Assembly: GCA_900290255.1 (NCBI GenBank)
Contig: OMOD01000122.1
Location: forward strand, 14,314 to 78,313
Direction of reading: 5' to 3'
Length of the DNA stretch: 64,000 bases
From: Candidatus Sulfotelmatobacter kueseliae
Lineage (GTDB): Bacteria > Acidobacteriota > Terriglobia > Terriglobales > Acidobacteriaceae
In this document: positions 1 through 64,000 of the stretch, piece by piece
How positions within the stretch are numbered: the stretch's first letter is position 1
Layout: the number at the start of each line of letters is the position of its first letter
The notes under the pieces: generated by a model
Databases searched by the model: none
The model's input: only the letters and a program-made list of their open reading frames with translations
What the model was told of the DNA's origin: nothing
Translations under genes and position numbers: made by a program

Positions 1-199
1 GGCCGATGCTACCGTGTGGGCCCGCTTCACGGAGGGCACGCTGCTGGTGGCCCGCGAAGGAAAGACGGAAAAGGCCCAATTGCAGAAGGGGCTGGAGGTT
101 CTGAAGAAATCAGAACTCCTCGGAGTTGTCTTGAACGGCGTTACTAACCCGAATCATAAGAACTATTATCAGCGCTACGCACCACAGGAAGCTAAGTAA
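1..199 (+). CDS. C-terminal end of a BY-type tyrosine autokinase / chain-length regulator (partial; gene starts upstream of window)
   Basis: Frame is open from the window edge to TAA at 197-199. ...GTLLVAREGKTEKAQLQKGLEVLKKSELLGVVLNGV... resembles the end of CpsD/Wzc/EpsG-type kinases and is followed by a Tyr-containing tail (KNYYQRY). It heads a polysaccharide locus. Confidence 0.5.
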   Translation, partial: ADATVWARFTEGTLLVAREGKTEKAQLQKGLEVLKKSELLGVVLNGVTNPNHKNYYQRYAPQEAK

Positions 200-342
200 C
201 TCCAGTCCGCCTTTCGGCGTGTGTACCTCTCTGCGCCGAAGCCTGAACAACCGAACCAGTTTGACCGTCTCCCCCGGTAAAGCCAAGCACATTATTGGAT
301 CCCCACATTCAACTCGCTTTCGCATACTTGAGGAGAAAAGCC

Positions 343-852
343 GTGAATTCCAGAGCACTAGACACTCCAAGTAGCAGAGTTTTCGTCGCAAGAGCCATGG
401 GTCGCACCCTTGATGAGGATGCCTTTCACCGGATGATCTCAATCGAGCGGCGGAGAGCCGCCCGATCGCGCAAGTCGTTTCTACTGATGCTGCTGGATAT
501 GGGTGACCATTCGACTTCGAAGAATCAGGGGACCAGCCTCCGAAAGATTTTGTCTACATTGGGCCTGATACTGAGGGAAACGGATGTCACCGGTTGGTAC
601 AAGGGAGATTCCGTCGTCGGAGTAATGTTTACGGAGATCACTCTGGATGACGAAAACTTCATTTTCGCCACGATGATGAGCAGGGTAAGCCAAGCGCTGA
701 AGAGTCGTCTGTCCCCTCAGCAGTTTAACCAGATTGGTATCTCGTTCCACCTGCTCCCAGAAGTGCGGGACCATGGGCTCGCCTCACGAAGTCTCTATCC
801 GGCGGTGTATTCCGTTTCCGCTCCCAACAGTCGCACAGGAACATCACTGTAG
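343..852 (+). CDS. Stand-alone degenerate GGDEF-like domain protein, paralogue of the N-terminal domain of the priming transferase at 4012-5145
   Basis: ORF 295..852; likely GTG start at 343 behind AGGAGA (331-336). FLLMLLDMG...[22 protein letters not shown] follows the GGDEF-domain strand pattern. RxxD (RETD, 574-585) lies 5 residues before the GG[DE]EF position, which reads KGDSV (601-615). Clearly alignable to residues ~40-165 of ORF 3964..5145. Confidence 0.6.
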   Translation: MNSRALDTPSSRVFVARAMGRTLDEDAFHRMISIERRRAARSRKSFLLMLLDMGDHSTSKNQGTSLRKILSTLGLILRETDVTGWYKGDSVVGVMFTEITLDDENFIFATMMSRVSQALKSRLSPQQFNQIGISFHLLPEVRDHGLASRSLYPAVYSVSAPNSRTGTSL

Positions 853-1041
853 CCGCGCTCCTTTGCCGCGGCGGTGCAACCTCCCCTTCCTGATCACTGT
901 CTGGATGTGTCGTTACCCGAGAGACCACAAATTGAAGCGGACAAATTCTGATTACCAAGCAAACGGCCAACGCGTTGATCTTGAACTGTCGCGTTCCACC
1001 CTCCCCTCACCTTCTCGAGGTCGCGTTCCAGTCAGCGATGC

Positions 1042-2304
1042 TTGGGTCTTAGGGAGGTCTGCAGAGAGGTGAAACCAACTGTCCTGGTTGCGGCGACTTC
1101 ACATTGGTTTCCAACGTGTCGGCTTGCGATGGCCTTGGCCAACACCGGTTGCATCGTTGAGGCGGTTTGTCCCCCTCGACATCCTCTTTGCAGGACGAAC
1201 GCTGTGCGGCGAATTCACACTTACCGTGGATTGGCACCACTGAGCTCGCTGGCGAGTGCGATCGCCTCAGCAGAGCCGGATTTGATCATTCCGGGCGACG
1301 ACCTTTGCACGCGTCACCTGCACCAGCTCCATCGCAAGGAATCTCGGCGCGGGAAGAGGGGGGCCAAAACTTGTGAGCTGATTGAACGTTCGTTTGGTGC
1401 ACCCGAGAGTTTTCCCATCGTGTACGAGAGAGCTGCGTTCATGCGGCTTGCCGAAGAAGAGAACGTGCGGGTGCCAAAGAGCGGCGTCATTACGAATCTC
1501 GACGAGCTGAGGTGCTGGACAACCCAGGTGGGCCTTCCCGTCGTACTCAAAGCAGACGGCACTTCGGGTGGCGACGGTGTGAGAATCGCCCGTACGCTTG
1601 AAGAGGCCAAACGTGCTTTACGGAAGCTGCAAGCTCCGCCGCTCCTGGCACGCGCGTTGAAGCGAGCCCTGGTAGACCGCGACAGAACCTTGATATGGCC
1701 TTCACTCCTGCGTCAGCGCTCTGTTGTCAGTGCACAGACATACGTTCCAGGCCGGGAGGCAACAAGCACGGTCGCTTGCTGGAAGGGTACCGTTCTGGCC
1801 GCCCTTCATTTCGAGGTGATCAACAAGAGGTATGCCGTGGGGCCAGCGACGGTGATGCGCTTGGTTGAAAACGCCGAGATCTCATCCGCTGTCGAGAAAA
1901 TGGTCCGCCGGCTCAATCTTTCGGGCGTGCACGGGTTCGACTTCATGCTTGAGGCGAAGACGGGAAATGCCTACCTTATCGAGATCAATCCTCGAGCGAC
2001 GCAGGTCGGACACTTGGCTCTGGGGCCTGGTCGCGATCTTCCCGCAGCTTTGTACGCAGCCATATCTGGAATTGGAGTCCGGCCGGGACCGAAGGTGACA
2101 GAAAAAGATACGATTGCTCTGTTTCCGCAGGAGTGGGGGAGGGATCCAGCTAGCGCCTTTCTGTGTTCCGCGTACCATGACGTTCCTTGGGACGAACCCG
2201 AACTGATTCGGGCTTGTGTCCGTCGCCGCCGCAAACTGAGCACTTCGAGAACTGAGGCAAACTGGGACCCAGCTTTATCCCCAGTTCGCGCACCCCGCGT
2301 ATGA
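1042..2304 (+). CDS. ATP-grasp domain protein (carboxylate-amine/thiol ligase type)
   Basis: 420-aa ORF (alternative GTG start 1069). GLPVVLKADGTSGGDGVRIARTLEEAKRAL and NAYLIEINPRATQ are typical ATP-grasp motifs. Confidence 0.75.
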   Translation: MGLREVCREVKPTVLVAATSHWFPTCRLAMALANTGCIVEAVCPPRHPLCRTNAVRRIHTYRGLAPLSSLASAIASAEPDLIIPGDDLCTRHLHQLHRKESRRGKRGAKTCELIERSFGAPESFPIVYERAAFMRLAEEENVRVPKSGVITNLDELRCWTTQVGLPVVLKADGTSGGDGVRIARTLEEAKRALRKLQAPPLLARALKRALVDRDRTLIWPSLLRQRSVVSAQTYVPGREATSTVACWKGTVLAALHFEVINKRYAVGPATVMRLVENAEISSAVEKMVRRLNLSGVHGFDFMLEAKTGNAYLIEINPRATQVGHLALGPGRDLPAALYAAISGIGVRPGPKVTEKDTIALFPQEWGRDPASAFLCSAYHDVPWDEPELIRACVRRRRKLSTSRTEANWDPALSPVRAPRV

Positions 2305-2485
2305 AAGCTCGGCGCAAGGCTACGCTGCAAGCGGTCGATCGCGAAACCGAATGAATCTCAATATGGGTAACGAGCCAGCCGCCAGACAACTCGAGAAAGA
2401 GGTGGAACCATTCTTGGAGCACGTACTCCCACTTCGCTCCGGGCATGGCGATGCGCGCTGGAGTACCCGCCGGTTCCTGCGAGTG

Positions 2486-3919
2486 ATGAAGTTCGGCGGA
2501 ACCTCGGTTGGCGACGCGGCCTGCATCCGGAAGGTGATAGAAATCATCCGGCGGGGGTCAGCGGAAAGTGACCTTGTGGTAGTTGTGTCCGCGATGAGTG
2601 GTGTGACCAACCAGCTGATCGAGACGGCTACCCAATCAGAAGCCGGCGATCGCGGATGCGCGACGAAGATTCTCGAAGACCTGCGTGCGCAGCACGACAC
2701 GGCTCTCAAAGCGTTGATTCATCCGGGCCCGGAGCGTGATCGCATCGCTCGCAAGATACGAGAGCTTTTTGAACAGTGTGAACGTTGGTGCGCAAGCACG
2801 GCTGTGCTGGGCCAACTGACGCCGCAGATGCGGGACTCGATATCCAGTCTTGGGGAGCGCCTCTCGGCTCCTCTGGTTGCTGTTGCTCTGGCTGCGCAGG
2901 GCGTGGCCAGCGAAGCGGTCGACGCCACTCAGTTGGTGGTCACGGATGGGTATCACGGCGCCGCTGACCCTAAGATGGACCTCACCCGCGAGCGCTGCGA
3001 AGCACGCCTCAGGCCGTTGCTGCAACAGGGCGTCATCCCCATCGTGACTGGCTTCATTGGAGCAACAGAGGATGGTGTGCTCACAACTCTTGGCCGCGGC
3101 GGTTCGGACTATTCCGCAACCATCCTCGGAGCGGCTCTCGAGGCGGATGAAGTCACGATTTGGACAGATGTGGACGGTATGCTCACGGCTGATCCGCACC
3201 TGGTGCCTAGTGCGAGCACCATTCCCGAAATTTCCTACCGCGAGGCGGCCGAGCTTGCTTATTTCGGGGCCAAAGTTCTGCACCCGAAGACTCTGTATCC
3301 CGTCATGCAAAAGCGTATTCCGGTCTGGATCCGGAACACCTTCGCATCGGAAAAAGCGGGAACAAAAATCACGCCCGGGGGGCATGCAGCCAGCGTGGGA
3401 GCGAAGGCTCTTACCGCGGTCAGCGAGGCAGCGCTGATCACTCTTGGTGGACCTGTTCTCAGCGGTGTGCCCGACGTTGTCGGCCGGGCGTTGGCGGCCG
3501 CTGCATCGGTTCGGACTGACGTGCTGATGAGCTGCCATTCCCCCTCTTGCAACCACGTCTGTCTGGCCGTGGCTGCTGCGTCGGCTCAGAAGACGGTTGA
3601 GGCGTTGCGTCGCGAATTCGCGCGAGACGCGAAACATGATGGTGCAGAGCATGTGACTGTCGATTCGACCGTTGCGATCCTCACCGTGGTAGGGCACAAC
3701 CTGCACCTTGTTCGGGGGATTGTCGGACGCGCGGTTGATGAGTTGAGCCGGGAGAACGTGAACGTGATCGCGACTGCACATGGATCGATGGAGCGGAACG
3801 CTTCATTCGTAGTCGCCAGAAAAGACATCCAGACCGCACTGGTTACCACTCACCGGGAGTTCCAACTCTGCGTTTTGAACTTGCCGCAGGAAAGCAGATC
3901 CGAAGCACAAGCTCTGTAG
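2486..3919 (+). CDS. lysC: Aspartate kinase
   Basis: ORF 2351..3919; canonical start MKFGGTSVGD at ATG 2486. VVVVSAMSGVTNQLIE, TTLGRGGSDYSATILGAAL and WTDVDGMLTADP are aspartokinase signatures. The C-terminal ACT-like region carries VVGHNL...ISRENVNV. Confidence 0.9.
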   Translation: MKFGGTSVGDAACIRKVIEIIRRGSAESDLVVVVSAMSGVTNQLIETATQSEAGDRGCATKILEDLRAQHDTALKALIHPGPERDRIARKIRELFEQCERWCASTAVLGQLTPQMRDSISSLGERLSAPLVAVALAAQGVASEAVDATQLVVTDGYHGAADPKMDLTRERCEARLRPLLQQGVIPIVTGFIGATEDGVLTTLGRGGSDYSATILGAALEADEVTIWTDVDGMLTADPHLVPSASTIPEISYREAAELAYFGAKVLHPKTLYPVMQKRIPVWIRNTFASEKAGTKITPGGHAASVGAKALTAVSEAALITLGGPVLSGVPDVVGRALAAAASVRTDVLMSCHSPSCNHVCLAVAAASAQKTVEALRREFARDAKHDGAEHVTVDSTVAILTVVGHNLHLVRGIVGRAVDELSRENVNVIATAHGSMERNASFVVARKDIQTALVTTHREFQLCVLNLPQESRSEAQAL

Positions 3920-4011
3920 AGGCACCGCCATCCCCCAATGAGCCCAATTAACGGGTTCGCCAAGTGATTCCGACTCGCGCCAAAAGCGAAGGGAAAGCAA
4001 GAGAGGGAGTA

Positions 4012-5145
4012 GTGAATCTACGTCGATCAGATCGGACCCTGACACTGTCAGAGCCACCAAGAAGCCGGGAATGTCTGGTGCTCGACGAAGCATCGTTCCG
4101 GAGCATGATCGCGCTGGAGAGAAAGCGAAGCGAGCGCTCTGGAAAGCCAGTGCTGCTGATGCTGCTGGATGCCGGGAGTAGTCTGTCCTTCGAAAGGAAC
4201 GAAAGAGTGCTCAGCAAGATTCTTTCTGCACTTTCGTTGTCCACGCGAGACACCGACGTTACCGGCTGGTACCAGAACCACTCAGTGGTGGGCGTAATGT
4301 TCACTGAAATGGGCTCGGATGATCATGGCGAAATTCTCGGGACCATGATGAGTCGCGTGAGCCAGACTCTGCGAGACAACTTGAGCCTGGAGAAGTTCAG
4401 CCAGATCAGCATTTCCATGCACGTGTTTCCCGAAGACTGGGAGCACGAGACTTCGTCGGCCAACCTCGCTTTATATCCGGATCTTGAGCATCGCGAAAGG
4501 ACGCGAAGAGCCGTCCTCGTGATCAAGCGGCTGATGGACATCGTGGGCAGCGTGACCGCGATGGTGCTCTTCTTTCCCATATTCTTTCTGGTTGCGTTGC
4601 TGGTCAAAATGGGGTCCAAGGGGCCGATTTATTACAAGCAGGAACGCTTGGGACAATTTGGAAGGCCATTCACATTCCTGAAGTTCCGATCGATGTATGT
4701 GAACAACGATCACGAGATTCATCGCGAATTCATGAAGCACGTGATCAACGGAGACCACGACGGAGAAGTGGAGGGCGAGGGCAAGAAGGTCTACAAGATG
4801 ACGAACGATCCGCGCATTACGCCGATCGGCCGTTTCCTGCGCCGCACCAGTCTGGATGAGCTGCCGCAGTTCCTTAACGTTCTGCGGGGAGATATGTCGT
4901 TGGTCGGACCACGACCGCCGATCGCGTACGAATGCCAGGAATATGACGTCTGGCACCGGCGCCGCGTTCTCGAAGTCAAGCCTGGAATTACCGGGCTTTG
5001 GCAAGTGACCGGGCGCAGCCGGGTGCGCTTCGACGACATGGTGCGACTGGACCTCCAATACGTACGGACGTGGTCATTGTGGCTCGACATTAAGATCCTG
5101 CTCAAAACCCCGAGGGCCGTGCTGTTCGGCGGGGACGCATTCTAG
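4012..5145 (+). CDS. Priming phosphoglycosyl transferase (bacterial sugar transferase family, undecaprenyl-phosphate hexose-1-phosphate transferase type) with an N-terminal degenerate GGDEF-like domain
   Basis: ORF 3964..5145; likely GTG start 4012 behind GAGGGAG. C-terminal half: [27 protein letters not shown] (single hydrophobic helix), [64 protein letters not shown]-terminal ~125 aa are paralogous to 343-852, with RDTD (4246-4257) and QNHSV in place of GG[DE]EF. Confidence 0.9.
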
Positions 5146-5257
5146 ACGTTCCCCTATTTGTTAGTTGAAATACGGAAGGAGCATTGCAGTGGAAAGTCAA
5201 GTTGGGAGACCGACTGCGTTGGTTAAATCAGCAACGGATGACGCCAGTGGCTCGCGT

Positions 5258-6430
5258 ATGGACCTGGCGCAGACGCGAGTCGATGCGCCTGCAGAGACGC
5301 TTCCTAAAGCGAAGAACAGAATCTGGATTGATATCGACAATTCTCCGCATGTCCCGTTCTTCCTGCCAATCGTCGATGAATTGCAGAGACGCGGAATGGA
5401 ACTGACCCTGACCGCCCGCAACATGTATCAGGTTTGCGAGTTGCTCGACTTCTTTAAGCTTCCCTGCAAAGTGGTCGGCGGTCACTGGGGCAAGAACAAG
5501 GCTCTCAAGGTTCTGTGCAACTGCGTAAGAGTCGCGCAGTTGGTGCCGACGGCGCGTAAGGCCCGTCCGGATCTTGCGCTTTCCCACGGTTCGCGGGCGC
5601 AATTGCTTGCGTCCAAAATTCTGGGTATCCCCAGCATCATGATGCACGACTATGAACACTCCACGAAAACAGGTTTTCTTGAGGCTGACTGGGTCCTGAT
5701 GCCGGACGTAATCCCGGATGGATTGATGAGCAGGAAATCGGAAAGAGTGCTTCGGTATCCCGGCCTCAAAGAGGACGTGTACATCCCGCGCTTTCGTCCC
5801 GACCCCTCAATCCTGCCCCAGCTAGGGATCTCGCCCGATCAACTGGTGGTGACGGTCCGGCCGCCCGCAACCGAAGCGCACTATCACAACCCCGAGAGTG
5901 AAGTGCTGTTTACCGAAGCCATGCGTCTGTTGTCTTCTAACCCCAGCGTTCGTGCAGTGACCTTGCCTCGGAATGCACGGCAGAGCCAGCAACTGCAATC
6001 GGAATGGAAAGACCTGATCGCCTCTGGTTGCATGCTGATCCCAAGTAGTCCGGTCGATGGCCTCAATTTGCTCTGGTTCTCGGATCTGGTCATCAGCGGC
6101 GGTGGCACCATGAATCGCGAAGCCGCGGCTCTCGGAGTTCCCGTCTACAGTATCTTTCGAGGCAAAATTGGAGCCGTCGATCGCTACCTGGCCGAACAGG
6201 GCAGGATGACGCTCATTGAAAGTGCCCAAGAAGTCCGGACCAAGATTAAGGTGTGCCGGTGGAATCGACCCTCCGAACCGGAAGGCCGGTCCCGGCCTGC
6301 GCTCCAGTTCATCGTGAATAGTGTCCTGTCCGTGCTGGCCGCCCAGGATCCGCGATTTAGCGCCTGGCAAATGCGCGGCACTCCCGAGTCAAAGATTCAC
6401 CCGAGACAAGCCAGTACGGCGCAATCCTGA
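5258..6430 (+). CDS. DUF354 family protein (GT-B/epimerase-like fold, function unknown)
   Basis: ORF 5165..6430; probable ATG at 5258. RIWIDIDNSPHVPFFLPIVDELQRRGMELTLTARN...DLALSHGSRAQLLASKILGIPSIMMHDYEHS matches my recollection of the DUF354 N-terminal signature. Confidence 0.75.
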   Translation: MDLAQTRVDAPAETLPKAKNRIWIDIDNSPHVPFFLPIVDELQRRGMELTLTARNMYQVCELLDFFKLPCKVVGGHWGKNKALKVLCNCVRVAQLVPTARKARPDLALSHGSRAQLLASKILGIPSIMMHDYEHSTKTGFLEADWVLMPDVIPDGLMSRKSERVLRYPGLKEDVYIPRFRPDPSILPQLGISPDQLVVTVRPPATEAHYHNPESEVLFTEAMRLLSSNPSVRAVTLPRNARQSQQLQSEWKDLIASGCMLIPSSPVDGLNLLWFSDLVISGGGTMNREAAALGVPVYSIFRGKIGAVDRYLAEQGRMTLIESAQEVRTKIKVCRWNRPSEPEGRSRPALQFIVNSVLSVLAAQDPRFSAWQMRGTPESKIHPRQASTAQS

Positions 6431-6483
6431 ACCCCCAATTCTCTTGGGACTCCATCGAGAACTGACGGATCCTTCTTAGGAGA

Positions 6484-7635
6484 GTGATGTTGAGTCCAGC
6501 AATTCCGATTGGTACGAACTCGGCGGCTCTTCAGGCCGAGTGGGCGAGGCCGCGAGAGGCAGCCTCGAAAGCCGACCACGGGCTGGTCTATTGCATTCAA
6601 CCCCTGGAAGACGCTCGCTGGGAGCGGTTCTTAGAGGGGCATCCCCGCGCGTCCGTCTTTCATTCTTCGCCGTGGTTGAAGGCTCTGCAGCGGACTTATG
6701 GATACCAACCCGTTGCGTATACGACGTCTTCAGCCGTTCAGAACCTCGAAGATGCAATTGTGTTTTGCAAGGTCGATAGTTGGTTGACCGGACGAAGACT
6801 GGTCTCTCTGCCGTTCTCGGACCATTGCGATCCACTAGCGGGCGCAGACGACGTAGCTGTGATTACGACGAGAATTCTCCAACAGGAACTTAGTGCAAAC
6901 CGCTGGCGCTACGTGGAGCTGCGGCCCCTCCAACCCCTTGAGATCTCGACGCAGCTCCACCGCACGGACGTGACTTACGCCTTTCACCAACTGGATCTGG
7001 AGCCTGATCTCGATACCCTTTTTCACAACCTGCACAAGAACTCGACGCAGCGGAAGGTCCGCCGGGCGGAGCGCGAAGGTCTGGTATATCGCGAGGGCAC
7101 GACGGGAGAGTTTCTTGATCATTTCTACAGGCTCTTCCAAATGACCCGCCAGCGACACAACGTGCCGCCTCAGCCAAAGCGGTGGTTCGCCAACGTGATC
7201 ACTTGCTTCGGTGATGCACTCAAGATTCGGGTGGTGTTTGCAGGGGATCGTCCTGTGGCGGCGATGATCACGATTCGCTTCAAAGAGACGTTGGTCTACA
7301 AGTATGGATGCTCCGATCCTCGATTCAATAGACTCGGGAGCATGCATCTGCTGTTCTGGAGAGCGATCCAGGAGGCGAAGATGCTGGGATTACGGTCCCT
7401 CGATTTTGGTCGCACGGACGCCGGTCAACAAGGGCTCATCACTTTCAAGAACAGATGGGGAGCGACCCAATCGGTGCTGACTTATTTAAGATACGGAACT
7501 GAGGAAAAGTCGACGCACTTTTTCGATTTGCCAACAACGCAATGGAAGGCGCGAGCGACAAAATATGCGTTGTCCTGTTTGCCGTCTCGTGTGGTCTCAG
7601 CGGTCGGCCGGGTGCTCTACCGCCATATAGGGTAG
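6484..7635 (+). CDS. FemAB-like / BioF2-like (tandem GNAT fold) acyl- or aminoacyl-transferase, as found in exopolysaccharide loci
   Basis: SVFHSSPWLKALQRTYGYQP, HKNSTQRKVRRAEREGL and RFNRLGSMHLLFWRAIQEAKMLGLRSLDFGRTD..QGLITFKNRWGA are typical of FemAB-related EPS-locus proteins. Confidence 0.7.
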   Translation: MMLSPAIPIGTNSAALQAEWARPREAASKADHGLVYCIQPLEDARWERFLEGHPRASVFHSSPWLKALQRTYGYQPVAYTTSSAVQNLEDAIVFCKVDSWLTGRRLVSLPFSDHCDPLAGADDVAVITTRILQQELSANRWRYVELRPLQPLEISTQLHRTDVTYAFHQLDLEPDLDTLFHNLHKNSTQRKVRRAEREGLVYREGTTGEFLDHFYRLFQMTRQRHNVPPQPKRWFANVITCFGDALKIRVVFAGDRPVAAMITIRFKETLVYKYGCSDPRFNRLGSMHLLFWRAIQEAKMLGLRSLDFGRTDAGQQGLITFKNRWGATQSVLTYLRYGTEEKSTHFFDLPTTQWKARATKYALSCLPSRVVSAVGRVLYRHIG

Positions 7636-7661
7636 GAGCCGAGACAATCACCATCTAATCA

Positions 7662-8855
7662 ATGAAAACTTCCGGAGCATTACTTCCAATGACACAAGCA
7701 AGAGTCGCGACGTCGCCCCGGGTGGAGAATACTGCTGCCACGGTCAACCGCTTCGTCAATTTGGCCGTACGCGGACTGGTGCCGATGTTCGACCGGCAGC
7801 GGCAGTTGTTCTGCTATCGCTTGAAGAAGACTGACCAGGGCATGGTTCGGGAAGACATATCTCACCGCTACACGGCAATGACCCTGCTCGGACTTCATCA
7901 GCTGGGCCAAGCCGGAACGGTTTCACCGTTCGATACGGAGTCGATTCTCCAGACGTTGTTGTCCGACGTTTCATGGGTCGACAACATCGGAGACCTCGGC
8001 GTGCTTCTGTGGCTTTGTGCTGTGGTTTGCCCCCAGCGATTGTCCGCGCTCGAACCTCGTCTGCGACTTGAGACAGCACTGAAACGCTTTCAAGGTGCAA
8101 GGCAGGGCGCGACCATGGAACTTGCGTGGTTCCTGACCGGCCTCTCTTATTGGGGACAGGCGTATCCGGAAAAATTGCCACGGTTGGAAGCCCTCGCTTT
8201 CAAAACATACGACACTATGACGAGGAACCAGGGCGACCGCGGCTTCTTTGGGCACCTGTCAACTTCTCGCAGTCTTTCGGGCCTAGCTCGAGGCCGCATC
8301 GGCAGCTTTGCCGACCAGGTGTATCCCATCTATGCTATGGCGCAGTTCTCCAAAGCCTATCAGCATGAGGAAGCCGCCGATCGCGCCTTGAAGTGCGCGG
8401 TTGGAATCTGCGAGGTGCAGGGCCCACTGGGACAGTGGTGGTGGCATTATGATGCTCCCGGAGGACGGGTCACGGAGGGATACCCGGTTTTTTCCGTTCA
8501 TCAGCATGCGATGGGGCCAATGACGCTGTTCGGGCTCGGCGAAGCCATCAATCGCAACTTCGATGAGTGGATTTACAAAGGACTGCATTGGATCAACTCG
8601 GACAATGAACTCGGTTATGACATGGAGGACGCTTCGCGGTGCGTGATTTGGCGGTGCATCTTCCGCTCGCGGCGCTCTTTGATGAAATATTTCAGAGCCG
8701 GGTTTGGCCGCCATTCCGACACAGTCCAGCATCCGCACCCGGGTGACTTGAAGATTCTGTTCGAGTGCCGCCCCTATGAACTGGGCTGGCTGCTTTACGC
8801 TTTCTCCAGTCGGGCCCGGAAACATAGTCCAAGAGCGGACGGGCCCACAGATTAG
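7662..8855 (+). CDS. Hypothetical protein, possibly alpha/alpha-toroid-like
   Basis: 397-aa ORF in the operon, ATG start, no recognisable motif. Repeated aromatic/Gly-rich helical segments (AWFLTGLSYWG, QWWWHYD, HQHAMGP) only hint at a toroid fold. Confidence 0.5.
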   Translation: MKTSGALLPMTQARVATSPRVENTAATVNRFVNLAVRGLVPMFDRQRQLFCYRLKKTDQGMVREDISHRYTAMTLLGLHQLGQAGTVSPFDTESILQTLLSDVSWVDNIGDLGVLLWLCAVVCPQRLSALEPRLRLETALKRFQGARQGATMELAWFLTGLSYWGQAYPEKLPRLEALAFKTYDTMTRNQGDRGFFGHLSTSRSLSGLARGRIGSFADQVYPIYAMAQFSKAYQHEEAADRALKCAVGICEVQGPLGQWWWHYDAPGGRVTEGYPVFSVHQHAMGPMTLFGLGEAINRNFDEWIYKGLHWINSDNELGYDMEDASRCVIWRCIFRSRRSLMKYFRAGFGRHSDTVQHPHPGDLKILFECRPYELGWLLYAFSSRARKHSPRADGPTD

Positions 8856-9004
8856 TCGGCAGTCACAACGTCCCGAGTTTTGCAGACGAACAAGTAAGGC
8901 GAGGCAGATCTTCTCGCTTACAAATCTTAACCACAGGCATTTCGCAACAGACCCCTTAAAATCGGAGAGATCCGTTTACCATTCGGGTCCACGTAAGGCT
9001 TCAT

Positions 9005-10045
9005 ATGAGACCAGAGACTCTTCCCCCCCAATTGGAACATGTACGTCTTCAGGCCAAGCAGAGAACTCTTTCTCTGGTGATCGTGGTTTGGAATGCCAAG
9101 AAATACGTTCTCGACTGTCTGGAATCATTAAGAGAACACTGCGCAGGCGTGTATACCGAAGTCATTGTCGTCGACAACGCTTCTACGGACGGCACTCCCG
9201 AGTTGATTGAGCGACGATTTCCCGAATTCGAACTCATTCGTAACTCCGAAAACCTCGGATTTGCAAAGGCAAACAACATCGGGATGCTTCGGAGTACAGG
9301 AGACTATATCTGCCTGGTGAACTCCGATGTGAAGTTCACCAGCGACTGCCTCACGCCTCTGCTCGGTTATTTTGCCGACCATCCAACGGTCGGGATGCTC
9401 GGACCAAGAAGTCTGGGACCGAGTGGTGAAGTGACACGTTCTACCTTGAGGTTTCCGACCGTTTGGAATAACTTCTGCCGAGCTCTCGGCCTCGATCGCG
9501 CTTTCAAGAGATCCCGTCTATTCGGCGGCTTGTTGATGGCGGATTTTGACCATCGGTCGACGTTGCCCGTGGAAGTGCTCGTGGGTTGGTTTGTCGTCGT
9601 CCGCCGCAGTTCGGTCGAGCGAGTGGGCTTGTTAGACCCGCAATTCTTCATGTACGGCGAAGATGTTGACTGGTGCTACCGTTTCCGGCAAGCTGGAGAG
9701 CAAGTCGTTTTCTTCTCTGAAGCCGAAGCGATTCACTATGGAGGGGCGAGCTCATCTAATGCGCCTCTGCGCTTTTATCTCGAGCAGGAATTCGCCAACT
9801 GGCAGTATTGGCGAAAGCACCACAGCTGGCTGGGACAGTTGTCCTTCCTCGCGAGCTTAGCTGTTTATCATAGTGTTCGACTCTTAGTTTCTGCCCTGAA
9901 CTACTTGTTTTCGCCCGGACAGCGGTCAGAAGTTCGCGACAAGCTCACAAGAAGTCTGGTTTGTTTGCAATGGGTGTGTCAGCCCAACCGTCGCCCTTTG
10001 GATATGGGTCTCAATCTGGGCCGAAGCAGTTCTTCAGCAGCATAG
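9005..10045 (+). CDS. Family 2 glycosyltransferase (rhamnosyltransferase-like)
   Basis: LSLVIVVWNAKKYVLDCLESL, VIVVDNASTDGT, NLGFAKANNIG, YGEDVDWCYR. Confidence 0.85.
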   Translation: MRPETLPPQLEHVRLQAKQRTLSLVIVVWNAKKYVLDCLESLREHCAGVYTEVIVVDNASTDGTPELIERRFPEFELIRNSENLGFAKANNIGMLRSTGDYICLVNSDVKFTSDCLTPLLGYFADHPTVGMLGPRSLGPSGEVTRSTLRFPTVWNNFCRALGLDRAFKRSRLFGGLLMADFDHRSTLPVEVLVGWFVVVRRSSVERVGLLDPQFFMYGEDVDWCYRFRQAGEQVVFFSEAEAIHYGGASSSNAPLRFYLEQEFANWQYWRKHHSWLGQLSFLASLAVYHSVRLLVSALNYLFSPGQRSEVRDKLTRSLVCLQWVCQPNRRPLDMGLNLGRSSSSAA

Positions 10046-10062
10046 CCGATCGTAAATAGAAT

Positions 10063-10815
10063 ATGAGTCTCCGATCTCAGCTTGGGCGCATTCGATCCAA
10101 GATCCTATGCGCACTCTACCGGCGCACCGTGCCCTTGGGGACTGCCGGTCCAATCGTATCCTTCACCTTCGATGATTTTCCTCGTACCGCCTACTCGGTT
10201 GGCGGGTCCATCCTGGAAGAATTCGGAGCTCGGGGAACGTACTACATCACTGGCGGCCTCATGAACGCTTCTAACGAACTCGGTGAGCTCTGTTGCTGGG
10301 ACGACCTTCAATCCCTAATCGATAAGGGTCACGAACTGGGTTCCCAAACATTCCGTCACAGCTCCTGCCGTGCCTTGTCCCTTGCGGCGTTCCGGGAGGA
10401 CGTTCAGAAGGGAATGGAGGCCGTGGAACAGATCAAGGGCCACAACTCGACGAACTTCGCATATCCATACGGGCATGCGACATTCCGCAGCAAGAAGATC
10501 CTGGGACCACGTCTCACCAGTTCCCGAAGCATCATTCCTGGCTTCAACGGGCCAGAGATCGATCTCAATTTGCTCCGGGCAAACCGGCTGTATGGCGATA
10601 TCGACCAATCGGGGCCCGTCGAAGACTTAATCCTTCAAAACGCAAGACAAAGGAGCTGGCTGATCTTCTACACTCACGACGTGCGGGCCAACCCTTCCGA
10701 ATATGGATGTACCCCGGCACTCCTCGAGTTCGCTGTATCTCGTGCAGCACGCAGCGGCAGCCGGATTCTCACCGTTCAAAAAGCGTTGGCTGAAGTCGGT
10801 ATTCGCAAAGCTTGA
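10063..10815 (+). CDS. Polysaccharide deacetylase (NodB-homology) family protein
   Basis: IVSFTFDDFPRTAYSVGGSILEEFGARGTYYITGG, HELGSQTFRH, FAYPYGH. Confidence 0.8.
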   Translation: MSLRSQLGRIRSKILCALYRRTVPLGTAGPIVSFTFDDFPRTAYSVGGSILEEFGARGTYYITGGLMNASNELGELCCWDDLQSLIDKGHELGSQTFRHSSCRALSLAAFREDVQKGMEAVEQIKGHNSTNFAYPYGHATFRSKKILGPRLTSSRSIIPGFNGPEIDLNLLRANRLYGDIDQSGPVEDLILQNARQRSWLIFYTHDVRANPSEYGCTPALLEFAVSRAARSGSRILTVQKALAEVGIRKA

Positions 10816-11059
10816 TAAGGCCCAGGCCCCCAGCGGCGCTTCCTTCATCGATGTCTGAACCCGTAAAGGGCTGTGGACGCCGAGGCTTAGAGCGTCATTG
10901 GGCAAGATCGCAGGATCGCCACTTTGGCGCATCCGTCAGTGCCAAACGGCCAATACGGGATGTTCTTGCCGTTCATGCACTTCTGACAGCTTGGCGCCGG
11001 GAGATGGACTGAATACCATGTCACTTGAAGCTAGCCTTGATTTCTGACATGGGAGCCCA

Positions 11060-12646
11060 ATGAGTCGCATATTTCCCCCAGCTCAATTAGCCCTCATCCT
11101 CGCCGTCGTGCTCACGGGAAGTGCTTTCGCCGGAACGTATTACATCGCAGCCAACGGCAGTGATTCCAACAATGGAACGTCCAAGACGACACCCTGGGCA
11201 CATCTGCCGGGCATGGCAACCTGGACCGGAAGCCATACCCCAGTCGCTGGCGATACCTTCATTCTGCGCGGCTGCGACGTGTGGTCGAACGCCAACTTCT
11301 CAATCTTGTGGTCTTGGAGCGGGGCAACGGGGAATCGCATCCAAATCGGCGGACTCGACAAGACCTGGTACAACAGCACGAACTGTCCCTCGGGATGGAA
11401 TCGGCCAGTGTTTAACGCAGGCAATGCGGTGATGAACGGTACCGAATGCTCCGGAGACAGCAGAGGGACCAACACAAACAGTTTTATCTACAACACGGGA
11501 GCACACAACTTCTGGTCCTGGATTGAATTGAAAGGACTGTATTGGGCATCGGGCTGTGGGGGAATTGCAGACACCCATGCAGTTGCTGGAGACGTGATCT
11601 ACGACAACCTCTATGTCCACAAGTGGTCAGTCAACTTGTCTACCGCAGGCGACATATCAGGTTTTTTCACCATTCCCGGAGGAACTGGAGCCTGCAACAG
11701 CAATGCGGGGGCCGTGAATTGTACGGTGCAATATCTGGTGCAAGATAATTCGGATAGTCCTAACGGAACCAACCCCAACCAACGTTCCGGTGGTGGCGTA
11801 ATGGCGATGAACACAATCAACAGCATCTTCAGCTACATGACCAATGCCATTAAGCCTTACACCAACGGGGAAATTGGCGGGAACAACATCTCAAACGTCG
11901 CGGGCGGATTTGATGGCACGAACCACCCGAACTGCATCGAAACCATTCAGGCGAGCGGGAATAATACTTACTACTTCCACGACAACTGGGTACACGGCAA
12001 CTACTCCTGCCAACTATTCACGATTGGTAACCCCGGCGAGATTGACTATGCGTGGAACAACATCTTCGATTGCTCTGGGGGCGGTGTTGGCAACAACTGC
12101 CCCGCCTTGGAGCAGGGCAGTGGTGACCTCCACTCGCTTTTTTTCTGGAACAACACCATATTTAACGCCAATGGCAACTACTGCATGACGCTGGGCAGCA
12201 ACAACGCCTACCAGAAGGATTTTCAGGTCCGAAATAACCATTGCATCACAACGAACACGGGCGGAGTTGTCTTTGGCCTCAACAGCCCCAGCCCCGACAG
12301 CGGAGCGAATGCGCCAGTCACGGATCATAACTACATCGAGAGCGCATCCCAAGCAGCCAGCAACGGGTATACCAGTTCGCAACCCTACAACTACTCGCCC
12401 ACGTCTGCCTCTAGTCCCACCGTCGGAGCAGGGATCAACTTGACATCCTCTTGGCCGGGGGCATATTCGACCAACGACACGAACTATGCGTGTACCGAAC
12501 AGACAGTGAACGGAGTCGTCCAGTCGGTGTGCCCTGCTCGATCTTCGGTCAGCCGACCCAGCAGTGCGGCTTGGGACGCAGGAGCGTACTTCTTTCCCGT
12601 AGGGACGCCGAATCCTCCGACAGGCCTGGCGGCCGTCGTGCAATAG
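11060..12646 (+). CDS. Secreted right-handed beta-helix (pectate-lyase-fold) protein, candidate polysaccharide lyase/hydrolase
   Basis: Signal peptide MSRIFPPAQLALILAVVLTGSAFA|G. The mature N-terminus TYYIAANGSDSNNGTSKTTPWAHL is typical of parallel beta-helix proteins. The sequence is Asn/Gly-rich and periodic throughout. Confidence 0.65.
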   Translation: MSRIFPPAQLALILAVVLTGSAFAGTYYIAANGSDSNNGTSKTTPWAHLPGMATWTGSHTPVAGDTFILRGCDVWSNANFSILWSWSGATGNRIQIGGLDKTWYNSTNCPSGWNRPVFNAGNAVMNGTECSGDSRGTNTNSFIYNTGAHNFWSWIELKGLYWASGCGGIADTHAVAGDVIYDNLYVHKWSVNLSTAGDISGFFTIPGGTGACNSNAGAVNCTVQYLVQDNSDSPNGTNPNQRSGGGVMAMNTINSIFSYMTNAIKPYTNGEIGGNNISNVAGGFDGTNHPNCIETIQASGNNTYYFHDNWVHGNYSCQLFTIGNPGEIDYAWNNIFDCSGGGVGNNCPALEQGSGDLHSLFFWNNTIFNANGNYCMTLGSNNAYQKDFQVRNNHCITTNTGGVVFGLNSPSPDSGANAPVTDHNYIESASQAASNGYTSSQPYNYSPTSASSPTVGAGINLTSSWPGAYSTNDTNYACTEQTVNGVVQSVCPARSSVSRPSSAAWDAGAYFFPVGTPNPPTGLAAVVQ

Positions 12647-12710
12647 AGACAGTCCCACTATCTTGCGCTGGGGATCGCGGACCCCTGCGGTCGCCATTCT
12701 GCAGAACCCA

Positions 12711-13940
12711 ATGACCGGCAACCCGGCTCGCATTCGAGTGCTGTACAGCTTTCCGAATAAACTCGGCGGGGAGCGCATCTGCTACACAGCTTGGCAGCAG
12801 GTTAACGGACTTGCAGCGGCTGGAGCCGATCTGCTTGTGTTCCCGGCTTCGACCTGCCGGCTGGTCCCCTCTGCCGCAGTAGTGCGACCCACTTTAGCGC
12901 GGGGAAGACTAAGGATACCTTATAGGCTTCTCGGCAATGACCGTGCGCACGCCCTGCACGACTACATCGTGGCGCACCGGATCGAGAAGCTTGCGAGCCA
13001 GATTGACATTGTTCACACATGGCCATCCGGCGCACGCCGGACGCTCGAAGCTGCAAAGAGATTAGGGATTCCGACCGTGCTTGAGAGGTGTAACTCCCAT
13101 ACCCGTTACGTATACGAAGTTGTACAGAAGGAGTGCGAACGCGTGGGGGTTTGCCTTCCGCCAGGCTCCGAAGCTGCGTTCAATCAAAAGGTCCTTCAAA
13201 TCGAAGAAGAGGAGTTTCGACTGGCCGACCGACTTTTGTGCCCCTCAGAGTTCGTGGTCAAGACCTTCTTGGACAAGGGATTCCCACGTGATCGACTTGC
13301 GAGGCACATCTATGGTTTTGACGACAAGGTCTACCACCCCGCACCGAGTTATCAGCCAAGTCAGACCGGGCTGAGAATGCTGTTCGTCGGTTTCTGCGCG
13401 GTCAGGAAAGGAGTCCACTATGCATTGGAGGCGTGGCTCAAGTCACCGGCACATCGTGACGGCACCTTTATGGTCGCCGGAGAGTTCTTGCCCGAATACG
13501 CCAGGAAGCTCGGCCCGATGCTTTCACACCCCAGCGTCCGGGTACTAGGTCAGCGGAATGACATACCCGAACTAATGCGTAATAGCGACGTCTTGGTACT
13601 GCCGAGCATAGAAGAGGGTTTCGGACTCGTGTGCACGGAGGCTATGGGCAGTGGATGCGTTCCGCTCGTCTCAGATGCCTGCACCGATGTCTGCAAACAC
13701 ATGCAGAACTCATTAGTGCACCATGTGGGGGACGTTGAGGCTCTGACGCAGCACATCACACTTCTGCACAACGACCGGATTCTTCTCCAAAGGTTGCGCT
13801 CGACCGGATTGAATCTGAGAAACACCCTTACGTGGAACGTTGCAGGCGTCAAGCTTCTAGAGGTGTATCGCGAGACGATCAGTATGTACTCAAAGAACAG
13901 AGACCAGAGCGCCGCTTCTGGTGAGACTTTGAATGTCTAA
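12711..13940 (+). CDS. GT4 (GT-B, group 1) glycosyltransferase
   Basis: ORF 12663..13940; ATG at 12711. SDVLVLPSIEEGFGLVCTEAMGSGCVPLVSD is the E-x7-E region. Confidence 0.85.
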   Translation: MTGNPARIRVLYSFPNKLGGERICYTAWQQVNGLAAAGADLLVFPASTCRLVPSAAVVRPTLARGRLRIPYRLLGNDRAHALHDYIVAHRIEKLASQIDIVHTWPSGARRTLEAAKRLGIPTVLERCNSHTRYVYEVVQKECERVGVCLPPGSEAAFNQKVLQIEEEEFRLADRLLCPSEFVVKTFLDKGFPRDRLARHIYGFDDKVYHPAPSYQPSQTGLRMLFVGFCAVRKGVHYALEAWLKSPAHRDGTFMVAGEFLPEYARKLGPMLSHPSVRVLGQRNDIPELMRNSDVLVLPSIEEGFGLVCTEAMGSGCVPLVSDACTDVCKHMQNSLVHHVGDVEALTQHITLLHNDRILLQRLRSTGLNLRNTLTWNVAGVKLLEVYRETISMYSKNRDQSAASGETLNV

Positions 13941-15393
13941 CAGGGCTAGGACATTTCGCAACGTCATTTACAGCAGCCTCACCAAGGGGACAACCCTGAT
14001 TTGTATCGCCGTGACAAGCTCGGTGGTGGCCAGAAACCTTAGTCCGTCCGACTATGGAGTCATTGGATTTGCCACCATCATTATCGGATTCTTGAGCCAC
14101 TTCAGCGATGTTGGGGTGGCAAGCGCCGCTATTCGCCGTCCCGCGCTCGATCAGCACAGCCTCCGAGCTGCATTCACTCTGAAGATCATCCTGAGTTTCG
14201 GCGCATGTACTGCGGCTTTTCTAATCGCACCGTTCGCGCACCATTTTTTCGAGCATCCGCAAACCGCCAATGTGGTCCGGGTCTTGGCCGTGGAGTTTCT
14301 GGTAAGCACGATCGGATTCATGTCTCTGGTGACGCTAATAAGGGAACAGAACTACCGTGCCTTGGTGATTCCAGGGCTGGCAAGCGCCATTGTTCGGTGC
14401 GTCCTCGCGGTCACGCTGATTCTGTGGGGATGGAAGTACTGGGCGGTCGTCTGTGCCGACGTCGGCGGGGTTCTGGCCGCCAGCGTTGCCACACAGCTCG
14501 CGAGAAGAATCACCATCCGTTTTCGGTTCGATTTGACTGATTGGCAGGAGTACCTGCGGTTCGGCGTGCCTTTGCTCGGAAGCGGAGTCCTGATTTTTCT
14601 GGTAATGAACCTGGACAATTTTCTGGTTGGCTCCCGCCTGGGAAGCACCCAATTGGGCTACTATGCTCTGGCATTTACTTGGGGGAGCTTCATTTGCGGC
14701 CTGCTTTACGACACCGTCAACAACGTGCTGTTTCCGGCATTTTCCGCTCTGCAGAATGACGCCGCCGCAATGCGACGATGGTATCTCAAGACGATCGACC
14801 TGATCGCATTTGTCGCCGTCGTAGCCAACACCGCGCTACTCGCCAATACGCACTTTTTTCTTGTGACCTTTCTGGGCAAAGGCACGGACAAGTGGGTCCC
14901 GGCGGCTATGGCTCTTAAGATTCTTTGCGTCTACGGAATCGTACGTGCAATAACTGAGCCGCTCAGCAACTGCGTGATGGCCCTCGGGAAAACCAAGTCA
15001 TTGCTGCACGCAAATGCTTTAGCCGGCGGCCTTGAGCTACTTCTGTTCTTGGTTGTATTGCGAACCGGCAGAATTGAACTGGTTGCGGGCGCTGTGTTCG
15101 TCGCATACGTGAGCCAATCCATCATCTATCTGCCATTCTTGCGTCGAAATCTTGATATCGGGACCGGAGAGATCGCCGCGCAGTTGTGGCCGGTGATTCC
15201 CGCTCTCGCCGGCGGTTACATCATCACATCCCTTCTGCCGGTTTCGCTGGGAGGCACGTTCTTTACCCTTGCTTGCCGGGGATTGTTCAGCGCCTTGGTC
15301 GCCGCGTCGATCCATGGACTATGTACCCGCTTCCGATGTTTCCAGGAAGCCGGTGGAATGATTTCCCAAAACCTCGCTCGCGTGCGGGCGTAG
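13933..15393 (+). CDS. wzx: Wzx-type polysaccharide flippase (MOP superfamily)
   Basis: 486 aa and multi-span hydrophobic throughout. The N-terminus NVIYSSLTKGTTLICIAVTSSVVARNLSPSDYGVIGF is typical of polysaccharide biosynthesis protein/flippase families. Overlaps the upstream gene by 8 nt. Confidence 0.75.
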   Translation: MSNRARTFRNVIYSSLTKGTTLICIAVTSSVVARNLSPSDYGVIGFATIIIGFLSHFSDVGVASAAIRRPALDQHSLRAAFTLKIILSFGACTAAFLIAPFAHHFFEHPQTANVVRVLAVEFLVSTIGFMSLVTLIREQNYRALVIPGLASAIVRCVLAVTLILWGWKYWAVVCADVGGVLAASVATQLARRITIRFRFDLTDWQEYLRFGVPLLGSGVLIFLVMNLDNFLVGSRLGSTQLGYYALAFTWGSFICGLLYDTVNNVLFPAFSALQNDAAAMRRWYLKTIDLIAFVAVVANTALLANTHFFLVTFLGKGTDKWVPAAMALKILCVYGIVRAITEPLSNCVMALGKTKSLLHANALAGGLELLLFLVVLRTGRIELVAGAVFVAYVSQSIIYLPFLRRNLDIGTGEIAAQLWPVIPALAGGYIITSLLPVSLGGTFFTLACRGLFSALVAASIHGLCTRFRCFQEAGGMISQNLARVRA

Positions 15394-15430
15394 GGCCGTG
15401 CGAAGGGAGCAGGGGAGAGCGTCCGAACAA

Positions 15431-16609
15431 ATGAGCATGCAGGCCAGATTGGTTGCCTTTTACCTGCCCCAGTTTCATCCCATTCCGGAAAATGATGAAT
15501 GGTGGGGGAAAGGCTTTACGGAATGGACGAACGCGGCGAAAGCCAAGCCGTTGTTCAAAGGACATTATCAGCCCCGGCTCCCGGCGGACTTGGGCTATTA
15601 CGATCTGCGAGTACCGGAAGTCCGGGAGGCCCAGGCGGAACTGGCCCGTAATGCTGGCATTGAGGGGTTCTGCTACTACCATTACTGGTTTGGCGGAAAA
15701 CGCTTGCTGGAACGGCCGTTCACTGAAGTGGTCGCCTCAGGGAAGCCTGATTTCCCCTTCTGCCTGTGTTGGGCCAATCAAACCTGGACAGGCGTGTGGC
15801 ACGGCGCGCCCGGTCGGATTCTTATCGAGCAGACATATCCCGGGACCGAAGACAATCGAAAGCACTTCATGGCGTTGCGGGATGCATTCGTGGACAAGCG
15901 CTATATGCGGGTAGAGGGTCGTCCCATTTTCGTAATCTATCGTCCCACCGAGTTCCCCAATGTGACCTGCTTTGTTCGCGAATGGCAGGAGTTGGCTGTT
16001 CAGAGCGGGTTGCCCGGGGTGCATTTTGTCGCTCATCTGCTGCCGCACGAGGCAGCTTGGGATTACAGGTCGCAGGGATTTGACAGTTGCGTTGTGGTGA
16101 GCACTCAGAAAGTGTTTACCCTGCCGGTGCGCGAGCTGCTTCTGAGGAAGAACGGGAATGGTTCCCGAGAAGATCTGGGACATTCTCGCACGGGAACGGA
16201 TAGCGATGCGTTCCAGGGAGTGCTGCGTCATTGGTGGTGGCGACGATATCGATCATCGTTTGCACAGTTTGCCAACGTGAGGCTCTACCGGCATGCGCTT
16301 CCTTATCTGCTCGACGGTTGTAGTGAGGATCCGAACACGTATCCTTGCGTTACTCCAAACTGGGATAACACGCCCCGGTCCGGAGTCCGAGGGATCGTGC
16401 TGCACGACTCGACCCCCGATCTGTTTCGCGCTCACCTGCGGGAAGCCTTGACCTTAGTGCAGTCCCGCTCGATAGACCAGCGATTGGTTTTCGTAAAGTC
16501 ATGGAATGAATGGGCCGAAGGCAATTACCTGGAGCCTGATCAGAGGTTCGGGCACGATTACCTCAAAGTCATCCGGGCGGAAGTTTCGGAGCGGGAACAA
16601 ACCTCATGA
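15431..16609 (+). CDS. WbsX-like glycosyl transferase/hydrolase family protein
   Basis: ORF 15398..16609; ATG at 15431. RLVAFYLPQFHPIPENDEWWGKGFTEWTNAAKAKPLFKGHYQPRLPADLGYYDLR is the characteristic WbsX-family N-terminus. Confidence 0.75.
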   Translation: MSMQARLVAFYLPQFHPIPENDEWWGKGFTEWTNAAKAKPLFKGHYQPRLPADLGYYDLRVPEVREAQAELARNAGIEGFCYYHYWFGGKRLLERPFTEVVASGKPDFPFCLCWANQTWTGVWHGAPGRILIEQTYPGTEDNRKHFMALRDAFVDKRYMRVEGRPIFVIYRPTEFPNVTCFVREWQELAVQSGLPGVHFVAHLLPHEAAWDYRSQGFDSCVVVSTQKVFTLPVRELLLRKNGNGSREDLGHSRTGTDSDAFQGVLRHWWWRRYRSSFAQFANVRLYRHALPYLLDGCSEDPNTYPCVTPNWDNTPRSGVRGIVLHDSTPDLFRAHLREALTLVQSRSIDQRLVFVKSWNEWAEGNYLEPDQRFGHDYLKVIRAEVSEREQTS

Positions 16610-17631
16610 AAGTGTCGGCGGTTATCCCCACTTTCAATCGCAGGGACTACATAAAGCGCGCCGTGGATTCGATCCTGGCGCAAACAACCCCTGTCGATGA
16701 AGTCGTTGTCGTCGACGACGGTTCTACGGATGGCACCGCTGAAGCTCTGGACGTGTGGTTTGGATCACGCATCCGCGTTGTGAAGCAGGAGAATGGCGGT
16801 GTCTCCAAAGCCCGCCGCCATGGGATTCGAGAAGCCAGCGGGGATTGGATTGCATTCTTGGATAGTGACGATGAGTGGCTGCCGGATAGAAACGAACGCC
16901 TGTTGAAGGCGGCAGAGCGGGTGCCAGCAGATGTCGCATGGATTTTCGGCGACCTAGAAGTTGTCACTGATGAAGGACACGGAAGCACGATATTTGGTGA
17001 ACACGGGCTCTCTATCAAGGATTGTCCGCACGTATTTCCCGATTCGCTGAGCGTGCAGTTTCCTTTTCAGTTTGGACTTTTGCAGGGCAGCTTCATCCGC
17101 CGAAGAGTACTTTTGGAACTCGATTGCTTTAACGAGGGCCTGCAACATTCCGAGGACCTGCTCGCGGGATATCAGGTTGCCTGCAAATACAGATTTGCGG
17201 CAATTCCGTCGGTGGTCGGCAGATATTTCCGAACCTCGGATCTAAACGCGAATTCAGCATTGCTCAAAGGGCTCCAAAGCCAGGACTATTTCCGATCGAG
17301 AATGCTTTGTTTCGCACTGGCAGTGCAATCAGGACACTGGCGGCCCTGGAACGTGCGATACGCCGATGCGGCGCGCGAGTTGTGCAAGATTAGAGTGAAA
17401 GAGGGCAAATCGGCGCGGGGTCTGGCATTAGAGCAATTTCGGTTTGGCGGCATTTCGGCAAAGGCCATAGCATTTTTCTGTGCGGCCATGTTTGGACAAA
17501 AGGGAATCCAAGTTTGGAACGCCCTGGCTGACTTCCGCCGGCAACTTCGTCCAACACAGGTCCGACTTGAGAAGAAGAGCGGCCTGAAGGCATCTTTCGA
17601 ATCTTCTGGTGCAGCGAATAAGCAAGTTTAG
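16606..17631 (+). CDS. Family 2 glycosyltransferase
   Basis: VSAVIPTFNRRDYIKRAVDSILAQT, VVVVDDGSTDGT, FLDSDDEW. ATGA overlap with the upstream gene. Confidence 0.85.
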   Translation: MKVSAVIPTFNRRDYIKRAVDSILAQTTPVDEVVVVDDGSTDGTAEALDVWFGSRIRVVKQENGGVSKARRHGIREASGDWIAFLDSDDEWLPDRNERLLKAAERVPADVAWIFGDLEVVTDEGHGSTIFGEHGLSIKDCPHVFPDSLSVQFPFQFGLLQGSFIRRRVLLELDCFNEGLQHSEDLLAGYQVACKYRFAAIPSVVGRYFRTSDLNANSALLKGLQSQDYFRSRMLCFALAVQSGHWRPWNVRYADAARELCKIRVKEGKSARGLALEQFRFGGISAKAIAFFCAAMFGQKGIQVWNALADFRRQLRPTQVRLEKKSGLKASFESSGAANKQV

Positions 17632-17664
17632 CGCTTTCGCTTGGGATCTTGTGGAGACGCGTTG

Positions 17665-18651
17665 ATGAACGAACCGCTGGTGAGCGTAATCATTCCCACC
17701 TACAATCGGGCGGAAGTGATTTGCGAAACCATTGAGAACATATTCCAGCAGACCTACCCGAACCTCGAACTCATTGTGGTCGATGACGGTTCTACCGATG
17801 ACACACCATCGGTACTCCGGTCGTATGGCAACAGGATTCGCTGGGCCGCTCAGGAGAATGCCGGGCCGTCGGCGGCTCGGAACCGGGGCATCTCGATGGC
17901 GAAGGGTGAGGTCATCGCCTTTCAGGATTCCGACGATGCCTGGCATCCGACGAAAATTGAGCGCCAAGTTTCTCTCCTGCAGCGCGGTGGCGAGTCTGTC
18001 GTCTGCTGCCTGTGCAACTGTAATGTGGAACGGGATGGCCGCGTAGTCCATTCTTTTGAAACGGCCCCCATTTACCCACCTATTGAAGAGGGAATGTGGC
18101 TCAACGTGACCGAGGTGCTGGCCACGCGCTGTGTCCTTTTTAACCAGGCGGTGGCCGTTCGAAGAAAAGCGCTGGTGAGAGTGGGGGGTTTCGATGAGTC
18201 GTTCCGGCTCATGGAAGACATGGAGCTAGCGCTTCGCCTTTCGCTGGAGGGACCGTGGACGTTCATTCGCGAGCCGCTCGCTACCCGCCAAGCGAAACTC
18301 CGGCACACATTGTCGCACGAGGCAAGTGAAATTATAGTTGCCAAGAACGTGGTACGGATACAGGAAGGTATCCTGCGCATTATCGAGTCCAGCGGCCGGC
18401 TCGCTGCTTTGAGGCCGCAACTGGAGAGAGAATTGAGAAGATCGCGCCGATTTCTGCGTGCGGCCCAAATGAAGGAGAGCGATGTGTTCGGGGCGTCACT
18501 TGTTGGCTGGGTCCTGGAACGGACCGAGCATTACCGCCAGGCCGCCTACCGGCGAACTCCCTGGTTTCCACAGATGAAGGTTTCTGCGCTGGACTCCCGG
18601 AATTTCTGGGATTTGCGAAAGGCGTCGGCTTCCGAACCGTCCTTGCGATAG
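17665..18651 (+). CDS. Family 2 glycosyltransferase
   Basis: ORF 17641..18651; ATG at 17665. VSVIIPTYNRAEVICETIENIFQQTY, LIVVDDGSTDDT, FQDSDDAW. Confidence 0.85.
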   Translation: MNEPLVSVIIPTYNRAEVICETIENIFQQTYPNLELIVVDDGSTDDTPSVLRSYGNRIRWAAQENAGPSAARNRGISMAKGEVIAFQDSDDAWHPTKIERQVSLLQRGGESVVCCLCNCNVERDGRVVHSFETAPIYPPIEEGMWLNVTEVLATRCVLFNQAVAVRRKALVRVGGFDESFRLMEDMELALRLSLEGPWTFIREPLATRQAKLRHTLSHEASEIIVAKNVVRIQEGILRIIESSGRLAALRPQLERELRRSRRFLRAAQMKESDVFGASLVGWVLERTEHYRQAAYRRTPWFPQMKVSALDSRNFWDLRKASASEPSLR

Positions 18652-18669
18652 TCGAACGAGGCTTAACCC

Positions 18670-20082
18670 TTGGAACCGGAGCATCTACATTTCGGAGGCG
18701 GCACAGCTGATACCGTCCTCAACCCCATTGTTCTGCTGTTGGTTCTCATCGTGGGGGTACTCATCCTGGTCTGGCCGCGCAGCAAAGCGATCGCACCATT
18801 CATCGCTGCCTCTATTCTTATTCCGCTGGACCAGGTACTTGTGGTCGGTGGGCTCCACTTTCCAATGCTGCGCCTCCTCGCGCTTTTCGGCATCGTCAGG
18901 CTTATACGGGAGAAAATCTCATCGAGGGCTCGGATCTTCAGTGGCGGGGTCAACAAGATCGATCTTGCGGTCATTTTGTTTGCAACATCCACTGCCCTCG
19001 CCGGAATCCTGCTGTTTCAAGAAGTGGGAGCCGTGATCTTTCAGCTCGGAAATATGTACACAATCTTTGGTATCTATTTTCTACTGCGATTTCTGGTCCG
19101 CGATAGAGAAGACATTATCCGCGTAGTCCGGACACTTGCATGCGTCGCCGCGCCAATCGCTGTCGTCATGATTTGGGAAATAGCAACGGGGCACAATCCA
19201 TACGCAGTACTGGGAGGGGCGCGGGCTTCGTTCTACGCAAACCTCATGGAGCGCGATGGCAAATTTCGCGCGCTGGGATGTTTCGGGCATCCGATCCTGG
19301 CCGGAACGTTCGGTGCGATCGTGCTTCCACTATTCGTTTTGCTGTGGCGCGAGGGCAAGAAGCACCACACACTCGCCGCAGTCGGAATCGCTTCAACAGC
19401 GGTGATCGTCGGAACATCGAACTCCAGCACACCCATCCTGGCATATGTAGGTGGTGTGCTGGCTCTGTGTTTATGGCCGCTGCGCAACTGGATGCGAGCC
19501 ATACGGTGGGGCATCGTTTTTATCCTGGTCTGTGTGCATATTGTCTGGAAGCACCCAGTATGGTACCTCGTCGCCAAGGTCGACATCTCGGGAGGGTCGT
19601 CATCGTGGCACCGGTTTGCCCTGGTCGATCAATGCATCCGACACTTTGGAGATTGGTGGCTGATTGGTGTTAAGTCGACGGAGGCTTGGGGCTGGGACAT
19701 GTGGGATACAGCGAACCAATACGTGGGTACTTGCGATTCTTCCGGTCTGCTTCCGTTTTTGTTATTCATTGCCATTCTCGTATATGGATTTAAGTACCTT
19801 GGAAGGGCCAGAAGAGTTGCCAGTGACAAGAAGCAGAAGTTGTTCTTTTGGGCGCTGGGGGCTTCGCTCTTCGCGAATGTCGTCTCCTTCTTTGGCATCT
19901 CGTATTGGGACCAAACCCAGGTGGTTTGGTATGGACTGCTCGCATCAATCTCTGCATCTGTTGTGATTCGTTCAGAGTCTCCGCAATTACCCCATGAAAG
20001 CGGTAACTGGGCCGAACGAGCCTCGAAATTCACTACTGACGCTGAAACCGAAGCAGTCGAACCAGCCTCGGCCCAGACTTAG
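18670..20082 (+). CDS. O-antigen ligase/polymerase-like (Wzy-type) integral membrane protein
   Basis: 470 aa with about 10+ hydrophobic spans, a large loop region and a TTG start. Position between GTs in a locus with a Wzx. Confidence 0.7.
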   Translation: MEPEHLHFGGGTADTVLNPIVLLLVLIVGVLILVWPRSKAIAPFIAASILIPLDQVLVVGGLHFPMLRLLALFGIVRLIREKISSRARIFSGGVNKIDLAVILFATSTALAGILLFQEVGAVIFQLGNMYTIFGIYFLLRFLVRDREDIIRVVRTLACVAAPIAVVMIWEIATGHNPYAVLGGARASFYANLMERDGKFRALGCFGHPILAGTFGAIVLPLFVLLWREGKKHHTLAAVGIASTAVIVGTSNSSTPILAYVGGVLALCLWPLRNWMRAIRWGIVFILVCVHIVWKHPVWYLVAKVDISGGSSSWHRFALVDQCIRHFGDWWLIGVKSTEAWGWDMWDTANQYVGTCDSSGLLPFLLFIAILVYGFKYLGRARRVASDKKQKLFFWALGASLFANVVSFFGISYWDQTQVVWYGLLASISASVVIRSESPQLPHESGNWAERASKFTTDAETEAVEPASAQT

Positions 20083-20115
20083 CCTACACAAACATTCTCT
20101 AAAACTGTCGGGTTT

Positions 20116-21045
20116 ATGGTGCGAAGGCAACAATACTGCGGTGCATACGTCCTCTTGACTGCGGCCTACAATGAAGAGGCCTACATAGAGAGGACCATCC
20201 AGAGCGTTGTCTCGCAAACGCTCCGGCCGCGACGATGGGTAATTGTCGATGACGATTCTACAGACCGCAGCGGTCAGATTGTGCAGAGCTACGCCGAAAA
20301 ACACGACTTCATAAAACTTCTGCGGGTCACTAAAAAGGCAGGCCATAGCTTCGCTGCGAAGGTCGTTGCCCTAAGAAAGGGCGAAGAGTTGCTGCGAGGG
20401 CTCGAATACGACTTCATCGGGAATCTCGATGCGGATCTTTCTCTGGAACATCGCTATTTCGAAGAATTGATCCGGCATTTTCTCGCTCATCCGGAACTCG
20501 GACTGGCGGGTGGTTTTGTTTACGAGGACGATGGAAATGGATTTAGGGGCCGGTGGTTCAACAGCGTCAGTAACGTGTCTCACGCAGCACAACTGGTCCG
20601 CCGCCAATGCTATGAGGGAATCGGCGGATATGCAGTCTTGAAATACGGGGGCGAAGATTGGTATGCACAAACGTGTGCCAAGATGAAGGGCTGGCAGGTC
20701 GAGTCGATTCCACGATTGAAGATTTTCCATCATCGGCACACGGGGGCGAGCAGTCACCCGATTAGAAACGCTTTTCGTCTGGGGCGATTGGATTATTCTT
20801 TCGGGAGTGACCCGATGTTTGAAGTAGTGAAATGCCTCCGGAGACTCAAAGAGAGGCCACGTTTCGTTGCTGCGATGACACGGCTTTTGGGATTTGCGTG
20901 GTGTTATCTTTCCGGAGAGGAGAAAGCTGTGCCTGCAGAATTTGCAGCGTATCTGCGCAAGGAGCAGAGGTCAAGGGTCTCCTCCTTGTTCAGCACTCAA
21001 ACTTTCCGCTTCTCGCTGCGTAGCAGCAACAGGCAGGTTCCGTGA
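20116..21045 (+). CDS. Family 2 glycosyltransferase
   Basis: YVLLTAAYNEEAYIERTIQSVVSQT, WVIVDDDSTDRS, GNLDADL. Confidence 0.8.
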   Translation: MVRRQQYCGAYVLLTAAYNEEAYIERTIQSVVSQTLRPRRWVIVDDDSTDRSGQIVQSYAEKHDFIKLLRVTKKAGHSFAAKVVALRKGEELLRGLEYDFIGNLDADLSLEHRYFEELIRHFLAHPELGLAGGFVYEDDGNGFRGRWFNSVSNVSHAAQLVRRQCYEGIGGYAVLKYGGEDWYAQTCAKMKGWQVESIPRLKIFHHRHTGASSHPIRNAFRLGRLDYSFGSDPMFEVVKCLRRLKERPRFVAAMTRLLGFAWCYLSGEEKAVPAEFAAYLRKEQRSRVSSLFSTQTFRFSLRSSNRQVP

Positions 21046-22103
21046 ATCACATTCTTCATGTTGTTGGGGCTCGACCGAATTTTGTGAAGGCGGCGCCAGT
21101 GCTGCGCGCCATGCGGCAGCTCGGTCTGCGCCAAACGTTAGTCCATACGGGTCAACACTACGACCGGAATATGTCAGATGTGTTCTTTACAGAGCTCGAA
21201 ATCCCGGCGCCGGATTTCAATCTGGAAGTAGGCTCTGGTAGCCATGCTTTTCAGACCGCAGAGATCATGCGGCGCTTCGAGCCTGTGGTTCTAGATCGGA
21301 GGCCTGACATTGTGCTGGTGTATGGCGATGTGAATTCGACGGTCGCGGCTGCTCTGGTTTGCTCAAAGCTTCTGTTTCGTGTGGGTCACGTGGAAGCTGG
21401 GCTGCGGTCGTTCGACCGTACGATGCCGGAGGAGATCAACCGCATAGTTACAGACCGCCTCTCGGATGTACTGTTCACCCCCTCCGAAGACGGCGATCTC
21501 AACCTGAAGCAGGAGGGTGTGCCATCAGAGCGTATACACCGGGTCGGCAACGTGATGATCGACTCGCTGATTCAGGTCTTGCCAGCGGCCGGGAACTGTC
21601 CGAAGAATGGTGGACCTTCGCGATTTGCACTTGTGACGCTCCACAGGCCTTCGAATGTGGACGATAGCGACAATCTGCACAGGGTTCTCCAGTCCCTTAT
21701 TGAGGCAAGCGCGCAACTAGACATCATTTTCCCAGTCCATCCTCGAACTCGCCAGCGCATCGAGGAATTCGGAATCGACGCCGACCGGTTGCATCTGTAC
21801 GAGCCGATGCCCTACATCGAGTTCCTGTCGCTGCAGAGCCGGGCCACAGTGGTCATCACGGACTCCGGCGGAATTCAAGAGGAAACGACATACTTAGGCG
21901 TTCCCTGCCTAACGTTGCGTACCAACACTGAACGTCCGATCACGGTGGAAGTGGGAACCAACATTCTTGTGGGAGACGACAAGAAGCGGTTGGACGCGGA
22001 GTTGAAAAACATCTTGGCGGGGAAAGCCAAGAGGGGCCTAATTCCCCCGCTCTGGGATGGACACACTGGAGAACGTATAGCGCGAATAATCGCATCGTTG
22101 TAG
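21042..22103 (+). CDS. wecB: UDP-N-acetylglucosamine 2-epimerase (non-hydrolysing)
   Basis: ILHVVGARPNFVKAAPVLRAM, VHTGQHYDRNMSDVFFTELEIPAPDFNLEVGSGSHAFQTA, VEAGLRSFDRTMPEEINR, DSGGIQEE. Confidence 0.9.
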   Translation: MNHILHVVGARPNFVKAAPVLRAMRQLGLRQTLVHTGQHYDRNMSDVFFTELEIPAPDFNLEVGSGSHAFQTAEIMRRFEPVVLDRRPDIVLVYGDVNSTVAAALVCSKLLFRVGHVEAGLRSFDRTMPEEINRIVTDRLSDVLFTPSEDGDLNLKQEGVPSERIHRVGNVMIDSLIQVLPAAGNCPKNGGPSRFALVTLHRPSNVDDSDNLHRVLQSLIEASAQLDIIFPVHPRTRQRIEEFGIDADRLHLYEPMPYIEFLSLQSRATVVITDSGGIQEETTYLGVPCLTLRTNTERPITVEVGTNILVGDDKKRLDAELKNILAGKAKRGLIPPLWDGHTGERIARIIASL

Positions 22104-22258
22104 GTAAGGGTTGCGGATATAAGAATCCGTAAGTAATAGAGTACAGTGGAGTTAGGCATCTCTTTTGCGCTAGATATTTGTGTGATAAACTGACATAGTT
22201 AATTCCGCAGAACTCCCTCCTTAGTTACTTTGAACCAGCAAAAACCTCATTTGAATCT
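22104..22258 (+). promoter_or_regulatory. AT-rich intergenic region; likely operon boundary/promoter for the 22259-31864 operon
   Basis: This is the only sizeable, visibly AT-rich gap between 20 upstream and 8 downstream co-directional genes. No specific -35/-10 element or riboswitch was recognised. Confidence 0.3.
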
Positions 22259-23497
22259 ATGACAGATACAGTTATTGTTGGGGCAGGTCCTTACGGACTC
22301 TCGATCGGAGCCCACCTTCGGCAATCCAGAGTCCCATTTCGCATTTTCGGTCGTCCGATGGACAGCTGGCGGTCGCACATGCCGAAAGGCATGCTGCTCA
22401 AGTCGGACGGATTTGCCTCGAACATTTCTGATCCCAAGGGTCATTTCACCCTAGGGAAGTTTTGCGCAGAACGGGGAATCCCGTACGCCGACACGGGCAC
22501 CCCAGTTCGGCTCGAGACATTCACTGAGTACGGACTTGCGTTCAAAGAGCGCGTCGTGCCCGAGCTCGAGGATAAGCTCGTTATCAACATCGAGCACACA
22601 CCCGAAGGCTACTTGCTTCGACTCGATGATGGCAAACTCGTGAAAGCTCGCAGGGTGGTGCTTGCGGTTGGAATCACCCATTTCGAATACGTGCCCGACG
22701 TCCTGGCACATCTGCCGGCCGAATATCTCTCACACAGTGCCCGCCATAGTGAGCCTGGAGTTTATAGCGGGCGCAACGTCGTGGTGATCGGCGGCGGCTC
22801 TTCCGCGCTCGACTGGGCGGGACTACTGCACGAGGCGGGGGTGAACGTGCAGTTGGTCGCGCGTCAGACATCGCTGAAGTTTCATGGAAAGCCGACTGGC
22901 AAGCCCAGGTCACTCTGGAGGAGAATTCAGAAGCCTAAAACCGGTCTTGGTCCGGGCTGGCGATCGAGCTTCTATGCAAATGCTCCGGCCCTGTTTCACC
23001 ATTTGCCCGAGAGCTTGCGATTGGAGATCGTCCAACGGACGTTGGGGCCGTCGGGAGGATGGTTCATCAAGGACAAGGTAATGGGCAAGGTGCCTCTTTG
23101 GTTGGGTTACACCATTGAGAATGCCGAGGTCCAGGGGCGCCAGGTGCATCTTCGTCTGCGGGCGCAAGACGGAACCGCAAAAGAGATACTGGCCGATCAC
23201 ATCATCGCGGCGACTGGCTACAAGGTTGATCTTGAGCGGTTGACTTTCCTCAGTCCGGACATCCGTTCGAAGGTGAAGACCGTAAAGAACACCCCGGTGC
23301 TTTCCACTACCTTTGAATCATCCGTGCCCGGCCTCTATTTTGTGGGGATCGCTGCGGCAAACAGCTTTGGCCCTGTCATGCGGTTTGCCTTCGGCGCTGA
23401 GTTCGCCGCTCGGACAATTGCTCGAGCGATTTCAAAGTCGCCCTATCGGGATGCGGTTTCTGACTCCGTTTCCAGCGTGGCGACAACGGCCAGATGA
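22259..23497 (+). CDS. Two-dinucleotide-binding flavoprotein, class-B monooxygenase-like (FAD + NAD(P)H)
   Basis: VIVGAGPYGLSIGAHL (FAD GxGxxG), VVVIGGGSSALDWAGLL (second Rossmann), IIAATGYKVDL (ATG motif). Paralogue of 29313-30563. Confidence 0.7.
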   Translation: MTDTVIVGAGPYGLSIGAHLRQSRVPFRIFGRPMDSWRSHMPKGMLLKSDGFASNISDPKGHFTLGKFCAERGIPYADTGTPVRLETFTEYGLAFKERVVPELEDKLVINIEHTPEGYLLRLDDGKLVKARRVVLAVGITHFEYVPDVLAHLPAEYLSHSARHSEPGVYSGRNVVVIGGGSSALDWAGLLHEAGVNVQLVARQTSLKFHGKPTGKPRSLWRRIQKPKTGLGPGWRSSFYANAPALFHHLPESLRLEIVQRTLGPSGGWFIKDKVMGKVPLWLGYTIENAEVQGRQVHLRLRAQDGTAKEILADHIIAATGYKVDLERLTFLSPDIRSKVKTVKNTPVLSTTFESSVPGLYFVGIAAANSFGPVMRFAFGAEFAARTIARAISKSPYRDAVSDSVSSVATTAR

Positions 23498-23536
23498 ACT
23501 GGTATTGCCCGTGCTTTTCTTGAGTCGACCCGAGGC

Positions 23537-24814
23537 ATGAAGAGAGAAACCATCGCAATTCACGTCGGCTACGACGGCGATCCCACGACGAAGGCCGTGG
23601 CGGTACCCATCTATCAGACCGTCGCGTTTGAGTTTGACAGTGCGGAGCATGGAGCGGCGCTGTTCAACCTGGAGGTTCAGGGGAACATCTACACCCGGAT
23701 CGGCAACCCAACCAACACGGTGCTGGAGAAGCGCGTGGCTGCACTGGAAGGGGGAGTTGACGCGCTGAGCGTGAGTTCCGGGATGGCTGCGATCGAGTAT
23801 TCCCTGATTAACATCGCCGAAGCCGGGAACAACGTGGTTTCGCTCCCGCAGCTCTATGGCGCCACATATACCCTCTTGGCGCATATTTTCCCAAAGCGGG
23901 GAATTGAATCGCGCTTTGCGAAAAGCGACAGCCCCGACGACGTAGAGAAACTGATCGACGAGAAAACACGGGCAGTTTACTGCGAAAGCGTCGGAAATCC
24001 TGCAGGCAACGTTGCCGACATCGAGGGACTGGCGAAAGTTGCTCACAAGCACGGAGTTCCGCTTGTCGTGGACAACACCGTGGCTACACCCATTCTGCTG
24101 CGGCCGATCGAATACGGTGCTGACGTCGTGGTGCATTCCATGACCAAGTTCATGGGAGGGCACGGCACCAGCATCGGCGGAATGATCGTGGATAGCGGAA
24201 AGTTTCCCTGGCGCCGATATCCCGACCGCTTCTACATGCTGAATCGGCCCGAAATTGCCTACCACGGAGTGGTCTACGTCGATCACTACGGTGAAGCCGC
24301 TTTCGTTGCACGCTGCCGAACCGTGTGCCAGCGCAACACCGGCGCGACGATGTCCCCGTTCAACGGATTTCTATTTCTACAAGGAGTTGAAACCCTCGCC
24401 CTTCGCGTCGAGCGTCACGTGGAGAACGCCAGCAAAGTCGCGGAGTTCCTGCGCAGCCATCCGCGGGTGGCATGGGTGAACTACGCAGGCTTTCCTGACA
24501 ATCCGTTGTACCCAATGGCTCAGAAATACCTTGGTGACAAGCGTTGTTCGCTGCTCACGTTCGGAGTGAAAGGCGGGTTCGAAGCGGGAACAAAGTGCTT
24601 CAACGCGCTGCGTTTGTTCAAACGGATGGTCAATATGGGAGATGCTAAATCGCTCTCGTGCCATCCTGCTTCCACCACTCACCGGCAGTTGACTCCAGAA
24701 GAGCAGGCGAAAGTGGGTGTGACGCCTGAGATGCTCAGGCTGAGCGTGGGTATTGAGCACATTGACGACATTCTGGAAGATCTGGCTCAAGCGCTAGAGG
24801 CCACGACGAAGTAA
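23537..24814 (+). CDS. metY: O-acetylhomoserine sulfhydrylase/aminocarboxypropyltransferase family PLP enzyme
   Basis: Full-length Cys/Met-metabolism PLP enzyme: AVAVPIYQTVAFEF, HSMTKFMGGHGTSIGG (PLP Lys), GDAKSLSCHPASTTH. Confidence 0.9.
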   Translation: MKRETIAIHVGYDGDPTTKAVAVPIYQTVAFEFDSAEHGAALFNLEVQGNIYTRIGNPTNTVLEKRVAALEGGVDALSVSSGMAAIEYSLINIAEAGNNVVSLPQLYGATYTLLAHIFPKRGIESRFAKSDSPDDVEKLIDEKTRAVYCESVGNPAGNVADIEGLAKVAHKHGVPLVVDNTVATPILLRPIEYGADVVVHSMTKFMGGHGTSIGGMIVDSGKFPWRRYPDRFYMLNRPEIAYHGVVYVDHYGEAAFVARCRTVCQRNTGATMSPFNGFLFLQGVETLALRVERHVENASKVAEFLRSHPRVAWVNYAGFPDNPLYPMAQKYLGDKRCSLLTFGVKGGFEAGTKCFNALRLFKRMVNMGDAKSLSCHPASTTHRQLTPEEQAKVGVTPEMLRLSVGIEHIDDILEDLAQALEATTK

Positions 24815-24856
24815 TGGTTCACAAATGGAAGCAAGCACCTTGTGGGGAGGTGTGAT

Positions 24857-25924
24857 ATGCCACTGATTGTTGAAGGCCGGGTTCCGAGTCACTGGGCGGA
24901 GAAAAGAAGTCCGCGGCATGTGGTGCCGATCGACAAGCGTGGGCGTGCAGAGTGCCTTCAGCTCGCCCTGATCAATAACATGCCAGACGCTGCTCTGGAA
25001 GACACCGAATTGCAATTCTTCGAACTGCTGGACATCGCATCCGGCGACGTTCCGATTGTCATTAAGCTCTACTCGCTGACCGGAGTTCCTCGAACTGAGC
25101 GTGGACAACGCCACCTGAACAGCTTCTACTTCGACTTTGAAGACCTGTGGAATAGTCAGCTTGACGGTGTCATCATCACGGGCACGGAACCGCACCATCC
25201 GAACCTCAAGGATGAGCCGTACTGGACGCTACTCACCAAAGTTTTCGACTGGGCCGAGCGGAACACGTTCTCGACTGTGCTGTCGTGTCTCGCGGCACAT
25301 GCGAGCGTGCTGCACTGTGATGGCATCGGCCGCCACCGGCTCTCCGACAAGCAATTTGGCATTTTCGAATCCAGAAAGACCTGCGACAACGCACTGATGA
25401 ATGGCGCTGCGAGTGTTCTCCGTTTTCCGCATTCCCGTTGGAACGAAGTGCGGGAGGAGGAACTGACGGCGTCTGGGTACCTGGTTCTCACGAAGTCGGC
25501 GGATGCCGGAGTCGACCTGTTTGTGAAAAAGAAGAAGGAAAGTCTCTTTGTTCACTTCCAGGGGCATCCGGAGTACGGGGCGCAGACTCTGGCGAAGGAA
25601 TATCGGAGAGACATCAAGAGATTCCTTCGCGGAGAACGGGAAACATTTCCGTCCATGCCGCACGGGTACTTCGATGATGCATCGACTCAACTGTTGAACG
25701 ATTTTCGCCGGAATGCCTTATCTGTTCGATGCGAGGAGATCATCGAGTCCTTCCCCGAATCAGTTGTCAACGGACTCGAAAACACCTGGCAGTCATCGGC
25801 CATTTTTGTGTATCGAAACTGGTTGAGTTACATCGCATCCCGTAAGGCTAAGAGGTCTGCGCTTCCGGCTTTTGTGCGTGTTCGACCTCTGCGGTGCCAG
25901 TCCGTACGCAACGAAATCGCATAA
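24857..25924 (+). CDS. metA: Homoserine O-acyltransferase, MetA (HTS) family
   Basis: ORF 24842..25924; ATG 24857 behind GGGGAGG. LALINNMPDAALEDTELQFFELL, DGVIITGTEP, STVLSCLAAHASV, HSRWNEV. Confidence 0.85.
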   Translation: MPLIVEGRVPSHWAEKRSPRHVVPIDKRGRAECLQLALINNMPDAALEDTELQFFELLDIASGDVPIVIKLYSLTGVPRTERGQRHLNSFYFDFEDLWNSQLDGVIITGTEPHHPNLKDEPYWTLLTKVFDWAERNTFSTVLSCLAAHASVLHCDGIGRHRLSDKQFGIFESRKTCDNALMNGAASVLRFPHSRWNEVREEELTASGYLVLTKSADAGVDLFVKKKKESLFVHFQGHPEYGAQTLAKEYRRDIKRFLRGERETFPSMPHGYFDDASTQLLNDFRRNALSVRCEEIIESFPESVVNGLENTWQSSAIFVYRNWLSYIASRKAKRSALPAFVRVRPLRCQSVRNEIA

Positions 25925-25975
25925 CCGTAGTGATTTCGCGCCCGAGCCTCAAAGCCTTGGCGCGTTTGCTTTTGT

Positions 25976-27310
25976 ATGGCTTCGATTGAAAAGAGAATTA
26001 TCTCCGCGCTCTTGGCCAAGATGCGAAAGCGCCGCGGTGCGCGCATGGCTCCACACGGAAAGTTGAGCGTCGACTCCACAGCTGTGGTGCCGCCGGCCAG
26101 ACTCCGAGAAGCACTTTTTTCAGATTTTGCAGCTGTGGCCGAACTCAAGCGACGCTGGGGGCTGGGTGCTGATTCACTAGAAAACTGGGAACGCTTGTGG
26201 TGTCGTAACCCGGCACTGGTAGGAAGTGGAGTTAAGCGTCCGATCGGCTGGGTTCTGGAAGCAAACGGAGCCATTGTTGCGTACCTTGGTAACATCTCGT
26301 TGCAATGCCGTTATGGAGACAGAACGCTAACCGCTGTCACGGCAACTGCTTTTGTGGCGGAACCCCCGTACAGAGCACTCGCGGTAACTTTGGCGGCTGC
26401 TTTTTATCGTCAGAAATCTGTCGACCTCTTCATCACCAGTTCCGCAATTGAGGCTTCCGGCAAAATCGCACTTGCTTTCAAGTGCGCTGCTTTGCCGGAA
26501 TCGGATTATGACACCGTCCGATTCTGGGTTTTGCGTTCTTATCCGTTTGCCCAGGTATTGATGAACGAACTAAGGGTTAGCCGGCTACTCTTGCCGATTG
26601 GCAGCATTCTCGCCGCACTTGCGATCAGGGCGGATACGATTATCCGGAGGCGCTGGCCTAGGCGGTCTGCGATACGACTCGCCGTGAGCGAAATCAGCCT
26701 AGACGATGTCGGGGATGATTTTCAGACGCTATGGACAGAGAAAATCAAAGAGAAGACCCGTCTGTATGCGGACCGCAGTGCGGCCACTCTACGATGGCAC
26801 TTCGACATACCCGGAGATAGAGGACGCGTGCGCGTGCTTTGCTGCCATAAAGATGGAAAACTTGACGGCTACGCCGTAGTCCGCAGCGAAGTAGATCCCC
26901 GGGCTGGCCTGCGTACGTCGACCGTCGCGGATATGATAGTCAGGCAGGATGATCCAGCGGTTGTACATGCTCTCTTGGTCGCGGCCTACGAACACGCAAA
27001 GAATGAGGGAAGCGAAATTTTTCAGATACAAGGTTTCACGTGCGACGTACGGGAAGTATTTTCTGATTGGGCACCGTATCAGAGGAAATTTCCGGCTCAC
27101 CCCTACTTTTACAAAGCGACAGACCCAGTTCTGCATAGGGTCCTGGGCGACCCGAAGGCTTGGTATGCCTGCCCCTTCGACGGAGATGCAAGCTTAGTTC
27201 GGCCCTCCTATTCGAGTTGTGACTCTCATGCAACTTTTCAGCGGGAAACGGAAAGTACTCAAACCGTTGTCGCTGTTGTTTCCGAGAGTGAACGAACCCA
27301 CGTGTCTTGA
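25976..27310 (+). CDS. Tandem GNAT-like (acyltransferase-fold) protein, paralogue of the C-terminal domain of the NRPS-PKS
   Basis: 444 aa. Alignable by eye over its length to residues ~2325-2692 of ORF 47576..55654 (for example GWVLEANGAIVAYLGNISLQCRYGDRTLTAVTATAFVAEPPYRALAVTLAAAF vs VYEGKNGRIVGFLGVVRRKMSLRGRPLCIAVGGNFVVAPEARSSLAGLRLLTAY). The V-x-P-x-x-R...A/G stretch resembles GNAT motif A. Confidence 0.55.
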   Translation: MASIEKRIISALLAKMRKRRGARMAPHGKLSVDSTAVVPPARLREALFSDFAAVAELKRRWGLGADSLENWERLWCRNPALVGSGVKRPIGWVLEANGAIVAYLGNISLQCRYGDRTLTAVTATAFVAEPPYRALAVTLAAAFYRQKSVDLFITSSAIEASGKIALAFKCAALPESDYDTVRFWVLRSYPFAQVLMNELRVSRLLLPIGSILAALAIRADTIIRRRWPRRSAIRLAVSEISLDDVGDDFQTLWTEKIKEKTRLYADRSAATLRWHFDIPGDRGRVRVLCCHKDGKLDGYAVVRSEVDPRAGLRTSTVADMIVRQDDPAVVHALLVAAYEHAKNEGSEIFQIQGFTCDVREVFSDWAPYQRKFPAHPYFYKATDPVLHRVLGDPKAWYACPFDGDASLVRPSYSSCDSHATFQRETESTQTVVAVVSESERTHVS

Positions 27311-27349
27311 AGGCTGTGGGTCCATGCCCTCAGATATTCCACAGAACAA

Positions 27350-27622
27350 ATGGCGGAGGCTATTCGATCAATGCAAACAACAGATATCGAGCGGGACGTC
27401 CGAGAATTTGTCATACAGCATTTCCTTTCTGGTGATGCCGGCAAGCTGCGAGCTGACGGGTCCCTGCTGGGCGATGTAATCGACTCCATGGGCGTCATCA
27501 CTCTTGTCGCGTATGTTCAAGAACATTTCGGAATCACGGTCAAGGATGACGAAGTGCTTCCGAGCAATCTCGATACGATTGCCAACTTGGCGGCGTTCGT
27601 GGAGAGGAAGATCGGCGCCTAG
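27350..27622 (+). CDS. Acyl carrier protein
   Basis: 90 aa; LLGDVIDSMGVITLVAYVQEHFGI contains the DSxx phosphopantetheine-attachment motif. Confidence 0.8.
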   Translation: MAEAIRSMQTTDIERDVREFVIQHFLSGDAGKLRADGSLLGDVIDSMGVITLVAYVQEHFGITVKDDEVLPSNLDTIANLAAFVERKIGA

Positions 27623-27678
27623 GGTGAACTGCTCAGCATCCCTGCGAGGACAACCACGGGTAGGTTAAGCACAACAGA

Positions 27679-29310
27679 ATGGTCATGACTGAACTTGAAA
27701 GGCCGAAGACGTTGATGGTGGCGGCCATCCGCATCAGCGATGTCGTAAGACAGTGGGCCGAGCACTTGCCCGACCACCCAGCGCTGGTCGAGAGCACGGG
27801 CACCTGGACGTATCGGCAACTGGCTTCCGCAGTCTCAGAGACTGAATCCTGGCTTCGCGAATTGAGCGTGCGTCCGGGCGATCGAGTCATGATCGTGGGC
27901 GAGAACTGCCGGGCTTTCGTGGCAATTCTCTTGGCTTCGGCAGGCATCGACGCGTGGCCCGTGCTGGTGAACGCCCGTCTCTCGGGGCGGGAGATTGACG
28001 AGATTCTGGATCACTGTGGTGCTCGTCGCGTCTTTTACACGGCAAGCGCATCGCCACATGCGGCAGACCATGCCAAGCGAAGCGGCGCGTCGTTCGAGGA
28101 GAGGAAAGGCTTTGGTTCGGTTGGTATTGGCCCCTTGCAGGAAAGCGTTGAGCCGGAGCCACTCGAGGCAAGCGTTTCCGATCGCGTCGCCGCTCTGATC
28201 TACACGTCGGGCACAACAGGGCTCCCGAAGGGCGTCATGTTATCCCACAGGAACCTCCTGTTTATGGCGGAAGGATCAGCCAAGATCCGATCCGTCAGTC
28301 CGGGCGACAGACTCTATGGCGTCCTCCCCTTGTCTCACGCCGTCGGCCTTTCCGTGGTGTTGTTAGGCGCGTTGGTTGCCGGCGCATCGGTGTATTTGAC
28401 GCCGCGGTTCGACCCGATGACGGCGCGGGTGACGCTGGAGAAGGAGCGCCTCACCTTGCTGTTGGGTACGCCCGCCATCTTTAACCAACTACTGCAATAC
28501 GCGAAGCTCAGAAAGATTTCGTCTCTGAAGTTTCCGGTACTCCGCATCATTTCATCTTCCGGAGCTCCGCTCGATCCCATTACCAAGTCGGGAATCGAGA
28601 GTCTTTTTGGCATGGTGCTGCACAACGGTTACGGTGTGACGGAATGTTCCCCCACGATTGCGCTGACGCGCCCGGAAGCACCTCGCACTGACACCTCAAT
28701 CGGAGCCGTTTTTCCCGGGGTAGAGGTAAAGTTCGTGGACAGCGACGGCCACGCGGTGGCTCCAGGTGCGGTCGGCGAGTTGCGAGTGCGTGGGCCCAAC
28801 GTTATGAAGGGATACTACCGAGCTCCGGAGGAGACAGGGTCTGCGATCGACGCCGAAGGATGGTTCAACACTCGCGACCTTGCGCGGCTGGAGGACGGGA
28901 ACCTCGTCATTGTGGGGAGGGCGAAGGATCTGATTATCCACAAGGGGTTCAACGTTTATCCAGCCGAAGTGGAGGCCGTACTCAATTCTCATCCAGCGGT
29001 GGTTCAATCTGCTGTCGTTGGTCGATCCGTTGAAGGGGACGAGGAGATTGTCGCTTTCGTTCAAACCTCGCCAGAAGCAGCTTTGACGCCCGTTGACGTG
29101 GCCAAGTACGCCGAACAACGCCTTGCTCGCTACAAGCGGCCGTCAAAAATCGTGATTCTGACGGAGATGCCGACGACCGCGACCGGGAAAATCGCAAAAG
29201 GAGTGCTCAAGAAAGTTGTTGAAGGCAGCGAATTCGAGGTAAAGATCGATGTCAAGTTTAAAATCAGCGAGCTCCACTTGACCGGTGAGAGCCCAGGAGG
29301 AAGAAACTAA
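27679..29310 (+). CDS. AMP-dependent synthetase/ligase (acyl-AMP / acyl-ACP ligase type)
   Basis: ALIYTSGTTGLPKGVMLSHRNL, NGYGVTE, WFNTRDLA, GKIAKGVL. Confidence 0.9.
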   Translation: MVMTELERPKTLMVAAIRISDVVRQWAEHLPDHPALVESTGTWTYRQLASAVSETESWLRELSVRPGDRVMIVGENCRAFVAILLASAGIDAWPVLVNARLSGREIDEILDHCGARRVFYTASASPHAADHAKRSGASFEERKGFGSVGIGPLQESVEPEPLEASVSDRVAALIYTSGTTGLPKGVMLSHRNLLFMAEGSAKIRSVSPGDRLYGVLPLSHAVGLSVVLLGALVAGASVYLTPRFDPMTARVTLEKERLTLLLGTPAIFNQLLQYAKLRKISSLKFPVLRIISSSGAPLDPITKSGIESLFGMVLHNGYGVTECSPTIALTRPEAPRTDTSIGAVFPGVEVKFVDSDGHAVAPGAVGELRVRGPNVMKGYYRAPEETGSAIDAEGWFNTRDLARLEDGNLVIVGRAKDLIIHKGFNVYPAEVEAVLNSHPAVVQSAVVGRSVEGDEEIVAFVQTSPEAALTPVDVAKYAEQRLARYKRPSKIVILTEMPTTATGKIAKGVLKKVVEGSEFEVKIDVKFKISELHLTGESPGGRN

Positions 29311-29312
29311 TC

Positions 29313-30563
29313 ATGAATTCCGTTTCCCAAACAGGAGTCTGCGTCGTAGGGGCGGGTCCCTATGGTCTCGCGATTGCGGCGCACTTGCGCCATCTCGGCT
29401 TGGATTTCCGCATTTTTGGGTCTCCGATGCGGCGCTGGCTTACCCAGATGCCGACAGCCATGCTTTTGAAATCAGAAGGATGCGCCTCTAACCTGCCTGA
29501 CCCGGAGGGCCGCCATACCCTTCCCCAATTCTGCCGCGAGGCGGGTCTTCCATTCGCCGATTATGGTGTTCCCTTGTCGCGTGAGATCTTTGCTAGATAT
29601 GCGCTCTGCTTCCAGCAAAAGCTCGTCCCTCAGGTGGAAGATGTTTTGGTCGACGCGGTCAGCAGAACAGGGAACGGTTTTGAAGTACGCCTCAACAGTG
29701 GAGAGAAGTTAAGGGCAGCTCAGGTCATCATCGCTACGGGCATGGACCGCATGGAACAGGTTCCTGAGCAACTCCGCGGTTTGCCGTCTGAACTGTGTTC
29801 ACACTCTGCGGCGCACTACGACCTGAGCAAGTTCAAGGGCAAAGAAGTGATAGTGCTCGGCCGCGGACAGTCGGGGCTGGAGACAGCGGCGTTGCTCCGG
29901 GAGGAAGGAGCTTCTGTCACTCTTGTGGTGCGCGCGTCGACGATAGCCTGGAATAGGGTTCCGTCGACCGAGCACCGCTCGTTCTATCAGCGTCTGCGAC
30001 GTCCCAGAACGCAACTTGGCGAGGGCCTTCAGCTTTGGGTTTACGATAATGCGCCCCAGTTGTTTCACCTTCTCCCGCTGCAGGTTCGCCTTTCACGAGT
30101 GAAGGCATCGCTTGGTCCGGCCGGGGCTTGGTGGCTGAAGGACCGGGTCCTGGGGCAGATGCCGATTCTGCTTGGTCATCAATTGCGTAGTGCTGAAGAG
30201 CGGAACGGACACATCGTGCTGCATCTGACCGACCAGAATGAGCAACCAAAACAACTGATAGCCGATCACGTTATCGCAGGAACCGGGTATCGGTTTGACT
30301 TCCAAAAGCTTCCCTTCCTGGATGAGGGCCTCAAGTCGCGAATCAAACATGAAGCGCAGAAGCCTGAGCTATCGTCCCACTTCGAGTCTTCTGTGCCGGG
30401 ATTGTACTTCTGCGGTTTAGCCAGCGCGAACTCTTTCGGGCCCGTCATGCGGTTTCTGGCAGGAACAGGCTTCACAGCTCGTCGTATCTCGACGCATATC
30501 GCGAAAGGACAACACTCGCGGGCGGCTTCGTTCGCTCGACTGCAAAAATGCGGAGAAAACTGA
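29313..30563 (+). CDS. Two-dinucleotide-binding flavoprotein, class-B monooxygenase-like (paralogue of 22259-23497)
   Basis: VCVVGAGPYGLAIAAHL, VIVLGRGQSGLETAALL, VIAGTGYRFDF. Collinear similarity to 22259-23497 over the full length. Confidence 0.7.
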   Translation: MNSVSQTGVCVVGAGPYGLAIAAHLRHLGLDFRIFGSPMRRWLTQMPTAMLLKSEGCASNLPDPEGRHTLPQFCREAGLPFADYGVPLSREIFARYALCFQQKLVPQVEDVLVDAVSRTGNGFEVRLNSGEKLRAAQVIIATGMDRMEQVPEQLRGLPSELCSHSAAHYDLSKFKGKEVIVLGRGQSGLETAALLREEGASVTLVVRASTIAWNRVPSTEHRSFYQRLRRPRTQLGEGLQLWVYDNAPQLFHLLPLQVRLSRVKASLGPAGAWWLKDRVLGQMPILLGHQLRSAEERNGHIVLHLTDQNEQPKQLIADHVIAGTGYRFDFQKLPFLDEGLKSRIKHEAQKPELSSHFESSVPGLYFCGLASANSFGPVMRFLAGTGFTARRISTHIAKGQHSRAASFARLQKCGEN

Positions 30564-30592
30564 AACGGACGAGAAATCAGGACCGGGGAGAG

Positions 30593-31864
30593 ATGTTGCC
30601 TGCTCTGGATACGAAGTACCCAGCCCTGATCCTTAAAATGAGCCCCAACGTCATTCACCACGGGGCTTTGGCGGTTACACGAACGCTGGGCAGGCTTGGT
30701 GTGCCTGTTTATGCCGTTGTTGAGGACGCCTATGCGCCCCTGGCCTTGTCGCGGTATCTGACGAAGGCCTTCGTCTGGGACAGTCGCCCGACTGATTCAG
30801 AATCGTTCGTGAAGGCCATGTCGCTAGTTGCGGAAGCGATTGCTCAACCCGCAATCATCATTCCAATGGATGATCTGTCGGCGGTATTTGTTGCTGAAAA
30901 CGCGGCGAATCTCGGTCGATGGTTCGTTATTCCACGGGTCCCGCCACAGCTTCCGCATCAACTCGCGAACAAGGCCTGCCTTCTGACCCTCTGCGCTCAA
31001 GTCGGGATACCTAGTGCACGAAGTGTGGTTCCCCAGTCTTTTGCTGATGTCAAGGCGTTTGCCGAGGGTACAGAATTCCCAGTGGTGGTGAAGGCGGTCG
31101 AACAATGGCTTCCAGTAAGTAACGCGTGGTGCGCAAAAGTGATACAGACGCGTGAAGAACTATTCAGTCTTTGCGCAGATTACAACTGCGAGGAAACGCA
31201 GCGCCTGATTATTCAGGAGCATATTCCCGGAGACGATTGGATCTGCCATGGATATTACAATTCAGAAAAAAATATAAGCTTGACCTTTACAGGAAAAAAG
31301 CTACGTGGCTATCCGCCAGACGCTGGATCAACTTCGCTGGGCATTTCGGTTGACAACGAAACGTTGCGTAGCGCAAGCGAGAAGCTCCTAAGGTCTGTGG
31401 CGTATTCGGGAATTATCGACATGGACTGGCGAAAGGATGAACGGGATGGAGAGTTCAAGATGCTGGACTGCAACCCACGCGTCGGTCAGAACTTCCGGAT
31501 GTTCGAGAACAGTGCGGGAGTTGACGTGGTTCGGGCGCAGCATCTGGATCTGTCCGGGCGGCGCTTTGACAACGCCAGCCTGAGGGAAGGCCGGTTGTTT
31601 ACGGTTGAGCCGTACTATGCCTTGGCATTTCTCCGTGGCCTGCCTCGGAGTGCTTCGAAACAAGACGCAGCTGAGTATTTCCCGCACAAAGGCAAGGAGC
31701 TGGCGTGGTGGAGCGGCGACGATCCATTGCCGTTTCTTATGATGAGCGTTCGTCTGGTCATGAGAGTTCTAGGAAAGGCATTGGGGCGCCTCTGGTCTCC
31801 ACTCCGCTCGAGGTTTCGGCGTCACTTCCGAATTAAGAAACCAGCCGTTCTAGACGCCGGATGA
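30593..31864 (+). CDS. ATP-grasp domain protein (COG3919-like predicted ligase)
   Basis: ORF 30548..31864; ATG 30593 avoids overlap with the upstream gene. FPVVVKAVEQW..., IIQEHIPGDD, FKMLDCNPRVGQNF. Confidence 0.7.
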   Translation: MLPALDTKYPALILKMSPNVIHHGALAVTRTLGRLGVPVYAVVEDAYAPLALSRYLTKAFVWDSRPTDSESFVKAMSLVAEAIAQPAIIIPMDDLSAVFVAENAANLGRWFVIPRVPPQLPHQLANKACLLTLCAQVGIPSARSVVPQSFADVKAFAEGTEFPVVVKAVEQWLPVSNAWCAKVIQTREELFSLCADYNCEETQRLIIQEHIPGDDWICHGYYNSEKNISLTFTGKKLRGYPPDAGSTSLGISVDNETLRSASEKLLRSVAYSGIIDMDWRKDERDGEFKMLDCNPRVGQNFRMFENSAGVDVVRAQHLDLSGRRFDNASLREGRLFTVEPYYALAFLRGLPRSASKQDAAEYFPHKGKELAWWSGDDPLPFLMMSVRLVMRVLGKALGRLWSPLRSRFRRHFRIKKPAVLDAG

Positions 31865-31988
31865 AGTCGATTGGACGTGCGTCCCCCACCGAGACCTAAA
31901 CATCGCAGGGCCCAGTTTACGGGGTATTCCTCTTCTCCAAAGGCCCAACAGCGCTTGAATCTGCCAGAAGCTGAATCATAACCTGCCG

Positions 31989-32765
31989 CTAGCTCGGAGA
32001 ATTTTGGCCTGCCAGGAACCCGCCGTCGAGAACCATGCACTGGCCCGTCATGAAAGAGGCGCGATCCGAGCACATCCATACCACCGCCTCGGCCACTTCG
32101 GCCGGTCTTCCGAAACGGCCAACAGGATGGCAACTCAGAACATATTTGTGGACGTTGGGAGCCCCAAAGAGACGCTCGGACATAGACGTTTCGATCACTC
32201 CGGGGCAAACTGCGTTGATGCGAATTCCACTGCGTGCCATTTCCAGCGCGGTAGACTTCGTCAGCCCGATCACTCCATGTTTGCTCGCGCTATACGCTGC
32301 CGCCCCCGCAGACCCGACTAGGCCTGTAATCGAAGCCATGTTTACGATTGCTCCACCCTTACCCTGCTTCACCATCTGCTTAATTTCATACTTCAGGCAG
32401 AGCCAGGCACCCTTGAGATTGACTTGAATGGTCCGATCCCAATCTTCTTCGGATTGTCTGATGATCGGTGCCCAGACGCCTTCGATCCCTGCGTTATTGA
32501 AGGCTACGTCCAAGCGACCAAATCTCTCTACTGCTTTCTGGATGAGCGCTTCGACTTCGGAGGCTTTTGAGACATCGGCTTTTACGAATAGGCCCTCGCC
32601 TCCGGAGGCACGGATCAACTCGATCGTTTCCTCGCCTTCCGGCTCGCGTCGGCCCGCAATCACTACTTTTGCACCCGATTTCGCGAAAAGTACGGAGGTC
32701 TCACGGCCCACACCCGACGTCCCACCAGTGACGAGGCCGACCTTGCCTTCCAATTCTCTTGTCAT
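31989..32765 (-). CDS. Short-chain dehydrogenase/reductase (FabG/glucose-1-dehydrogenase-like)
   Basis: GKVGLVTGGTSGVGRET (TGxxxGxG), NNAG, YSASKHGVIGLTK (YxxxK), PGVIET. Confidence 0.9.
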   Translation of the reverse strand: MTRELEGKVGLVTGGTSGVGRETSVLFAKSGAKVVIAGRREPEGEETIELIRASGGEGLFVKADVSKASEVEALIQKAVERFGRLDVAFNNAGIEGVWAPIIRQSEEDWDRTIQVNLKGAWLCLKYEIKQMVKQGKGGAIVNMASITGLVGSAGAAAYSASKHGVIGLTKSTALEMARSGIRINAVCPGVIETSMSERLFGAPNVHKYVLSCHPVGRFGRPAEVAEAVVWMCSDRASFMTGQCMVLDGGFLAGQNSPS

Positions 32766-32894
32766 AGTTCCCCTTGCGAATCAGACTATCTCAAGATAGA
32801 CGAAAGAGACCGCGGATTGCTTGATGCTTTCGATAAAACGGTTACGTCTGAATACCTTCGGTGAGAAGGCCGGTGAGTGTCAAGGGAGAATGGG

Positions 32895-33344
32895 ATGAGC
32901 TCTGGCAGATTCGGAGAGACAGGATGCAAGCTGGTGGGGACCTGGAAGTTGGTGTCTGTCTCGGGCACAACATCGACCGGGGAGCGAAGCGAAACTCCCT
33001 ACGGTCTCAACCCAATTGGCTTTCTTATCTATTCTGAAGATGGCAAGGTAACCGCCATGATCAGCTACGGCGGCCGAAAGCCAATCTCTGTCGGAGCTGG
33101 GGCGGAAGAACAGGCTGAGGCATTCAGAACATTTCTTGGCTATGCGGGGCGGTACACGCTCAGCGGAGACAAGGTCACCCATCACATCGAAATTTCATCG
33201 ATTCAGAACTACGTAGGCAAGGAACTGGTCCGAAGCGTCAAATTCCAGGATGATCGAATTACATTGGTTACACCGCCGACGCCAGTGAGCGGGAAAGTCC
33301 AAACCCTCGAATTGGTCTGGCAACGTCTACCGGTTGAGTCTTAA
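32895..33344 (+). CDS. Lipocalin-like domain protein
   Basis: ORF 32877..33344; ATG 32895 behind AGGGAG. LVGTWKLVSVSGTTSTGERSETPYGLNPIGFLIYSEDGKVTAMI and GYAGRYTLSGDKVTHHI are typical of lipocalin-like beta-barrel proteins. Confidence 0.6.
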   Translation: MSSGRFGETGCKLVGTWKLVSVSGTTSTGERSETPYGLNPIGFLIYSEDGKVTAMISYGGRKPISVGAGAEEQAEAFRTFLGYAGRYTLSGDKVTHHIEISSIQNYVGKELVRSVKFQDDRITLVTPPTPVSGKVQTLELVWQRLPVES

Positions 33345-33382
33345 TAGGTGCAACGGCGTGTACAGCGCCGCGTCAAAGCAAT

Positions 33383-33422
33383 AGTAGTGCACACAATGCC
33401 AGAGTAGTGGACACAATGCCAG
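33383..33422. repeat. Tandem direct repeat, 2 x 20 nt (agtagtgSacacaatgccag), 127 nt upstream of the P450 start
   Basis: 33383-33402 agtagtgcacacaatgccag is immediately followed by 33403-33422 agtagtggacacaatgccag (19/20 identical). Confidence 0.9.
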
Positions 33423-33548
33423 CCGATGGGCGATCACAACGGGAAGAACCCTGAGTTAAGCTTGTTCTTCTTTAGTGCTGACGCTGCGGAACGAAAAACC
33501 AACAGTACGACATGCTAACTTAGATTTCATCTTGCGAGGAAATAAAGG

Positions 33549-34778
33549 TTGTCCCAGCTAATCGCCAAAAACAAGAAAGTCCTTTTCAGCGACGAGATCC
33601 TGCAGGACCCGTATCCTACATATGCCCGCCTCCATGAGGAAGGTCCCTTGCATTACGTCGAGGTCGCCGGCAAGTGGGCCGTGTGGTCGATTTTCAGCCA
33701 CGCCGAATGCTCATCGATTGCGAAGGACACGCGGCTCTCTGCCAAACGCGCGCAGCAAATGTTACTGCCCTTGCCGCTGAGCCGCCAGGCCGAATTCGGC
33801 GAACTCGCGCGCATGTTGAGCCTGTGGCTGATTTTCATGGATCCGCCGGAGCACACGCGGTTGCGGAAGCTTCTCAATAAGGGATTTTCAGCCGGCGCTG
33901 TCGAGGCCCTGCGCCCTAAAGCCGAGGCCATCGTCGATAAAATGCTGAAGCCACTGAAACATGGTTCGGAAGTCGAACTGATGAGTGAGTTCGCAAATCC
34001 GATGCCGGTACGCATCATTTCAGAACTGCTGGGCGTACCGGAGGCAATGCATGGCACATTTGTGAATGCCTCCCGGGCAATTGCAGTGTTTAGGGGTAAC
34101 CCGAATCGAACCGTGGAAGAGGCCCGCGCCGCCCAAGACGCTCTTATTGAACTGACCAACTTTTTCCGAAAGACTGTGGCGGAACGAAGACGCAATAAGG
34201 GAAACGACCTGATCAGTCTCCTGATTGACATCGAGGAAGAAGGAGAAGTGCTGACGGAAGAAGAGCTCTACGCGCAATGCGTCGCGCTGCTTTTCGCAGG
34301 ACATGAGACGACCCGCAACCTGATCGGTAATGGAATGTACACGCTGCTTCAAAACCCGCAGCAGACAGCGGAACTACGCGAGAATTCTGATCTGATTCGA
34401 TCGGCCGTGGAGGAACTCTTGCGTTTCGAAAGCCCTGTGCAGTTTACGGCACGCGTGCTCAAAGAAGATATTGAGCTTTGCGGCCAGTACATACCGAAGG
34501 GATGGTCGATACTATGTATGCTCGGTGCTGCAAACCGGGATCCCAGGCAATTCAAGGAACCGAATCGGTTAGACCTGAAGAGACTGAACAATCAACACTT
34601 GGCGTTCAGTGCGGGTCTGCATTTTTGCATCGGGGCCCAACTGGCACGCTTAGAAGGGCAGATTGCGATCCTGAATCTAGTACAGCACTTTCCAAAGATG
34701 AGACTCGCAGGTCCGCGGCCCGAATGGGCTTCCACATTTGGATTTAGGGGCCTGAAAAGTCTTCCCGTAGTTTTGTGA
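33549..34778 (+). CDS. Cytochrome P450
   Basis: FSAGLHFCIGAQLA (heme Cys loop), AVEELLRFESP (ExxR), LLFAGHETT (I-helix). TTG start behind GAGGAAA. Confidence 0.9.
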   Translation: MSQLIAKNKKVLFSDEILQDPYPTYARLHEEGPLHYVEVAGKWAVWSIFSHAECSSIAKDTRLSAKRAQQMLLPLPLSRQAEFGELARMLSLWLIFMDPPEHTRLRKLLNKGFSAGAVEALRPKAEAIVDKMLKPLKHGSEVELMSEFANPMPVRIISELLGVPEAMHGTFVNASRAIAVFRGNPNRTVEEARAAQDALIELTNFFRKTVAERRRNKGNDLISLLIDIEEEGEVLTEEELYAQCVALLFAGHETTRNLIGNGMYTLLQNPQQTAELRENSDLIRSAVEELLRFESPVQFTARVLKEDIELCGQYIPKGWSILCMLGAANRDPRQFKEPNRLDLKRLNNQHLAFSAGLHFCIGAQLARLEGQIAILNLVQHFPKMRLAGPRPEWASTFGFRGLKSLPVVL

Positions 34779-35184
34779 AGCTTGGTTCCTGATCTCCACT
34801 CAGCCCCTGCCTCGCTCGAATCCCTCAAAAGTCATCCTTCCCACCCGTCCATCTTCATCTTTCTGTCTTCCAAGCCGGCCTGACCTAACCCTGGAAACCT
34901 CTGACAAAACCTCGTTGCCGCGCGACTCGTACGCCGTGCGCCCGGCTGTGGCACTGCATACAAAGTGTGATGAGGTTTATCTCGGAATCCGCTCCCGAGT
35001 GACTGCGGAATTCCTTTTGGTGGACCCCGATGTTGGCCATCGTGCCGCATGTTCGGCACGGATCATTTCCAAGCAGTAGCTGCGGGATGGGTCACTCCCC
35101 AGCATCCCGGGCTCGCCCGGAACGGGCCACCGAAAGCTGCGTGGCTGGGGAGCGGATTGACTTTCAAGGTCGCTGGGGCAGTCC

Positions 35185-35430
35185 CTACGCAGCCTTTTTC
35201 ACAACACCGGGCATCTCATTCCCAGCGCCGGCAAGGGCACGGAGCTCCGAGGCCATGCAAATCAAGAAGCACACCACACTGCCCTCGAGCAGATTCCGGT
35301 CCGACAGGTCTATTTTCAAGAACAGCGCCCTCGCAATGTGGATATGGAAAATTCCCCCGCAGACGAGCGCGATCCAACCGACGTAGTAGGTAATTCTTCC
35401 AACCAGCTGCAATCGAGCAACGTGACCCAT
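35185..35430 (-). CDS. Small two-span membrane protein (paralogue of 35989-36210)
   Basis: ATG preceded by AGGAGG at 8 nt. Two hydrophobic helices. LLEGSVVCFLICMASE aligns with FLDGAMLFFVMAIASS of the divergent neighbour. Confidence 0.55.
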   Translation of the reverse strand: MGHVARLQLVGRITYYVGWIALVCGGIFHIHIARALFLKIDLSDRNLLEGSVVCFLICMASELRALAGAGNEMPGVVKKAA

Positions 35431-35741
35431 GGTGATTACCCTCCTGGCTTTTCGTTAGCTGAATGAAAAATCCTTAAAACTGGTGCAATTGACGAACGGG
35501 AGCATTGTACACGGCGAAAGAAGGCATGTTGCTGATAAAACGACACTCCCCCTTGTCACGGTATTGTTTGGTGGTGAACTTCCAAATTCGACATCAGTCC
35601 GCATAATTTGACACCGCCAGCAGTCACAGCGCAGAACCTGTTGCCTCAGTTTCTCTACGTTGCGGGATCGAGCCGCAACCGCGGCCTTGGGGCGGATTCG
35701 TTTTATGCCGCTGCCTCGCTCAGTTGCTTGAGGAAAGTTGT

Positions 35742-35795
35742 TTCTGGGCTTCGGGCAAGGGAAGAACCGCGTCACTGAAAACAGCAGAGTCTCCG
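35742..35795. repeat. Copy 1 of an imperfect ~55-nt direct repeat (second copy 36414-36471)
   Basis: ttctgggcttcgggcaagg...ctgaaaacagcag...ctccg. It shares 17/19 nt at the start and an identical 13-mer ctgaaaacagcag with copy 2. Confidence 0.8.
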
Positions 35796-35800
35796 CATCT

Positions 35801-35819
35801 CCTAATTTGCCAAATTAGG
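35801..35819. promoter_or_regulatory. Perfect 9-1-9 palindrome cctaatttg-c-caaattagg between the divergent small membrane-protein genes
   Basis: Exact inverted repeat with a 1-nt spacer, too short a loop for a hairpin and so more like a dimeric-regulator operator. Lies 170 nt upstream of ATG 35989. Confidence 0.35.
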
Positions 35820-35988
35820 ACACTGCCAACATGAAACAAAAGGCCGCAGTTGTGGGATAAGGTATACTCACGCAAAGGTAGGGGCGAGAACGCGGATTCT
35901 CGCATAACATGCTGGCATCGTTGTTCAGGTTGTGTCGGGGGGCGACGGTAGTCTCCTCCTCTGGAAATCGACGAAAAGGAGAATGAAC

Positions 35989-36210
35989 ATGGAAAAACGA
36001 CTATGCAACGCATCCTATTGGATCGGTATCGTCAGCACGGTACTTGCTGTGATCATGCGGGGGCTCGCAATAGTGGGTGTTTTTGTGTTCCCCGCATCTC
36101 CGGGGGCGATCCGGATCTCCTATCACACCTTCCTTGACGGGGCCATGCTGTTCTTTGTCATGGCGATTGCCAGTTCGGTCACCATGTGGGCTAAATCGCA
36201 AAAATCGTAG
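35989..36210 (+). CDS. Small two-span membrane protein (paralogue of 35185-35430)
   Basis: ORF 35932..36210; ATG 35989 behind AAGGAG. Two hydrophobic helices. Confidence 0.55.
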   Translation: MEKRLCNASYWIGIVSTVLAVIMRGLAIVGVFVFPASPGAIRISYHTFLDGAMLFFVMAIASSVTMWAKSQKS

Positions 36211-36413
36211 AGTGCCTGGTCGATGAAGAGCCCTTCGGCTGCGCTTGGCCCTGAAAAAGGGATGCCCAGCGCCGAGAAAAAGCAAGTGGCAGCATAGCCG
36301 TTGCCACAGTGGCCCTGTAATCAATCTGGCCCGGTTACGATCGTGTGGGTACGTGGTGGAGACAAGCCACACCGATGCCCTAGCAGCGGCTCGGACAACA
36401 GTGTCTGACCTGC

Positions 36414-36471
36414 TTCTGGGCCTCGGGCAAGAAGCGGAAGAATCGGGTTGCTGAAAACAGCAGGGTTTCCG
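36414..36471. repeat. Copy 2 of the imperfect ~55-nt direct repeat
   Basis: ttctgggcctcgggcaaga...ctgaaaacagcag...ttccg; see 35742-35795. Confidence 0.8.
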
Positions 36472-36689
36472 GATCGCCATTGTCCAAGTTGGCTCCCTCC
36501 AGAAAGTCGGCACAGATCATTCAAATCCCTCCGAGCTGTTGAAGATCGCAGCCGATCACTACCCAAACATCCGAGTGCCAGCGGCAGCATCACCATCACC
36601 TCCAACGCTTCCGATCCTAGTGGCGGTCGTGCCTGTTCCGACAACGTAATGGTCAGGGTGGAGGACAGACAGTGATTCCGCCGAAGAGA

Positions 36690-37526
36690 TCAGCTCCTCC
36701 GCTCTTGCAGATATCTCCGCAGAGCATCCTGCCAGTTGGGCATAGCAATCCCGTATGGCTGCAGGCTTCTGGCAGAGAGAACCGAGTAAGCCGGACGCGG
36801 CGCGGGACGCGCCATCCGCTCAGTACTGACCGGCCACACCTCCGTGGCCAGTCCGGCGCTCTTTACGATTTCGTGCGCGAGCTCAAACCAGGAACAGTGC
36901 CCAGCGTTAGTGATATGCACAATACCGGTCGCGCCCTTGCGGCACAGTTGGATGATCGCCCGCGCCAGATCCAGGGAATACGTGGGGCAGCCACGCTGGT
37001 CGTTCACAACATCCAGCGCGGGGCGGCTGGCCGCCAGCTTCAGAATCGTGTGCGGGAAGCATTTGCCGCCCATGCCGAACATCCACGCTGTCCTTACAAT
37101 GCAGCACTGCGGAAGGACTTCCAGCAACCGGACCTCCGCCTCCGCCTTCGACCGACCATAGATGCTCTGCGGATTCCGTACATCGTCAATCTCGTAGGGG
37201 GATGTTTTCGTTCCGTCGAAAACATAATCCGAACTGAGAAACAGGACCTTCGTGCTGACCCGCTTCGCAGCCTCAGCGACATTCACGGCCCCATCACGGT
37301 TTACCGCGAATGCCAGTTCCTGATTGCTCTCGCAGCCATCCACATCTGTGTAAGCGGCCGCCAGTACAATCCAGTCCGGCTGGTTCTTCTCAACAACCTC
37401 GCGCACGTTGGCCGCGTCGCGAATGTCCACATCCTCGACGCTGAGACCCGCAACATCGTCTCCGGTCCACTCGCGCATGAGCGCCTGACCTAGCAGGCCG
37501 GAGGCACCAAAGATCGTTACTCGCAT
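36690..37526 (-). CDS. rfbD: dTDP-4-dehydrorhamnose reductase
   Basis: MRVTIFGASGLLGQAL, AAYTDVDGCE, SSDYVFDG, YGRSKAEAE, full length. Confidence 0.9.
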   Translation of the reverse strand: MRVTIFGASGLLGQALMREWTGDDVAGLSVEDVDIRDAANVREVVEKNQPDWIVLAAAYTDVDGCESNQELAFAVNRDGAVNVAEAAKRVSTKVLFLSSDYVFDGTKTSPYEIDDVRNPQSIYGRSKAEAEVRLLEVLPQCCIVRTAWMFGMGGKCFPHTILKLAASRPALDVVNDQRGCPTYSLDLARAIIQLCRKGATGIVHITNAGHCSWFELAHEIVKSAGLATEVWPVSTERMARPAPRPAYSVLSARSLQPYGIAMPNWQDALRRYLQERRS

Positions 37527-37543
37527 GGTGTGATTTCTCTTTC

Positions 37544-38125
37544 TTACTCGAAGGTCTCGGTATCGCGGAGAGCGACGCCGCGCTGGTCTTTCGGAGATAC
37601 GATTGGCTCGCCTCCCAGTTCCCAGTCAATCTTCAAGTCCGGATCGTTCCACGCCAGCGTGCGCTCGTATTGCGGAGCGTAGTAATCGGTGGCCTTGTAC
37701 AGAACGTGTGCCTTGTCCGAAGTTACGCAGAATCCGTGGGCAAAGCCCGCCGGTATCCACAAGATGCGCCGGTTGTCGCCAGACAGGCGAACGGCTTCCC
37801 ATTGGCCAAACGTCGGCGAACCGCGGCGCAGGTCCACGGCAACATCGAGGATCTCGCCTTCCACCACCCGCACCAGTTTGCCCTGCGGATGCTTGATCTG
37901 GTAATGCAGCCCGCGCAGGACATTGCGCTGAGAACAGGAATGATTGTCCTGCACAAACCGATCCTGGATGCCCAGGTCCGCCAGGGCGCGCTGGTTGTAG
38001 CTTTCCAGGAAGAATCCGCGCCCGTCGCCGAACACGCGCGGCTCGAGAAGCAACAGGCCGGGCAGAGAAGTCGAAGTTTTCTTGAACGCATCCATCGCAG
38101 GTTTCACCACGGAAGCTTCACCCAT
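37544..38125 (-). CDS. rfbC: dTDP-4-dehydrorhamnose 3,5-epimerase
   Basis: Start taken at ATG 38125-38123, which overlaps the rfbA TGA (TGATG). LLLLEPRVFGDGRGFFLESYN, RGLHYQ, AHGFCV. Confidence 0.9.
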   Translation of the reverse strand: MGEASVVKPAMDAFKKTSTSLPGLLLLEPRVFGDGRGFFLESYNQRALADLGIQDRFVQDNHSCSQRNVLRGLHYQIKHPQGKLVRVVEGEILDVAVDLRRGSPTFGQWEAVRLSGDNRRILWIPAGFAHGFCVTSDKAHVLYKATDYYAPQYERTLAWNDPDLKIDWELGGEPIVSPKDQRGVALRDTETFE

Positions 38126-39018
38126 CAGAATACCTTCTCCGTCAAAAGCTGCAGCAGATATGCGCCGTAGCTGCTGTTCTTCATCGCGCTCGCGATCTGC
38201 TCCACCTGGGTTCGAGAGATGTAGCCGGAACGGTACGCGATCTCCTCCGGGCACGCCACCATCAATCCCTGCCGCTTTTCGATCGCCTGAATGTAGAGCG
38301 CGGCATCCATCAGCGACTCGTGCGTCCCGGTGTCGAGCCACGCCATACCACGCCCCATCACCACGACTCTCAGGTTTCCGCTTTTCAAGTAGGAGCGGTT
38401 GACGTCGGTGATCTCGAGTTCGCCGCGCGCGCTCGGTTTCAGCGATTTCGCGATCTTCACCACGTCAGAATCGTAGAAATAGAGCCCGGTAACGGCATAG
38501 CGCGACTTGGGCTGCTTCGGCTTCTCTTCGATGCTCAACGCCCGGCCTTCGGCGTCGAATTCCACTACGCCATAGCGCTCCGGGTCGTGCACCGGGTAGG
38601 CGAAAATGCGTGCCCCGCCGACGGTTTGCGCCGCCTCCCGCAAATCGCGGACCAGGTCATGCCCGTAAAAAATGTTATCGCCCAGAACCAGGGTACAGGG
38701 ACTGCCGGCAAGAAACTCTTCGTCCACGAGAAACGCCTGCGCGATCCCTTCGGGCTTGAGCTGCACCCGGTACTGCAAACGAATTCCGTACTGGCTGCCA
38801 TCGCCGAGCAGCGCCTGGAACTTGGGGACGTCGTCCGGAGTCGAGATGAGCAAGATGTCGCGAATCCCCGCCAGCATCAGCGTGCACAGCGGGTAATAAA
38901 CCATGGGTTTGTTGTAGACGGGAAGCAGGCTCTTGCCCATCGCCTGCGTAACCGGATACAGCCGTGTGCCCGATCCTCCCGCCAGAATGATGCCTTTGTA
39001 AGAAGACGTCTTGTTCAT
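38125..39018 (-). CDS. rfbA: Glucose-1-phosphate thymidylyltransferase
   Basis: [50 protein letters not shown]. Confidence 0.95.
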
Positions 39019-39031
39019 GGTCAGCTGCGCT

Positions 39032-39613
39032 TTACACAGAGTAGTGTTTTGCGATCCATTGTCGATAGCTGCTGCTCGTCACGTCCCGCACCCAGGCTTC
39101 GTTTTCGAGATACCAGGCCACGGTCTTGCGGATCCCGCTCTCAAATGTTTCCGTGGCACACCACCTCAGTTCTCGCTCGATTTTACTTGCGTTCATGGCG
39201 TAGCGGCGATCGTGACCGGGACGGTCCTTCACGAAAGTAATCAACTTCCGATGCGGAACAGGGTCACCGGGCCGCAACTCGTCGAGCAGCTCACACACCT
39301 TGTTCACGATCTCCATGTTCTTCTTCTCGTTCCCACCGCCAATGTTATAGGTCTCGCCTGGCTGTCCCTTGGCCAGCACGGTGCGGATGGCATCACAGTG
39401 GTCTTCAACATAGATCCATTCACGCACATTCTGTCCGTCGCCGTAAGCCGAGAGCGGTTCTCCGTTGCAGGCATTCAAAATCATCAAGGGAATCAGCTTC
39501 TCAGGAAATTGATAGGGTCCATAGTTGTTGGAGCAGTTCGTCGTGAGCGTGGGTAGGCCGTAGGTGTGATGGTATCCCAGTCCGCGAAGTACGTCAGCGC
39601 TCTTAGACTTATT
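39032..39613 (-). pseudogene. rfbB: 5'-truncated dTDP-glucose 4,6-dehydratase (only the C-terminal ~193 codons remain)
   Basis: Reading up from ORF 39032..39487 in frame gives ...[46 protein letters not shown]..., typical of mid-RfbB. The frame is closed by TAG at 39616-39614. No Rossmann GxxGxxG region or catalytic Tyr is found upstream in any frame. Confidence 0.8.
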
Positions 39614-39689
39614 CTAAGCGCACGTGGGAGTCTTTCTGCATGATACCTTCTTGAATCCTCGGCAATACTTAAGCGCCTAAGTATCCTCA

Positions 39690-39705
39690 CCTATGTATAC
39701 ATAGG
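39690..39705. promoter_or_regulatory. Perfect 16-bp palindrome cctatgtatacatagg flanked by 11-nt direct repeats gcgcctaagta (39673-39683, 39705-39715)
   Basis: Exact self-complementary 16-mer, 71 nt upstream of ATG 39776, in the low-GC junction region. Confidence 0.35.
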
Positions 39706-39775
39706 CGCCTAAGTAAAAGTCAAGAACTTTTTTGGTTGATTTCGCCCATTCGGAAGATTAGCTTCTAGATCATCT

Positions 39776-39961
39776 ATGGCCAGGAAAAAGAATCCGAATG
39801 CCGTCGCCCTGGGAAAGCTGGGTGGTTCGAAGGGTGGCAAGATCCGGGCGGCCAAGTTAACTCCGGGAGAAAGAAGCGAGATTGCGCGCAAGGCTGTTCT
39901 GGCTCGGTGGGCCAAATCTAGGGAAAAAGCCCGGGAGCACGGCCCGCACGACGAAACCTGA
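39776..39961 (+). CDS. Small basic hypothetical protein (61 aa)
   Basis: MARKKNPNAVALGKLGGSKGGKIRAAKLTPGERSEIARKAVLARWAK... is a Lys/Arg-rich small ORF of a type common in soil bacteria. No function known to me. Confidence 0.4.
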   Translation: MARKKNPNAVALGKLGGSKGGKIRAAKLTPGERSEIARKAVLARWAKSREKAREHGPHDET

Positions 39962-40553
39962 TCGGCTGACATTCCCTCGAAATTGAGCAGAACCAACTTG
40001 GGTAGTTTCTCACCCGGCATCATCCGATTGTCTTGGTCTAAAACAGCCCGCTACCCACTTTCATGCCTTTTCTCACTTATCCTCGAGTGATAGGATAGAG
40101 GCGAATATAAGGCGAATATCGGATCGCGGCGAGGATTTAGCAGGAGATGGCAGCGACTAACTCGAGCAGGAGGCATATCCAATGCGGTTCAACTCGAAAA
40201 GCGACTGGCCCGGCTCGAAAAGCGCGTGGCGGAGAAGACAACCAGCTAGCCTGCTGAGGCTGGGAAAGGTCCTATCGATCAGTAGGAATAACAACTGACG
40301 GTGAGGGTCAAAACCAAAACATCGCATCTATTTGGAACGAATTGGGGCATGATTGCGCCAAACGCTGACGTTGTTAAACCAGTTATAAACTGCCGGTTAC
40401 GTTTGTAACCTGCAACGTATTCTTTAATTCGGACTATTCATTGTCCTATACTCGGTAGGTAGAACCCTTAATCCGAGTTTTCCTCGGTCGTCGCGAGGCA
40501 GGCAAAACATCGAGTTGAAATGCGCCGGGGCCAAAAGACCATGTCAAGAAACC

Positions 40554-40700
40554 TTAAGGCGCGGCTGGCAAGAGAAGGGACTGGCGAGTGATGAAGTATG
40601 CGTGATCTGAACACATCCATACCACCGCCTGGGCCACATCGGCCGGTCTTGCGAAACGACCAATAGGATGGCAACTCAGAGCGACATTGTGAACATAGCC
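40554..40700 (-). pseudogene. 3' fragment of an SDR gene, paralogous to the end of 31989-32765
   Basis: Translation [38 protein letters not shown]... aligns with [39 protein letters not shown].... At the DNA level 40612-40680 vs 32071-32139 is 64/69 identical by hand alignment. No N-terminal SDR part is present. Confidence 0.75.
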
Positions 40701-40766
40701 GAGAGAGTACTCAGTTGGGAGTAGCTGCACCCACCGCTCCAACAAAACACAGAGGAAACTTGCATT

Positions 40767-41018
40767 ATGGAAGAATTGTTGACCAAAGTGCGGACGGCCT
40801 TTCAATCAGCGTTCAGCATTGATCCGCAGACCGTTACTATTGACACTGTACCAAGCGACGTTCCGGCTTGGGACTCCATGGGACATGTCACGCTGGCTAG
40901 TAGCCTCGAACAAGCCTTCGGCTTGACTTTCGATGTAGACGACCTGATGGCGATGGAGGACGTGAAATCAATCTGCCGGGTCGTACAATCCAAGCTAGGT
41001 CAGGTTCAACGTGCGTAA
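40767..41018 (+). CDS. Acyl carrier protein
   Basis: 83 aa; DVPAWDSMGHVTLASSLEQAFGLTF contains the DSxx attachment motif. Confidence 0.8.
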   Translation: MEELLTKVRTAFQSAFSIDPQTVTIDTVPSDVPAWDSMGHVTLASSLEQAFGLTFDVDDLMAMEDVKSICRVVQSKLGQVQRA

Positions 41019-42507
41019 TGGTATTGAGGGGAACTTCGCGCGCTGTCTGGTTGAGCGTTTGGGAGAAACCTCCTGTTTGATTGACGCGGCAACTGGGCAG
41101 ACCGTTCCTAGTCATGATCTCCCCAATCTGATTGTCGGTTTCGCGGCCGGTCTCCGATCGGCCGGACTGGGGCCGGGTGACAGGATGTTGGTGGGTTGTC
41201 GCGTGAGTCCAGCCAGCACGTTGGCCTACCTCGGCGCCATGTACGCCGGAGTGGTACCCGTGCCGACAGAAGAGCGCCTGCTGTCCGCCTCCGGAGGTTT
41301 CCTGCTAGCTCAGTCGCAAGCTAAAGTCGTATGGACCGACAAAGGGACCAAGTGCGATTGGCTGAAGAGCCATAGCGTCTGTCACATCGAAGGAACTTTC
41401 GAGGCCTGTTCTCCCGACTCGCTCCCGCCGCACCCTTGCGCAGAGAATGATCTCGCCGTCTTGATGCCGACGTCAGGTTCTACAGGCGTGCCTAGGTTGG
41501 TCATGGTCGCTCATAGCAACTTGAAGTCCAATACGGAAGCGATCATTCGCAGCCAACGTCTAGGAACCGATGAAAGGGCCATGCTGATCATGCCGGTGAG
41601 TTATTGCTTCGGCGCCAGCGTGATGCACACTCACCTTTATCAAGGCGGCGGAGTCGTCTTTGATTCTCGGTTCATGTTTCCGGACAAGGTGCTGCACGCC
41701 ATCAACACCTATGGCTGCACGACGTTTGCTGGAGTTCCGGTCATTTACAACGTTTTGCTCCGGCGGTCGAATCTCAAGTCGATCCCCCTGCCTAGTCTGC
41801 GCCGTTTTCTTCAAGCCGGAGGTGCGCTTGCTCCTGAAAATGTGCGGGAGATGCGCCACATCGTACCCACCGCAGAATTTCTGGTCATGTATGGCCAGAC
41901 CGAAGCCACAGCACGGATTTCCTGTCTGCCCAAGGCTCGTTTACAGGAGAAGCTGGGGAGCGCGGGCATTCCACTGGACAATCTTGAGGTCCGCATCGTG
42001 GATGAGGAAGGACGGGAAGTACCGCAGGGGCAGATCGGGGAAATTCAAGTCCGAGGTCCGTCGGTGTGCTTCGGATACCTGGATGATCCCGAATCTACCG
42101 ACCGCAAGTTCGGCGGCGGCTGGCTTAAGACCGGCGATTTTGCCTGTTGCGATAAAGATGGATATCTTTGGATCAAAGGGCGCACGGACGAGTTCATCAA
42201 AATTCGTGGCGTTCGGGTAAGCGTTGGTGAAGTCGAGACCAAGGTGGCGGCCATGCCCGGCGTTAGCGAATGTGCGGCGGTGGCAGTGAAACATCCAGAG
42301 GCCGGTGAAGCCTTGGCGCTACTGATCGTTCCTGACAACAGCGCGACAGAGAGCGCGGTTGCTGAAAATCATGGGGATGACCTCGGCGATCGAATCCGGC
42401 GCGCACTTCCGCCGCACTGGACCTGCGCTTCCGTCAAGATAGTCGCTGAATTGCCGAGAACAACGAATGGCAAGATCGCCCGTTCTCAGTTGCAGACGTT
42501 GTTATGA
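41011..42507 (+). CDS. AMP-dependent synthetase/ligase
   Basis: VLMPTSGSTGVPRLVMVAHSNL, YGQTE, WLKTGDFA, GKIARSQL. GTG start overlaps the ACP stop. Confidence 0.9.
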   Translation: MRNGIEGNFARCLVERLGETSCLIDAATGQTVPSHDLPNLIVGFAAGLRSAGLGPGDRMLVGCRVSPASTLAYLGAMYAGVVPVPTEERLLSASGGFLLAQSQAKVVWTDKGTKCDWLKSHSVCHIEGTFEACSPDSLPPHPCAENDLAVLMPTSGSTGVPRLVMVAHSNLKSNTEAIIRSQRLGTDERAMLIMPVSYCFGASVMHTHLYQGGGVVFDSRFMFPDKVLHAINTYGCTTFAGVPVIYNVLLRRSNLKSIPLPSLRRFLQAGGALAPENVREMRHIVPTAEFLVMYGQTEATARISCLPKARLQEKLGSAGIPLDNLEVRIVDEEGREVPQGQIGEIQVRGPSVCFGYLDDPESTDRKFGGGWLKTGDFACCDKDGYLWIKGRTDEFIKIRGVRVSVGEVETKVAAMPGVSECAAVAVKHPEAGEALALLIVPDNSATESAVAENHGDDLGDRIRRALPPHWTCASVKIVAELPRTTNGKIARSQLQTLL

Positions 42508-43667
42508 GCCAACTGGCAGAGCCTCGGTTAGCAGAACTCGAGCAGGCTGTCGGAGCGTTGCTGGATAAGCCGCCATACGCGGTGCCTCCCAGCGAACGTC
42601 GCGAGGCCTTGCTTGCCCTGTTCAAGCAGGAACTGAGCTACGCCTGCGACCGCAGCCAGCAGTTCCGCAATTACGTGCGGCACTGGCCAATCAGCTTGTC
42701 GGCCGCAGATGCGGTTGCCGATCTTCCATATCTGCCGGTCAGTACGTTCAAGGCCAATCCACCGTTGAGCCTGGTCGAGACCCGCGACATCAAGCGTACT
42801 CTCTCCTCCAGCTCGACCAGTGGCCAGATTCCCAGCCGGGTGGTTCTGGACGCCGCCACAGGCCGGCGGATGACCAGGGGCGTGACGGCGATCATTCGCG
42901 ATTTCATCGGACCGGCGCGCAGGCCCTATCTGGTCATCGATATACCAGAGAACTTGAAACCACAGGTTGAGCTGGGTGCGCGAGGCGCTGCCATTCAAGG
43001 TCTTGGCTCTTTCGCCACGGAAACTGTGTGCTGCTTGCGCCGTGACGATGCAGCAGATTCGGTCCTCGAGCTGGAGAAGCTTCTTGCCTGCGCTGAGAAA
43101 TGGAGAGACAGCGCAGTCTTGGTGTATGGGTTCACGTATGTGATCTGGACCCAGTTCGTGCAGCCCCTGCAGCGCCAAGGCGTCACGCTGCGCATGCCCA
43201 ACGTCCACGTCCTACACAGCGGCGGATGGAAGCGGCTGGAGCAGCAGGCAGTGACGAAAGACGCGTTCATGCGCGGCGTGGCTTCGGTCTTTGCCTGCAG
43301 CGCAGACCGTGTCATCGATTACTACGGTATGGTGGAGAATGTGGGCGTCGTTTATCCAGATTGCGAGCACGGCCACAAGCATGTACCCACGTTCGCGGAG
43401 GTGATCATCCGCGATCCGCTGACACTCGCGCCCGTCGAAGCCGGGCAGCAAGGACTGGTTCAAGTCTGCAGCGTTCTGCCCACGAGTTTTCCCGGATTCC
43501 TGCTGCTGACCGACGACATGGCGGAACTGATCGGTCAGGATGGTTGCCCATGCGGACGGCGCGGCACGTATTTCCGCTTCACGCGGAGGGTGCCAAAGGT
43601 GGAGGTGCGAGGCTGCGGCAATCTGGAAACCACCCGCTCGCGGCAAGGGACAGGTGCGCATGAGTGA
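42504..43667 (+). CDS. LuxE-like acyl-protein synthetase family protein
   Basis: LPYLPVSTFKANPPLSLV, LSSSSTSGQIPSRVVLD, LHSGGWKRLE. The overall layout resembles the LuxE/F390-synthetase-like adenylate-forming family. ATGA overlap with the upstream gene. Confidence 0.7.
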   Translation: MSQLAEPRLAELEQAVGALLDKPPYAVPPSERREALLALFKQELSYACDRSQQFRNYVRHWPISLSAADAVADLPYLPVSTFKANPPLSLVETRDIKRTLSSSSTSGQIPSRVVLDAATGRRMTRGVTAIIRDFIGPARRPYLVIDIPENLKPQVELGARGAAIQGLGSFATETVCCLRRDDAADSVLELEKLLACAEKWRDSAVLVYGFTYVIWTQFVQPLQRQGVTLRMPNVHVLHSGGWKRLEQQAVTKDAFMRGVASVFACSADRVIDYYGMVENVGVVYPDCEHGHKHVPTFAEVIIRDPLTLAPVEAGQQGLVQVCSVLPTSFPGFLLLTDDMAELIGQDGCPCGRRGTYFRFTRRVPKVEVRGCGNLETTRSRQGTGAHE

Positions 43668-44916
43668 TGTGATCCATTCGATTACCTCACCTGAGGAGAT
43701 CAACCGCGCGGCGCGGCAACTGCGGGAAACCGCGCTCGAAGCGGATCTCAGCCCTGACGTGGTGCTTGAAGTTTTCGAGCGGTGGTCTGCTGCCTTGGAT
43801 GCGCCAGGCCTGCGCGACGTTCCTGGTGCGGCCTTTCTCCGTCTCTGGCTCCGGCGCGGCACGTTGCAGCCGATTTTGCTCCGCGAGCTGGGCCCAGAAT
43901 CACTTCATGGTGGATGGCGGGAGGAAGGGCATGCCCGGCTGAAAGCATTTCCTCTGGGAGTAGTCGGTCACTGGCCGGCCGGGAACATTGAGATCCAGCC
44001 CGTCCTGTCTCTCACGTGTGCCTTGCTCGGCGGGAATGGCTGCTTGGTGCGGGTACCGAGCGGGTTGGTCGAGACAACGCGCCTGATCTTGGAAAAGCTG
44101 CTAGAGGTTGATCAGGCGGGTCTATTGACCAAGCGCCTATTCCTAGCCAGCTTCGATCATGCACGCACCGATTTGCACGCGGCCATAGCGCAGACCGTAG
44201 ACGGCGCTATGATCTGGGGTGGTGCCGAGTCAGTCTCGGAGGTGCGAGCGTTGCCCTTTCCTCACTGGGCGCGCGTGGTGGTCTTTGGTCCACGGCTCTC
44301 GGTGGCGGCGATGGATGCGGGCGCATGGGGCTGCCGGAACGAGCGGCCGTCGTGGTGCCGGCGCATCGCACGCGACGTGTGGCAGTTTGAGCAGCAAGCC
44401 TGTTCCTCGCCGCAGACGTTGTTTCTCGAGCGCGGCGACGACTGCGATCCCGGCGAGTTTGTCGAAGATCTGAAGTGCGCTTTTCAGGAGGAGAACCGAG
44501 CACATCCGCGGCGGGAAATCGAACCGGCGTTGACCTCGGCAATCTGCCAGGCCCGCGCGTCCTGGCTCTTAGATGATGCCGCGAATCGTGCGTGGTTTCC
44601 CGGGTCGCCCGATTGGACGATCTTACTAGGGAAAGGAGTGGACATACCTGAGCCGACGCAAGGCCGAACGCTCAGCGTGCTGGTCGCGGAGGACCTTATG
44701 GAGGTGGTCTCGCGATTCGATGGGACCGTGCAGACGCTGGGGTTGGCGATCAAGGACGCGGCGCGGGAGGAAACGCTAGCTGCGGCTGCAGGACGTCACG
44801 GAGTGGACAGGGTGGTGCGGCTTGGCCAGATGCATGTTTTCGGCTCCCCGTGGGACGGGGTAGATTTGGTGCGGCCGATGGTGCGTCTGGTTCGGCATGT
44901 GTGTTCGCAGGATTAG
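43660..44916 (+). CDS. LuxC-like acyl-CoA/acyl-ACP reductase family protein
   Basis: ORF 43540..44916; ATG 43660 overlaps the upstream stop by 8 nt. FPLGVVGHWPAGNIEIQPVLSLTCALLGGNGCLVRVPSG and EQQACSSPQTLFL resemble the LuxC (aldehyde-dehydrogenase-like) family. Confidence 0.7.
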   Translation: MSDVIHSITSPEEINRAARQLRETALEADLSPDVVLEVFERWSAALDAPGLRDVPGAAFLRLWLRRGTLQPILLRELGPESLHGGWREEGHARLKAFPLGVVGHWPAGNIEIQPVLSLTCALLGGNGCLVRVPSGLVETTRLILEKLLEVDQAGLLTKRLFLASFDHARTDLHAAIAQTVDGAMIWGGAESVSEVRALPFPHWARVVVFGPRLSVAAMDAGAWGCRNERPSWCRRIARDVWQFEQQACSSPQTLFLERGDDCDPGEFVEDLKCAFQEENRAHPRREIEPALTSAICQARASWLLDDAANRAWFPGSPDWTILLGKGVDIPEPTQGRTLSVLVAEDLMEVVSRFDGTVQTLGLAIKDAAREETLAAAAGRHGVDRVVRLGQMHVFGSPWDGVDLVRPMVRLVRHVCSQD

Positions 44917-44940
44917 AGCTGGAGTGGGAGAGAAGTCCAG

Positions 44941-45840
44941 ATGAATCATGCAGAACTTTTCCTGGAAGCCTTGGATCGAAAGGCCAAGATCTTTGCCCCC
45001 AATGCCCGCGCCACATTCGAAGCCAACCGGGAGCTGTGCTCGTGGTTGCTGAGTCCGCTGGCACGGTGGGCTGAGGCAGCTTACGGGAGCAACGTATTTG
45101 ACGAGGCCGCACGCGGCTACGCCGAATATTGCTTCGGCGTGGCCAAGGCCAAGCAGGTTTACGAACGCGCCGGCAGATACACTCCCGAAGCCATGCCGGA
45201 AATCATGTCCGGGGTCTATGAGCATGAGGGCTACATGATTCCGTACATGTGGGCAGCAATTCTCATCTATCCGTTTTGGCCGTCGATGGTCAGCCATATT
45301 GCGCTATTCCGCGACGAGTTCGTGCGGCGGTTACCCCGAAATGCCAGTGTGCTCGAGCTGGCCTGTGGCCATGGCGTGTTAAGTCTTCTGGCTGCCGAGG
45401 AGCGCCCGGACATTCAGGTCGAAGGTACCGATATCAGCGCACCCGCCGTGGCCGTAGCCAATCGCCTGCTGGCTGTTTCCCGACACGCGGGCCGCGTTCG
45501 CTTCGCAGTCCAGGACGCACTGCAACCCGACAACCAAGGCGGGAACGGAAAATGCCAGGGCGTGATCTCCGCCATGCTGGCCGAGCACCTGATGGATCCA
45601 AAGCCGCTGTTTGCGACGATGGGGCGGCGCGTCGCGCCGGAAGGACTGGTATTCTTCAGTACAGCTCTGGAGTCGCCGCAGCGGGACCACGTGTTTGAAT
45701 ACAACCACGAGAGCCAGCCTCTGCAGATGGCCGAGATTGCTGGGCTGCGGGTGACCCGGCTCGTATCCGATGCCAGTGCAATACCCACCGGATCACGCTT
45801 CCTGCCCCGGGCCACGGCCATGATTCTGAAGTCTCGCTGA
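44941..45840 (+). CDS. Class I SAM-dependent methyltransferase
   Basis: VLELACGHGVLSLL (motif I), DISAPAV, a Rossmann-type layout. Confidence 0.75.
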   Translation: MNHAELFLEALDRKAKIFAPNARATFEANRELCSWLLSPLARWAEAAYGSNVFDEAARGYAEYCFGVAKAKQVYERAGRYTPEAMPEIMSGVYEHEGYMIPYMWAAILIYPFWPSMVSHIALFRDEFVRRLPRNASVLELACGHGVLSLLAAEERPDIQVEGTDISAPAVAVANRLLAVSRHAGRVRFAVQDALQPDNQGGNGKCQGVISAMLAEHLMDPKPLFATMGRRVAPEGLVFFSTALESPQRDHVFEYNHESQPLQMAEIAGLRVTRLVSDASAIPTGSRFLPRATAMILKSR

Positions 45841-46126
45841 TTAGACAACCCAGACAGGCGTTACAGCCACCCTCAAACAAGGCCTGTGCCGCACTACCAG
45901 CGGCAGGCCAATCCCTATCTGACCTCCACTATTTCCGAGTACTTCTCCCGAAGATGCGATTGTCGTGGATGAATCAACGACCTCGGGGCGGAAGATGGCG
46001 GCAGCCATGAAATGGGTTTGGATCGAAATCGAGGGCACAATGCCGTTCTCTTCACGTCGGTAGCGGTTAGCGGCGAAACGTTCTCCGCCGAGCTACGCCG
46101 CCGCATCGGCGTCAGGTTCCACGGGC

Positions 46127-47200
46127 GTGTACGGAACTGCTCCGCAGTTTGGCATCTATGGCGTGGCCACGGGCAGCGGCAACTCGGTGGGTGTGTACGG
46201 TAATGGCGTCGACGGCCTGCAGGGCGCCGGCACCATCCACGGCGTCTACGCCAACGGCACCCAATACGGCGTCACCTCCTTCACTTCTGCCGGCGTTGCG
46301 GGAATCTACGGGGTTTACGGAGGCGCAAGCGGAACCGGGCAGACCTGGCTTGATAACACAGGCACTGGCGGCGCCGTTTGGGCTGACACCATTAGCCCCA
46401 CCGGCGGTTACTTCATCCCCGCCTTGCTCGCCACGACCGACAATAACGAAGCAGCTGTCTTCGAGAACAATTCAAACGATTACGAAACGATCGACGTTTA
46501 CAACTATGGGAGCGGGGGCACCGGCAACGTCGTGCGCGCCGAGGGCAGCACGGGAAGTTGCACCCTCACCGGCGGCGGTGACACCGCCTGCACGGGCGTC
46601 CTGAAGTCCGTGGTTGCAACCAGCCAAGGTGCGCGGCGGGTCGAAACCTACTCTGTACAGTCATCGGAGAACTGGTTTGAAGATGCGGGCACGGCCCAGC
46701 TTGTCAATGGAGCCGGCCGCGTCAACCTGGAATCCGTCTTCGGGCAAACTGTGAATACCGGCGTCGAATATCACGTCTTCCTGACTCCGGACGGCGACTG
46801 CAAGGGGCTCTACGTCAGCGCCAAAACAGCGTCCGGTTTTGAGGTACACGAACTCGGCGGCGGCACTTCCAGTGTCGCATTCGAATACCGCATCATGGCC
46901 AAGCGCGTAGGTTATGAGAGCGTCCGCCTTGCGGACGTCACGGAGCGATTCAACCGACAAGAAGCACGAAGCAAGAACATGCGGCGACCTGCGCGGTCGT
47001 CAGCTGATCGGCGATCCAGTTCACGGATAACAACGCCGCCGCCAGTGCATCCAGTGGTCGAGCAACAACTGGCCCCGAAAATGCTGGTGCTGCCGGTTCT
47101 GGCATCGGCTGCGCCGCTGCCAGCGCCGGTAACGCCCAAGCTGACACCCACGCCGCCAGTCCGGGCTGCGCTGCAACCGATGGCTGCTCAACCCAAGTAA
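46127..47200 (+). CDS. Gly-rich GxYG-repeat protein with conserved C-terminal domain; no signal peptide, possibly 5'-truncated
   Basis: GTG start. Repeats GIYGV/VGVYGN/HGVYAN/GIYGVYGG are followed by ETYSVQSSENWFEDAGTAQLVNG...YHVFLTPDGDCKGLYV...FEYRIMAKRVGYE and a Pro/Ala-rich tail. Confidence 0.45.
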   Translation: MYGTAPQFGIYGVATGSGNSVGVYGNGVDGLQGAGTIHGVYANGTQYGVTSFTSAGVAGIYGVYGGASGTGQTWLDNTGTGGAVWADTISPTGGYFIPALLATTDNNEAAVFENNSNDYETIDVYNYGSGGTGNVVRAEGSTGSCTLTGGGDTACTGVLKSVVATSQGARRVETYSVQSSENWFEDAGTAQLVNGAGRVNLESVFGQTVNTGVEYHVFLTPDGDCKGLYVSAKTASGFEVHELGGGTSSVAFEYRIMAKRVGYESVRLADVTERFNRQEARSKNMRRPARSSADRRSSSRITTPPPVHPVVEQQLAPKMLVLPVLASAAPLPAPVTPKLTPTPPVRAALQPMAAQPK

Positions 47201-47232
47201 GTGCTGTCGGCAGATAACACCCTGCGCTGCCG

Positions 47233-47263
47233 AGGGGACCAAGGCTCCAAGCCACGGTCCCCT
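47233..47263 (+). terminator. Candidate hairpin downstream of 46127-47200
   Basis: aggggacc (47233-47240) pairs with ggtcccct (47256-47263), an 8-bp stem with a 15-nt loop and no T-tract. Confidence 0.2.
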
Positions 47264-47539
47264 TCGGCGCAGTATGCGAACAGGGATCGTGCTAGGGAAG
47301 CAGTAGCAAACGGAAAGCATAGAAACGCCGCTCGGTCGCTCGGGCAGCTTTTCTTTGTGAAAGAACCCCGTCAGGGGCGCGAACCTGCAATGAGCTTCTT
47401 CTTGGGATGGTTTCTTCTTGCCTTTTGAGGCTGATGGTTCTGTTACGCGCTCTTGACTCAGCCCTCGGCCTCGCAACAGATTCCGCGTGTGGGACAGGTG
47501 CGTTGGTCGAACGCTTACGTTTCAGAAGGCCAGGACCTC

Positions 47540-47564
47540 GCTCGCCATCTCAGTTTTGGCGAGC
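47540..47564 (-). terminator. Candidate hairpin just downstream of the NRPS-PKS stop
   Basis: gctcgcc (47540-47546) pairs with ggcgagc (47558-47564), a 7-bp stem with an 11-nt loop, 12 nt after the stop at 47576. No U-tract. Confidence 0.2.
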
Positions 47565-47575
47565 AAAGCCTGGCG

Positions 47576-50500
47576 CTAGTCATCAAAGTTAAGGCACCAC
47601 TCTCCATCCAAACGTGATAGGCTGGCGTCCCCTCGAACTAGGAGTTCCAGAAGTTCGGGCTTGCGAGAGTGCGCGATTGTCCAGCCACCGCGGCCGCATG
47701 TGAAGAAACAATTTTTCTGCGATAAGGCGTCCATCAAGTGGATTGGAGCAGTCCCGTGGAGGCCGACCGCGCCTTGACTCCAGGCATCGTAGAAAAGATG
47801 GTCAAGAATGTCCTTGCCGAACCGGCTCTCACCACCGATCTGCACCGCTTGGGCCACATCGCCAATCTTCGGATAGTAGATATACCAGCCAACGACCTTC
47901 TGACGGTCATCACGAAGAACAATCTTCCGCAGTTCTGACCGGGGGTGCATCCGCTCCATGAACGTCAAGAGCCATTTCAGCGAATCGACTTCATAATCAG
48001 GCAGAATTGAATGGTCACTGCGGAATTTCGCTAAACAGTGAAGAAGCACTTCAACGTCTAGCTCTGCGGCCTGCAGATGAGACGGGATCGGACGTAAGGG
48101 GCTGAAGGGAAGTCTTGCACCGATGGCGTCCACGACGCTACAAAAGGGTCTTGCGGCAATCCTAAGGCTGGCGGAGAGCGTGGGCCCCGCTAACTTGGAC
48201 ATGGCGTGGGCAGCGTAATTCGTCAGCCGCAAGGGGCGTGCCCAGTGCATGCTCAAGGGCATAATAGTCCTGAAGCCCATTCGTTCCAGCAGACTCCTAG
48301 ATATATCGTTTGCTGAATCCGTCAACGAAATGTCCTGCTCTCCTGCCATGTACGCCGTCAGCAGACGCAAGCCAGCCAGCGAGGACCGCGCCTCCGGAGC
48401 AACCACAAAATTGCCACCAACGGCGATGCAAAGCGGCCGTCCGCGGAGAGACATTTTCCGTCGGACTACACCTAGGAAGCCTACAATTCTGCCGTTCTTG
48501 CCTTCATAAACACGGGAAGGCGTTCTCTCGTCGATCAAAGGACTCCTGAAATAAAGCTCCTCAAAATATGAGTGGAGTCCGGACGGAGGAGCGCCCTTGC
48601 CGTAACGCAGGAATTTCCACCACAGGTCCGCTACCTGCGGGATATCGTCGACAGCAAACGGGCGCAGACCCGGATCTTTCCGCGCCAACCCTAGCGAAGG
48701 CCCATCTTCCGCCTTCATACCCCGCCCGAGAACACTCGCCAGTTTTCGTGGGGTAGGGGCATCGTAAAGAGCCGCGAGCGGCGGGGTGCATCCTAACTCG
48801 CTTTGGATCAAGGCGAACAACTGCGCCGCAGCCACGGAGTGGCCGCCTAAAGCAAAAAAGTCGTCGTCTGGCCCAATCTCGCTGCCATTCAACACACGCT
48901 GCCAAAGCGGGATCAAGGATTGGACTAACGTGGCCTCCGACATCCCGGAGATGGTCGGCGTATCCGAGAATTGCTGTGGCGCCCCGGGTGTCGAGCCCAA
49001 AGCCGGCGACACGGATTGCCGCGTCATTTCTCGGTTTGGAATGCGTTTGTAAACGATCTCAGTGGCGGAAGCAGTCTCGCTCCACTTGAGCCGGGCTAGC
49101 TGCGTTACTTTCCGTGAAGGATCGGCCGCCAGCTCTTCAAAGATGGAGCCTAGCGTCACCAGCCATTCTCGTACGGTAAGATCCGCAAAGAGCTTGATGT
49201 CATAGTGGCAGTGCAACGCCAGGTTTTCTTCTGCCTCCACCACATTCAGATAAAGCTCGAACGATTCGAAAGCCTTGGGGTTGGCCTCGTAGTCGACGGC
49301 AAATCCGAATTGCGGTAACTCGTTTTGCTTGAACTTCTTGATGTTGGTAAGTCCAACCGAGATCGGGGAAATGCCAGGCGTAGGCGCAGCCGGGTGGAGA
49401 TCTTCCATCAAGCTCACCATTGTAAAGATGGCGTGCTCGTGAGCGGCGAGAAGATCGGCTTGTACGCGCTTTAGGAAAGCCTCCGCTGCTTCGCCTTCGC
49501 GTAACTCCACGGCAAAGGGAAGAAGGTTGACGCAGTGTCCGACGAGACCAGGCTGTCCGATAGACGGTTGTTCCGCAGTGGGCAGAGTGATCACAAAGCG
49601 ATGCTGCCGCGAGATGCGGGCTAGCAGAATGGCCAGAGAACTGAGCAGGACCGCGAAGAAGCTGCAGTTATGTTCGGCTCCCAGCGCTCTGAGATCGCGC
49701 ACTACCGAGGCTGAAATCGAGTGATCGAGACGGCGGGCGTTGAATTCACGCCGCGCACTCCGCGGGTGGTCTGTCGGAAGCACGAGCACGGGGAAACCAT
49801 CATGGAATTTCGCGTGCCAATAGTTGCCCGCTTGCTTGAATTCTGCGGAGCGCTCCCGCTCCGTTGTGTTCTTCACGTAATCGCCGTAACTGTCTGCGAG
49901 CTCTAGGTGCACAGGCGCACCTGAGAGTTCTTCCGAATAGAAGGCGCAGAGATCGTGGATCAGGACATCCAGCGACCAGCCATCGCAAATAATGTGGTGT
50001 GCCGTGATGATGACCGCAGCACGCTCGGCACCGAGCAAAACCATTTGGCAGCGGAACAGAGGGCCTGCGGGCAGAGGGAACGGCAATGCTGTTTCATCGG
50101 CAATCAGTTTGCGGAAACGTTGCTCTTGCCAGTCCGGTTCGTTGGCCGGAACCTGCATTGAGAGATCAGTCACCGGCATCGCGATCTTCAGGGCCGGGGC
50201 GATCTTCATCATCCTGCCAGTTTCGTCGAAACTGGTGCGTAGGGCGTCATGTCGTTCCACCAGACGTTCCATGGCGCCCATCATTTTCGCGACTGAGATC
50301 TTGCCGGTGAATCGCAGCGTCATGGATTCGTTGTAAGACGCCGACAAGCGCTCGGACAAACGCGAGGACGAGAAAATACCCCGCTGCGGAACCGTAGCTT
50401 CGATATCGCGTGGACTGGAACGCACGATGGCGGGCTTCGAACCATCTGTCGATAATTTCTGGACCACCGGCGTCTCATCTTCCGCGGCTATGCGATTTCC

Positions 50501-53500
50501 ACCGCCTTTCTCGAGAAGCGCAACCAGCCGGGCGATCGTGCGCGCTTGCTCGACAACCGCTTCTTCGAGCGTGCTGCCCTTGGACTGGATACTTGGCTGA
50601 GCATTCGTCCGGACGTCCGCAAGAGAGTTTGCGGTCGGAATAGGAGTGGCTTCGGCGAGAGCCTCGGCAGGCAGGGTCGAATCAAGATGCGCCGCCAACA
50701 TGTCAATGTTGGGGAACTGCTTCATGAGCTGACTGAAGCTGACCTTCACGGAGAACTCCTTTTGGACAGCGAAGGCGACCTGGGTTAACGACAGCGAGTC
50801 GAATCCCTGCTCCATGAACGTAGCGGAAGTGTCAATTTGCGAACGTTCGCGTCCGGAGACAGGTAAGAGCAGATCAATCACGCGCGCAGCGATGCGGTCC
50901 TTGCGCGAGCCTGCCCCGCGTCCCGACGTAACGGCCTCTGTGAGTGCAGACGGGAGAGCAGACGGCGCCACGGAGGGCTCGGTTGATGGCTCAACTCGGA
51001 CGCCAGCCGCCGCACTCGAACTCCTGTTCTCGGGATTTTGCGCAGTGGACGCCTCGGCGGGATCCACCCAGAACCGCTGCCGCTCAAACGGGTAGGTCGG
51101 CAATGGTATGCGATGACGCTCTTCGTTAGTGTAAAAGCCTTCCCACTCAATGGACACGCCATTCTGCCAGAGGGACCCCAGGGCAAAAAGCAGAGTAGCC
51201 CACTCGGTGTTGTTCTCCGCCGTGTCGGCAAACGTCGGGATCGCGGTACAAGGATGATCGGGCGTAAAGTGCTGGCGGGCCAATGCACACATTGTGGAAC
51301 GTGGTCCGCATTCCAGGAAAAAGTCGTGTCCTTGCTCCTTAAGGCATAGGATGGCTTTTGAAAACTCCACTGTAGCCCGAGCATGATTGGCCCAATACGC
51401 GGGATTGCTGGTCTCGGCGGCGGTAATGGAGCGTCCTGTTACCGTCGAGACAAAGGGCTTGGCCGGAGCACGCAAGCGGATTTTGGCAACGGCCTGGCGC
51501 AACGGCTCGATCATGGGATCCATCATCGCGGAGTGGAAGGCATGTGAGGTGTGCAGTTGGCGGCAGACAAAGTTTTCGGCCTCGAGTTGCTTCCGGAATT
51601 GCGCAATATTCTCTTCCGGCCCCGACACCACGCATAGAGCGGGAGCATTGTTGGACGCAAGCTGAAGTCCAGGCGGAAGAATCTTTGCAACCGATTCCGC
51701 GCTGCTGCTCACGGCCATCATGGAGCCACGCGGCAGTTCCTGCATCAAGCGTCCCCGCAGAGCGACAACGCTGAGTGCATCCTCGAGATCCCACACCCCG
51801 GCGAGCGTGGCAGCGACAAACTCTCCGATGCTATGTCCCGCCATCAGGGCAGGCTCGACGCCGAGGCTTTGCCAGAAGCGCGCCAGCGCGTATTCGATGA
51901 CAAAAATCGACGGCTGTGTGAAGAACGTGTCCCGCAATGATATCTGAGCCGTCTCTTCGTCTCCGCTCTGGGGATAAAGAAGTTCGCGCAAATCCCGGCC
52001 GAGATGCGGTTTAAGGCACTCGCAACAATCGTCAACGACTGCGCGAAAAAGCGGCTCGTCACGATAGAGGTTCAATCCCATGTTGACGTACTGCGTGCCC
52101 TGACCGCCGAAAAGGAAAACGATGGGTGGATCGCGACGCTCGCAGCGTTTGCTCCCGCAGCGTAACGGATTCGGTTGCAAGAGCAGCTTGGCGGCATCGC
52201 CGGAATCGGCGGCTACCACGAATCGCCGCTGCGCCAGCTGTTTGCGCCCGGTTTGGAAGGTGTAGGCCACATCGGCCAGATCTTCCGGTGCGCTCGCGAG
52301 ATGCTCGGCCAACGCCCGGCTGTAGGCATCAAGGGCTGCTGGACTCTTGGCTGAGAGCGGCAAGAGTTGCAGTGGGCGCGAAGGCCGCCCGCTCTTTGCC
52401 ACCGGCGCTTCTTCCAGGATGACGTGGACATTCGTCCCGCCAAAGCCAAACGAGCTGACCGCTGTGCGACGCACTCCCTTTCCACGAGGAAACGGGATGA
52501 GCTTGTCGGCCATGAGGAACGGGCTGCCACCGAAATCGATCTTGGGATTGGGTGTCTTGAAATGCAGGGTCGGAGGAATTTGCTCGCGATGGAGAACGAG
52601 GGCCGCTTTGATCAGGCCTGCAACTCCAGCGGCATTGGTGGGATGCCCGATGTTTCCTTTGATGGATCCGATATAACAGAAGTTCTTCTTGTCGGTCTTG
52701 TTCTCAAAAACTCTTCGCAGAGCTTCGAATTCAATCGGATCGCCGACCGGGGTGCCCGTACCGTGCGCCTCGATGTAGCCGATAGTCTCGACCGGGACGT
52801 TAGCATTTGCCTGCGCCAGGGCAATGGCCTCCGCTTGGCCGTCCACGCTCGGGGCCAGAAAAGAAGCGGGGCGGGCACCGTTGTTGTTCTTGCCGGTGCC
52901 GCGAATGACGGCATAAATGGTGTCGCCATCGGCTAGAGCTTCGGCATACCGCTTGAGGACGACCACGCCGGCGCCGTCGCAGAACATGGTTCCGGTAGCG
53001 TCAGCATCAAAAGGACGGCAGTGGCCATCTTTGGAGAACGTGCCTCCCTGCTGATATAGGAATCCGCTCCTCTGCGGCACCGTGATGTCGATGCCGCCCG
53101 AGAGTGCGATGTCACATTCGTAGTCGAGCAGTGAGTGGTAGGCTTCGTCGATAGTCAGGAGCGTAGTCGAACAGGCTGTATTGAGGCTGACCGCGGGTCC
53201 GCGAAGGTCCAGCAGATAAGCGGTGCGCAGGGCGATGTAGTCTTTTTGGTTGCCGTACTCAACGGCCAGCTTGCCGGCCATGGCCAACAAATCCGGTTGC
53301 GTCAAGAGGTTCGTGGTGTAGTAGTGATTGTCACCGATACCCGCGAACACTCCAATGCGCCCTTTATAGCGCTCGGGGTCGTACCCGGCGTTTTCCAGCG
53401 CCTGCTGCGCCAGTTCGAGAAAGATCCGCTGCTGCGGGTCCATGACCTTGGCTTCAAGCGGATTGATGCCAAAGAACGCGGCATCGAAGAGATCCGCGCC

Positions 53501-55654
53501 CTCGATCAAGCCGCGGGCCCGGATGTAATCGGGATCGCGGCGCAGATGGGGATCGATGCCAGGTCCCAGTTCTTCGGGTGTGAAAAAAGAGATCGATTCG
53601 ACGGCATTGCAGAGGTTGCGCCACAGCTGATCGAGATTGGCCGCTCCCGGGAAGCGGCCCGTCATACCGATCACCGCGACACCTTCCCGCAGAAGCCCGT
53701 CCTCGGTGGCCGGATTTCGTTCTGACTTGGGCTGCGGATTCCGCCGATGCCGCGCCCGCTCTTCAGCTTCGGCAACCAGATCGGACTTGCTCTCACTCTC
53801 TTCTAGGAACTCTGCGAGCTTCGCGATCGTGGGATACTGAAAGACCTTGACGGGAGGAATCTCGCGCCCAAAGCGCGTGTGATACTGATTCACCATACGG
53901 ACCGCTGCCAGCGAATTGCCGCCGAGATCGAAGAAGCTGTCATCAATTCCAACCTCTTCGAGTTGCAGCAGCTCGCACCAGAGACTTGCCAGTTGCCTTT
54001 CGGCTGCTGTGCGCGGAGCGATAAATTCCTGGGCGAGCAGCGGCCGTTTGCCCTCGGGCCGGGGCAGGGCTTTGCGATCAATCTTGGCGTTCGGAGTCAG
54101 AGGGAATTTCTCCAGACGCACGAAAACGGAAGGGATCATGTAGTCGGGAAGCGTAGTTTTGAGGAACTGAACGAGAGAGGTGGAACTCAGACCTTCGCGG
54201 CCCGTGTAATAGGCGGCTAGGCGTTTCTCTCCCGGACGGTCCTCGCGTAGGATCACGACGGCCTGGGCGATTCCTTCAACTTTGGCCAGCGAGCTTTCGA
54301 TCTCGCCCAGTTCGATGCGAAAGCCGTGGAGCTTCACCTGGTTGTCGAGACGCCCCAGAAATTCCAGTGAACCGTCGGGCCGATAGCGGACTTGGTCACC
54401 AGTACGGTAGAGCCGCTCACCCCGTCCCTCGCGGGTGGGATCGAGGACAAACCGTTCAGCCGTCCACTCGGGGGGGTTGAGATACCCACGAGCCAAACCC
54501 GCACCGCCAATCCAGAGCTCGCCGGGAGTCCCTTGGGAAACCGGTTTGTGGTTTTCATCGAGCAGGTGGAATTGCGTGTTGGCAATGGGTGTGCCGAGCG
54601 AGACCAGGTCGGGTGAGGTCACGCGCTCAGTCGAGGACCAGATCGTGGTCTCCGTCGGCCCATACATGTTCCAGAGTTCGCGGCAGCGAGGCAGCAATTG
54701 CCGAGCGATGTCCGCGGTCAGAGCCTCTCCCCCGCAAAAGACTCGCAGGTCACTCTTTCCTTCCCAGCCGTTTTCGAGAAGCATGCGCCAGGTCGCCGGC
54801 GTCGCCTGCATCACGGTGATCGCGTGTTGATGTAGCAGCGTCTGGAGTTCACGGGCGTCCGCAGCCTGTTCCGCAGTGGCGAGAACAATCTCGGCGCCGC
54901 AGACCAGCGGGAGCAGGAATTCCAGGAGCGAGATGTCAAAGGAACTCGTCGTGACCGCCAGGAGCCGATCGGAAGAAGCTATGCCCGGTGTTTCCGCCAT
55001 CGACAGCAAGAAATTGACCAGTGCCCGGCGCTGGATCATGACCCCCTTGGGTTTTCCCGTCGAGCCCGAAGTGTAAATCAGATAGGCGAGATGTTCGGGC
55101 TTTCCAGATGAGGCGAGGTTGGTCGCCGGCAGCCCGGCGATCGACTGATTCTCGACGTCGAGTGAAATAACTCGCGCAGCAGTTTCCGGCAGGCTCCCCC
55201 GCTTGGAAGAATGTGTCAGGAGAAGAGGGACTGCGGAGTCCGCCAGCATGAACGCCAGACGGTCGTTCGGAAACTTCGGATCCAGGGGCAGGTAAGTTCC
55301 GCCGGACTTGAGGATGGCAAAAAGGCTCACAACGGAAGCGAACGAACGGTCAAGATACACACCCACCACGCTCTCAGGACCGACTCCTTGCTGGCGAAGG
55401 AAGTGTGCTAGGCGGTTTGAGCGGGAATTCAGCTCCCGGTAGGAAATTCGTTCTGCACCCAGGGAGAGCGCGGGAGCGTCAGGCGTACGCTCGGCTTGCT
55501 CCTCAATCAGCTCGTGCGGGCCTCGCCGCAGGGGCGCAAAAGTTCTTGCGACACCACGAGTCAGTTTCCCGTGACCCGGGCCACTAGTCTTGGAGGGCGC
55601 TGTCGAACCACCATCCCGGACTGCAATTTCTTCGACATCACTGCGTAACTTCAT
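47576..55654 (-). CDS. Hybrid NRPS-PKS megasynthase, domain order A-T-KS-AT-T-C-T-(GNAT-like), 2692 aa
   Basis: Single uninterrupted ORF. The core motifs of every domain were located by eye (see the domain sub-features). Confidence 0.95.
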   Translation of the reverse strand: MKLRSDVEEIAVRDGGSTAPSKTSGPGHGKLTRGVARTFAPLRRGPHELIEEQAERTPDAPALSLGAERISYRELNSRSNRLAHFLRQQGVGPESVVGVYLDRSFASVVSLFAILKSGGTYLPLDPKFPNDRLAFMLADSAVPLLLTHSSKRGSLPETAARVISLDVENQSIAGLPATNLASSGKPEHLAYLIYTSGSTGKPKGVMIQRRALVNFLLSMAETPGIASSDRLLAVTTSSFDISLLEFLLPLVCGAEIVLATAEQAADARELQTLLHQHAITVMQATPATWRMLLENGWEGKSDLRVFCGGEALTADIARQLLPRCRELWNMYGPTETTIWSSTERVTSPDLVSLGTPIANTQFHLLDENHKPVSQGTPGELWIGGAGLARGYLNPPEWTAERFVLDPTREGRGERLYRTGDQVRYRPDGSLEFLGRLDNQVKLHGFRIELGEIESSLAKVEGIAQAVVILREDRPGEKRLAAYYTGREGLSSTSLVQFLKTTLPDYMIPSVFVRLEKFPLTPNAKIDRKALPRPEGKRPLLAQEFIAPRTAAERQLASLWCELLQLEEVGIDDSFFDLGGNSLAAVRMVNQYHTRFGREIPPVKVFQYPTIAKLAEFLEESESKSDLVAEAEERARHRRNPQPKSERNPATEDGLLREGVAVIGMTGRFPGAANLDQLWRNLCNAVESISFFTPEELGPGIDPHLRRDPDYIRARGLIEGADLFDAAFFGINPLEAKVMDPQQRIFLELAQQALENAGYDPERYKGRIGVFAGIGDNHYYTTNLLTQPDLLAMAGKLAVEYGNQKDYIALRTAYLLDLRGPAVSLNTACSTTLLTIDEAYHSLLDYECDIALSGGIDITVPQRSGFLYQQGGTFSKDGHCRPFDADATGTMFCDGAGVVVLKRYAEALADGDTIYAVIRGTGKNNNGARPASFLAPSVDGQAEAIALAQANANVPVETIGYIEAHGTGTPVGDPIEFEALRRVFENKTDKKNFCYIGSIKGNIGHPTNAAGVAGLIKAALVLHREQIPPTLHFKTPNPKIDFGGSPFLMADKLIPFPRGKGVRRTAVSSFGFGGTNVHVILEEAPVAKSGRPSRPLQLLPLSAKSPAALDAYSRALAEHLASAPEDLADVAYTFQTGRKQLAQRRFVVAADSGDAAKLLLQPNPLRCGSKRCERRDPPIVFLFGGQGTQYVNMGLNLYRDEPLFRAVVDDCCECLKPHLGRDLRELLYPQSGDEETAQISLRDTFFTQPSIFVIEYALARFWQSLGVEPALMAGHSIGEFVAATLAGVWDLEDALSVVALRGRLMQELPRGSMMAVSSSAESVAKILPPGLQLASNNAPALCVVSGPEENIAQFRKQLEAENFVCRQLHTSHAFHSAMMDPMIEPLRQAVAKIRLRAPAKPFVSTVTGRSITAAETSNPAYWANHARATVEFSKAILCLKEQGHDFFLECGPRSTMCALARQHFTPDHPCTAIPTFADTAENNTEWATLLFALGSLWQNGVSIEWEGFYTNEERHRIPLPTYPFERQRFWVDPAEASTAQNPENRSSSAAAGVRVEPSTEPSVAPSALPSALTEAVTSGRGAGSRKDRIAARVIDLLLPVSGRERSQIDTSATFMEQGFDSLSLTQVAFAVQKEFSVKVSFSQLMKQFPNIDMLAAHLDSTLPAEALAEATPIPTANSLADVRTNAQPSIQSKGSTLEEAVVEQARTIARLVALLEKGGGNRIAAEDETPVVQKLSTDGSKPAIVRSSPRDIEATVPQRGIFSSSRLSERLSASYNESMTLRFTGKISVAKMMGAMERLVERHDALRTSFDETGRMMKIAPALKIAMPVTDLSMQVPANEPDWQEQRFRKLIADETALPFPLPAGPLFRCQMVLLGAERAAVIITAHHIICDGWSLDVLIHDLCAFYSEELSGAPVHLELADSYGDYVKNTTERERSAEFKQAGNYWHAKFHDGFPVLVLPTDHPRSARREFNARRLDHSISASVVRDLRALGAEHNCSFFAVLLSSLAILLARISRQHRFVITLPTAEQPSIGQPGLVGHCVNLLPFAVELREGEAAEAFLKRVQADLLAAHEHAIFTMVSLMEDLHPAAPTPGISPISVGLTNIKKFKQNELPQFGFAVDYEANPKAFESFELYLNVVEAEENLALHCHYDIKLFADLTVREWLVTLGSIFEELAADPSRKVTQLARLKWSETASATEIVYKRIPNREMTRQSVSPALGSTPGAPQQFSDTPTISGMSEATLVQSLIPLWQRVLNGSEIGPDDDFFALGGHSVAAAQLFALIQSELGCTPPLAALYDAPTPRKLASVLGRGMKAEDGPSLGLARKDPGLRPFAVDDIPQVADLWWKFLRYGKGAPPSGLHSYFEELYFRSPLIDERTPSRVYEGKNGRIVGFLGVVRRKMSLRGRPLCIAVGGNFVVAPEARSSLAGLRLLTAYMAGEQDISLTDSANDISRSLLERMGFRTIMPLSMHWARPLRLTNYAAHAMSKLAGPTLSASLRIAARPFCSVVDAIGARLPFSPLRPIPSHLQAAELDVEVLLHCLAKFRSDHSILPDYEVDSLKWLLTFMERMHPRSELRKIVLRDDRQKVVGWYIYYPKIGDVAQAVQIGGESRFGKDILDHLFYDAWSQGAVGLHGTAPIHLMDALSQKNCFFTCGRGGWTIAHSRKPELLELLVRGDASLSRLDGEWCLNFDD
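47579..48682 (-). other. C-terminal ~370-aa tandem GNAT-like domain (paralogue of 25976-27310); not a TE or R domain
   Basis: No GxSxG or Rossmann motif. FVVAPEARSSLAGLRLL resembles GNAT motif A. Collinear similarity to the stand-alone 444-aa protein. Confidence 0.55.
48731..48943 (-). other. Peptidyl carrier domain T3 (Ser2273), no cognate A domain in cis
   Basis: DDFFALGGHSVAAAQL. Confidence 0.8.
49100..50413 (-). other. NRPS condensation domain
   Basis: HHIICDGWS (HHxxxDG at residues 1886-1892), preceded by ATVPQRGIFSSSRL and followed by YGDYV and LPTDHPR. Confidence 0.8.
50675..50902 (-). other. PKS-type acyl carrier domain T2 (Ser1620)
   Basis: FMEQGFDSLSLTQVAF. Confidence 0.8.
51215..52126 (-). 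other. Acyltransferase domain (Ser1275), malonyl-type HAFH motif
   Basis: FLFGGQGTQY, MAGHSIGEFVAA, LHTSHAFHSAMM. Confidence 0.85.
52409..53686 (-). other. Ketosynthase domain (Cys828, His964, His1004)
   Basis: VAVIGMTGRFPGA, SLNTACSTTLLTI, IEAHGTGTPVGDPIE, GSIKGNIGHPTNAAG, SSFGFGGTNVHVILEE. Confidence 0.9.
53801..54013 (-). other. Peptidyl carrier domain T1 (Ser581)
   Basis: DDSFFDLGGNSLAAVRM. Confidence 0.85.
54050..55522 (-). other. NRPS adenylation domain (residues ~45-535), predicted glycine-specific
   Basis: LAYLIYTSGSTGKPKGV, SSFDISLLE, NMYGPTETT, GELWIGGAGLARGY, YRTGD, PNAKIDR. Hand-extracted 10-residue code: D-I-L-Q-F-G-M-I-W-K. Confidence 0.85.
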
Positions 55655-55747
55655 CGGCCTCAGTCGAGCCGCAAATGCAGCTAACGATATAGGGGTTAGA
55701 GGGAGCAGGGGAGAGTTTATAGCATAGCCGAGGCCCCTTACGCTGTC

Positions 55748-55763
55748 TGTGATTCAAATCACA
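55748..55763. promoter_or_regulatory. Perfect TGTGA-N6-TCACA palindrome (CRP/FNR-family consensus), ~100 nt upstream of the NRPS-PKS start
   Basis: tgtgattcaaatcaca at 55748-55763; start codon at 55654. Confidence 0.4.
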
Positions 55764-55810
55764 AGCAATGGTTGGGCCGGCTTCCTCGAAGAGACTGCCG
55801 GACTTAGCGT

Positions 55811-55831
55811 CCGCTTTCACGCGGAAAGCGG
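55811..55831 (-). terminator. Candidate hairpin between the VOC gene and the NRPS-PKS
   Basis: ccgctttc (55811-55818) pairs with gaaagcgg (55824-55831), an 8-bp stem with a 5-nt loop and no clear U-tract. Confidence 0.25.
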
Positions 55832-55922
55832 CGGCTAACGGCGTAAATGTCTATTTGTTCGGGCTAAGGCTTTGAAAACAGGCAAGATGCCGGTTCACGC
55901 CACTGAGAAAACCCGGAACCGG

Positions 55923-56306
55923 TCATTCTTCATAGATCTCGATAGGCAAGTTGTCCGGATCGCGAAAAAAGGTGAAGCGCTTGTTCGTAAACTCATCCAC
56001 CCGGATGGGCTCTACTTGTACGCCCTTAGCCAGCAAGGCCCGGGCCGCTACCTGAACGTCGTCGACTTCGAAGGCGATGTGGCGCAAGCCGCAGGCCTCC
56101 GGAAACGACAACCGCCTGGGAGGATCAGGGAAAGAAAACAATTCGATCTGGTATGAATTCCCCACCTTCAAATCCAACTTAAAGGATCCTCGCTCCTGGC
56201 GATGGACTTCTCGGACAATCTCAAAGCCAAGCGTCTCTACGTAGAAACGCTTCGACCTCGTGTAGTCAGAGCAAATGACAGCAATGTGATGTACGCGTCT
56301 GAACAT
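55923..56306 (-). CDS. VOC (glyoxalase/bleomycin-resistance/dioxygenase) family protein
   Basis: HHIAVICSDYTRSKRFYVETLGFEIV, GLRHIAFEVDDV, 127 aa. Confidence 0.8.
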   Translation of the reverse strand: MFRRVHHIAVICSDYTRSKRFYVETLGFEIVREVHRQERGSFKLDLKVGNSYQIELFSFPDPPRRLSFPEACGLRHIAFEVDDVQVAARALLAKGVQVEPIRVDEFTNKRFTFFRDPDNLPIEIYEE

Positions 56307-56570
56307 TTCTCCCCTCGAAGCGTCTCGATCGGTCCGAAAGCTAAACGGCGTTCTTAAAGGCGAATCAAGCCCAGCCTGTTGTATCTTGCGTCCTCGTGTA
56401 AGGGCAAGTTCGTTCTTGTTCGCGTTTAGTCATATTTTCGGCGTTTCACATGCAGGAGGATGTGCGGGACTACGGTCTTCTTTGCCGCACTACCTCATAT
56501 TGATACAAAATTGGATTGTCGTCACTTCTGGAAAAGGGTGTGCGAGTAGTATCGATGTGAAGGACGGTCT

Positions 56571-57719
56571 GTGAACCAACAAATCCAATTCTCGAGGAGA
56601 AGAACCGGAGCGCTATGTCTGTGCGCGGTCTCAGCCGTTCTTATGGCCACGCTGTGGCCCTTTGATTTTCTTCCAAGGAATGCCGTCGACTGGATTCAAG
56701 GCACAAACGGACTAAGGTTCAGGAAAGCCGGCGTGGTCCTCAGCAGCGATCCTCTGAAAATGGCAAATACCGAGGCCGATTCGTACAGCGTTGAGGTCTT
56801 GCTTCGGCCGGCAAGCGTCAAGCGGGACTATACGATCTTGGGCTTCCACAACCCGACACGGACGAAACAGTTGCTCGTCAAGCAATGGACGGACGGTCTT
56901 CTGGTGACTCACGATGCTTCCGTCGATCGCGACGGAACGGGAACTATCAAGTTCGATGTTAACCATGCGTTCGTTCCTGACAAACTCGTCCTTGTGACAC
57001 TCTCTTCGGGGCCAAGTGGAACGAGAGCTTATCTGAACGGCCGACCGGCAGGTTCTTTCCCTCGATTCAAGATCTCACGCAGTGAATTGGCAGGCGAGAT
57101 CGTTCTTGGGACTTCACCAGTGACCTACCAGCCATGGCCGGGTGAAATCCATGGTCTTGCCGTCTTCGCAAAAGAGCTCACGGCTGACGAAGCACTCCAG
57201 CACTACCATGACTGGAGCAATCCTGACGGCCGCACCCCGGATCGTGAAGCAGCGATCGCTCAGTACAGCTTTACTGAGGGGGCGGGCCGTGAAGTTCAGA
57301 ACGACATATCCTCCGAACCGAATCTGCGAATACCTTCAGCTTTCTCAGTCCCGCACAAAGCCTTGTTGCGGCCTGCGGCCGAGGAGTTCAGGCCTGACCG
57401 GCGCTACGCGTTCGACATCGTGATCAATATCGCGGGATTCGTTCCGTTAGGTCTGATTATGTGCTCGTATCTCATGTGGACGAAAGGTCGTTGGAGAGCG
57501 ACCCTGATCGCCATCTTCCTCTGTGGAACGCTGAGCTTCATGATTGAGGTGTTGCAGTACTACATCCCGCGACGGGAATCGGGAACGACCGACGTCATCA
57601 CGAACACGCTGGGAGCTGCTCTGGGTGCCGCGCTCGTCCATGCAAGTGTCTTTCGGCTGATACTAGAGAAGATGACGCTAATCCCCGGCGCTCAAGGGGC
57701 CTCGCAACACGGACGATGA
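56571..57719 (+). CDS. VanZ-like membrane protein with N-terminal anchor and LamG/concanavalin-like extracytoplasmic domain
   Basis: C-terminal VINIAGFVPLGLIMCSYL...FLCGTLSFMIEVLQYYIPRRESGTTDVITNTLGAALGAAL is VanZ-like. The middle region (SVEVLLRPASV...YLNGRPAGSF) looks like a lectin/LamG beta-sandwich. Confidence 0.65.
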   Translation: MNQQIQFSRRRTGALCLCAVSAVLMATLWPFDFLPRNAVDWIQGTNGLRFRKAGVVLSSDPLKMANTEADSYSVEVLLRPASVKRDYTILGFHNPTRTKQLLVKQWTDGLLVTHDASVDRDGTGTIKFDVNHAFVPDKLVLVTLSSGPSGTRAYLNGRPAGSFPRFKISRSELAGEIVLGTSPVTYQPWPGEIHGLAVFAKELTADEALQHYHDWSNPDGRTPDREAAIAQYSFTEGAGREVQNDISSEPNLRIPSAFSVPHKALLRPAAEEFRPDRRYAFDIVINIAGFVPLGLIMCSYLMWTKGRWRATLIAIFLCGTLSFMIEVLQYYIPRRESGTTDVITNTLGAALGAALVHASVFRLILEKMTLIPGAQGASQHGR

Positions 57720-58347
57720 GTTGGATTCTGAATCAGTGACCTACCACAGATTGCTGTGCGCAATCAACGGCTTGCCGCCCCCGCAAGACGCGCAACGTCG
57801 TTCTCCTAATCAGCAAATCAACCGACCCTGGCGTCTTCTTTTCTCACACGGTTAACAAAGTGTGTAAGGGTCAGCAATGAGAATGCTTTCCAGGCCGGGA
57901 AACGAACGAGCCGATGGTACGCTGATAGAGAATCCGACGGAGGAAAGGGCTTGCTTTCGGATCGGAGGGAGTAGATAATCGTCCCCATCTTTGGGGCAAC
58001 ATGGGGACGGGGATCGCGCTCAACGAGGACTAGAAGGGAACTGTTAGATGAACTTGCGGGCGACCAAAGCCCAACCAATGGGGCTCTGGAAATGGCTGAA
58101 GTCTCAGATTGTGCAGCGCGTGCCGGAAGCGGACGCATTGTGCGAATATGACTGCCGCAAGCAGCAGTGCGTCGACGGAGAATGGGCGACCTGCGAGCGG
58201 AGACTAGAGAAAGCGAAAGGGGAGCTGTGGCCAGAGTCTCCTCCCGCAGCTCGTCGGGCAAACGGCCGCCCATAGCGGCCTCGATTCCTCAAAGTAGCGT
58301 GCCCTCGGTGGAGTAACCGGGACCCCTCCTGCACGAGACGAAGCTTT

Positions 58348-58664
58348 ATGAAGAAAGACACCCGCCTAAGGTTCAGAGTCAGCCCAAATCTCAAGAGAGA
58401 CATCGAAGCAATCGCGACTCGCGAAGGCAGAGTGTTGCTCGGATATGCGAAGCCTTCATCGTGGTCAGATCCGACGTATATAAGAAGCAAGGAGCGAACT
58501 TCTATAGTTCGGGACGTCTGGAAGCTGCACTGCTTCTATCCAGACATGTCCAACTCTCCAGGGAACAACCGTATTCGAAATCGAGCCGGAACCTTGACCG
58601 CGCGCTGCGCTTCTGGCCGACCGCAGGGCAGCAGCGGACTTCTCCTTGGGCAGTCATGAAGTGA
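58348..58664 (+). pseudogene. Frameshifted ribbon-helix-helix (CopG/antitoxin-like) gene
   Basis: MKKDTRLRFRVSPNLKRDIEAIATREGR (frame of 58348) continues sensibly as SVARICEAFIVVRSDVYKKQGANF... only after a 1-nt slip at ~58431, into the frame of ORF 58461..58664. Confidence 0.4.
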
Positions 58665-58675
58665 CCGTGCCGGGG

Positions 58676-58840
58676 GAGGAAGATGTTTTCCGGCTTCAGA
58701 TCACCGTGGGCGATTCCCTTGTTGGGGGCCGCGCCGATGCCGCACACGATCTGCTCAGCAGACTCAATCGCCCCGCGCACGGGCAGGGAACCGAAACGCC
58801 GCCGCTAACGCAAGGTCTCGCCCTCCAGCGCAAACGCGGA
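58676..58840 (-). pseudogene. Remnant of a Ser/Thr protein kinase (subdomains V-VIb only, with in-frame TAG)
   Basis: AFALEGETLR-TAG(58807-58805)-RRRFGSLPVRGAIESAEQIVCGIGAAPNKGIAHGDLKPENIFL. The catalytic-loop motif H-x-D-L-K-P-E-N is present, but the sequence loses kinase character immediately after it. Confidence 0.5.
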
Positions 58841-59167
58841 ATTCTTGCGCAAGGGGACTGCACACCTCTTGTCGAGATATTCGAGAATCTCCAGGAACCG
58901 GGGTATCGCCTCCTCCCGGCGCGCGATGACCTCTACGACAAGCTCTCCAGGAAACGAGCCGCACTGCCGGTTCAGTGCCACAATAAGTTCTTGGATCTCC
59001 AGGATAAATGTCGGAGTAACATCTAGGAGGAGTCTGCTGGCATTCCTTTTGAATGGATGTCCAGCGAGATGCACACACGCACTGGAATCGTCAGTGCGGG
59101 CGGCTAGCGTTCTCTGTGCTTGGCCAAGACCGGATTTGCCCTGGCCAGTGAGTGGTGTCTATCTAAT

Positions 59168-59422
59168 ATGAAGCCGAACAAGATCTTAAGAAACCTTATC
59201 CTTGAAGTCGTCGATGACCAGATCAGCAGCGGGGAGCCGCCCGAGACTAGGGTAACGTACCATCGTCTCGTGAAAGATGGAATCGAAGAGCAGGAAGCAA
59301 AGCGGCTGATCGCGTGTGTGCTGGCTAGCGAACTCTTCGATGTTATGAAATCGGAGCAGCCCTACGACCATGATCGATACGCTAAAGCCCTCAATCGTCT
59401 GCCCGAATTGCCGTGGGATTAG
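59168..59422 (+). CDS. Small conserved hypothetical protein
   Basis: ORF 59120..59422; ATG 59168. An 84-aa acidic helical protein ending LNRLPELPWD. Confidence 0.45.
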   Translation: MKPNKILRNLILEVVDDQISSGEPPETRVTYHRLVKDGIEEQEAKRLIACVLASELFDVMKSEQPYDHDRYAKALNRLPELPWD

Positions 59423-59896
59423 AACAATAGACCAGCTAAGGATCTACTGCCCAGTGCTGGGTCGACCAAGGCATTCCCATCCTCACGCGGGATCGGTACT
59501 TCGCCGGGCTTTCGCTCAAACAGCGGATCTCAATCCTGTAGTGGACGGAGACGCAGTGAGCCGACGTGCAGTCGTCGTACCCTATTTGCGACTCAGATAT
59601 AGTCTTGAGTGTCATGGAAAGAGAGAATGCCGGCGCGGGGAAGGTAGGATTGTCTTGGGCGGTAGACAAGGGTCTCGCCCAGGAGGGCAGAATGCAGGAT
59701 GCAGGAATGCCCGATTTCGCCAGGTGCTTAGCTGCGTGGGCGATTAGGGAAATTACTGAATTGGTTGGGGCTGGCAGCCGGGTTGACCCGCCGCCACCGA
59801 TCTTGCCCGCCTGGTTATAGGAAGGGCAGTGCAGCGCCCAACGATTCGAAGTCGCAGTGAGACCTTACTAATTGCGCGGGAAAAGGATGCTGATCG

Positions 59897-60376
59897 ATGA
59901 ATGCACCAGCGATGACATTTGAAGAAGTACGAGCCGCCTTGAAGCAACGTTTTCCTATGATCATGGTTGATACCGTGACCTCGCTGGAGCCAGGCAAGAG
60001 GATCCGAACAACGAAGAATGTTACGGGGAATGAGATTCAGTTCCTTGGGCATTTCCCCGAACACGCGGTGATGCCAGGAACCATGATTGTGGAGGCAATC
60101 GGCCAGTCCGCCTCCATTCTGTTCTCGAAGACGACCGGGACGGGAACACAGCCAGGTGAGTTTCTTGTGCTCGGCGCGATCAACGAGATGAGGTTTCTGG
60201 TCCCCGTGTTACCCGGAAGCAGGTTGGACATTGAGGTGCAGGTGCTGAAGTTCATTGAAGATTTCGCGCTCGTGGAAGCGGTTGCCACAGTCGACACTAC
60301 GGTGGTGGCTAGAGGTAAGCTGGGCTTCGCCCGCCGTGGCTTGCAAGCTCGCCCCTCTGAGCCCAGTTTCTCTTAA
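59897..60376 (+). CDS. fabZ: 3-hydroxyacyl-ACP dehydratase
   Basis: RFPMIMVDTVTSLEPGKRIRTTKNVTGNEIQFLGHFPEHAVMPGTMIVEAIGQ is the FabZ hot-dog signature (HFP...MPG...EA.AQ). Confidence 0.85.
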   Translation: MNAPAMTFEEVRAALKQRFPMIMVDTVTSLEPGKRIRTTKNVTGNEIQFLGHFPEHAVMPGTMIVEAIGQSASILFSKTTGTGTQPGEFLVLGAINEMRFLVPVLPGSRLDIEVQVLKFIEDFALVEAVATVDTTVVARGKLGFARRGLQARPSEPSFS

Positions 60377-60680
60377 GTCCGGATGCTCGGCGGATTTGGA
60401 GGCTCTGGCTCGCCAGGCATTGTGGGAGCCTCGATCAGCGTCGGACCTTCCCTCTCACTTCCTTCCCGCACCGCCTTCGCGACGCCGTCCAGCACGCAGG
60501 CGTGGGTGCGGTGTGAGCATAGCATCGGTTAGGGACGAACTCCACGAAGCAAGGCACACATCATCCCGCATACGGGCAGGTCCGCACGGCATCTGCTGAC
60601 CCTGCGGGTTCTGCTACACTTCAGCCAAGGTTTTGCTCCATGCGCACTCCGTATTAAATAGGACTTGAAAGGAAACCACG

Positions 60681-62045
60681 ATGAGCATTGATATCGCGTC
60701 ACCTCACCTTTTCTCCGAATTCAGGAACAAAATATCAAGCCGTCGTGCACGAGTCGGAGTCATTGGGCTGGGCTATGTTGGACTTCCCCTGGCTCTGTTA
60801 TATGTCGAACAAGAGTTTCCTGTAACTGGTTTCGACATTGACCAGAACAAGGTGCAAGCCCTCACAGAGGGGAAGTCATACATCTACCGAATTGCCGAGA
60901 CGGAGATACAGGAAGCACGTGCAAAGGGGCTGACAGCGACCTCTGAGTTCTCTCTGTTGGCGGAGATGGATGCGATTATCATCTGCGTTCCTACGCCGTT
61001 GAATGAGTACCATGAGCCCGACCTCACGTTCATCACCAACACTGCTCACGCGATCGCCCCGCACCTACGAGCCGGGCAGCTGGTGATGCTGGAGAGCACG
61101 ACCTATCCCGGGACGACCGAGGAAGTACTTGTACCCATTCTTGAAAAGGAAAATCCGAATGGTCTAAGGGCAGCCCGCAGTATCCCGTCCGCCCCGCCCG
61201 CGAACGAATTCTATGTGGTCTTCTCTCCGGAAAGAGAAGATCCAGGAAATACCACAGTGGCGCGTCACGACATCCCGAAAGTGATCGGAGGGTTGGATTC
61301 AAGGGCGGCGGACTTGGCGGCTGCTCTGTACGGATCGATCTTCCGTCGCACTGTGCAGGTCTCTTCTCCTGCGGCCGCGGAGATGACCAAACTATTGGAG
61401 AACATCTATCGTTGCGTCAATATCGCGCTGGTCAACGAACTGAAGCTGCTCTGTTTGCGGATGGGGCTCGACATTTGGGAGGTGATCGCGGCGGCGTCCA
61501 CCAAACCGTTCGGATTCCAGCCCTTTTATCCAGGGCCGGGGCTCGGTGGCCACTGCATTCCTGTGGATCCGTTCTATCTATCTTGGAAGGCCAAGGAATG
61601 GGACTTTCGAACTCGCTTCATCGAACTGGCGGGTGAAATCAATGTGGGGATGCCGTACCATGTCGTCGCTTCGGTGGCCTCAGCGCTCAACCAGCAGAAG
61701 AAAGCGCTGAACGGTGCCCGCATAATGATTCTAGGCGTCGCCTATAAGAGAGACATCGACGATTTACGGGAGTCTCCTGCTTTAACGATCATCGAGTTGC
61801 TGCAGAAAGAAGGTGCCGAGGTCAGCTACAACGACCCCTACATTCCAATGATTGGCAAGGGACGCCGGTACAACCTGCAGCTGAGATCTTCTGCTCTGGA
61901 AAAACTAGATGCATACGACTGTGTGCTGATTGTCACCGACCATTCCGCTTATGACTACGCCAAGGTGGTGAAGGAAGCGCAGCTCGTGGTCGACACGCGC
62001 AATGCGACAAAAGGGATAAGCAGTTCGAAAATTGTGCGCTGTTGA
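60681..62045 (+). CDS. Nucleotide-sugar 6-dehydrogenase (UDP-N-acetyl-hexosamine dehydrogenase type, WbpA/TviB/WecC-like)
   Basis: RVGVIGLGYVGLPLALLY, FSPEREDPGN, GLGGHCIPVDPFYL, GVAYKRDIDDLRESPA. Confidence 0.9.
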   Translation: MSIDIASPHLFSEFRNKISSRRARVGVIGLGYVGLPLALLYVEQEFPVTGFDIDQNKVQALTEGKSYIYRIAETEIQEARAKGLTATSEFSLLAEMDAIIICVPTPLNEYHEPDLTFITNTAHAIAPHLRAGQLVMLESTTYPGTTEEVLVPILEKENPNGLRAARSIPSAPPANEFYVVFSPEREDPGNTTVARHDIPKVIGGLDSRAADLAAALYGSIFRRTVQVSSPAAAEMTKLLENIYRCVNIALVNELKLLCLRMGLDIWEVIAAASTKPFGFQPFYPGPGLGGHCIPVDPFYLSWKAKEWDFRTRFIELAGEINVGMPYHVVASVASALNQQKKALNGARIMILGVAYKRDIDDLRESPALTIIELLQKEGAEVSYNDPYIPMIGKGRRYNLQLRSSALEKLDAYDCVLIVTDHSAYDYAKVVKEAQLVVDTRNATKGISSSKIVRC

Positions 62046-62230
62046 TCGGAAGCGGAGAATGCATACACTGACAAGTGTTCCCTGTGGTGCTCTTCACGAC
62101 TTCAAGCTTCGTCAGTTCAAGGTCGGGCCAGCGCTGCAATTACTCATTGACTCCATAGCCCAGGGATGGCCCGTACGATGCGTTTTTTTCGATTGTGGCG
62201 GGGATGAAATTCGGGCGAGGGGGGAAGACC

Positions 62231-62503
62231 CTATGCTGAAGCCGCCGATGTTCTTGGCTCCGAGAATACGATCCATTCCAAGGTTGAGAACGGTAGATAA
62301 ACGTTCGGTGCATCCATCTTAGCCATTGCGCTGCCTGTAATCTCTCGCAAGGCCGTCACCATGTCGTCGCTCAGAAAACAGAGCCCAGTTTCATCTGTGG
62401 CAGCAACCGTGCCGGAGAACGCCCGGCTGAAAAGAGAGACTTTCACGACCACGCGCTTGCCCACAAGCTTGGCTTTGAACGAAGGCGAGTCTGGCAGCGA
62501 CAT
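62231..62503 (-). CDS. Hypothetical protein (90 aa)
   Basis: ORF 62231..62548; ATG 62503 is preceded by GGAGG. No recognisable motif. Confidence 0.35.
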   Translation of the reverse strand: MSLPDSPSFKAKLVGKRVVVKVSLFSRAFSGTVAATDETGLCFLSDDMVTALREITGSAMAKMDAPNVYLPFSTLEWIVFSEPRTSAASA

Positions 62504-62715
62504 AGTTCCTCCGCAGAAATACTTCTGGCAATAGATTGCGGCCCGCACGTCGATTGAACAAGCCCGGTTCAGGATCTGCCGTTACGACGGTAATTAACCC
62601 CGTAGTGCTCCGCGCAGCGAAAAACCTGTCGCCTGATCCCCTTGATGGTTGCCTTGCAGGAGATGGATCAATGAGTGCAATGGCGATTTAGCGTCAACAC
62701 TCCATAGTCTCCGCG

Positions 62716-63489
62716 TCACCCACGTTCCCTTTTCTTGGTCACCCCACGCAGGAATATCGTCTGCCCGACCGCCAGTCGACCGGTGCGAGTGACGGCGCCG
62801 TAGATTCCTGCGTTGTTCTGGTTCACCCGAACGACCGCCTTTAGCACTTCTGGCGCCGGACTGGCTGAATCGGGATCAAAGTTCACAATGGAGCAGCGTT
62901 CATCGCGCATCGTGACGGTAATGGCGGGGGCGTCGTCTTCCTCGCCGAATGAGAGCATACCGCCCAACCACTCGTCCTCCTGGAAGGGAACTGATCGCAG
63001 CGAGCGAACCACAACATTCGGGCGAAATCGCCGCACGTCCGGGCTCACAGCTGCGAGTCGTGCGATCTCGCGCACCGTATCGAGGGCGATCACGGAGATG
63101 CTCGCTTCATCGAAGATGCCATGCTTCAACTGCATCATCTGCACGGGAGCCCCGTACCGGCGTCCGATCTCCGCGGCCAAGTCCTCTCCAAAGACAGGCA
63201 TCTCTAAGCCATCCGGCGTGCAAATATGCGTCGGAAGGTGAAGGTCTCCCTGAGCTCCGTCTTCACGAGCATCGCCTTCACGGCGCTGCGGAGCAAACAG
63301 GAGCAAGTCGGGTAGCTTGCTTGCCGTTAGCCACGGAAACCCGCTCTGGTTATCCGTCCGCCGGAATGCTAGGCGTCTGTCACCATCGAGGCCGTGCCAG
63401 CCCATATTGGCGACCTCGAGCCGTTCGCCGCCCATGGACTTGACGGGATACCGAAAGAGCGCCTCTACATGTCCGATCTCTACAAGCAT
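62716..63489 (-). CDS. MOSC domain-containing protein
   Basis: ORF 62716..63567; ATG at 63489. VGHVEALFRYPVKSMGGERLEVANMGWHGLDGDRRLAFRR is the MOSC N-terminal beta-barrel signature, followed by RFRPNVVV. Confidence 0.8.
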   Translation of the reverse strand: MLVEIGHVEALFRYPVKSMGGERLEVANMGWHGLDGDRRLAFRRTDNQSGFPWLTASKLPDLLLFAPQRREGDAREDGAQGDLHLPTHICTPDGLEMPVFGEDLAAEIGRRYGAPVQMMQLKHGIFDEASISVIALDTVREIARLAAVSPDVRRFRPNVVVRSLRSVPFQEDEWLGGMLSFGEEDDAPAITVTMRDERCSIVNFDPDSASPAPEVLKAVVRVNQNNAGIYGAVTRTGRLAVGQTIFLRGVTKKRERG

Positions 63490-64000
63490 GCTCGATCCGA
63501 GTCCGCCCAACAGCGTATCACTGGAAACCAATGGGGGCGCAAAGGCAACGACAAGAAAACGTGACAAGCAGGCTGACTCGCCATCTCACATGTCTGAGAG
63601 GTTTGGCTTTGCATTCCGCTTTTGGACGATACAACAACCTGCACTTGTAACGAACGCGCGCTATGTCGTTCTCGGTGAGGGAGGCTTGATTTGAAAGCAA
63701 TAGCGCAGATTGCTGGCAGGATTCGATCATGCCCAGGTGTGTATAGAGGGCGTCAAAACTTAAGACAGAGCAACTCAAGGCGGGCCAACCTTGTGTCTTT
63801 TCAGACCCCCAGCGGCTCGCGCTCCTCGTCCGACCGACGAACCCTCTGGATAGAAGCAGTCGCACCCACCCCTTCACAAGCGAACACTCGCCGTAACCTG
63901 CGAAGATCATTCAGAATGCGCCCGCTTGCTTGAATGTGTTGTTGCAACCTCTGCAGCTTGTAGAATACCAAACGAAGCGCATCTAACTGGCGGCCAGCGG

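What the first reader, a model, noticed from the sequence alone, without database searches (positions are those of the whole stretch)
1..55654. Locus-level hypothesis: a Wzx/Wzy glycan pathway physically merged with thiotemplate chemistry
A complete set of repeat-unit polysaccharide functions is present: BY-kinase tail, priming PGT, six or more GTs, Wzx, a Wzy-like protein, a deacetylase, WecB, dTDP-Rha genes and a nucleotide-sugar dehydrogenase at 60.7 kb. These are interleaved over 55 kb, mostly in long co-directional operons, with three carrier-protein systems, an NRPS-PKS lacking a hydrolytic release domain, transferase-fold proteins (FemAB-like, two tandem GNAT-like) and tailoring enzymes (2 FMO-like, P450, SDR, MT, LuxC).

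The simplest unifying idea is that the thiotemplate product is not released as a free metabolite. Instead it would be transferred onto a sugar or lipid-linked glycan, giving an aminoacyl-ketide-decorated polysaccharide or glycolipid. This is inference from gene content only.
Basis: inference. Interest (0 to 1): 0.75.

Follow-up and report, generated by a model that had tools for sequence, protein, structure and literature searches.

The report
Glycan locus with carrier-protein acyl transferases
In a peat-soil Acidobacterium, the genes for a surface polysaccharide sit beside three carrier-protein systems, including an NRPS-PKS that ends in an acyl-transferase-like domain instead of a release hydrolase; related genomes keep these genes together, so the sugar polymer is probably decorated with unusual acyl groups, though this is untested.

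Summary
The window comes from Candidatus Sulfotelmatobacter kueseliae (Acidobacteriota).

- Block A (FMO, MetY, MetA, a 444-aa protein, ACP, AMP-ligase, SDR, lipocalin, P450) is collinear with Wzy-like, GT2 and WecB in five or six diverged relatives.
- The 2692-aa megasynthase is A-T-KS-AT-T-C-T plus a C-terminal domain of about 365 aa.
- That domain's AlphaFold model has an N-myristoyltransferase/Eis-like tandem-GNAT fold. The 444-aa protein has the same fold.
- The domain belongs to a large, unannotated, mostly stand-alone family. Its members sit after free ACPs, after ACP-ligase-LuxE-LuxC-MT-FabZ cassettes, or between glycosyltransferase genes.
- The fusion is conserved as one open frame in at least 8 other genomes.
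- Some of the closest orthologues carry a thioesterase instead. They still sit next to PGT, GT2, Wzy-like or WecB genes.
- One relative has blocks B and C nested inside block A.

Best reading: carrier-protein-bound acyl groups are moved by tandem-GNAT transferases onto a sugar or glycan amine. The donor, acceptor and product are all inferred.

I rate it a new variant of a known kind (Dlt, NodFE/NodA, RkpA, rfbKLMNO). Interest is about 0.66.

The parts
2..199 (+). C-terminal tail of a BY-type tyrosine autokinase (the gene runs off the window)
   Evidence: TIGR01007 partial match, profile positions 143-203 of 204, E 9.5e-8
295..852 (+). 185-aa protein, no family match; related to the extra N-terminal part of PGTs in relatives
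   Evidence: No Pfam hit. The PGT ORFs of L091/L092 also hit it at 104 bits. A 50% homologue lies with GT2a directly upstream of the megasynthase in L018/L021/L076
1042..2304 (+). ATP-grasp ligase
   Evidence: CPSase_L_D2 / ATP-grasp_3
2351..3919 (+). Aspartate kinase with ACT domains
   Evidence: AA_kinase 185 bits; TIGR00657 367 bits, above its cut-off of 209
3964..5145 (+). Priming polyprenyl-phosphate glycosyl-phosphotransferase (PGT)
   Evidence: Bac_transf 232 bits; TIGR03025 292 bits, cut-off 296
5165..6430 (+). DUF354 protein (GT-B/epimerase-like)
   Evidence: PF04007 139 bits
6484..7635 (+). FemAB-like / Acetyltransf_6 transferase
   Evidence: PF13480 71 bits, PF02388 62 bits; TIGR03019 131 bits, below its cut-off of 260
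7662..8855 (+). 397-aa protein of unknown family
   Evidence: No Pfam, NCBIfam or PDB sequence match; not related to the FemAB-like neighbour
9005..10045 (+). GT2 glycosyltransferase ('GT2a')
   Evidence: PF00535 94 bits; 62-63% homologue directly upstream of the megasynthase in L018/L021/L076
10063..10815 (+). Polysaccharide deacetylase (HfsH-like)
   Evidence: PF01522 63 bits; NF050820 168 bits, below cut-off
11060..12646 (+). Secreted 528-aa protein rich in Gly/Asn/Ser/Thr, with an N-terminal hydrophobic segment; function unknown
   Evidence: No significant family or PDB match; one N-terminal hydrophobic segment
12663..13940 (+). GT4 glycosyltransferase
   Evidence: Glyco_trans_1_4 / Glycos_transf_1
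13933..15393 (+). Wzx-type flippase
   Evidence: Polysacc_synt_3 203 bits; about 12 TM segments
15398..16609 (+). WbsX-family glycosyltransferase
   Evidence: PF14307 457 bits
16606..18651 (+). Two GT2 glycosyltransferases (16606-17631 and 17641-18651)
   Evidence: PF00535 129 bits each
18670..20082 (+). 470-aa polytopic membrane protein, candidate Wzy polymerase
   Evidence: About 9 TM segments; no family or PDB match; 62-72% homologues conserved beside GT2d-WecB in relatives
20116..21045 (+). GT2 glycosyltransferase ('GT2d')
   Evidence: PF00535 73 bits; conserved next to WecB in relatives
21042..22103 (+). UDP-GlcNAc 2-epimerase (WecB)
   Evidence: PF02350 356 bits
22259..23497 (+). Flavin monooxygenase-like protein 1
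   Evidence: Pyr_redox_3, Lys_Orn_oxgnase
23537..24814 (+). O-acetylhomoserine sulfhydrylase-type PLP enzyme (MetY)
   Evidence: TIGR01326 617 bits, above its cut-off of 495; 88-90% identical in relatives
24842..25924 (+). Homoserine O-acyltransferase (MetA)
   Evidence: NF003776 391 bits, above its cut-off of 358
25976..27310 (+). 444-aa tandem-GNAT (NMT/Eis-like fold) protein directly upstream of ACP1; proposed acyl-ACP-dependent acyltransferase
   Evidence: No Pfam hit; more than 500 homologues at up to 64% identity. AF2 model pLDDT 78; Foldseek hits NMT at E 1e-13 and Eis2. Weak homology to the megasynthase C-terminal domain
27350..27622 (+). Free-standing acyl carrier protein 1
   Evidence: ACP models, sub-threshold; PP-binding on the called gene
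27679..29310 (+). AMP-forming ligase 1 (ANL family)
   Evidence: AMP-binding 286 bits
29313..30563 (+). Flavin monooxygenase-like protein 2
   Evidence: Pyr_redox_3, Lys_Orn_oxgnase
30548..31864 (+). ATP-grasp-like ligase 2
   Evidence: CPSase_L_D2 24 bits; NF009406 42 bits
31989..32765 (-). Short-chain dehydrogenase/reductase
   Evidence: adh_short_C2 229 bits
32877..33344 (+). Lipocalin_5 protein
   Evidence: PF13924 99 bits
33549..34778 (+). Cytochrome P450
   Evidence: PF00067 129 bits; its 82-88% homologue flanks the megasynthase in L016 and L049
36690..39018 (-). rmlD, rmlC and rmlA
   Evidence: RmlD_sub_bind 294 bits, dTDP_sugar_isom 243 bits, NTP_transferase 241 bits
39032..39600 (-). 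3' fragment of rmlB (N-terminal Rossmann part missing)
   Evidence: Matches only GDP_Man_Dehyd profile positions 201-332; the frame translation shows similarity ending at a stop near 39.6 kb
40767..41018 (+). Free-standing acyl carrier protein 2
   Evidence: ACP models, sub-threshold; 68-87% homologues head the conserved cassette
41011..42507 (+). AMP-forming ligase 2
   Evidence: AMP-binding 219 bits; TIGR01733 203 bits, sub-threshold
42504..43667 (+). LuxE-type acyl-protein synthetase
   Evidence: PF04443 197 bits
43540..44916 (+). LuxC-type acyl reductase
   Evidence: PF05893 194 bits
44941..45840 (+). SAM-dependent methyltransferase
   Evidence: Methyltransf_23/25
48671..55654 (-). NRPS-PKS assembly line A-T-KS-AT-T-C-T (residues 1 to about 2328 of the 2692-aa ORF)
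   Evidence: Pfam domains. Motifs read in the translation: GGNSL, TACS, GHSIGE...HAFH (malonyl type), GFDSL, HHIICDG, GGHSV. No KR, DH, ER, TE or R domain
47576..48670 (-). C-terminal tandem-GNAT (NMT/Eis-like) domain fused after the last T domain; proposed release by acyl transfer
   Evidence: Weak GNAT Pfam hits. AF2 pLDDT 88.5; Foldseek hits NMT at E 6e-13 with TM about 0.5, and 3n7z with TM 0.57. 55-71% identical to stand-alone proteins of about 364 aa. The fusion is one open frame in 8 further genomes, plus a 5'-cut frame in L017
55923..56306 (-). Glyoxalase/bleomycin-resistance fold protein
   Evidence: PF00903 89 bits; flanks the megasynthase in L013, L022 and L049
56571..57719 (+). LamG + VanZ membrane protein
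   Evidence: PF04892, PF13385; flanks the megasynthase in L013, L016, L049 and L090
59897..60376 (+). FabZ-like dehydratase, displaced member of the ACP2-ligase-LuxE-LuxC-MT-FabZ cassette
   Evidence: FabA 82 bits; NF000582 124 bits, above its cut-off of 113; directly follows MT in about 30 loci
60681..62045 (+). Nucleotide-sugar 6-dehydrogenase (closest to the UDP-ManNAc dehydrogenase type)
   Evidence: TIGR03026 417 bits, above its cut-off of 190; NF008286 259 bits, sub-threshold

Best explanation
The window holds a surface-glycan (Wzx/Wzy-type) super-locus that recurs in Terriglobia (Acidobacteriota). In it, acyl or aminoacyl groups are built on phosphopantetheinyl carrier proteins. They are then moved, by aminolysis rather than hydrolysis, onto an amine of a sugar, a lipid-linked repeat unit or the polymer.

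The proposed transferases belong to an unannotated family with a tandem-GNAT fold like N-myristoyltransferase and Eis. One is the free 444-aa protein next to ACP1. The other is the 365-aa domain fused after the last T domain of the NRPS-PKS.

Three suppliers feed the system:
- **Block A:** ACP1 and AMP-ligase 1, with FMO, P450 and SDR tailoring enzymes and AspK/MetA/MetY supplying a homoserine or homocysteine-derived precursor.
- **Block B:** ACP2, AMP-ligase 2, LuxE, LuxC, MT and FabZ.
- **Block C:** a Gly-type A domain, one malonyl extension with no reduction, then C-T.

The HfsH-like deacetylase could expose the acceptor amine, as NodB does for NodA.

**Shown:** gene and domain content, predicted folds, the fusion, and co-localisation in many genomes.
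**Inferred:** the donor (acyl-S-carrier protein), the acceptor (a glycan amine), the substrates and the product.
For: **Block A stays with the glycan genes.** In L004/5, L006/7, L169 and L170 the run Wzy-like-GT2d-WecB-FMO-MetY-MetA-unk444-ACP-ligase-(FMO-ATP-grasp)-SDR-lipocalin-P450 is collinear with the window. unk444 identity there is 54-64%. The upstream GT sets differ.

**Both proposed transferases share a fold and sit next to carrier proteins.**
- Both models match the NMT/Eis tandem-GNAT fold.
- The two are weakly homologous.
- Each lies directly beside a carrier protein or T domain.

**The fused domain belongs to a large, mostly stand-alone family.**
- The family has 2174 clusters at 50% identity.
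- Of 96 copies in 79 genome loci, 9 are fused.
- Stand-alone members follow a free ACP in an EPS locus (L008).
- About 30 follow the ACP2-ligase-LuxE-LuxC-MT-FabZ cassette.
- Others sit with overlapping stop and start codons between Wzy-like/GT2 and GT2/GT4/FemAB genes (L057 and relatives).
- In Rokubacteria and Gaiellaceae the pattern is PGT ... A-domain-like ligase ... GNAT364.

**The megasynthase keeps returning to glycan genes.**
- The megasynthase-GNAT fusion is a single open frame of 2338-2828 aa in 8 other genomes, plus a 5'-cut frame in L017.
- Orthologous megasynthases lie next to unk185+GT2a (L018/21/76), PGT+GT2d (L091/92), Wzy-like+GT2a+GT2d (L093) or WecB (L117).
- In L016/L023, blocks B and C are nested between the lipocalin and P450 genes of block A.
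- In the control set of non-orthologous Gly-type NRPS loci, only 13 of 72 show any glycan-gene homologue.

**Published precedents.** Carrier-protein or PKS genes inside glycan clusters are already described for the Aeromonas flagellin glycosylation islands (PMC7874193) and for RkpA/WcbR (PMC3908369).
Against: - There is no biochemical or expression evidence. Acceptor and donor are inferred from context and a predicted fold, and the TM-scores are only about 0.5.
- NMT and Eis use CoA thioesters and acylate proteins or small amines, not glycans.
- Some of the closest orthologues of the same assembly line (L089: KS 89% identical) end in a type I thioesterase. This fits release of a free or cyclised product.
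- Megasynthase loci L022 and L024 show no glycan gene in the readable flank. The downstream flanks are unrelated housekeeping genes.
- Most relatives are Acidobacteriota, so part of the co-localisation may be inherited synteny.
- In the window itself, blocks B and C are separated from block A by a truncated rmlB and about 3 kb of apparently non-coding DNA, which are signs of recent rearrangement.
- Flanks were limited to 10 kb.
Confidence: 0.5

Rival explanations
1. The direction is reversed: the product is a glycolipid or glycopeptide natural product. The NRPS-PKS and ACP systems make a small aminoacyl-ketide or acyl aglycone. Some of the neighbouring GTs and sugar-nucleotide genes glycosylate it, as in mycobacterial glycopeptidolipids or heterocyst glycolipids. 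The Wzx/Wzy polymer itself is not decorated.
For: GT2a+unk185, PGT or WecB lie directly beside the megasynthase in relatives, which also fits glycosylation of the product. TE-ending orthologues imply a releasable aglycone.
Against: The GNAT family members sit inside runs of repeat-unit genes (Wzy-like, Wzx, PGT, several GTs, deacetylase), not beside a single tailoring GT. A PGT initiates lipid-linked glycans, not aglycone glycosylation. The window's version has a transferase-fold terminus rather than a release hydrolase.
Confidence: 0.17
2. The systems are independent neighbours. The NRPS-PKS and the LuxE/LuxC cassette make free or membrane-bound small molecules, such as an N-acyl amino acid, a signal or an aminolipid. 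They lie near EPS genes only because envelope and secondary-metabolite genes gather in a variable genomic region inherited among related Terriglobia.
For: The megasynthase sits at the edge of the locus with unrelated genes on its other side. L022 and L024 lack visible glycan neighbours. A truncated rmlB, a displaced fabZ and pseudogene-like gaps show the region is rearranged. 18-24% of unrelated NRPS loci also have some glycan gene nearby. TE versions exist.
Against: The association recurs in different arrangements and with different glycan partners. This is not what inherited synteny predicts. Blocks B and C are nested inside block A in L016/L023. GNAT364 homologues are translationally coupled to GT genes and co-occur with PGT in other phyla. 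Block A is co-directional with WecB across a 155-bp gap, and this holds in five or six relatives.
Confidence: 0.15
3. The acceptor is a protein or a lipid head group rather than a glycan. The NMT-like transferases would N-acylate secreted or PEP-CTERM-type proteins, or an amino lipid, linked to the EPS matrix.
For: The best structural matches are protein N-myristoyltransferases. A PEP-CTERM domain protein lies 8 kb from the GNAT364 triplet in L009. ACP1's best (sub-threshold) NCBIfam hit is the ornithine-lipid ACP.
Against: There is no exosortase or PEP-CTERM gene in the window, and the XrtA-linked models all score below cut-off. The fold match reflects the shared tandem-GNAT topology (Eis and the 3n7z acetyltransferase score similarly), with 9-14% identity. 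The family's nearest neighbours are GTs, PGT and Wzy-like genes.
Confidence: 0.1

Closest known systems
NodB/NodA with NodF/NodE (rhizobial Nod-factor N-acylation) - from my own knowledge
   Same: A glycan is de-N-acetylated. An acyl chain made on a dedicated ACP (NodF, extended by the ketosynthase NodE) is then transferred from the carrier protein to the freed sugar amine. The window holds a deacetylase, dedicated ACPs, a KS-containing assembly line and candidate acyl-ACP transferases in one glycan locus.
   Different: NodA is not a GNAT-fold enzyme. The acceptor there is a chito-oligosaccharide made by a synthase (NodC), not a Wzx/Wzy repeat unit. No NRPS is involved. Nothing here has been tested biochemically.
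ACP / AMP-ligase / LuxE / LuxC cassettes in glycan loci: Aeromonas flagellin glycosylation islands (PMC7874193); V. cholerae O1 rfbKLMNO tetronate genes (from my own knowledge)
   Same: The same gene set (ACP, AMP-dependent synthetase, LuxE, LuxC) is embedded among glycosyltransferase genes. It is thought to build an acyl substituent of a sugar.
   Different: Here the cassette also carries MT and FabZ and is followed by a tandem-GNAT protein. It is linked to an NRPS-PKS. There is no LuxD. The Aeromonas and Vibrio cassettes are not known to use an NMT-like transferase.
RkpA/WcbR type I PKS in capsular-polysaccharide clusters of rhizobia and Burkholderia (PMC3908369)
   Same: A modular type I PKS is encoded inside a capsule biosynthesis and export cluster.
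   Different: RkpA/WcbR are PKS-only and belong to group 2/3-like capsule systems. The window has an NRPS-PKS hybrid with C-T and a GNAT terminus in a Wzx/Wzy-type locus.
DltA/DltC D-alanylation of teichoic acids; Pks13 TE transfer of mycolate to trehalose - from my own knowledge
   Same: A carrier-protein thioester is passed to a glycopolymer or sugar instead of being hydrolysed. Pks13 TE appears among the sequence matches of the TE found in orthologous megasynthases.
   Different: Dlt uses an MBOAT (DltB) and DltD. Pks13 uses an alpha/beta-hydrolase TE. Neither uses a GNAT-fold domain.
GNAT-fold acyl-ACP-dependent N-acyltransferases (N-acyl amino acid synthase FeeM, OlsB, AHL synthases) and tandem-GNAT enzymes (NMT, Eis, FemX) - from my own knowledge, plus Foldseek
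   Same: The GNAT fold binds a phosphopantetheine thioester and acylates an amine. The tandem-GNAT topology matches NMT/Eis.
   Different: No Pfam or NCBIfam model for these families reaches its cut-off. Sequence identity to NMT/Eis is 9-14%. None of the known enzymes is fused to the end of an assembly line.

Membership tests
Wzx/Wzy-dependent repeat-unit polysaccharide pathway | Priming polyprenyl-phosphate glycosyl-phosphotransferase | tested here: met
   3964-5145: Bac_transf 232 bits; TIGR03025 292 bits, cut-off 296
Wzx/Wzy-dependent repeat-unit polysaccharide pathway | Wzx flippase | tested here: met
   13933-15393: Polysacc_synt_3 203 bits, about 12 TM segments
Wzx/Wzy-dependent repeat-unit polysaccharide pathway | Wzy polymerase | tested here: inconclusive
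   18670-20082 has about 9 TM segments and is conserved beside GT2d-WecB. It has no Wzy/O-antigen-ligase Pfam match and no PDB sequence match
Wzx/Wzy-dependent repeat-unit polysaccharide pathway | PCP/BY-kinase co-polymerase and OPX (Wza) exporter | tested here: inconclusive
   Only a 65-aa kinase tail lies at the window edge. No OPX was found among the ORFs scanned; it may lie upstream of the window
dTDP-L-rhamnose pathway (RmlABCD) | All four enzymes intact | tested here: not met
   RmlA, RmlC and RmlD are intact. rmlB is a 3' fragment covering profile positions 201-332 only
Modular NRPS-PKS hybrid | A, T, KS, AT, ACP and C domains with catalytic motifs | tested here: met
   Pfam domains. 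The Ser of the three carrier motifs, the KS Cys/His motifs, GHSIGE and HHIICDG were read
Modular NRPS-PKS hybrid | Canonical release domain (TE, R or terminal C) | tested here: not met
   Residues 2329-2692 give only weak GNAT hits and model as a tandem-GNAT fold. Orthologues L089/L091/L092/L094/L117 do carry a TE
GNAT superfamily, tandem-GNAT (NMT/Eis-like) class | Two GNAT-fold lobes in one chain | tested here: met
   AF2 models with pLDDT 88.5 and 77.8. Foldseek against PDB gives NMTs at E about 1e-12 to 1e-13, with TM 0.47-0.57, plus Eis2 and 3n7z. These are predicted structures only
GNAT superfamily, tandem-GNAT (NMT/Eis-like) class | Sequence membership in a curated GNAT, NMT or Eis family | tested here: not met
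   Acetyltransf_7, _1 and _9 score 13-19 bits, below their cut-offs. NCBIfam gives no hit. unk444 has no GNAT hit
GNAT superfamily, tandem-GNAT (NMT/Eis-like) class | Uses an acyl-phosphopantetheine thioester donor and an amine acceptor | not testable with these tools
   Inferred from adjacency or fusion to carrier proteins
LuxCDE fatty-acid reductase | LuxC reductase, LuxE synthetase and LuxD acyltransferase | tested here: not met
   LuxC and LuxE Pfam domains are present, but they score far below the NCBIfam equivalog cut-offs (69 against 750 and 77 against 550). No LuxD was found
XrtA/PEP-CTERM exosortase-associated EPS locus | XrtA-associated marker families (TIGR03019 FemAB, TIGR03018 kinase, TIGR03098 ligase, TIGR03006 deacetylase, TIGR03013 PGT) above cut-off; an exosortase gene | tested here: not met
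   All hits are below cut-off: 131 against 260, 22 against 231, 218-244 against 592, 23 against 276, 152 against 393. No exosortase was seen in the window
Dlt-type carrier-protein-dependent glycopolymer acylation | DltB MBOAT and DltD | tested here: not met
   No MBOAT or DltD hit in any of the Pfam scans of window ORFs

The most novel reading that the evidence does not exclude
The roughly 365-aa tandem-GNAT family (GNAT364 and its distant relative unk444) is a new class of chain-release and off-loading enzyme for carrier-protein thioesters. It ends an NRPS-PKS line by direct aminolysis onto an amino sugar of a lipid-linked repeat unit or polymer. Abundant soil and peat Acidobacteria would then make exopolysaccharides carrying peptide-ketide and other thiotemplate-derived acyl groups. 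Release fate would be switchable in evolution by swapping TE and GNAT.
Probability: 0.35. Interest if true: 0.85.

Novelty: new variant of a known kind. Interest (0 to 1): 0.66.

Why it matters
Acidobacteriota are among the most abundant soil bacteria. Their exopolysaccharides are thought to matter for soil aggregation, desiccation tolerance and carbon storage, yet their chemistry is almost unknown.

If the reading is right, three things follow:
- A family of more than 1000 sequence clusters with no annotation would gain a role as carrier-protein-dependent glycan acyltransferases.
- NRPS/PKS enzymology would gain a cis-acting, GNAT-fold release mechanism that can be exchanged with a thioesterase.
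- Genome-mining tools that call such loci 'orphan NRPS-PKS clusters' would be mis-assigning cell-surface glycan decoration as secondary metabolism.

The T-GNAT didomain and the ACP1/unk444 pair are small, soluble-looking targets. The hypothesis can therefore be tested directly in vitro, even though the organism is uncultured.

Tried and rejected
- **XrtA/PEP-CTERM locus.** Filing the locus here was rejected: every marker model is below cut-off and no exosortase was seen.
- **46127-47200 as a second GNAT-like protein.** There is no similarity to the megasynthase C-terminal domain. No homologue was detected in the loci scanned. ARAGORN's 4-base-anticodon 'tRNA' inside it is probably spurious.
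- **7662-8855 as a paralogue of the FemAB-like neighbour.** No similarity; no Pfam or PDB match.
- **PDB sequence searches** for the Wzy candidate and the secreted 528-aa protein returned nothing.
- **Rfam** scan of the whole window found nothing.
- **Promoter/terminator scan** of 20-40 kb gave fewer sites than shuffled controls, so it says nothing about operon structure.
- **Repeat search** around the rml/block B junction found no IS-like inverted repeats.
- **Word-indexed protein search** with T3+GNAT did not return the window's own 2692-aa protein or any fused relative among its best 120. Fused forms had to be found through DNA loci.
- **Metagenome scan with the A domain** mostly returned unrelated Gly-type NRPSs at about 50-56% identity. 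These were used as a control set.
- **L169.** The T-TE gene after its P450 first looked like the TE-type megasynthase. It is only 29% identical to that TE and is a separate T-TE protein.
- **Literature searches** found no description of this acidobacterial system or of a GNAT-type NRPS release domain. Nothing in the searchable library covered the V. cholerae tetronate genes.

Full report
**Source and gene map**

An exact-sequence look-up places the window on JGI peat metagenome contigs. The source name attached to the 444-aa protein is Candidatus Sulfotelmatobacter kueseliae, an uncultured Acidobacteriota organism. ORF listing and Pfam/NCBIfam scans give the following map.

- **Glycan run, + strand, 0.3-22.1 kb.** BY-kinase tail, a 185-aa protein, ATP-grasp, aspartate kinase, PGT, DUF354, FemAB-like, a 397-aa protein, GT2, HfsH-like deacetylase, a secreted 528-aa protein, GT4, Wzx, WbsX, two GT2, a 470-aa membrane protein, GT2, WecB.
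- **Block A, 22.3-34.8 kb.** It starts 155 bp after WecB on the same strand: FMO, MetY, MetA, a 444-aa protein ('unk444'), ACP1, AMP-ligase 1, FMO, ATP-grasp-like, SDR (-), lipocalin_5, P450.
- **Gap and rml genes.** About 1.9 kb with no convincing gene, then rmlD-rmlC-rmlA and a 3' fragment of rmlB on the - strand, then another 1.1 kb gap.
- **Block B, 40.8-45.8 kb.** ACP2, AMP-ligase 2, LuxE, LuxC, methyltransferase. A Gly-rich 357-aa ORF follows.
- **Block C, 47.6-55.7 kb, - strand.** One 2692-aa megasynthase.
- **Remainder.** Glyoxalase (-), a LamG/VanZ protein, about 2.2 kb of pseudogene-like sequence, FabZ, a nucleotide-sugar dehydrogenase and a MOSC protein.

**Check of the observation**

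The corrections are as follows.

- rmlB lacks roughly its N-terminal 165 residues.
- The 'Wzy-like' protein has about 9 TM segments and is syntenic, but it matches no Wzy model and no PDB sequence.
- No OPX or exosortase gene is in the window.
- LuxC is paired with LuxE.
- MetY exceeds a curated cut-off (TIGR01326: 617 against 495), as does MetA (391 against 358), and aspartate kinase exceeds the TIGR00657 cut-off. All three look like true homoserine/methionine-pathway enzymes.

**The megasynthase**

Pfam and the translation give this architecture:

| Domain | Residues | Motif read |
|---|---|---|
| A | 51-524 | |
| T | 554-617 | GGNSL |
| KS | 657-1032 | TACS, HGTGT, NIGH |
| AT | 1179-1480 | GHSIGE...HAFH, the malonyl-type signature from general knowledge |
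| ACP | about 1600-1656 | GFDSL |
| C | 1752-2190 | HHIICDG |
| T | about 2240-2310 | GGHSV |
| terminal domain | about 2329-2692 | |

There is no KR, DH or ER domain.

I aligned the A3-A10 motifs by eye to GrsA-PheA, recalled from memory. The specificity code reads D-I-L-Q-F-G-M-I-W-K, close to published glycine codes. This is a lead, not a test.

The last module has no A domain, so T3 must be loaded in trans or by the N-terminal A domain. That step is inference.

**The terminal domain and unk444**

The terminal 365 aa give only sub-threshold GNAT hits and no NCBIfam hit. An AlphaFold2 model built on 32 homologues has pLDDT 88.5. Its best PDB matches are N-myristoyltransferases (E about 6e-13, TM about 0.5) and an Eis-like B. 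anthracis acetyltransferase (TM 0.57). This is the tandem-GNAT fold.

unk444 gives the same answer: pLDDT 77.8, with NMTs and Eis2 as best matches. It is weakly homologous to the terminal domain (30% over 127 aa, pairwise E 7e-4). The locus therefore holds two members of one fold class. One lies next to a free ACP and the other is fused to a T domain.

**The family of the terminal domain ('GNAT364')**

- The word-indexed search returned only stand-alone proteins of 320-426 aa among its best 120, at 55-71% identity.
- A profile search of 1.84 billion representatives found 2174 clusters (E up to 1e-3), of which 1015 are at E up to 1e-30.
- Only one of the best 150 carries the domain at the end of a long protein.
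- A scan of GTDB species genomes gave 79 loci. I laid the window's proteins over them with tblastn and phmmer. Of 96 copies, 9 are fused.

The fusion is one open frame of 2338-2828 aa in L013, L016, L018, L021, L022, L024, L049 and L076, and a 5'-cut frame in L017. It is a real, conserved architecture and not an assembly artefact.

Stand-alone copies occur in three recurring settings:
1. Directly after a free ACP inside an EPS locus. In L008 the order is GT4, hexapeptide transferase, Wzx, MT, deacetylase, sulfotransferase, Acetyltransf_6, ACP, GNAT364.
2. After the cassette ACP2-ligase-LuxE-LuxC-MT-FabZ, in about 30 loci. Often a divergent stand-alone C, a P450, an A-T protein and an unk444-like protein follow (L009/L032, L020, L034, L038, L040, L042, L052, L053).
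3. Inside runs of glycan genes. In L057 the order is Wzy-like, GT2d, a 450-aa ligase-like protein, SDR, GNAT364, GT2a, GT4, FemAB, FMO, with overlapping stop and start codons. L050, L051, L056-L065 and L072 are similar.

Outside the Acidobacteriota, Rokubacteria (L075, L081) and a Gaiellaceae MAG (L088) show PGT, then an A-domain-like ligase, then GNAT364.

Of 72 stand-alone-centred loci:
- 51 have a carrier protein, an ANL ligase, LuxE/C or NRPS/PKS genes nearby.
- 32 have a homologue of one of the window's glycan genes or FemAB within 10 kb.

The second figure is a lower bound, because detection relied on homology to the window's own proteins.

**Co-conservation of block A with the glycan genes**

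Contexts of unk444 homologues at 54-64% identity, on contigs from 44 kb to 3 Mb, show the same order every time. That order is Wzy-like, GT2d, WecB, FMO, MetY, MetA, unk444, ACP, ligase, optionally FMO and ATP-grasp, SDR (-), lipocalin, P450.

This holds in L004/5, L006/7, L169 and L170. The GT, methyltransferase and acetyltransferase genes further upstream differ between them. L169 has Alg14/Glyco_tran_28_C genes in place of the Wzy-like protein.

MetY is 88-90% identical across these loci. That is notable for a gene sitting in a variable surface-glycan locus.

**Co-localisation of the megasynthase**

*Genome loci*
- L018, L021 and L076 have unk185 (50%) and GT2a (62-63%) directly upstream.
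- L049 has the block A-type P450 (88%) upstream.
- L017 has block B within 5 kb.
- L016 and L023 are overlapping stretches of one contig. Together they read FMO2, ATP-grasp2, SDR, lipocalin, ACP2, ligase 2, LuxE, LuxC, MT, FabZ, GNAT364, a TPP enzyme, VanZ, megasynthase, P450. Blocks B and C are thus nested inside block A.

*Metagenome scan with the A domain*
- L091/L092: a divergent PGT (55%), with GT2d further on.
- L093: Wzy-like (43%), GT2a (51%), GT2d (47%) and a 909-aa protein, then the megasynthase.
- L117: WecB (69%) 1.3 kb upstream.

*Counter-examples and control*
- L022 shows only a GNAT364 paralogue and a TPP enzyme. L024 shows nothing recognisable.
- The flank on the far side of the megasynthase is variable and unrelated: a periplasmic binding protein, FG-GAP proteins, rhamnose catabolism genes, a TonB-type barrel and a phospholipase C. 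The megasynthase therefore marks an edge of the locus.
- As a control, 72 non-orthologous Gly-type NRPS loci from the same scan have a glycan-gene homologue in 13 cases (18%), or 5 of 21 for loci of at least 18 kb.
- Among about 12 orthologous megasynthase loci with a readable flank, 7 have a glycan gene and 10 have a glycan, block A or block B gene.
- The loci are phylogenetically related, so these are indications and not probabilities.

**An unexpected point: thioesterase versions**

Some of the closest orthologues have the same A-T-KS-AT-T-C-T line and a similar length (2591-2644 aa). Identities to the window are:

| Locus | A | KS | C |
|---|---|---|---|
| L089 | 80% | 89% | 75% |
| L117 | 72% | 86% | 64% |
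| L091/L092/L094 | 67-69% | 74-75% | 61% |

These end in a type I thioesterase of about 280 aa with a GYCLGG motif. It matches NRPS, EntF, Pks13 and FAS thioesterases. GNAT-ending relatives are no closer to the window than L089 is (L016: A 77%, KS 88%).

TE and GNAT termini have therefore been exchanged among near orthologues. This cuts both ways:
- The same chain can evidently be released by a hydrolase-fold domain.
- The TE versions are also the ones sitting next to PGT, GT2 and WecB, and some TEs (Pks13, from my own knowledge) transfer their product to a sugar.

A neighbour-joining tree without support values places the fused copies and a few stand-alone ones in one subclade. The window's copy is nearest to the stand-alone L008/L010 copies. 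This hints at repeated fusion or fission.

**Rearrangement in the window**

In about 30 loci FabZ follows the methyltransferase directly. In the window it lies 14 kb away, beyond the 357-aa ORF, the inverted megasynthase, the glyoxalase gene and the VanZ gene. Together with the truncated rmlB and the gene-poor gaps, this shows that the present order is recent. The association of the blocks is older than this order.

**Mechanism proposed**

*Shown:* the domain and gene content, the predicted folds, the fusion and the recurring neighbourhoods.

*Inferred:*
1. ACP1, ACP2 and T3 carry acyl or aminoacyl thioesters.
2. unk444 and GNAT364 use these thioesters as donors. This rests on their adjacency or fusion to carrier proteins, and on the general ability of GNAT-fold enzymes to bind a phosphopantetheine thioester.
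3. The acceptor is an amine on a sugar nucleotide, a lipid-linked repeat unit or the polymer, possibly exposed by the deacetylase.
4. The block C product is a glycine-derived gamma-amino-beta-keto acyl unit, extended at the C-T module.

I put this at about 0.5.

*Rivals:*
- A glycosylated small molecule, with the direction reversed (0.17).
- Independent neighbours in a rearranging envelope region (0.15).
- A protein or lipid acceptor (0.10).

**Comparison with known systems**

Glycan decoration that depends on a carrier protein is an established idea:
- Dlt D-alanylation, NodF/NodE/NodA with NodB, and V. cholerae O1 rfbKLMNO (all from my own knowledge).
- The ACP/ligase/LuxE/LuxC genes of the Aeromonas flagellin glycosylation islands (PMC7874193).
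- RkpA/WcbR PKS genes in capsule clusters (PMC3908369).

The locus is not a member of the XrtA/PEP-CTERM set, of LuxCDE or of Dlt, because the defining features fail.

Two things appear new. One is the tandem-GNAT family as the link between carrier proteins and glycan genes. The other is its cis-fusion to an NRPS-PKS as an alternative to a TE. My limited literature searches found no description of either.

**Verdict**

The interpretation passes the comparative-genomics test its author proposed, but it remains unproven biochemically. It is a new variant of a known kind, with interest 0.66.

Noticed in passing
window 39032-39600 (-) and 39600-40766: rmlB is a 3' fragment. RmlB-like sequence begins at about '...[19 protein letters not shown]' just after a stop, and the N-terminal Rossmann part is absent. 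It is followed by about 1.1 kb holding only small ORFs, including a 61-aa Lys/Arg-rich ORF at 39776-39961. This marks a rearrangement junction between the rml genes and block B.
   Followed up: partly
L089, L091, L092, L094, L117 (C-termini of the megasynthase orthologues): Near-orthologous megasynthases carry a type I thioesterase with a Cys in the nucleophile position (GYCLGG) where the window has the tandem-GNAT domain. This is a release-domain swap among close relatives.
   Followed up: yes
window 2351-3919, 23537-24814, 24842-25924: Aspartate kinase, MetY and MetA score as true Met-pathway enzymes yet sit inside the glycan/ACP operon. MetY stays 88-90% identical and in the same position in relatives. 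This suggests a homoserine or homocysteine-derived building block, or a housekeeping gene pair captured in the operon.
   Followed up: partly
window 59897-60376 (+) against 44941-45840 (+): fabZ directly follows the methyltransferase in about 30 related loci. Here it is 14 kb away, separated by the inverted megasynthase and its flanking genes.
   Followed up: yes
L022 914-2458, L023 11137-12684, L056/L059 ~19.5-21.1 kb, L169 13411-14958, L170 20825-end: A 515-aa thiamine-diphosphate enzyme (75-87% identical between loci) recurs beside blocks A, B and C in relatives. It is absent from the window.
   Followed up: partly
window 57720-59896: Gene-poor stretch with overlapping short ORFs. One of them (58502-58780, -) contains a protein-kinase-like 'HGDLKPENIFL' motif, so it is probably a pseudogene remnant.
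   Followed up: no
window 34779-36689: About 1.9 kb with no convincing gene between the P450 and rmlD. It holds a 43-nt direct repeat (35760 and 36436, 81% identical). Relatives have only small called genes of 46-81 aa here.
   Followed up: partly
window 46127-47200 (+) and 46541-46634 (-): A Gly-rich 357-aa ORF with a Pro-rich tail. No homologue was detected in the loci scanned. ARAGORN calls an odd tRNA-like element with a 4-base anticodon inside it, probably a false positive.
   Followed up: partly
window 295-852; L091 443-1693; L092 8292-9542: The 185-aa protein is homologous to part of the 416-aa PGT ORFs of relatives (104 bits). It may be a detached PGT accessory or regulatory domain.
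   Followed up: partly
L049 13161-15303 (-); L169 20536-end (-): Small T-TE didomain proteins (PP-binding + Thioesterase, about 340 aa) lie next to the megasynthase or the block A P450 in relatives. None is in the window.
   Followed up: partly

What the first reader, a model, noticed from the sequence alone, without database searches (positions are those of the whole stretch)
4012..4460. Priming phosphoglycosyl transferase fused to a degenerate GGDEF-like domain that keeps the RxxD (I-site) motif
The N-terminal ~125 residues of the sugar transferase read [34 protein letters not shown]...[25 protein letters not shown]. This has the same order of elements as a diguanylate-cyclase GGDEF domain. 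In PleD the corresponding stretches are ...ALLIDIDFFK... and ...RAIDLPCRYGGEEFVVIM.

The catalytic GG[DE]EF is replaced by QNHSV, so cyclase activity should be lost. An RxxD motif (RDTD, 4246-4257) sits exactly five residues upstream of that position, which is the spacing of the c-di-GMP inhibitory site. Degenerate GGDEF domains with a retained I-site are established c-di-GMP receptors; PelD of the Pel polysaccharide machinery is one example.

Here such a domain is fused directly to a small single-helix phosphoglycosyl transferase. That would put second-messenger control at the committed priming step of a Wzx/Wzy pathway. I am not aware of a characterised example.
Basis: partly seen in the sequence, partly recalled or inferred. 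Interest (0 to 1): 0.8.

Follow-up and report, generated by a model that had tools for sequence, protein, structure and literature searches.

The report
Dead GGDEF sensor fused to priming sugar-transferase
The enzyme that starts synthesis of an acidobacterial exopolysaccharide carries a catalytically dead relative of a c-di-GMP-making domain that keeps every c-di-GMP-binding (I-site) residue, so the biofilm second messenger may switch this pathway at its first step, though binding has not been tested.

Summary
The gene (GTG 4012..5145, +, 377 aa; Ca. Sulfotelmatobacter kueseliae SPF40166.1) is a small monotopic phosphoglycosyl transferase (PGT; PF02397, 232 bits). It is preceded by a ~120-residue cytoplasmic domain that no Pfam or NCBIfam model detects at threshold.

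Four lines of evidence tie that domain to GGDEF. The top 22 Foldseek PDB hits to an AlphaFold model are all GGDEF domains. Profile-profile alignment gives 91% probability, against at most 1.1% for shuffled controls. GGDEF is the top sub-threshold Pfam family, in 21 of 111 relatives. UniRef names the standalone paralogue a GGDEF domain-containing protein.

The catalytic site is gone: GG[DE]EF reads QNHSV and the segment holding PleD N335 is deleted. All four I-site residues are nearly invariant over ~250 homologous domains: R79/D82 (RxxD, 4246-4257), R115 (PleD R390, PelD R402) and R39 (PleD R313).

The family is large (2,419 clusters at 50% identity). Every fused member I checked is fused to a PGT, and some carry two tandem copies.

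Best explanation: an I-site c-di-GMP receptor that controls the priming PGT. Binding and regulation are inferred, not shown. I rate it a new variant of a known kind.

The parts
4012..5145 (+). Fusion gene: N-terminal degenerate GGDEF-like domain, one membrane helix, then the small monotopic PGT catalytic domain (377 aa, GTG start).
   Evidence: ORF. This exact 377-aa product is in public gene calls; NCBI SPF40166.1 is in the same 90% cluster. At least 120 full-length homologues at 67-100% identity.
4081..4431 (+). Core of the degenerate GGDEF-like domain, residues 24-140: alpha0, beta1, alpha1, beta2, beta3, alpha2, beta4.
   Evidence: AlphaFold2 core pLDDT 73-89. Foldseek top 22 PDB hits are all GGDEF. 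hhalign 86-91% probability. PF00990 is the top sub-threshold family, in 21 of 111 relatives.
4117..4140 (+). Arginine-rich alpha0 motif ERKRSERS (residues 36-43). R39 aligns with PleD R313, the I-site residue contributed by the neighbouring GGDEF domain.
   Evidence: hhalign register. E36 246/248, R39 246/248, R42 242/248. The only PDB profile hit (GcbC, 5euh) aligns here. Role of R313: PMC7288161.
4168..4170 (+). D53 at the end of beta1, aligned with the PleD metal-binding D327. The following segment, which holds PleD N335, is deleted.
   Evidence: hhalign. The position reads D in 160 and E in 71 of 252 domains.
4246..4257 (+). RxxD motif RDTD (R79, D82), aligned with the primary I-site residues PleD R359 and D362.
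   Evidence: hhalign register. R 250/253, D 250/253; T81 247/253.
4273..4287 (+). QNHSV in the beta2-beta3 hairpin, in place of GG[DE]EF. The cyclase active site is lost, and the hairpin residues vary within the family.
   Evidence: positions 88-91 are variable, while the flanking G85 and W86 are invariant.
4354..4356 (+). R115 in the helix after beta3, aligned with PleD R390 (PelD R402), the third primary I-site residue.
   Evidence: hhalign. R 202 plus K 33 of 237. Role of R390 and R402: PMC7288161, PMC8461298.
4540..4605 (+). The single hydrophobic helix ([22 protein letters not shown], residues 177-198), taken to be the re-entrant membrane helix of a small monotopic PGT. It places the N-terminal domain in the cytoplasm.
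   Evidence: Hydropathy. Beginning of the PF02397 match. Topology is inferred from what is known of PglC-type PGTs.
4525..5124 (+). PGT catalytic domain (Bac_transf) with the SLDELPQ (4849-4869) and GPRPP (4906-4920) motifs intact.
   Evidence: PF02397 E 4.5e-69, 232 bits against a cut-off of 27. TIGR03025 291.8 bits against a cut-off of 295.55. Motifs.
343..852 (+). Standalone paralogue of the same domain (169 aa, no hydrophobic segment). About 50% identical to the fused copy, with ERRRAARS (445-468), RETD (574-585) and SRVS (679-690).
   Evidence: PF00990 E 0.19. NCBI SPF40163.1 shares its 90% cluster, under the UniRef name 'GGDEF domain-containing protein'. This position is conserved in about 35 related loci.
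1042..3919 (+). ATP-grasp gene (1042-2304) and aspartate-kinase-family gene (2351-3919). They lie between the two copies of the domain and are syntenic with them in related genomes.
   Evidence: Pfam and NCBIfam. Synteny.

Best explanation
The N-terminal ~120 residues of this priming PGT are a minimal, catalytically dead GGDEF domain. It has kept only the allosteric I-site and works as a cytoplasmic c-di-GMP receptor.

An intercalated c-di-GMP dimer would bind R79/D82 (RxxD) and R115 of one domain. As in product-inhibited diguanylate cyclases, it would also bind R39 of a second domain. That second domain could be another fused protomer, the standalone paralogue encoded 3 kb upstream, or the second copy in the tandem-domain variants.

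This nucleotide-dependent pairing or re-orientation, next to the membrane helix, would change the activity of the PGT catalytic domain. Use of undecaprenyl phosphate by this Wzx-dependent exopolysaccharide pathway would then be gated at its first committed step. I expect the effect to be activation at high c-di-GMP, but the direction is not known.

Shown by computation: the GGDEF fold and homology, loss of the active site, near-invariance of the four I-site residues, fusion to PGTs in every fused member checked, and conserved synteny. Inferred: c-di-GMP binding, pairing of domains, and the effect on PGT activity.
For: 1. Fold. The AlphaFold2 model has core pLDDT 73-89. The 22 best Foldseek PDB matches are all GGDEF domains, best E 1.1e-5, and PelD is also matched.
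2. Sequence homology. hhalign gives 86-91% probability, E about 1e-6, over 120-123 columns; controls give at most 1.1%. PF00990 is the most frequent non-PGT Pfam family, in 21 of 111 relatives, best E 0.0032. The only PDB profile hit is the GGDEF domain of GcbC. The UniRef name of the paralogue's cluster is 'GGDEF domain-containing protein'.
3. Register. R79/D82 align with PleD R359/D362, R115 with R390, R39 with R313, and Q88/N89 with G368/G369. These four residues define the I-site (PMC7288161). PelD needs the equivalent R367, D370 and R402 to bind c-di-GMP (PMC8461298).
4. Conservation over about 250 domains: R79 250/253, D82 250/253, R115 as R or K 235/237, R39 246/248. The former active-site hairpin varies. 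RxxD is not needed for the fold: only 5 of the 8 GGDEF domains in my reference alignment have it.
5. Functional link. All 10 fused family members scanned against Pfam are fused to PF02397 PGTs. Tandem-copy variants keep RxxD in both copies. The standalone paralogue is syntenic with the fused gene in about 35 genomes.
6. Precedent. Regulation of a priming PGT by a small signalling domain is known from EpsW~P and EpsZ (PMC12802240).
Against: - No binding data exist and none can be computed here.
- The fused protein gets no Pfam or NCBIfam GGDEF hit.
- The invariant block is wider than an I-site needs (T81, G85, W86, Y87, G94, F97-E99). That could reflect a protein-protein surface or a different ligand.
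- The domain appears to end after beta4 and to lack the last helix and strand of canonical GGDEF domains.
- The full-length AlphaFold2 model is poor (pLDDT 60.7, pTM 0.54), so it says nothing about contacts between the domains.
- No canonical GGDEF gene lies in the 64-kb window or within 6 kb of the 80 related loci. I did not check whether these genomes make c-di-GMP at all.
- Small monotopic PGTs are reported to work as monomers (PMC12802240), so a dimerisation mechanism is not self-evident.
Confidence: 0.55

Rival explanations
1. The domain is a degenerate GGDEF fold that no longer binds any nucleotide. It serves as a constitutive protein-protein module that dimerises the PGT or docks it to other proteins of the machinery: the standalone paralogue, the ATP-grasp or aspartate-kinase proteins, or Wzx. 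The conserved arginines and aspartate would form the protein interface or internal salt bridges.
For: The invariant surface extends well beyond RxxD (T81, G85, W86, Y87, G94, F97-E99). The family occurs as a syntenic standalone-plus-fused pair and as tandem copies, which suggests domain-domain pairing. From my own knowledge, degenerate GGDEF domains that act as interaction modules are known; one title seen is PMC9061725.
Against: The residues that are nearly invariant include exactly the four that contact c-di-GMP in PleD, in the right register (PMC7288161). RxxD is dispensable for the GGDEF fold: 3 of the 8 reference domains lack it. Its retention after loss of catalysis therefore points to ligand binding.
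Confidence: 0.2
2. The domain is a ligand sensor, but for something other than c-di-GMP. Candidates are GTP, (p)ppGpp, another cyclic dinucleotide, or a nucleotide-sugar or pathway intermediate, which would give metabolic feedback on the priming step.
For: The domain is very divergent from characterised receptors, with 11-20% identity to PDB GGDEF domains. An invariant tryptophan (W86) replaces PleD R366 next to the old active site. The cluster carries unusual amino-acid-related enzymes whose products could feed back: ATP-grasp, aspartate kinase and a FemAB-like protein.
Against: The nucleotide (A-) site is dismantled. The N335 segment is deleted, GG[DE]EF is lost and the hairpin varies within the family. 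The conserved residues match the I-site, and from my own knowledge the I-site is only known to bind c-di-GMP.
Confidence: 0.12
3. The resemblance to GGDEF is fold convergence or very distant palm/ferredoxin-like ancestry. On this reading the RxxD match is a coincidence and the domain is an unrelated PGT accessory domain of unknown role.
For: No hit above the curated Pfam or NCBIfam thresholds. The PDB profile hit has E 0.89. Generic ferredoxin-like folds appear lower in the Foldseek list.
Against: Four independent methods converge on GGDEF specifically and in one register. Shuffled controls fail. Four separate I-site positions coincide, not only RxxD.
Confidence: 0.05

Closest known systems
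PelD of the Pseudomonas aeruginosa Pel system (degenerate GGDEF I-site receptor)
   Same: A catalytically dead GGDEF domain. In PelD the RxxD motif plus a downstream arginine (R367, D370, R402) bind dimeric c-di-GMP and switch on exopolysaccharide synthesis after translation (PMC8461298). The equivalent residues here are R79, D82 and R115. PelD structures are among the Foldseek matches.
   Different: PelD is a separate protein with four transmembrane helices plus GAF and GGDEF domains, and it acts in a synthase-dependent pathway through a PelDEFG complex. Here the domain is much smaller (about 120 aa, no GAF, apparently ending after beta4). It is fused directly to the priming PGT of a Wzx-type pathway, and a soluble paralogue sits beside it.
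Product-inhibited diguanylate cyclases (PleD, WspR, DgcZ): the I-site and I'-site cross-link
   Same: The same four-residue site: RxxD, an arginine in the next helix, and an arginine from the partner domain (PleD R359, D362, R390, R313; PMC7288161). All four are conserved here in the same register.
   Different: Those proteins are active cyclases, and the I-site inhibits their own catalysis. Here there is no cyclase site, so the output must be the fused PGT.
EpsW~P and EpsZ of Myxococcus xanthus
   Same: A small cytoplasmic signalling domain controls the priming monotopic PGT of a Wzx/Wzy pathway after translation, gating use of undecaprenyl phosphate at the first step (PMC12802240).
   Different: EpsW is a phosphorylated receiver domain acting in trans on a large monotopic PGT by promoting its dimer. 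Here the domain is GGDEF-like, is fused in cis to a small monotopic PGT, and the proposed signal is a nucleotide.
HfsJ of the Caulobacter crescentus holdfast pathway
   Same: c-di-GMP binds a glycosyltransferase that is crucial for synthesis of the holdfast polysaccharide adhesin and activates it (PMC9980756).
   Different: HfsJ is not the priming PGT. From my own knowledge it has no GGDEF-like domain.
Small monotopic PGT fusions catalogued by O'Toole, Imperiali and Allen (PNAS 2021)
   Same: Small monotopic PGTs fused to extra domains, including regulatory ones such as receiver domains, as summarised in PMC12802240.
   Different: I could not read that paper, so I do not know whether this N-terminal domain was listed. 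Because Pfam does not detect it, a Pfam-based survey would probably have left it unannotated.

Membership tests
GGDEF domain (Pfam PF00990, diguanylate-cyclase fold) | GGDEF three-dimensional fold | tested here: met
   AlphaFold2 model. The Foldseek top 22 PDB hits are all GGDEF; best is 6khu at E 1.1e-5, TM 0.56/0.71, rmsd 2.6 A over 125 columns. The last helix and strand appear to be missing.
GGDEF domain (Pfam PF00990, diguanylate-cyclase fold) | Score above the Pfam gathering threshold (23.8 bits) | tested here: not met
   No hit for the fused protein. The paralogue scores 11.9 bits, E 0.19. 21 of 111 relatives hit only below threshold, best E 0.0032.
GGDEF domain (Pfam PF00990, diguanylate-cyclase fold) | Homology detectable by profile-profile comparison | tested here: met
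   hhalign 90.9% probability, E 1.2e-6, 120 columns. Reversed and shuffled controls give at most 1.1%.
Active diguanylate cyclase | GG[DE]EF motif and the GTP- and metal-binding residues (PleD N335, D344, E370) | tested here: not met
   The motif reads QNHSV and is variable in the family. The N335 segment is deleted. Only the D327 equivalent remains, as D or E.
Degenerate-GGDEF I-site c-di-GMP receptors (PelD type) | RxxD five residues upstream of the GGDEF position | tested here: met
   RDTD at 4246-4257 aligns with PleD R359-D362. Each residue is kept in 250 of 253 domains.
Degenerate-GGDEF I-site c-di-GMP receptors (PelD type) | Additional arginine in the following helix (PleD R390, PelD R402) | tested here: met
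   R115 aligns with R390. It is R or K in 235 of 237 domains.
Degenerate-GGDEF I-site c-di-GMP receptors (PelD type) | Demonstrated c-di-GMP binding | not testable with these tools
   Needs DRaCALA, ITC or MST, or at least a co-folding prediction with the ligand.
PelD orthologue | Architecture of four transmembrane helices, GAF and GGDEF, in a pel operon | tested here: not met
   No GAF domain, one hydrophobic helix, fused to PF02397, and no pel genes nearby.
Small monotopic phosphoglycosyl transferase (PglC-like, PF02397) | Complete Bac_transf catalytic domain above threshold | tested here: met
   232 bits against a cut-off of 27, profile positions 1-178 of 179.
Small monotopic phosphoglycosyl transferase (PglC-like, PF02397) | One N-terminal membrane helix only, with the catalytic Asp-Glu and PRP motifs | tested here: met
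   One hydrophobic region at aa 168-198. SLDELPQ and GPRPP are present. The role of these motifs is from my own knowledge of PglC.
NCBIfam TIGR03025 EPS_sugtrans and TIGR03013 XrtA/PEP-CTERM sugar transferase | Score above the curated cut-off | tested here: not met
   TIGR03025 scores 291.8 against 295.55, just below the cut-off and only over its C-terminal half. TIGR03013 scores 152 against 393.
Wzx/Wzy-dependent polysaccharide locus | Wzx flippase, Wzy polymerase, and Wza/Wzz export proteins | tested here: inconclusive
   Wzx is at 13933-15393 (PF13440, E 7.7e-60). ORF 18670-20082 has about 9 hydrophobic segments but no family hit, so it is only a candidate Wzy. Poly_export and Wzz/GNVR genes lie upstream of the cluster in relatives, but that region is off the left end of this window.

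The most novel reading that the evidence does not exclude
This would be a large, so far uncharacterised family of minimal 'I-site-only' GGDEF domains. Its members would bind a c-di-GMP dimer and pair with one another, fused copy with fused copy or with the soluble paralogue. That pairing would directly switch a monotopic priming PGT. It would be the first case of second-messenger control at the initiating, undecaprenyl-phosphate-consuming step of a Wzx/Wzy-type polysaccharide pathway. In the one genome scan I ran, all 80 best loci were Acidobacteriota.
Probability: 0.45. Interest if true: 0.8.

Novelty: new variant of a known kind. Interest (0 to 1): 0.65.

Why it matters
How Wzx/Wzy-dependent pathways are regulated after translation is described as incompletely understood. 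Direct c-di-GMP control is established mainly for synthase-dependent systems such as cellulose, alginate, Pel and PNAG (PMC12802240, PMC8461298).

A c-di-GMP receptor built into the priming PGT would gate the shared undecaprenyl-phosphate pool at the committed step. It would extend the list of c-di-GMP effectors to a new enzyme class.

It would also give a first function to a protein family of about 2,400 clusters at 50% identity. That family is common in soil and peat Acidobacteriota, and current domain libraries do not annotate it. The hypothesis can be tested directly with a 120-residue soluble domain and three point mutants.

Tried and rejected
- **Direct Pfam and NCBIfam scans of the fused protein and its N-terminal 147 residues.** No GGDEF hit even at E up to 10. 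Only the paralogue and some relatives give sub-threshold hits.
- **Profile search of PDB sequences.** A single marginal hit (GcbC GGDEF, E 0.89), covering beta1 only.
- **Full-length AlphaFold2 model from 76 fused homologues.** Low confidence (pLDDT 60.7, pTM 0.54), so it says nothing about domain packing. Coordinates are not returned, so I could not measure distances within the I-site.
- **Search for canonical GGDEF genes in the window and within 6 kb of the 80 related loci.** None found. This is neutral for a diffusible messenger.
- **Literature.** No paper combined GGDEF or c-di-GMP with a PGT fusion, and none linked PEP-CTERM loci to c-di-GMP in a relevant way. The O'Toole 2021 PNAS paper and the Whitney 2012 PelD paper are not held.
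- **An error in my synteny script.** The 'PGTcat' reference was cut out of frame, so those labels are meaningless. That the matched genes are fusions rests instead on ORF lengths of about 370-420 aa and on Pfam.
- **Considered and rejected.** This is not a PelD orthologue (wrong architecture), not an active cyclase (site destroyed), and not a member of TIGR03013 (score far below cut-off).
Full report
**1. What is in the sequence**

The ORF covering the finding runs 3964..5145 on the + strand. Homologues start 'MNVRR', and the 377-aa product from GTG 4012 is the form found in public gene calls. NCBI SPF40166.1, 'Undecaprenyl-phosphate galactose phosphotransferase' of Candidatus Sulfotelmatobacter kueseliae, is in the same 90% cluster. 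I number residues from 4012.

Residues about 172-371 are a complete Bac_transf domain (PF02397, E 4.5e-69, 232 bits). The best NCBIfam match is TIGR03025, exopolysaccharide polyprenyl glycosylphosphotransferase, at 291.8 bits against a cut-off of 295.55. There is a single hydrophobic region at aa 168-198, and the SLDELPQ and GPRPP motifs are intact. This is therefore a small monotopic PGT.

In front of it lie about 165 residues with no Pfam or NCBIfam hit. RDTD is residues 79-82, bases 4246-4257, as stated. QNHSV is residues 88-92.

**2. Is the N-terminal domain GGDEF-like?**

Four independent tests point to GGDEF.

- **Structure.** An AlphaFold2 model built on 111 relatives has a core pLDDT of 73-89 and the order alpha0, beta1, alpha1, beta2, beta3, alpha2, beta4. 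In Foldseek against the PDB, the 22 best matches are all GGDEF domains. They include a Thermotoga diguanylate cyclase (6khu, E 1.1e-5, rmsd 2.6 A over 125 columns), MorA, DgcR, DosC, SiaD and GcbC. PelD appears at E 1.4e-2.
- **Profile-profile alignment.** I checked the PleD GGDEF sequence against the PDB and took six E. coli GGDEF domains from MG1655. hhalign of the family (99 sequences) against this alignment gives 90.9% probability, E 1.2e-6, 120 columns in local mode, and 86% in global mode. Reversed or column-shuffled templates give at most 1.1%, E at least 0.048.
- **Pfam, member by member.** Scanning the 111 relatives one at a time, PF00990 is the most frequent family apart from the PGT domain: 21 members, best E 0.0032, always below the curated cut-off. 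The window's own paralogue gives E 0.19.
- **Other sequence evidence.** A profile search of PDB sequences returns one marginal hit, the GGDEF domain of GcbC, aligned on beta1. The UniRef entry in the paralogue's cluster is named 'GGDEF domain-containing protein'.

I conclude that the domain is a divergent, shortened GGDEF homologue. It is not a member of PF00990 by the curated threshold.

**3. Register and key residues**

The hhalign register gives these equivalences.

| This protein | PleD | Role in PleD |
|---|---|---|
| D53 | D327 | metal-binding aspartate |
| R39 | R313 | I-site arginine from the neighbouring domain |
| R79, D82 | R359, D362 | RxxD |
| Q88, N89 | G368, G369 | GG of GGEEF |
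| R115 | R390 | I-site arginine in the next helix |

The segment that holds PleD N335 is deleted. According to PMC7288161, the inhibitory site of GGDEF dimers is formed by exactly R359, D362 and R390 of one domain and R313 of the neighbouring domain, and it binds a c-di-GMP dimer. According to PMC8461298, PelD needs R367, D370 and R402.

Across about 250 aligned domains from the two searches, conservation is as follows.

| Residue | Conservation |
|---|---|
| R79 | 250/253 |
| D82 | 250/253 |
| R115 | R 202 + K 33 of 237 |
| R39 | 246/248 |
| G85 | 253/253 |
| W86 | 251/252 |
| Hairpin positions 88-91 | variable |

RxxD is not needed for the fold, because only 5 of my 8 reference GGDEF domains have it. 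Its near-invariance in a family that has lost catalysis therefore argues for a retained ligand site. This is inference. No tool here can show binding.

**4. The family and its context**

An exhaustive HMMER search of 1.84 billion cluster representatives finds 2,419 proteins at E up to 1e-3 and 1,560 at E up to 1e-10. Most of the best 150 are proteins of 120-200 aa holding the domain alone. The 10 longer proteins I scanned against Pfam are all fusions to PF02397. Three of them carry two tandem copies of the domain in front of the PGT (P0111, P0137, P0158), and both copies keep RxxD. At least 120 full-length fused homologues exist at 67-100% identity. Sources call them only 'sugar transferase' or similar, and their precomputed Pfam annotation is PF02397 alone.

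In one genome per species, 247 places encode a relative that carries the two conserved peptides. The best 80 are all Acidobacteriota: Terriglobia, Acidobacteriaceae, Ca. Sulfotelmatobacter and Acidiferrales.

The window holds a second, standalone copy at 343..852. It is 169 aa, about 50% identical to the fused copy, has no hydrophobic segment, and carries ERRRAARS, RETD and SRVS.

The gene order is standalone domain, ATP-grasp, aspartate kinase, domain-PGT, DUF354, FemAB-like, and so on. It recurs in about 35 of the 80 loci. In relatives it is preceded by genes for a NusG-like protein, a sigma-54 response regulator, Poly_export (Wza), Wzz/GNVR and an AAA ATPase.

Downstream in the window lie glycosyltransferases, a deacetylase, a Wzx flippase (13933-15393), WbsX, a UDP-GlcNAc 2-epimerase, and a protein with about 9 hydrophobic segments and no family assignment that could be Wzy.

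**5. How it most likely works**

Because the domain precedes the single membrane helix of a monotopic PGT, it is cytoplasmic, on the same side as the catalytic domain. This follows from what is known of PglC-type PGT topology.

The simplest reading is an I-site c-di-GMP receptor that modulates the PGT. All four residues of the cross-linking site are kept. The domain occurs as a fused-plus-soluble pair and as tandem repeats. Both facts suggest that a c-di-GMP dimer bridges two domains, as it does in product-inhibited cyclases, and that this pairing changes PGT activity.

The direction of the effect, the partner and the binding itself are not shown. My confidence is about 0.95 for GGDEF homology, about 0.75 for a regulatory role of the domain on the PGT, and about 0.55 for c-di-GMP as the signal.

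Rivals are a nucleotide-free interaction module (0.2), a sensor of another ligand (0.12) and fold convergence (0.05).

**6. Comparison with known systems**

- **PelD.** It works like PelD, a dead GGDEF whose I-site binds c-di-GMP and switches on polysaccharide synthesis. It is not a PelD orthologue: it has no GAF domain, no four-helix membrane anchor and no pel operon.
- **Diguanylate cyclases.** It shares the I-site with them but has no active site.
- **EpsW and EpsZ.** It parallels the recently described activation of a priming PGT by a signalling domain (PMC12802240). That paper states that post-translational control of Wzx/Wzy pathways is poorly understood and that c-di-GMP control is characterised for synthase-dependent pathways.
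- **HfsJ.** c-di-GMP activation of this holdfast glycosyltransferase is a precedent in a different enzyme (PMC9980756).

I found no paper describing a GGDEF-like domain on a PGT. I could not read the survey of small monotopic PGT fusions.

**7. Verdict**

The structural interpretation is supported and strengthened. The functional interpretation is plausible but untested.

It is a new variant of a known kind: a degenerate-GGDEF I-site receptor in a new, minimal form, attached to a new target enzyme. It belongs to a large family without Pfam or NCBIfam coverage, although an automatic UniRef name already hints at GGDEF for the standalone paralogue. Interest: 0.65.

Noticed in passing
window 343-852 (+): A standalone, soluble paralogue of the GGDEF-like domain (169 aa, RETD at 574-585) lies 3 kb upstream of the fused gene. 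NCBI SPF40163.1, in its 90% cluster, is annotated as a hypothetical protein, while the UniRef name is 'GGDEF domain-containing protein'. Its position is conserved in about 35 related genomes.
   Followed up: yes
window 1042-3919 (+); L034:4351-7068: An ATP-grasp gene and a full-length aspartate-kinase-family gene (TIGR00657, 367 bits against a cut-off of 209) sit between the two copies of the domain inside a polysaccharide locus. In some relatives the kinase, the GGDEF-like domain and the PGT form one continuous ORF of 876-905 aa (P0122, L034, and the 876-aa gene). I did not resolve whether these are true triple fusions or assembly artefacts, nor what the kinase does here.
   Followed up: partly
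P0111 (628 aa), P0137 (558 aa), P0158 (505 aa): Variants carry two tandem GGDEF-like domains in front of the PGT. Both copies keep RxxD.
   Followed up: partly
window 22259-25924 (+) and 29313-30563 (+): Genes resembling methionine-pathway enzymes (Cys_Met_Meta_PP, homoserine O-succinyltransferase) and two flavin monooxygenase-like genes (Pyr_redox_3 / Lys_Orn_oxgnase) are embedded after the glycosyltransferase block. This may indicate an amino-acid-derived modification of the polymer.
   Followed up: no
window 41011-44916 (+) and 47576-55654 (-): There is an AMP-binding, LuxE-like and LuxC-like acyl-activation/reduction set. On the other strand is a 2,692-aa hybrid NRPS-PKS with the domains A, PCP, KS, AT, ACP and C. 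Together they look like a separate lipid or lipopeptide biosynthetic cluster next to the polysaccharide locus.
   Followed up: no
window 18670-20082 (+): A 470-aa protein with about 9 hydrophobic segments has no Pfam or NCBIfam family. It lies among glycosyltransferase genes and is a candidate Wzy-type polymerase.
   Followed up: partly
window 7662-8855, 11060-12646, 25976-27310, 46127-47200 (+): Four sizeable ORFs have no Pfam hit; the first three also have no NCBIfam hit (46127-47200 was not scanned against NCBIfam). Two of them (7662-8855 and 11060-12646) are conserved in the related loci.
   Followed up: no
L086:231-7884 and the 42-kb JGI contig: In relatives the conserved cluster continues upstream of the standalone domain with genes for a NusG-like protein, a sigma-54 response regulator, Poly_export (Wza), Wzz/GNVR and an AAA ATPase. 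This resembles PEP-CTERM/exosortase-type EPS loci. The FemAB-like gene of the window hits TIGR03019 below its cut-off. This region lies off the left end of the window, and no exosortase was identified.
   Followed up: partly

Follow-up and report, generated by a model that had tools for sequence, protein, structure and literature searches.

The window analysed here is a 64,000-nt stretch (C45:14314-78313) of a MAG with 198 contigs and 5.39 Mb (96% complete, 8.46% contamination). Its minus strand carries three genes of dTDP-rhamnose synthesis: rfbA (glucose-1-phosphate thymidylyltransferase, 38125-39018), rfbC (dTDP-4-dehydrorhamnose 3,5-epimerase, 37544-38125), and rfbD (dTDP-4-dehydrorhamnose reductase, 36690-37526). 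All three pass their equivalog cut-offs over the full length (TIGR01207, 481.9 bits against 361; TIGR01221, 261.7 against 156; TIGR01214, 291.5 against 224), and the description of them as intact in an earlier reading of this DNA, made from the sequence alone (the sequence-only reading), holds. Directly upstream is 'rfbB, a 3' remnant of a gene for dTDP-glucose 4,6-dehydratase (39032-39580, minus strand), recognized by HMMs, a DNA profile, and protein matches within the genus, and covering the C-terminal ~180 residues. Its stop is separated from the rfbA start by 13 nt, and no obvious ribosome-binding site precedes rfbA. The translational coupling of rfbA and rfbC proposed in the sequence-only reading is less clear: the TGATG is there (38127-38123), but the rfbC start is ambiguous because relatives also permit ATG 38095, leaving a start at ATG 38125, in overlap with rfbA, plausible but not certain.

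The rfbB fragment

The minus-strand frame is open for 192 codons (39032-39610), upstream of and through the ORF at 39032-39487. Its matches to RfbB models are all partial: positions 162-321 of 321 for TIGR01181, at 252 bits, and only positions 173-347 of 355 for PRK10217. A six-frame search of the whole assembly returns the same partial TIGR01181 match (positions 153-321, 251-252 bits). The fragment thus lies outside the RfbB equivalog, for which a full-length match above 365.1 bits is needed. It retains the C-terminal substrate-binding domain, as 180 residues in open frame with 71-77% identity to RfbB of the genus. It lacks the N-terminal Rossmann NAD-binding domain (with the motif GGAGFIGS in relatives) and the catalytic Tyr-x-x-x-Lys (SPYAASK in relatives), homology beginning past the latter motif, at YHHTYG. 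With neither the NAD-binding domain nor the catalytic Tyr and Lys, an active dehydratase could not be made from it; nor does it contain a start codon with a ribosome-binding site. Judged by its sequence, 'rfbB is a non-functional, 5'-truncated remnant.

Demonstrable similarity to RfbB begins at 39574-39580, at (L)GYHHTYG. By blastn against nine relatives in the genus it stops at 39574 in every case, and a DNA profile built from ten rfbB genes aligns from 39575, which is profile position 519 of 1062 (envelope to 39593). Matches to the fragment are found in 273 of 299 other genomes of the genus; among the matches listed, nearly all begin at fragment residue 11-12, (L)GYHH, and nearly all are in open frames of at least 350 aa. 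The open frame further upstream had been taken for good RfbB sequence as well. It is indeed open to an in-frame TAG (39616-39614, minus strand), but is RfbB-like only from 39574-39580, and neither the residues SADVLRG nor the position of the TAG can be demonstrated to be RfbB.

The first ~173 codons of rfbB are absent from both the window and the assembly. Profile positions 1-518 have no match in 39000-41100, and six-frame HMM, tblastn, and DNA profile searches of the 5.39-Mb assembly found no N-terminal half or orphan 5' part; the truncation and the loss of the Rossmann-domain codons reported in the sequence-only reading are both borne out. The missing half was also sought in other frames and places. 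Six-frame HMM searches, tblastn with the RfbB of a relative (a check that the same reading had suggested), and nhmmer, run on window and genome, gave a complete rfbB on another contig (C57) and weak matches to paralogous dehydrogenases; the case that would have spoken against a truncation, an N-terminal half contiguous in another frame, was not found by six-frame HMM or nhmmer.

The fragment has no close source in the genus. Its identity to the C57 RfbB is 74% across the homologous core of 180 residues (71% if the whole 192-codon frame is counted), and to any RfbB from the 299 genomes at most 77%. In the tree it is placed outside the main rfbB clade of the genus, as is the C57 gene. Pairwise dN/dS against relatives is unusable, synonymous sites being saturated, but of the sites that are invariant in ten other sequences, 8 of 105 are changed in 'rfbB and 9 of 106 in the intact C57 gene. 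Since the fragment differs no more than an intact gene does, its divergence does not look like decay. By contrast with 'rfbB, which is not close to any other copy, the window rfbA and rfbD have close second copies in the assembly (85-93% protein identity).

The right junction

Between the end of recognizable rfbB and the beginning of recognizable phage-type sequence is a zone of 56 nt (39576-39631), delimited by the rfbB profile and by a profile of the adjoining gene X module, that contains the TAG and a small hairpin. It resembles neither parent more than chance allows: an equal or higher score was obtained in 94% of shuffles against rfbB, and in 52% against gene X. The TAG had been placed near the catalytic YxxxK; the codon itself is present, but the alignment with rfbB there is no better than for shuffled sequence. 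Ten residues of the open frame plus the TAG can be read as a mutated SPYAASKAASDHLVRA, which is tempting by eye and in MAFFT alignments but finds no support in genus-wide protein alignments or in the shuffles. A resemblance of the junction residues to ASKAASDHLVRA, with the TAG replacing the catalytic Tyr, likewise draws no support from the shuffle tests.

The hairpin, an inverted repeat CTTAGA-CTTAT-TCTAAG at 39602-39618 that extends to 39597-39621 with a 2-nt bulge, was said to coincide with the break. It does exist, but is statistically ordinary and has no demonstrable role: the window contains 122 perfect 6-bp hairpins, and the folding energy of the hairpin, -12.7 kcal/mol, is equalled or bettered by 11% of 41-nt windows. 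At this ordinary frequency and energy, and with no U-run, it was rejected as a recombination or terminator signal. The change to low-GC sequence reported at the same place is confirmed, G+C dropping to 0.46-0.52 across 39.5-40.9 kb.

A phage-like element on both sides of the rfb genes

Upstream of the junction the window carries the beginning of an early operon of phage type. X', a stub of the element gene X (39609-39641, minus strand), begins at an ATG (39641-39639) preceded by GAAGG and ends after ten codons at a TAA (39611-39609), out of frame with 'rfbB. Upstream of it an early promoter-like site (39665-39723) faces the rfb genes, with TTGACT (39723-39718) and TATACA (39699-39694) separated by an 18-nt spacer; relatives have TTGACA, 18 nt, and TATAAA or TATAAG. 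A scanner for consensus promoters missed the site because it requires a T at position 6 of the -10 box, and the final T is lacking from the window -10. A repeat search found two palindromic boxes, at 39697-39715 and 39665-39684, one of them in the promoter spacer. These are followed by a small divergent ORF of 61 aa (MARKKNPNAVALGKLGG..., 39776-39961, plus strand) with 83% protein identity to its G015 copy and a match to PHROG 2384 (E = 7e-7).

Together, 39631-39961 make up a module that is conserved in seven genomes of the genus, where the small ORF (57-61 aa) is kept together with the boxes; G267, G253, G162, G180, G284, and G015 all keep the -35, the -10, and the boxes. In five genomes of the genus and in G015 the small ORF, then boxes and promoter, are followed by gene X, with 250-252 aa. 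The similarity of the window to this module runs from 39783 to 39631, stopping 3-4 codons into X (nhmmer; envelope to 39611). The promoter-like site and operator boxes are therefore 80-130 nt upstream of the break and oriented toward the operon, and from the promoter-like site to rfbA the minus strand has no terminator-like site.

In G015, in four complete element copies within the assembly studied here (C107, C119, C148, and C191), and in an IMG/VR contig, X is the first of four genes in the order X, p142, PD-(D/E)XK exonuclease, p245. X matches PHROG 22961, the exonuclease PHROG 1218 (and Pfam PDDEXK_1), and p245 PHROG 17202; in the IMG/VR contig the module is adjoined on its other side by terminase-like ORFs. 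Gene X has no Pfam match and no PDB sequence match, and its AlphaFold model is poor (pLDDT 49.5) and unfit for a fold search; a motif in it may point to a recombination protein.

The left side of the rfb genes proves to be element DNA as well. A remnant with low G+C at 34936-36562 (minus strand; tblastn and blastn) is 73-83% identical by blastn to the C119, C191, C148, and C107 copies, collinear and in the same orientation. It begins with the 3' end of p245 (36407-36562; residues 184-235 of 245, PHROG 17202), which has 63% identity over 52 residues in tblastn with the G015 protein, and includes partial repeat copies of the p245 end and the region downstream of it (35563-35802 and 34942-35049, minus strand; blastn to element copies). 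Between this p245 fragment and the rfbD stop is the left junction zone (36563-36689): p245 similarity starts at 36562, rfbACD similarity ends at 36681, and a 53-nt stretch (36524-36576) matches C191:78694-78746 at 89%. As neither junction zone (56 nt right, ~120 nt left) matches either parent, the exact breakpoints and the mechanism are not readable.

Along the minus strand the order is thus promoter, X', the block 'rfbB-rfbA-rfbC-rfbD, 'p245, and the downstream region of the element. The rfb block, ~3.0 kb at about 36.6-39.6 kb, occupies the place of the ~2.5 kb of X, p142, exonuclease, and p245 in intact copies, and on both of its sides the window is collinear with C119, C191, C148, C107, G015, and the IMG/VR contig. 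This is no complete mobile element. What is present is a scar of ~5.6 kb in which four early genes have been replaced, and no structural or integrase genes were found beside it. The headless operon of the sequence-only reading is accordingly correct as to a truncated rfbB in front of an intact rfbACD, but the block is better described as a segment, probably captured, within an element remnant.

The scar includes a second gene remnant at 40527-40694 (minus strand), which encodes residues 205-257, from the C-terminal end, of a short-chain dehydrogenase (Pfam adh_short_C2, positions 193-229 of 236). It is a paralogue of an intact gene at 31989-32765, with 57% identity over 56 residues in tblastn and, at the nucleotide level, 86% identity to 32039-32139 over 101 nt. 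There is also a breakpoint just before the ACP gene: G012 and G008 have an ACP-ligase-LuxE-LuxC cassette directly after the NRPS-PKS gene, and in the window the NRPS-PKS gene is inverted and 7 kb from the ACP gene. A search of 34.5-41.5 kb against Rfam gave nothing credible.

Other rfb loci in the assembly and the genus

In all nine relatives inspected a full rfbB is directly upstream of rfbA, and rfbB is found above the cut-off in 56 of 61 sampled genomes of the genus, mostly as a single copy. In the assembly studied here the pathway is dispersed. A full-length rfbB (356 aa, 507 bits) is present at C57:25401-26468, standing alone between unrelated neighbors: an ORF of 832 aa and a gene for a DUF1175 protein. 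Relatives conserve the 832-aa gene, though unlinked to rfbB, and short multi-copy (MITE-like) repeats are found between it and rfbB on C57, both of which suggest that the C57 rfbB was relocated or acquired.

A second rfbACD copy is split across contig ends, with the 5' part of rfbA on C100 and rfbC and rfbD on C150, which has an N gap at 241-250; an apparent 26-codon deletion in this rfbC is simply the scaffold gap. The flanks of C100 and C150 are those of rfbBACD in relatives (LuxR, Wzz-like, and GT4 genes upstream, a GGDEF protein gene and others downstream), marking this as the ancestral locus. Here a spacer of 140 nt separates GT4 from rfbA, and nothing of rfbB is left. The window flanks have no synteny with the rfb locus of relatives beyond the operon itself.

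The two rfbACD copies are 87-98% identical as DNA, and within the genus RfbA and RfbD from the window each group as sister to their C100/C150 counterparts (support 100/99 and 100/98). The similarity stops 9 nt past the rfbD stop (36681) and 18 nt inside rfbA. Protein identity is 93% between window and C100 RfbA (dN/dS 0.11-0.19) and 85% between window and C150 RfbD (dN/dS 0.15), with dS of 0.18-0.24 for rfbA and rfbC and 0.54-0.56 for rfbD. Values of dN/dS of 0.11-0.19 between the copies argue that both have been under purifying selection since they diverged. The sequence-only reading had left two possibilities for the window genes: dependence on a second rfbB elsewhere and a new promoter, or a recently dead pathway. 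The former is favored by the full-length C57 gene and by the conserved promoter-like site, a predicted one, upstream; the latter fits poorly with a second rfbACD copy in the genome and with these dN/dS values.

Origin of the rfb segment

The arrangement is best explained, at a probability of about 0.65, if 'rfbB is the right edge of a ~3-kb segment, 'rfbB-rfbACD, that was joined into a phage-like element, since decayed, with C57 supplying rfbB in trans. The segment would stem from an ordinary rfbBACD operon, in the same or a sister lineage, out of which a stretch running from the middle of rfbB to just past rfbD was copied or moved. Illegitimate recombination would have placed this stretch in the early operon of the element, in a single replacement. 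X (from about codon 4-10), p142, the exonuclease, and p245 (to residue ~183) would have been replaced. The element would have decayed to the scar of ~5.6 kb (about 34.9-40.5 kb), inside a polysaccharide/NRPS-PKS locus, and at this site rfbB would never have been complete. With collinear remnants of one element on either side of the 3-kb block, the truncation is most simply the edge of a captured segment, and probably not a cut made in place.

Truncation in place would instead start from a complete second rfbBACD next to which the element integrated, deletions then removing the body of the element together with the 5' half of rfbB, and a second event trimming the other side. One deletion could indeed create the right junction, X' and 'rfbB being on the same strand with X' upstream, and gene remnants with mobile-element scars at their junctions are common in polysaccharide loci (PMC3715488). 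The left side, however, is also collinear element DNA, including the 3' end of p245, for which a second element copy and a second deletion would be needed, and the two rfbACD copies cease to be similar 9 nt after the rfbD stop, leaving no native downstream flank. Needing more events than the single replacement, which is the simplest reading, this course is unlikely. Still less likely is an artefact of assembly or binning, in which C45 would be a chimera at about 39.6 kb, or different strains binned together would have contributed the rfb loci, the real organism having an intact rfbB. With 198 contigs and 8.46% contamination the MAG gives some grounds for this, as two populations sharing the bin might be behind the three rfb loci; the near-identical second rfbACD copy did break the assembly, C150 and C100 both ending inside rfbA and C150 having its N gap; and an exact search of JGI metagenome contigs with a 28-mer across the junction gave no match. 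Yet no k-mer of at least 17 nt from 39560-39660 recurs in the assembly, an orphan rfbB 5' half is missing from it, and C45 sequence other than rfbACD is almost never duplicated in the bin. At both junctions, moreover, the block meets DNA of one element in collinear order, an outcome not to be expected of a random mis-join.

Finally, 'rfbB might still have a function, either as a C-terminal-domain protein of ~150 residues made from TTG 39487 or ATG 39484, or because its translation is kept for ribosome coupling to rfbA. The 192 codons open without a frameshift, the invariant positions changed no more often than in the intact C57 gene (8 of 105, against 9 of 106), and the 13-nt gap to rfbA speak for this, but a recent event accounts for the open frame equally well. 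The internal starts lack a ribosome-binding site, and no similar truncation is conserved in the genomes of the genus that were searched: shorter open frames are few, and the one checked, in G014, is cut by a contig end and was set aside as a parallel case. Half of an enzyme of the extended short-chain dehydrogenase type, deprived of its NAD domain, is not known to be active, and a functional fragment seems very improbable.

Consequences and comparison with known systems

If the segment was captured as proposed, the rfbACD genes, which are in the same orientation as the early promoter-like site, operator, and X' mini-ORF of the element and behind them, would be transcribed from the captured promoter-like site with a leader of ~680 nt, and the dehydratase step, that is, dTDP-4-keto-6-deoxyglucose, would be supplied in trans by the C57 rfbB. 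Some points speak against expression in this way: the early promoter of an element may be repressed in a lysogen, and the ~540 nt of untranslated 'rfbB could cause polarity. With this promoter active, the supply of rhamnose precursor would be tied to a switch of phage type.

For annotation, the ORF at 39032-39487 is to be taken as an rfbB pseudogene fragment, and with a complete rfbB and a second rfbACD elsewhere in the assembly, the window locus by itself is no ground for calling the pathway missing or dead. On the proposed reading the locus also provides an example of a phage-like element and illegitimate recombination reshuffling sugar-precursor genes in an acidobacterial exopolysaccharide cluster, and of an operon conserved across about 270 genomes of the genus being taken apart in one lineage. 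No general principle is changed by this, remnant genes beside mobile-element scars being well known in polysaccharide loci.

Among such loci are the Salmonella O-antigen clusters, where gene remnants next to scars of mobile elements are well documented and the function comes from outside the cluster (PMC3715488). Examples are the wzy remnants of groups B1 and D1 and, at the D2 junction, those of the H-repeat or IS (PMC3715488). The window likewise has a partial, dead sugar-pathway gene beside a mobile-element scar in a polysaccharide locus, with a copy outside the cluster, but the scar is a phage-like early operon instead of an IS or H-repeat, and 'rfbB appears to be the edge of a captured operon segment, not a gene decaying in place. 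With the canonical rfbBACD (rmlBADC) operon, as in the nine inspected relatives, the window shares the B-A-C-D order, short intergenic gaps, and equivalog-level rfbA, rfbC, and rfbD. It differs in that its rfbB has lost codons ~1-173, and in that the assembly has the pathway spread over three loci: the lone C57 rfbB, rfbACD at the ancestral site, and 'rfbB-rfbACD in the window.

Phage morons and lysogenic-conversion cassettes are host genes inserted between phage genes, and often alter surface polysaccharide. The sugar genes in the window resemble these in being flanked by phage-type genes, in the same orientation as the phage operon and behind a promoter-like site. Unlike morons, the insert replaced early genes that look essential, and the element is a scar without signs of an active phage; a cargo of three genes of a nucleotide-sugar pathway, without its own first committed step, is also unusual. 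It is conceivable, if rather doubtful, that three of the four dTDP-rhamnose genes were captured by a temperate phage-like element of Acidobacteria and came under its operator-controlled early promoter, in the manner of lysogenic conversion. Production of a surface polymer containing rhamnose would in that case be subject in part to phage-type control, and the module would later have been fixed in the exopolysaccharide/NRPS-PKS locus, in a genome where the otherwise genus-wide rfbBACD is split over three loci. As a gene remnant at a recombination junction, the window locus adds one more case to those already known, the recipient here being a phage early operon.

Second rfbACD copy and lone rfbB

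At the ancestral rfb locus of the source assembly (C100:712-851; locus L019/L031), rfbA comes after a GT4 glycosyltransferase gene across a spacer of 140 nt, and rfbB is cleanly absent from between the two. Within this spacer, a terminator-like hairpin with a T-run behind it is situated just ~35 nt ahead of the rfbA start, so that this second rfbACD copy, too, is without an obvious promoter. It continues on contig C150, where a run of Ns (C150:241-250), representing a scaffold gap, falls within rfbC; identity to the window copy is 98% over the first 240 nt and 87% past the gap. Evidently, the two rfbACD copies were hard for the assembler to handle. In the relative G001, the rfbC alignment (L010, G001:C4, ~2990-3569 of the oriented locus) is split over two reading frames, covering residues 1-145 and 136-193, as would be expected if the G001 sequence had a frameshift there or had been misread.

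The lone full-length rfbB is on contig C57. About 100 nt downstream of it is a ~160-nt multi-copy, MITE-like repeat (C57:25141-25298; also C57:22067-22227), found as well on C72, C56, C155, C118, C12, C66, C176, and C53 among many other contigs, with 88-94% identity among the copies. Directly adjoining it on C57 is a second short repeat family, which is also present in relatives. Together, these two families suggest a route by which the C57 rfbB was relocated.

Debris and rearrangement near the scar

The scar of the phage-like element in the window includes a second gene remnant: on the minus strand, 40527-40694 encodes residues 205-257, at the C-terminal end, of a short-chain dehydrogenase paralogous to the intact gene at 31989-32765 (86% nucleotide identity over 101 nt). 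In two relatives, G012 (L036) and G008 (L037), an ACP-ligase-LuxE-LuxC cassette lies immediately 3' of the NRPS-PKS gene and on the same strand. In the window (40735-47576), the cassette is inverted relative to the NRPS-PKS gene and no longer adjoins the 3' end of that gene, which places one breakpoint of the rearrangement directly upstream of the ACP gene, beside the element scar.

Two palindromic boxes of 19 nt each (window 39665-39715; consensus approximately TACTTAGGCGCCTAAGTA), spaced 32 nt, are positioned between a 61-aa ORF (39776-39961) and gene X of the element, and are kept in seven genomes of the genus. In their layout, the boxes and ORF resemble a divergent promoter/operator switch belonging to the phage-like element. 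Three partial copies of the p245 3' end and downstream region are found in the window (34942-35049, 35563-35802, and 36407-36520). On C191 (67100-73250), the same region is repeated four to five times 3' of the module, in tandem-like units of ~1.4 kb each.

Copies of the four-gene module

The phage-like module of X, p142, PD-(D/E)XK exonuclease, and p245 is present in four complete copies in the source assembly (C107:32968-35799; C119:3824-6517; C148:463-3152; C191:73063-75733), with fragments on C64 and C82. X (252 aa) belongs to PHROG 22961 and p245 to PHROG 17202; gene X has no match in Pfam or PDB, and its AlphaFold model is poor. The module proteins are 70-91% identical to those of the copy in the relative G015, and one IMG/VR contig carries the same X-p142-exonuclease-p245 module, adjoining terminase-like ORFs.
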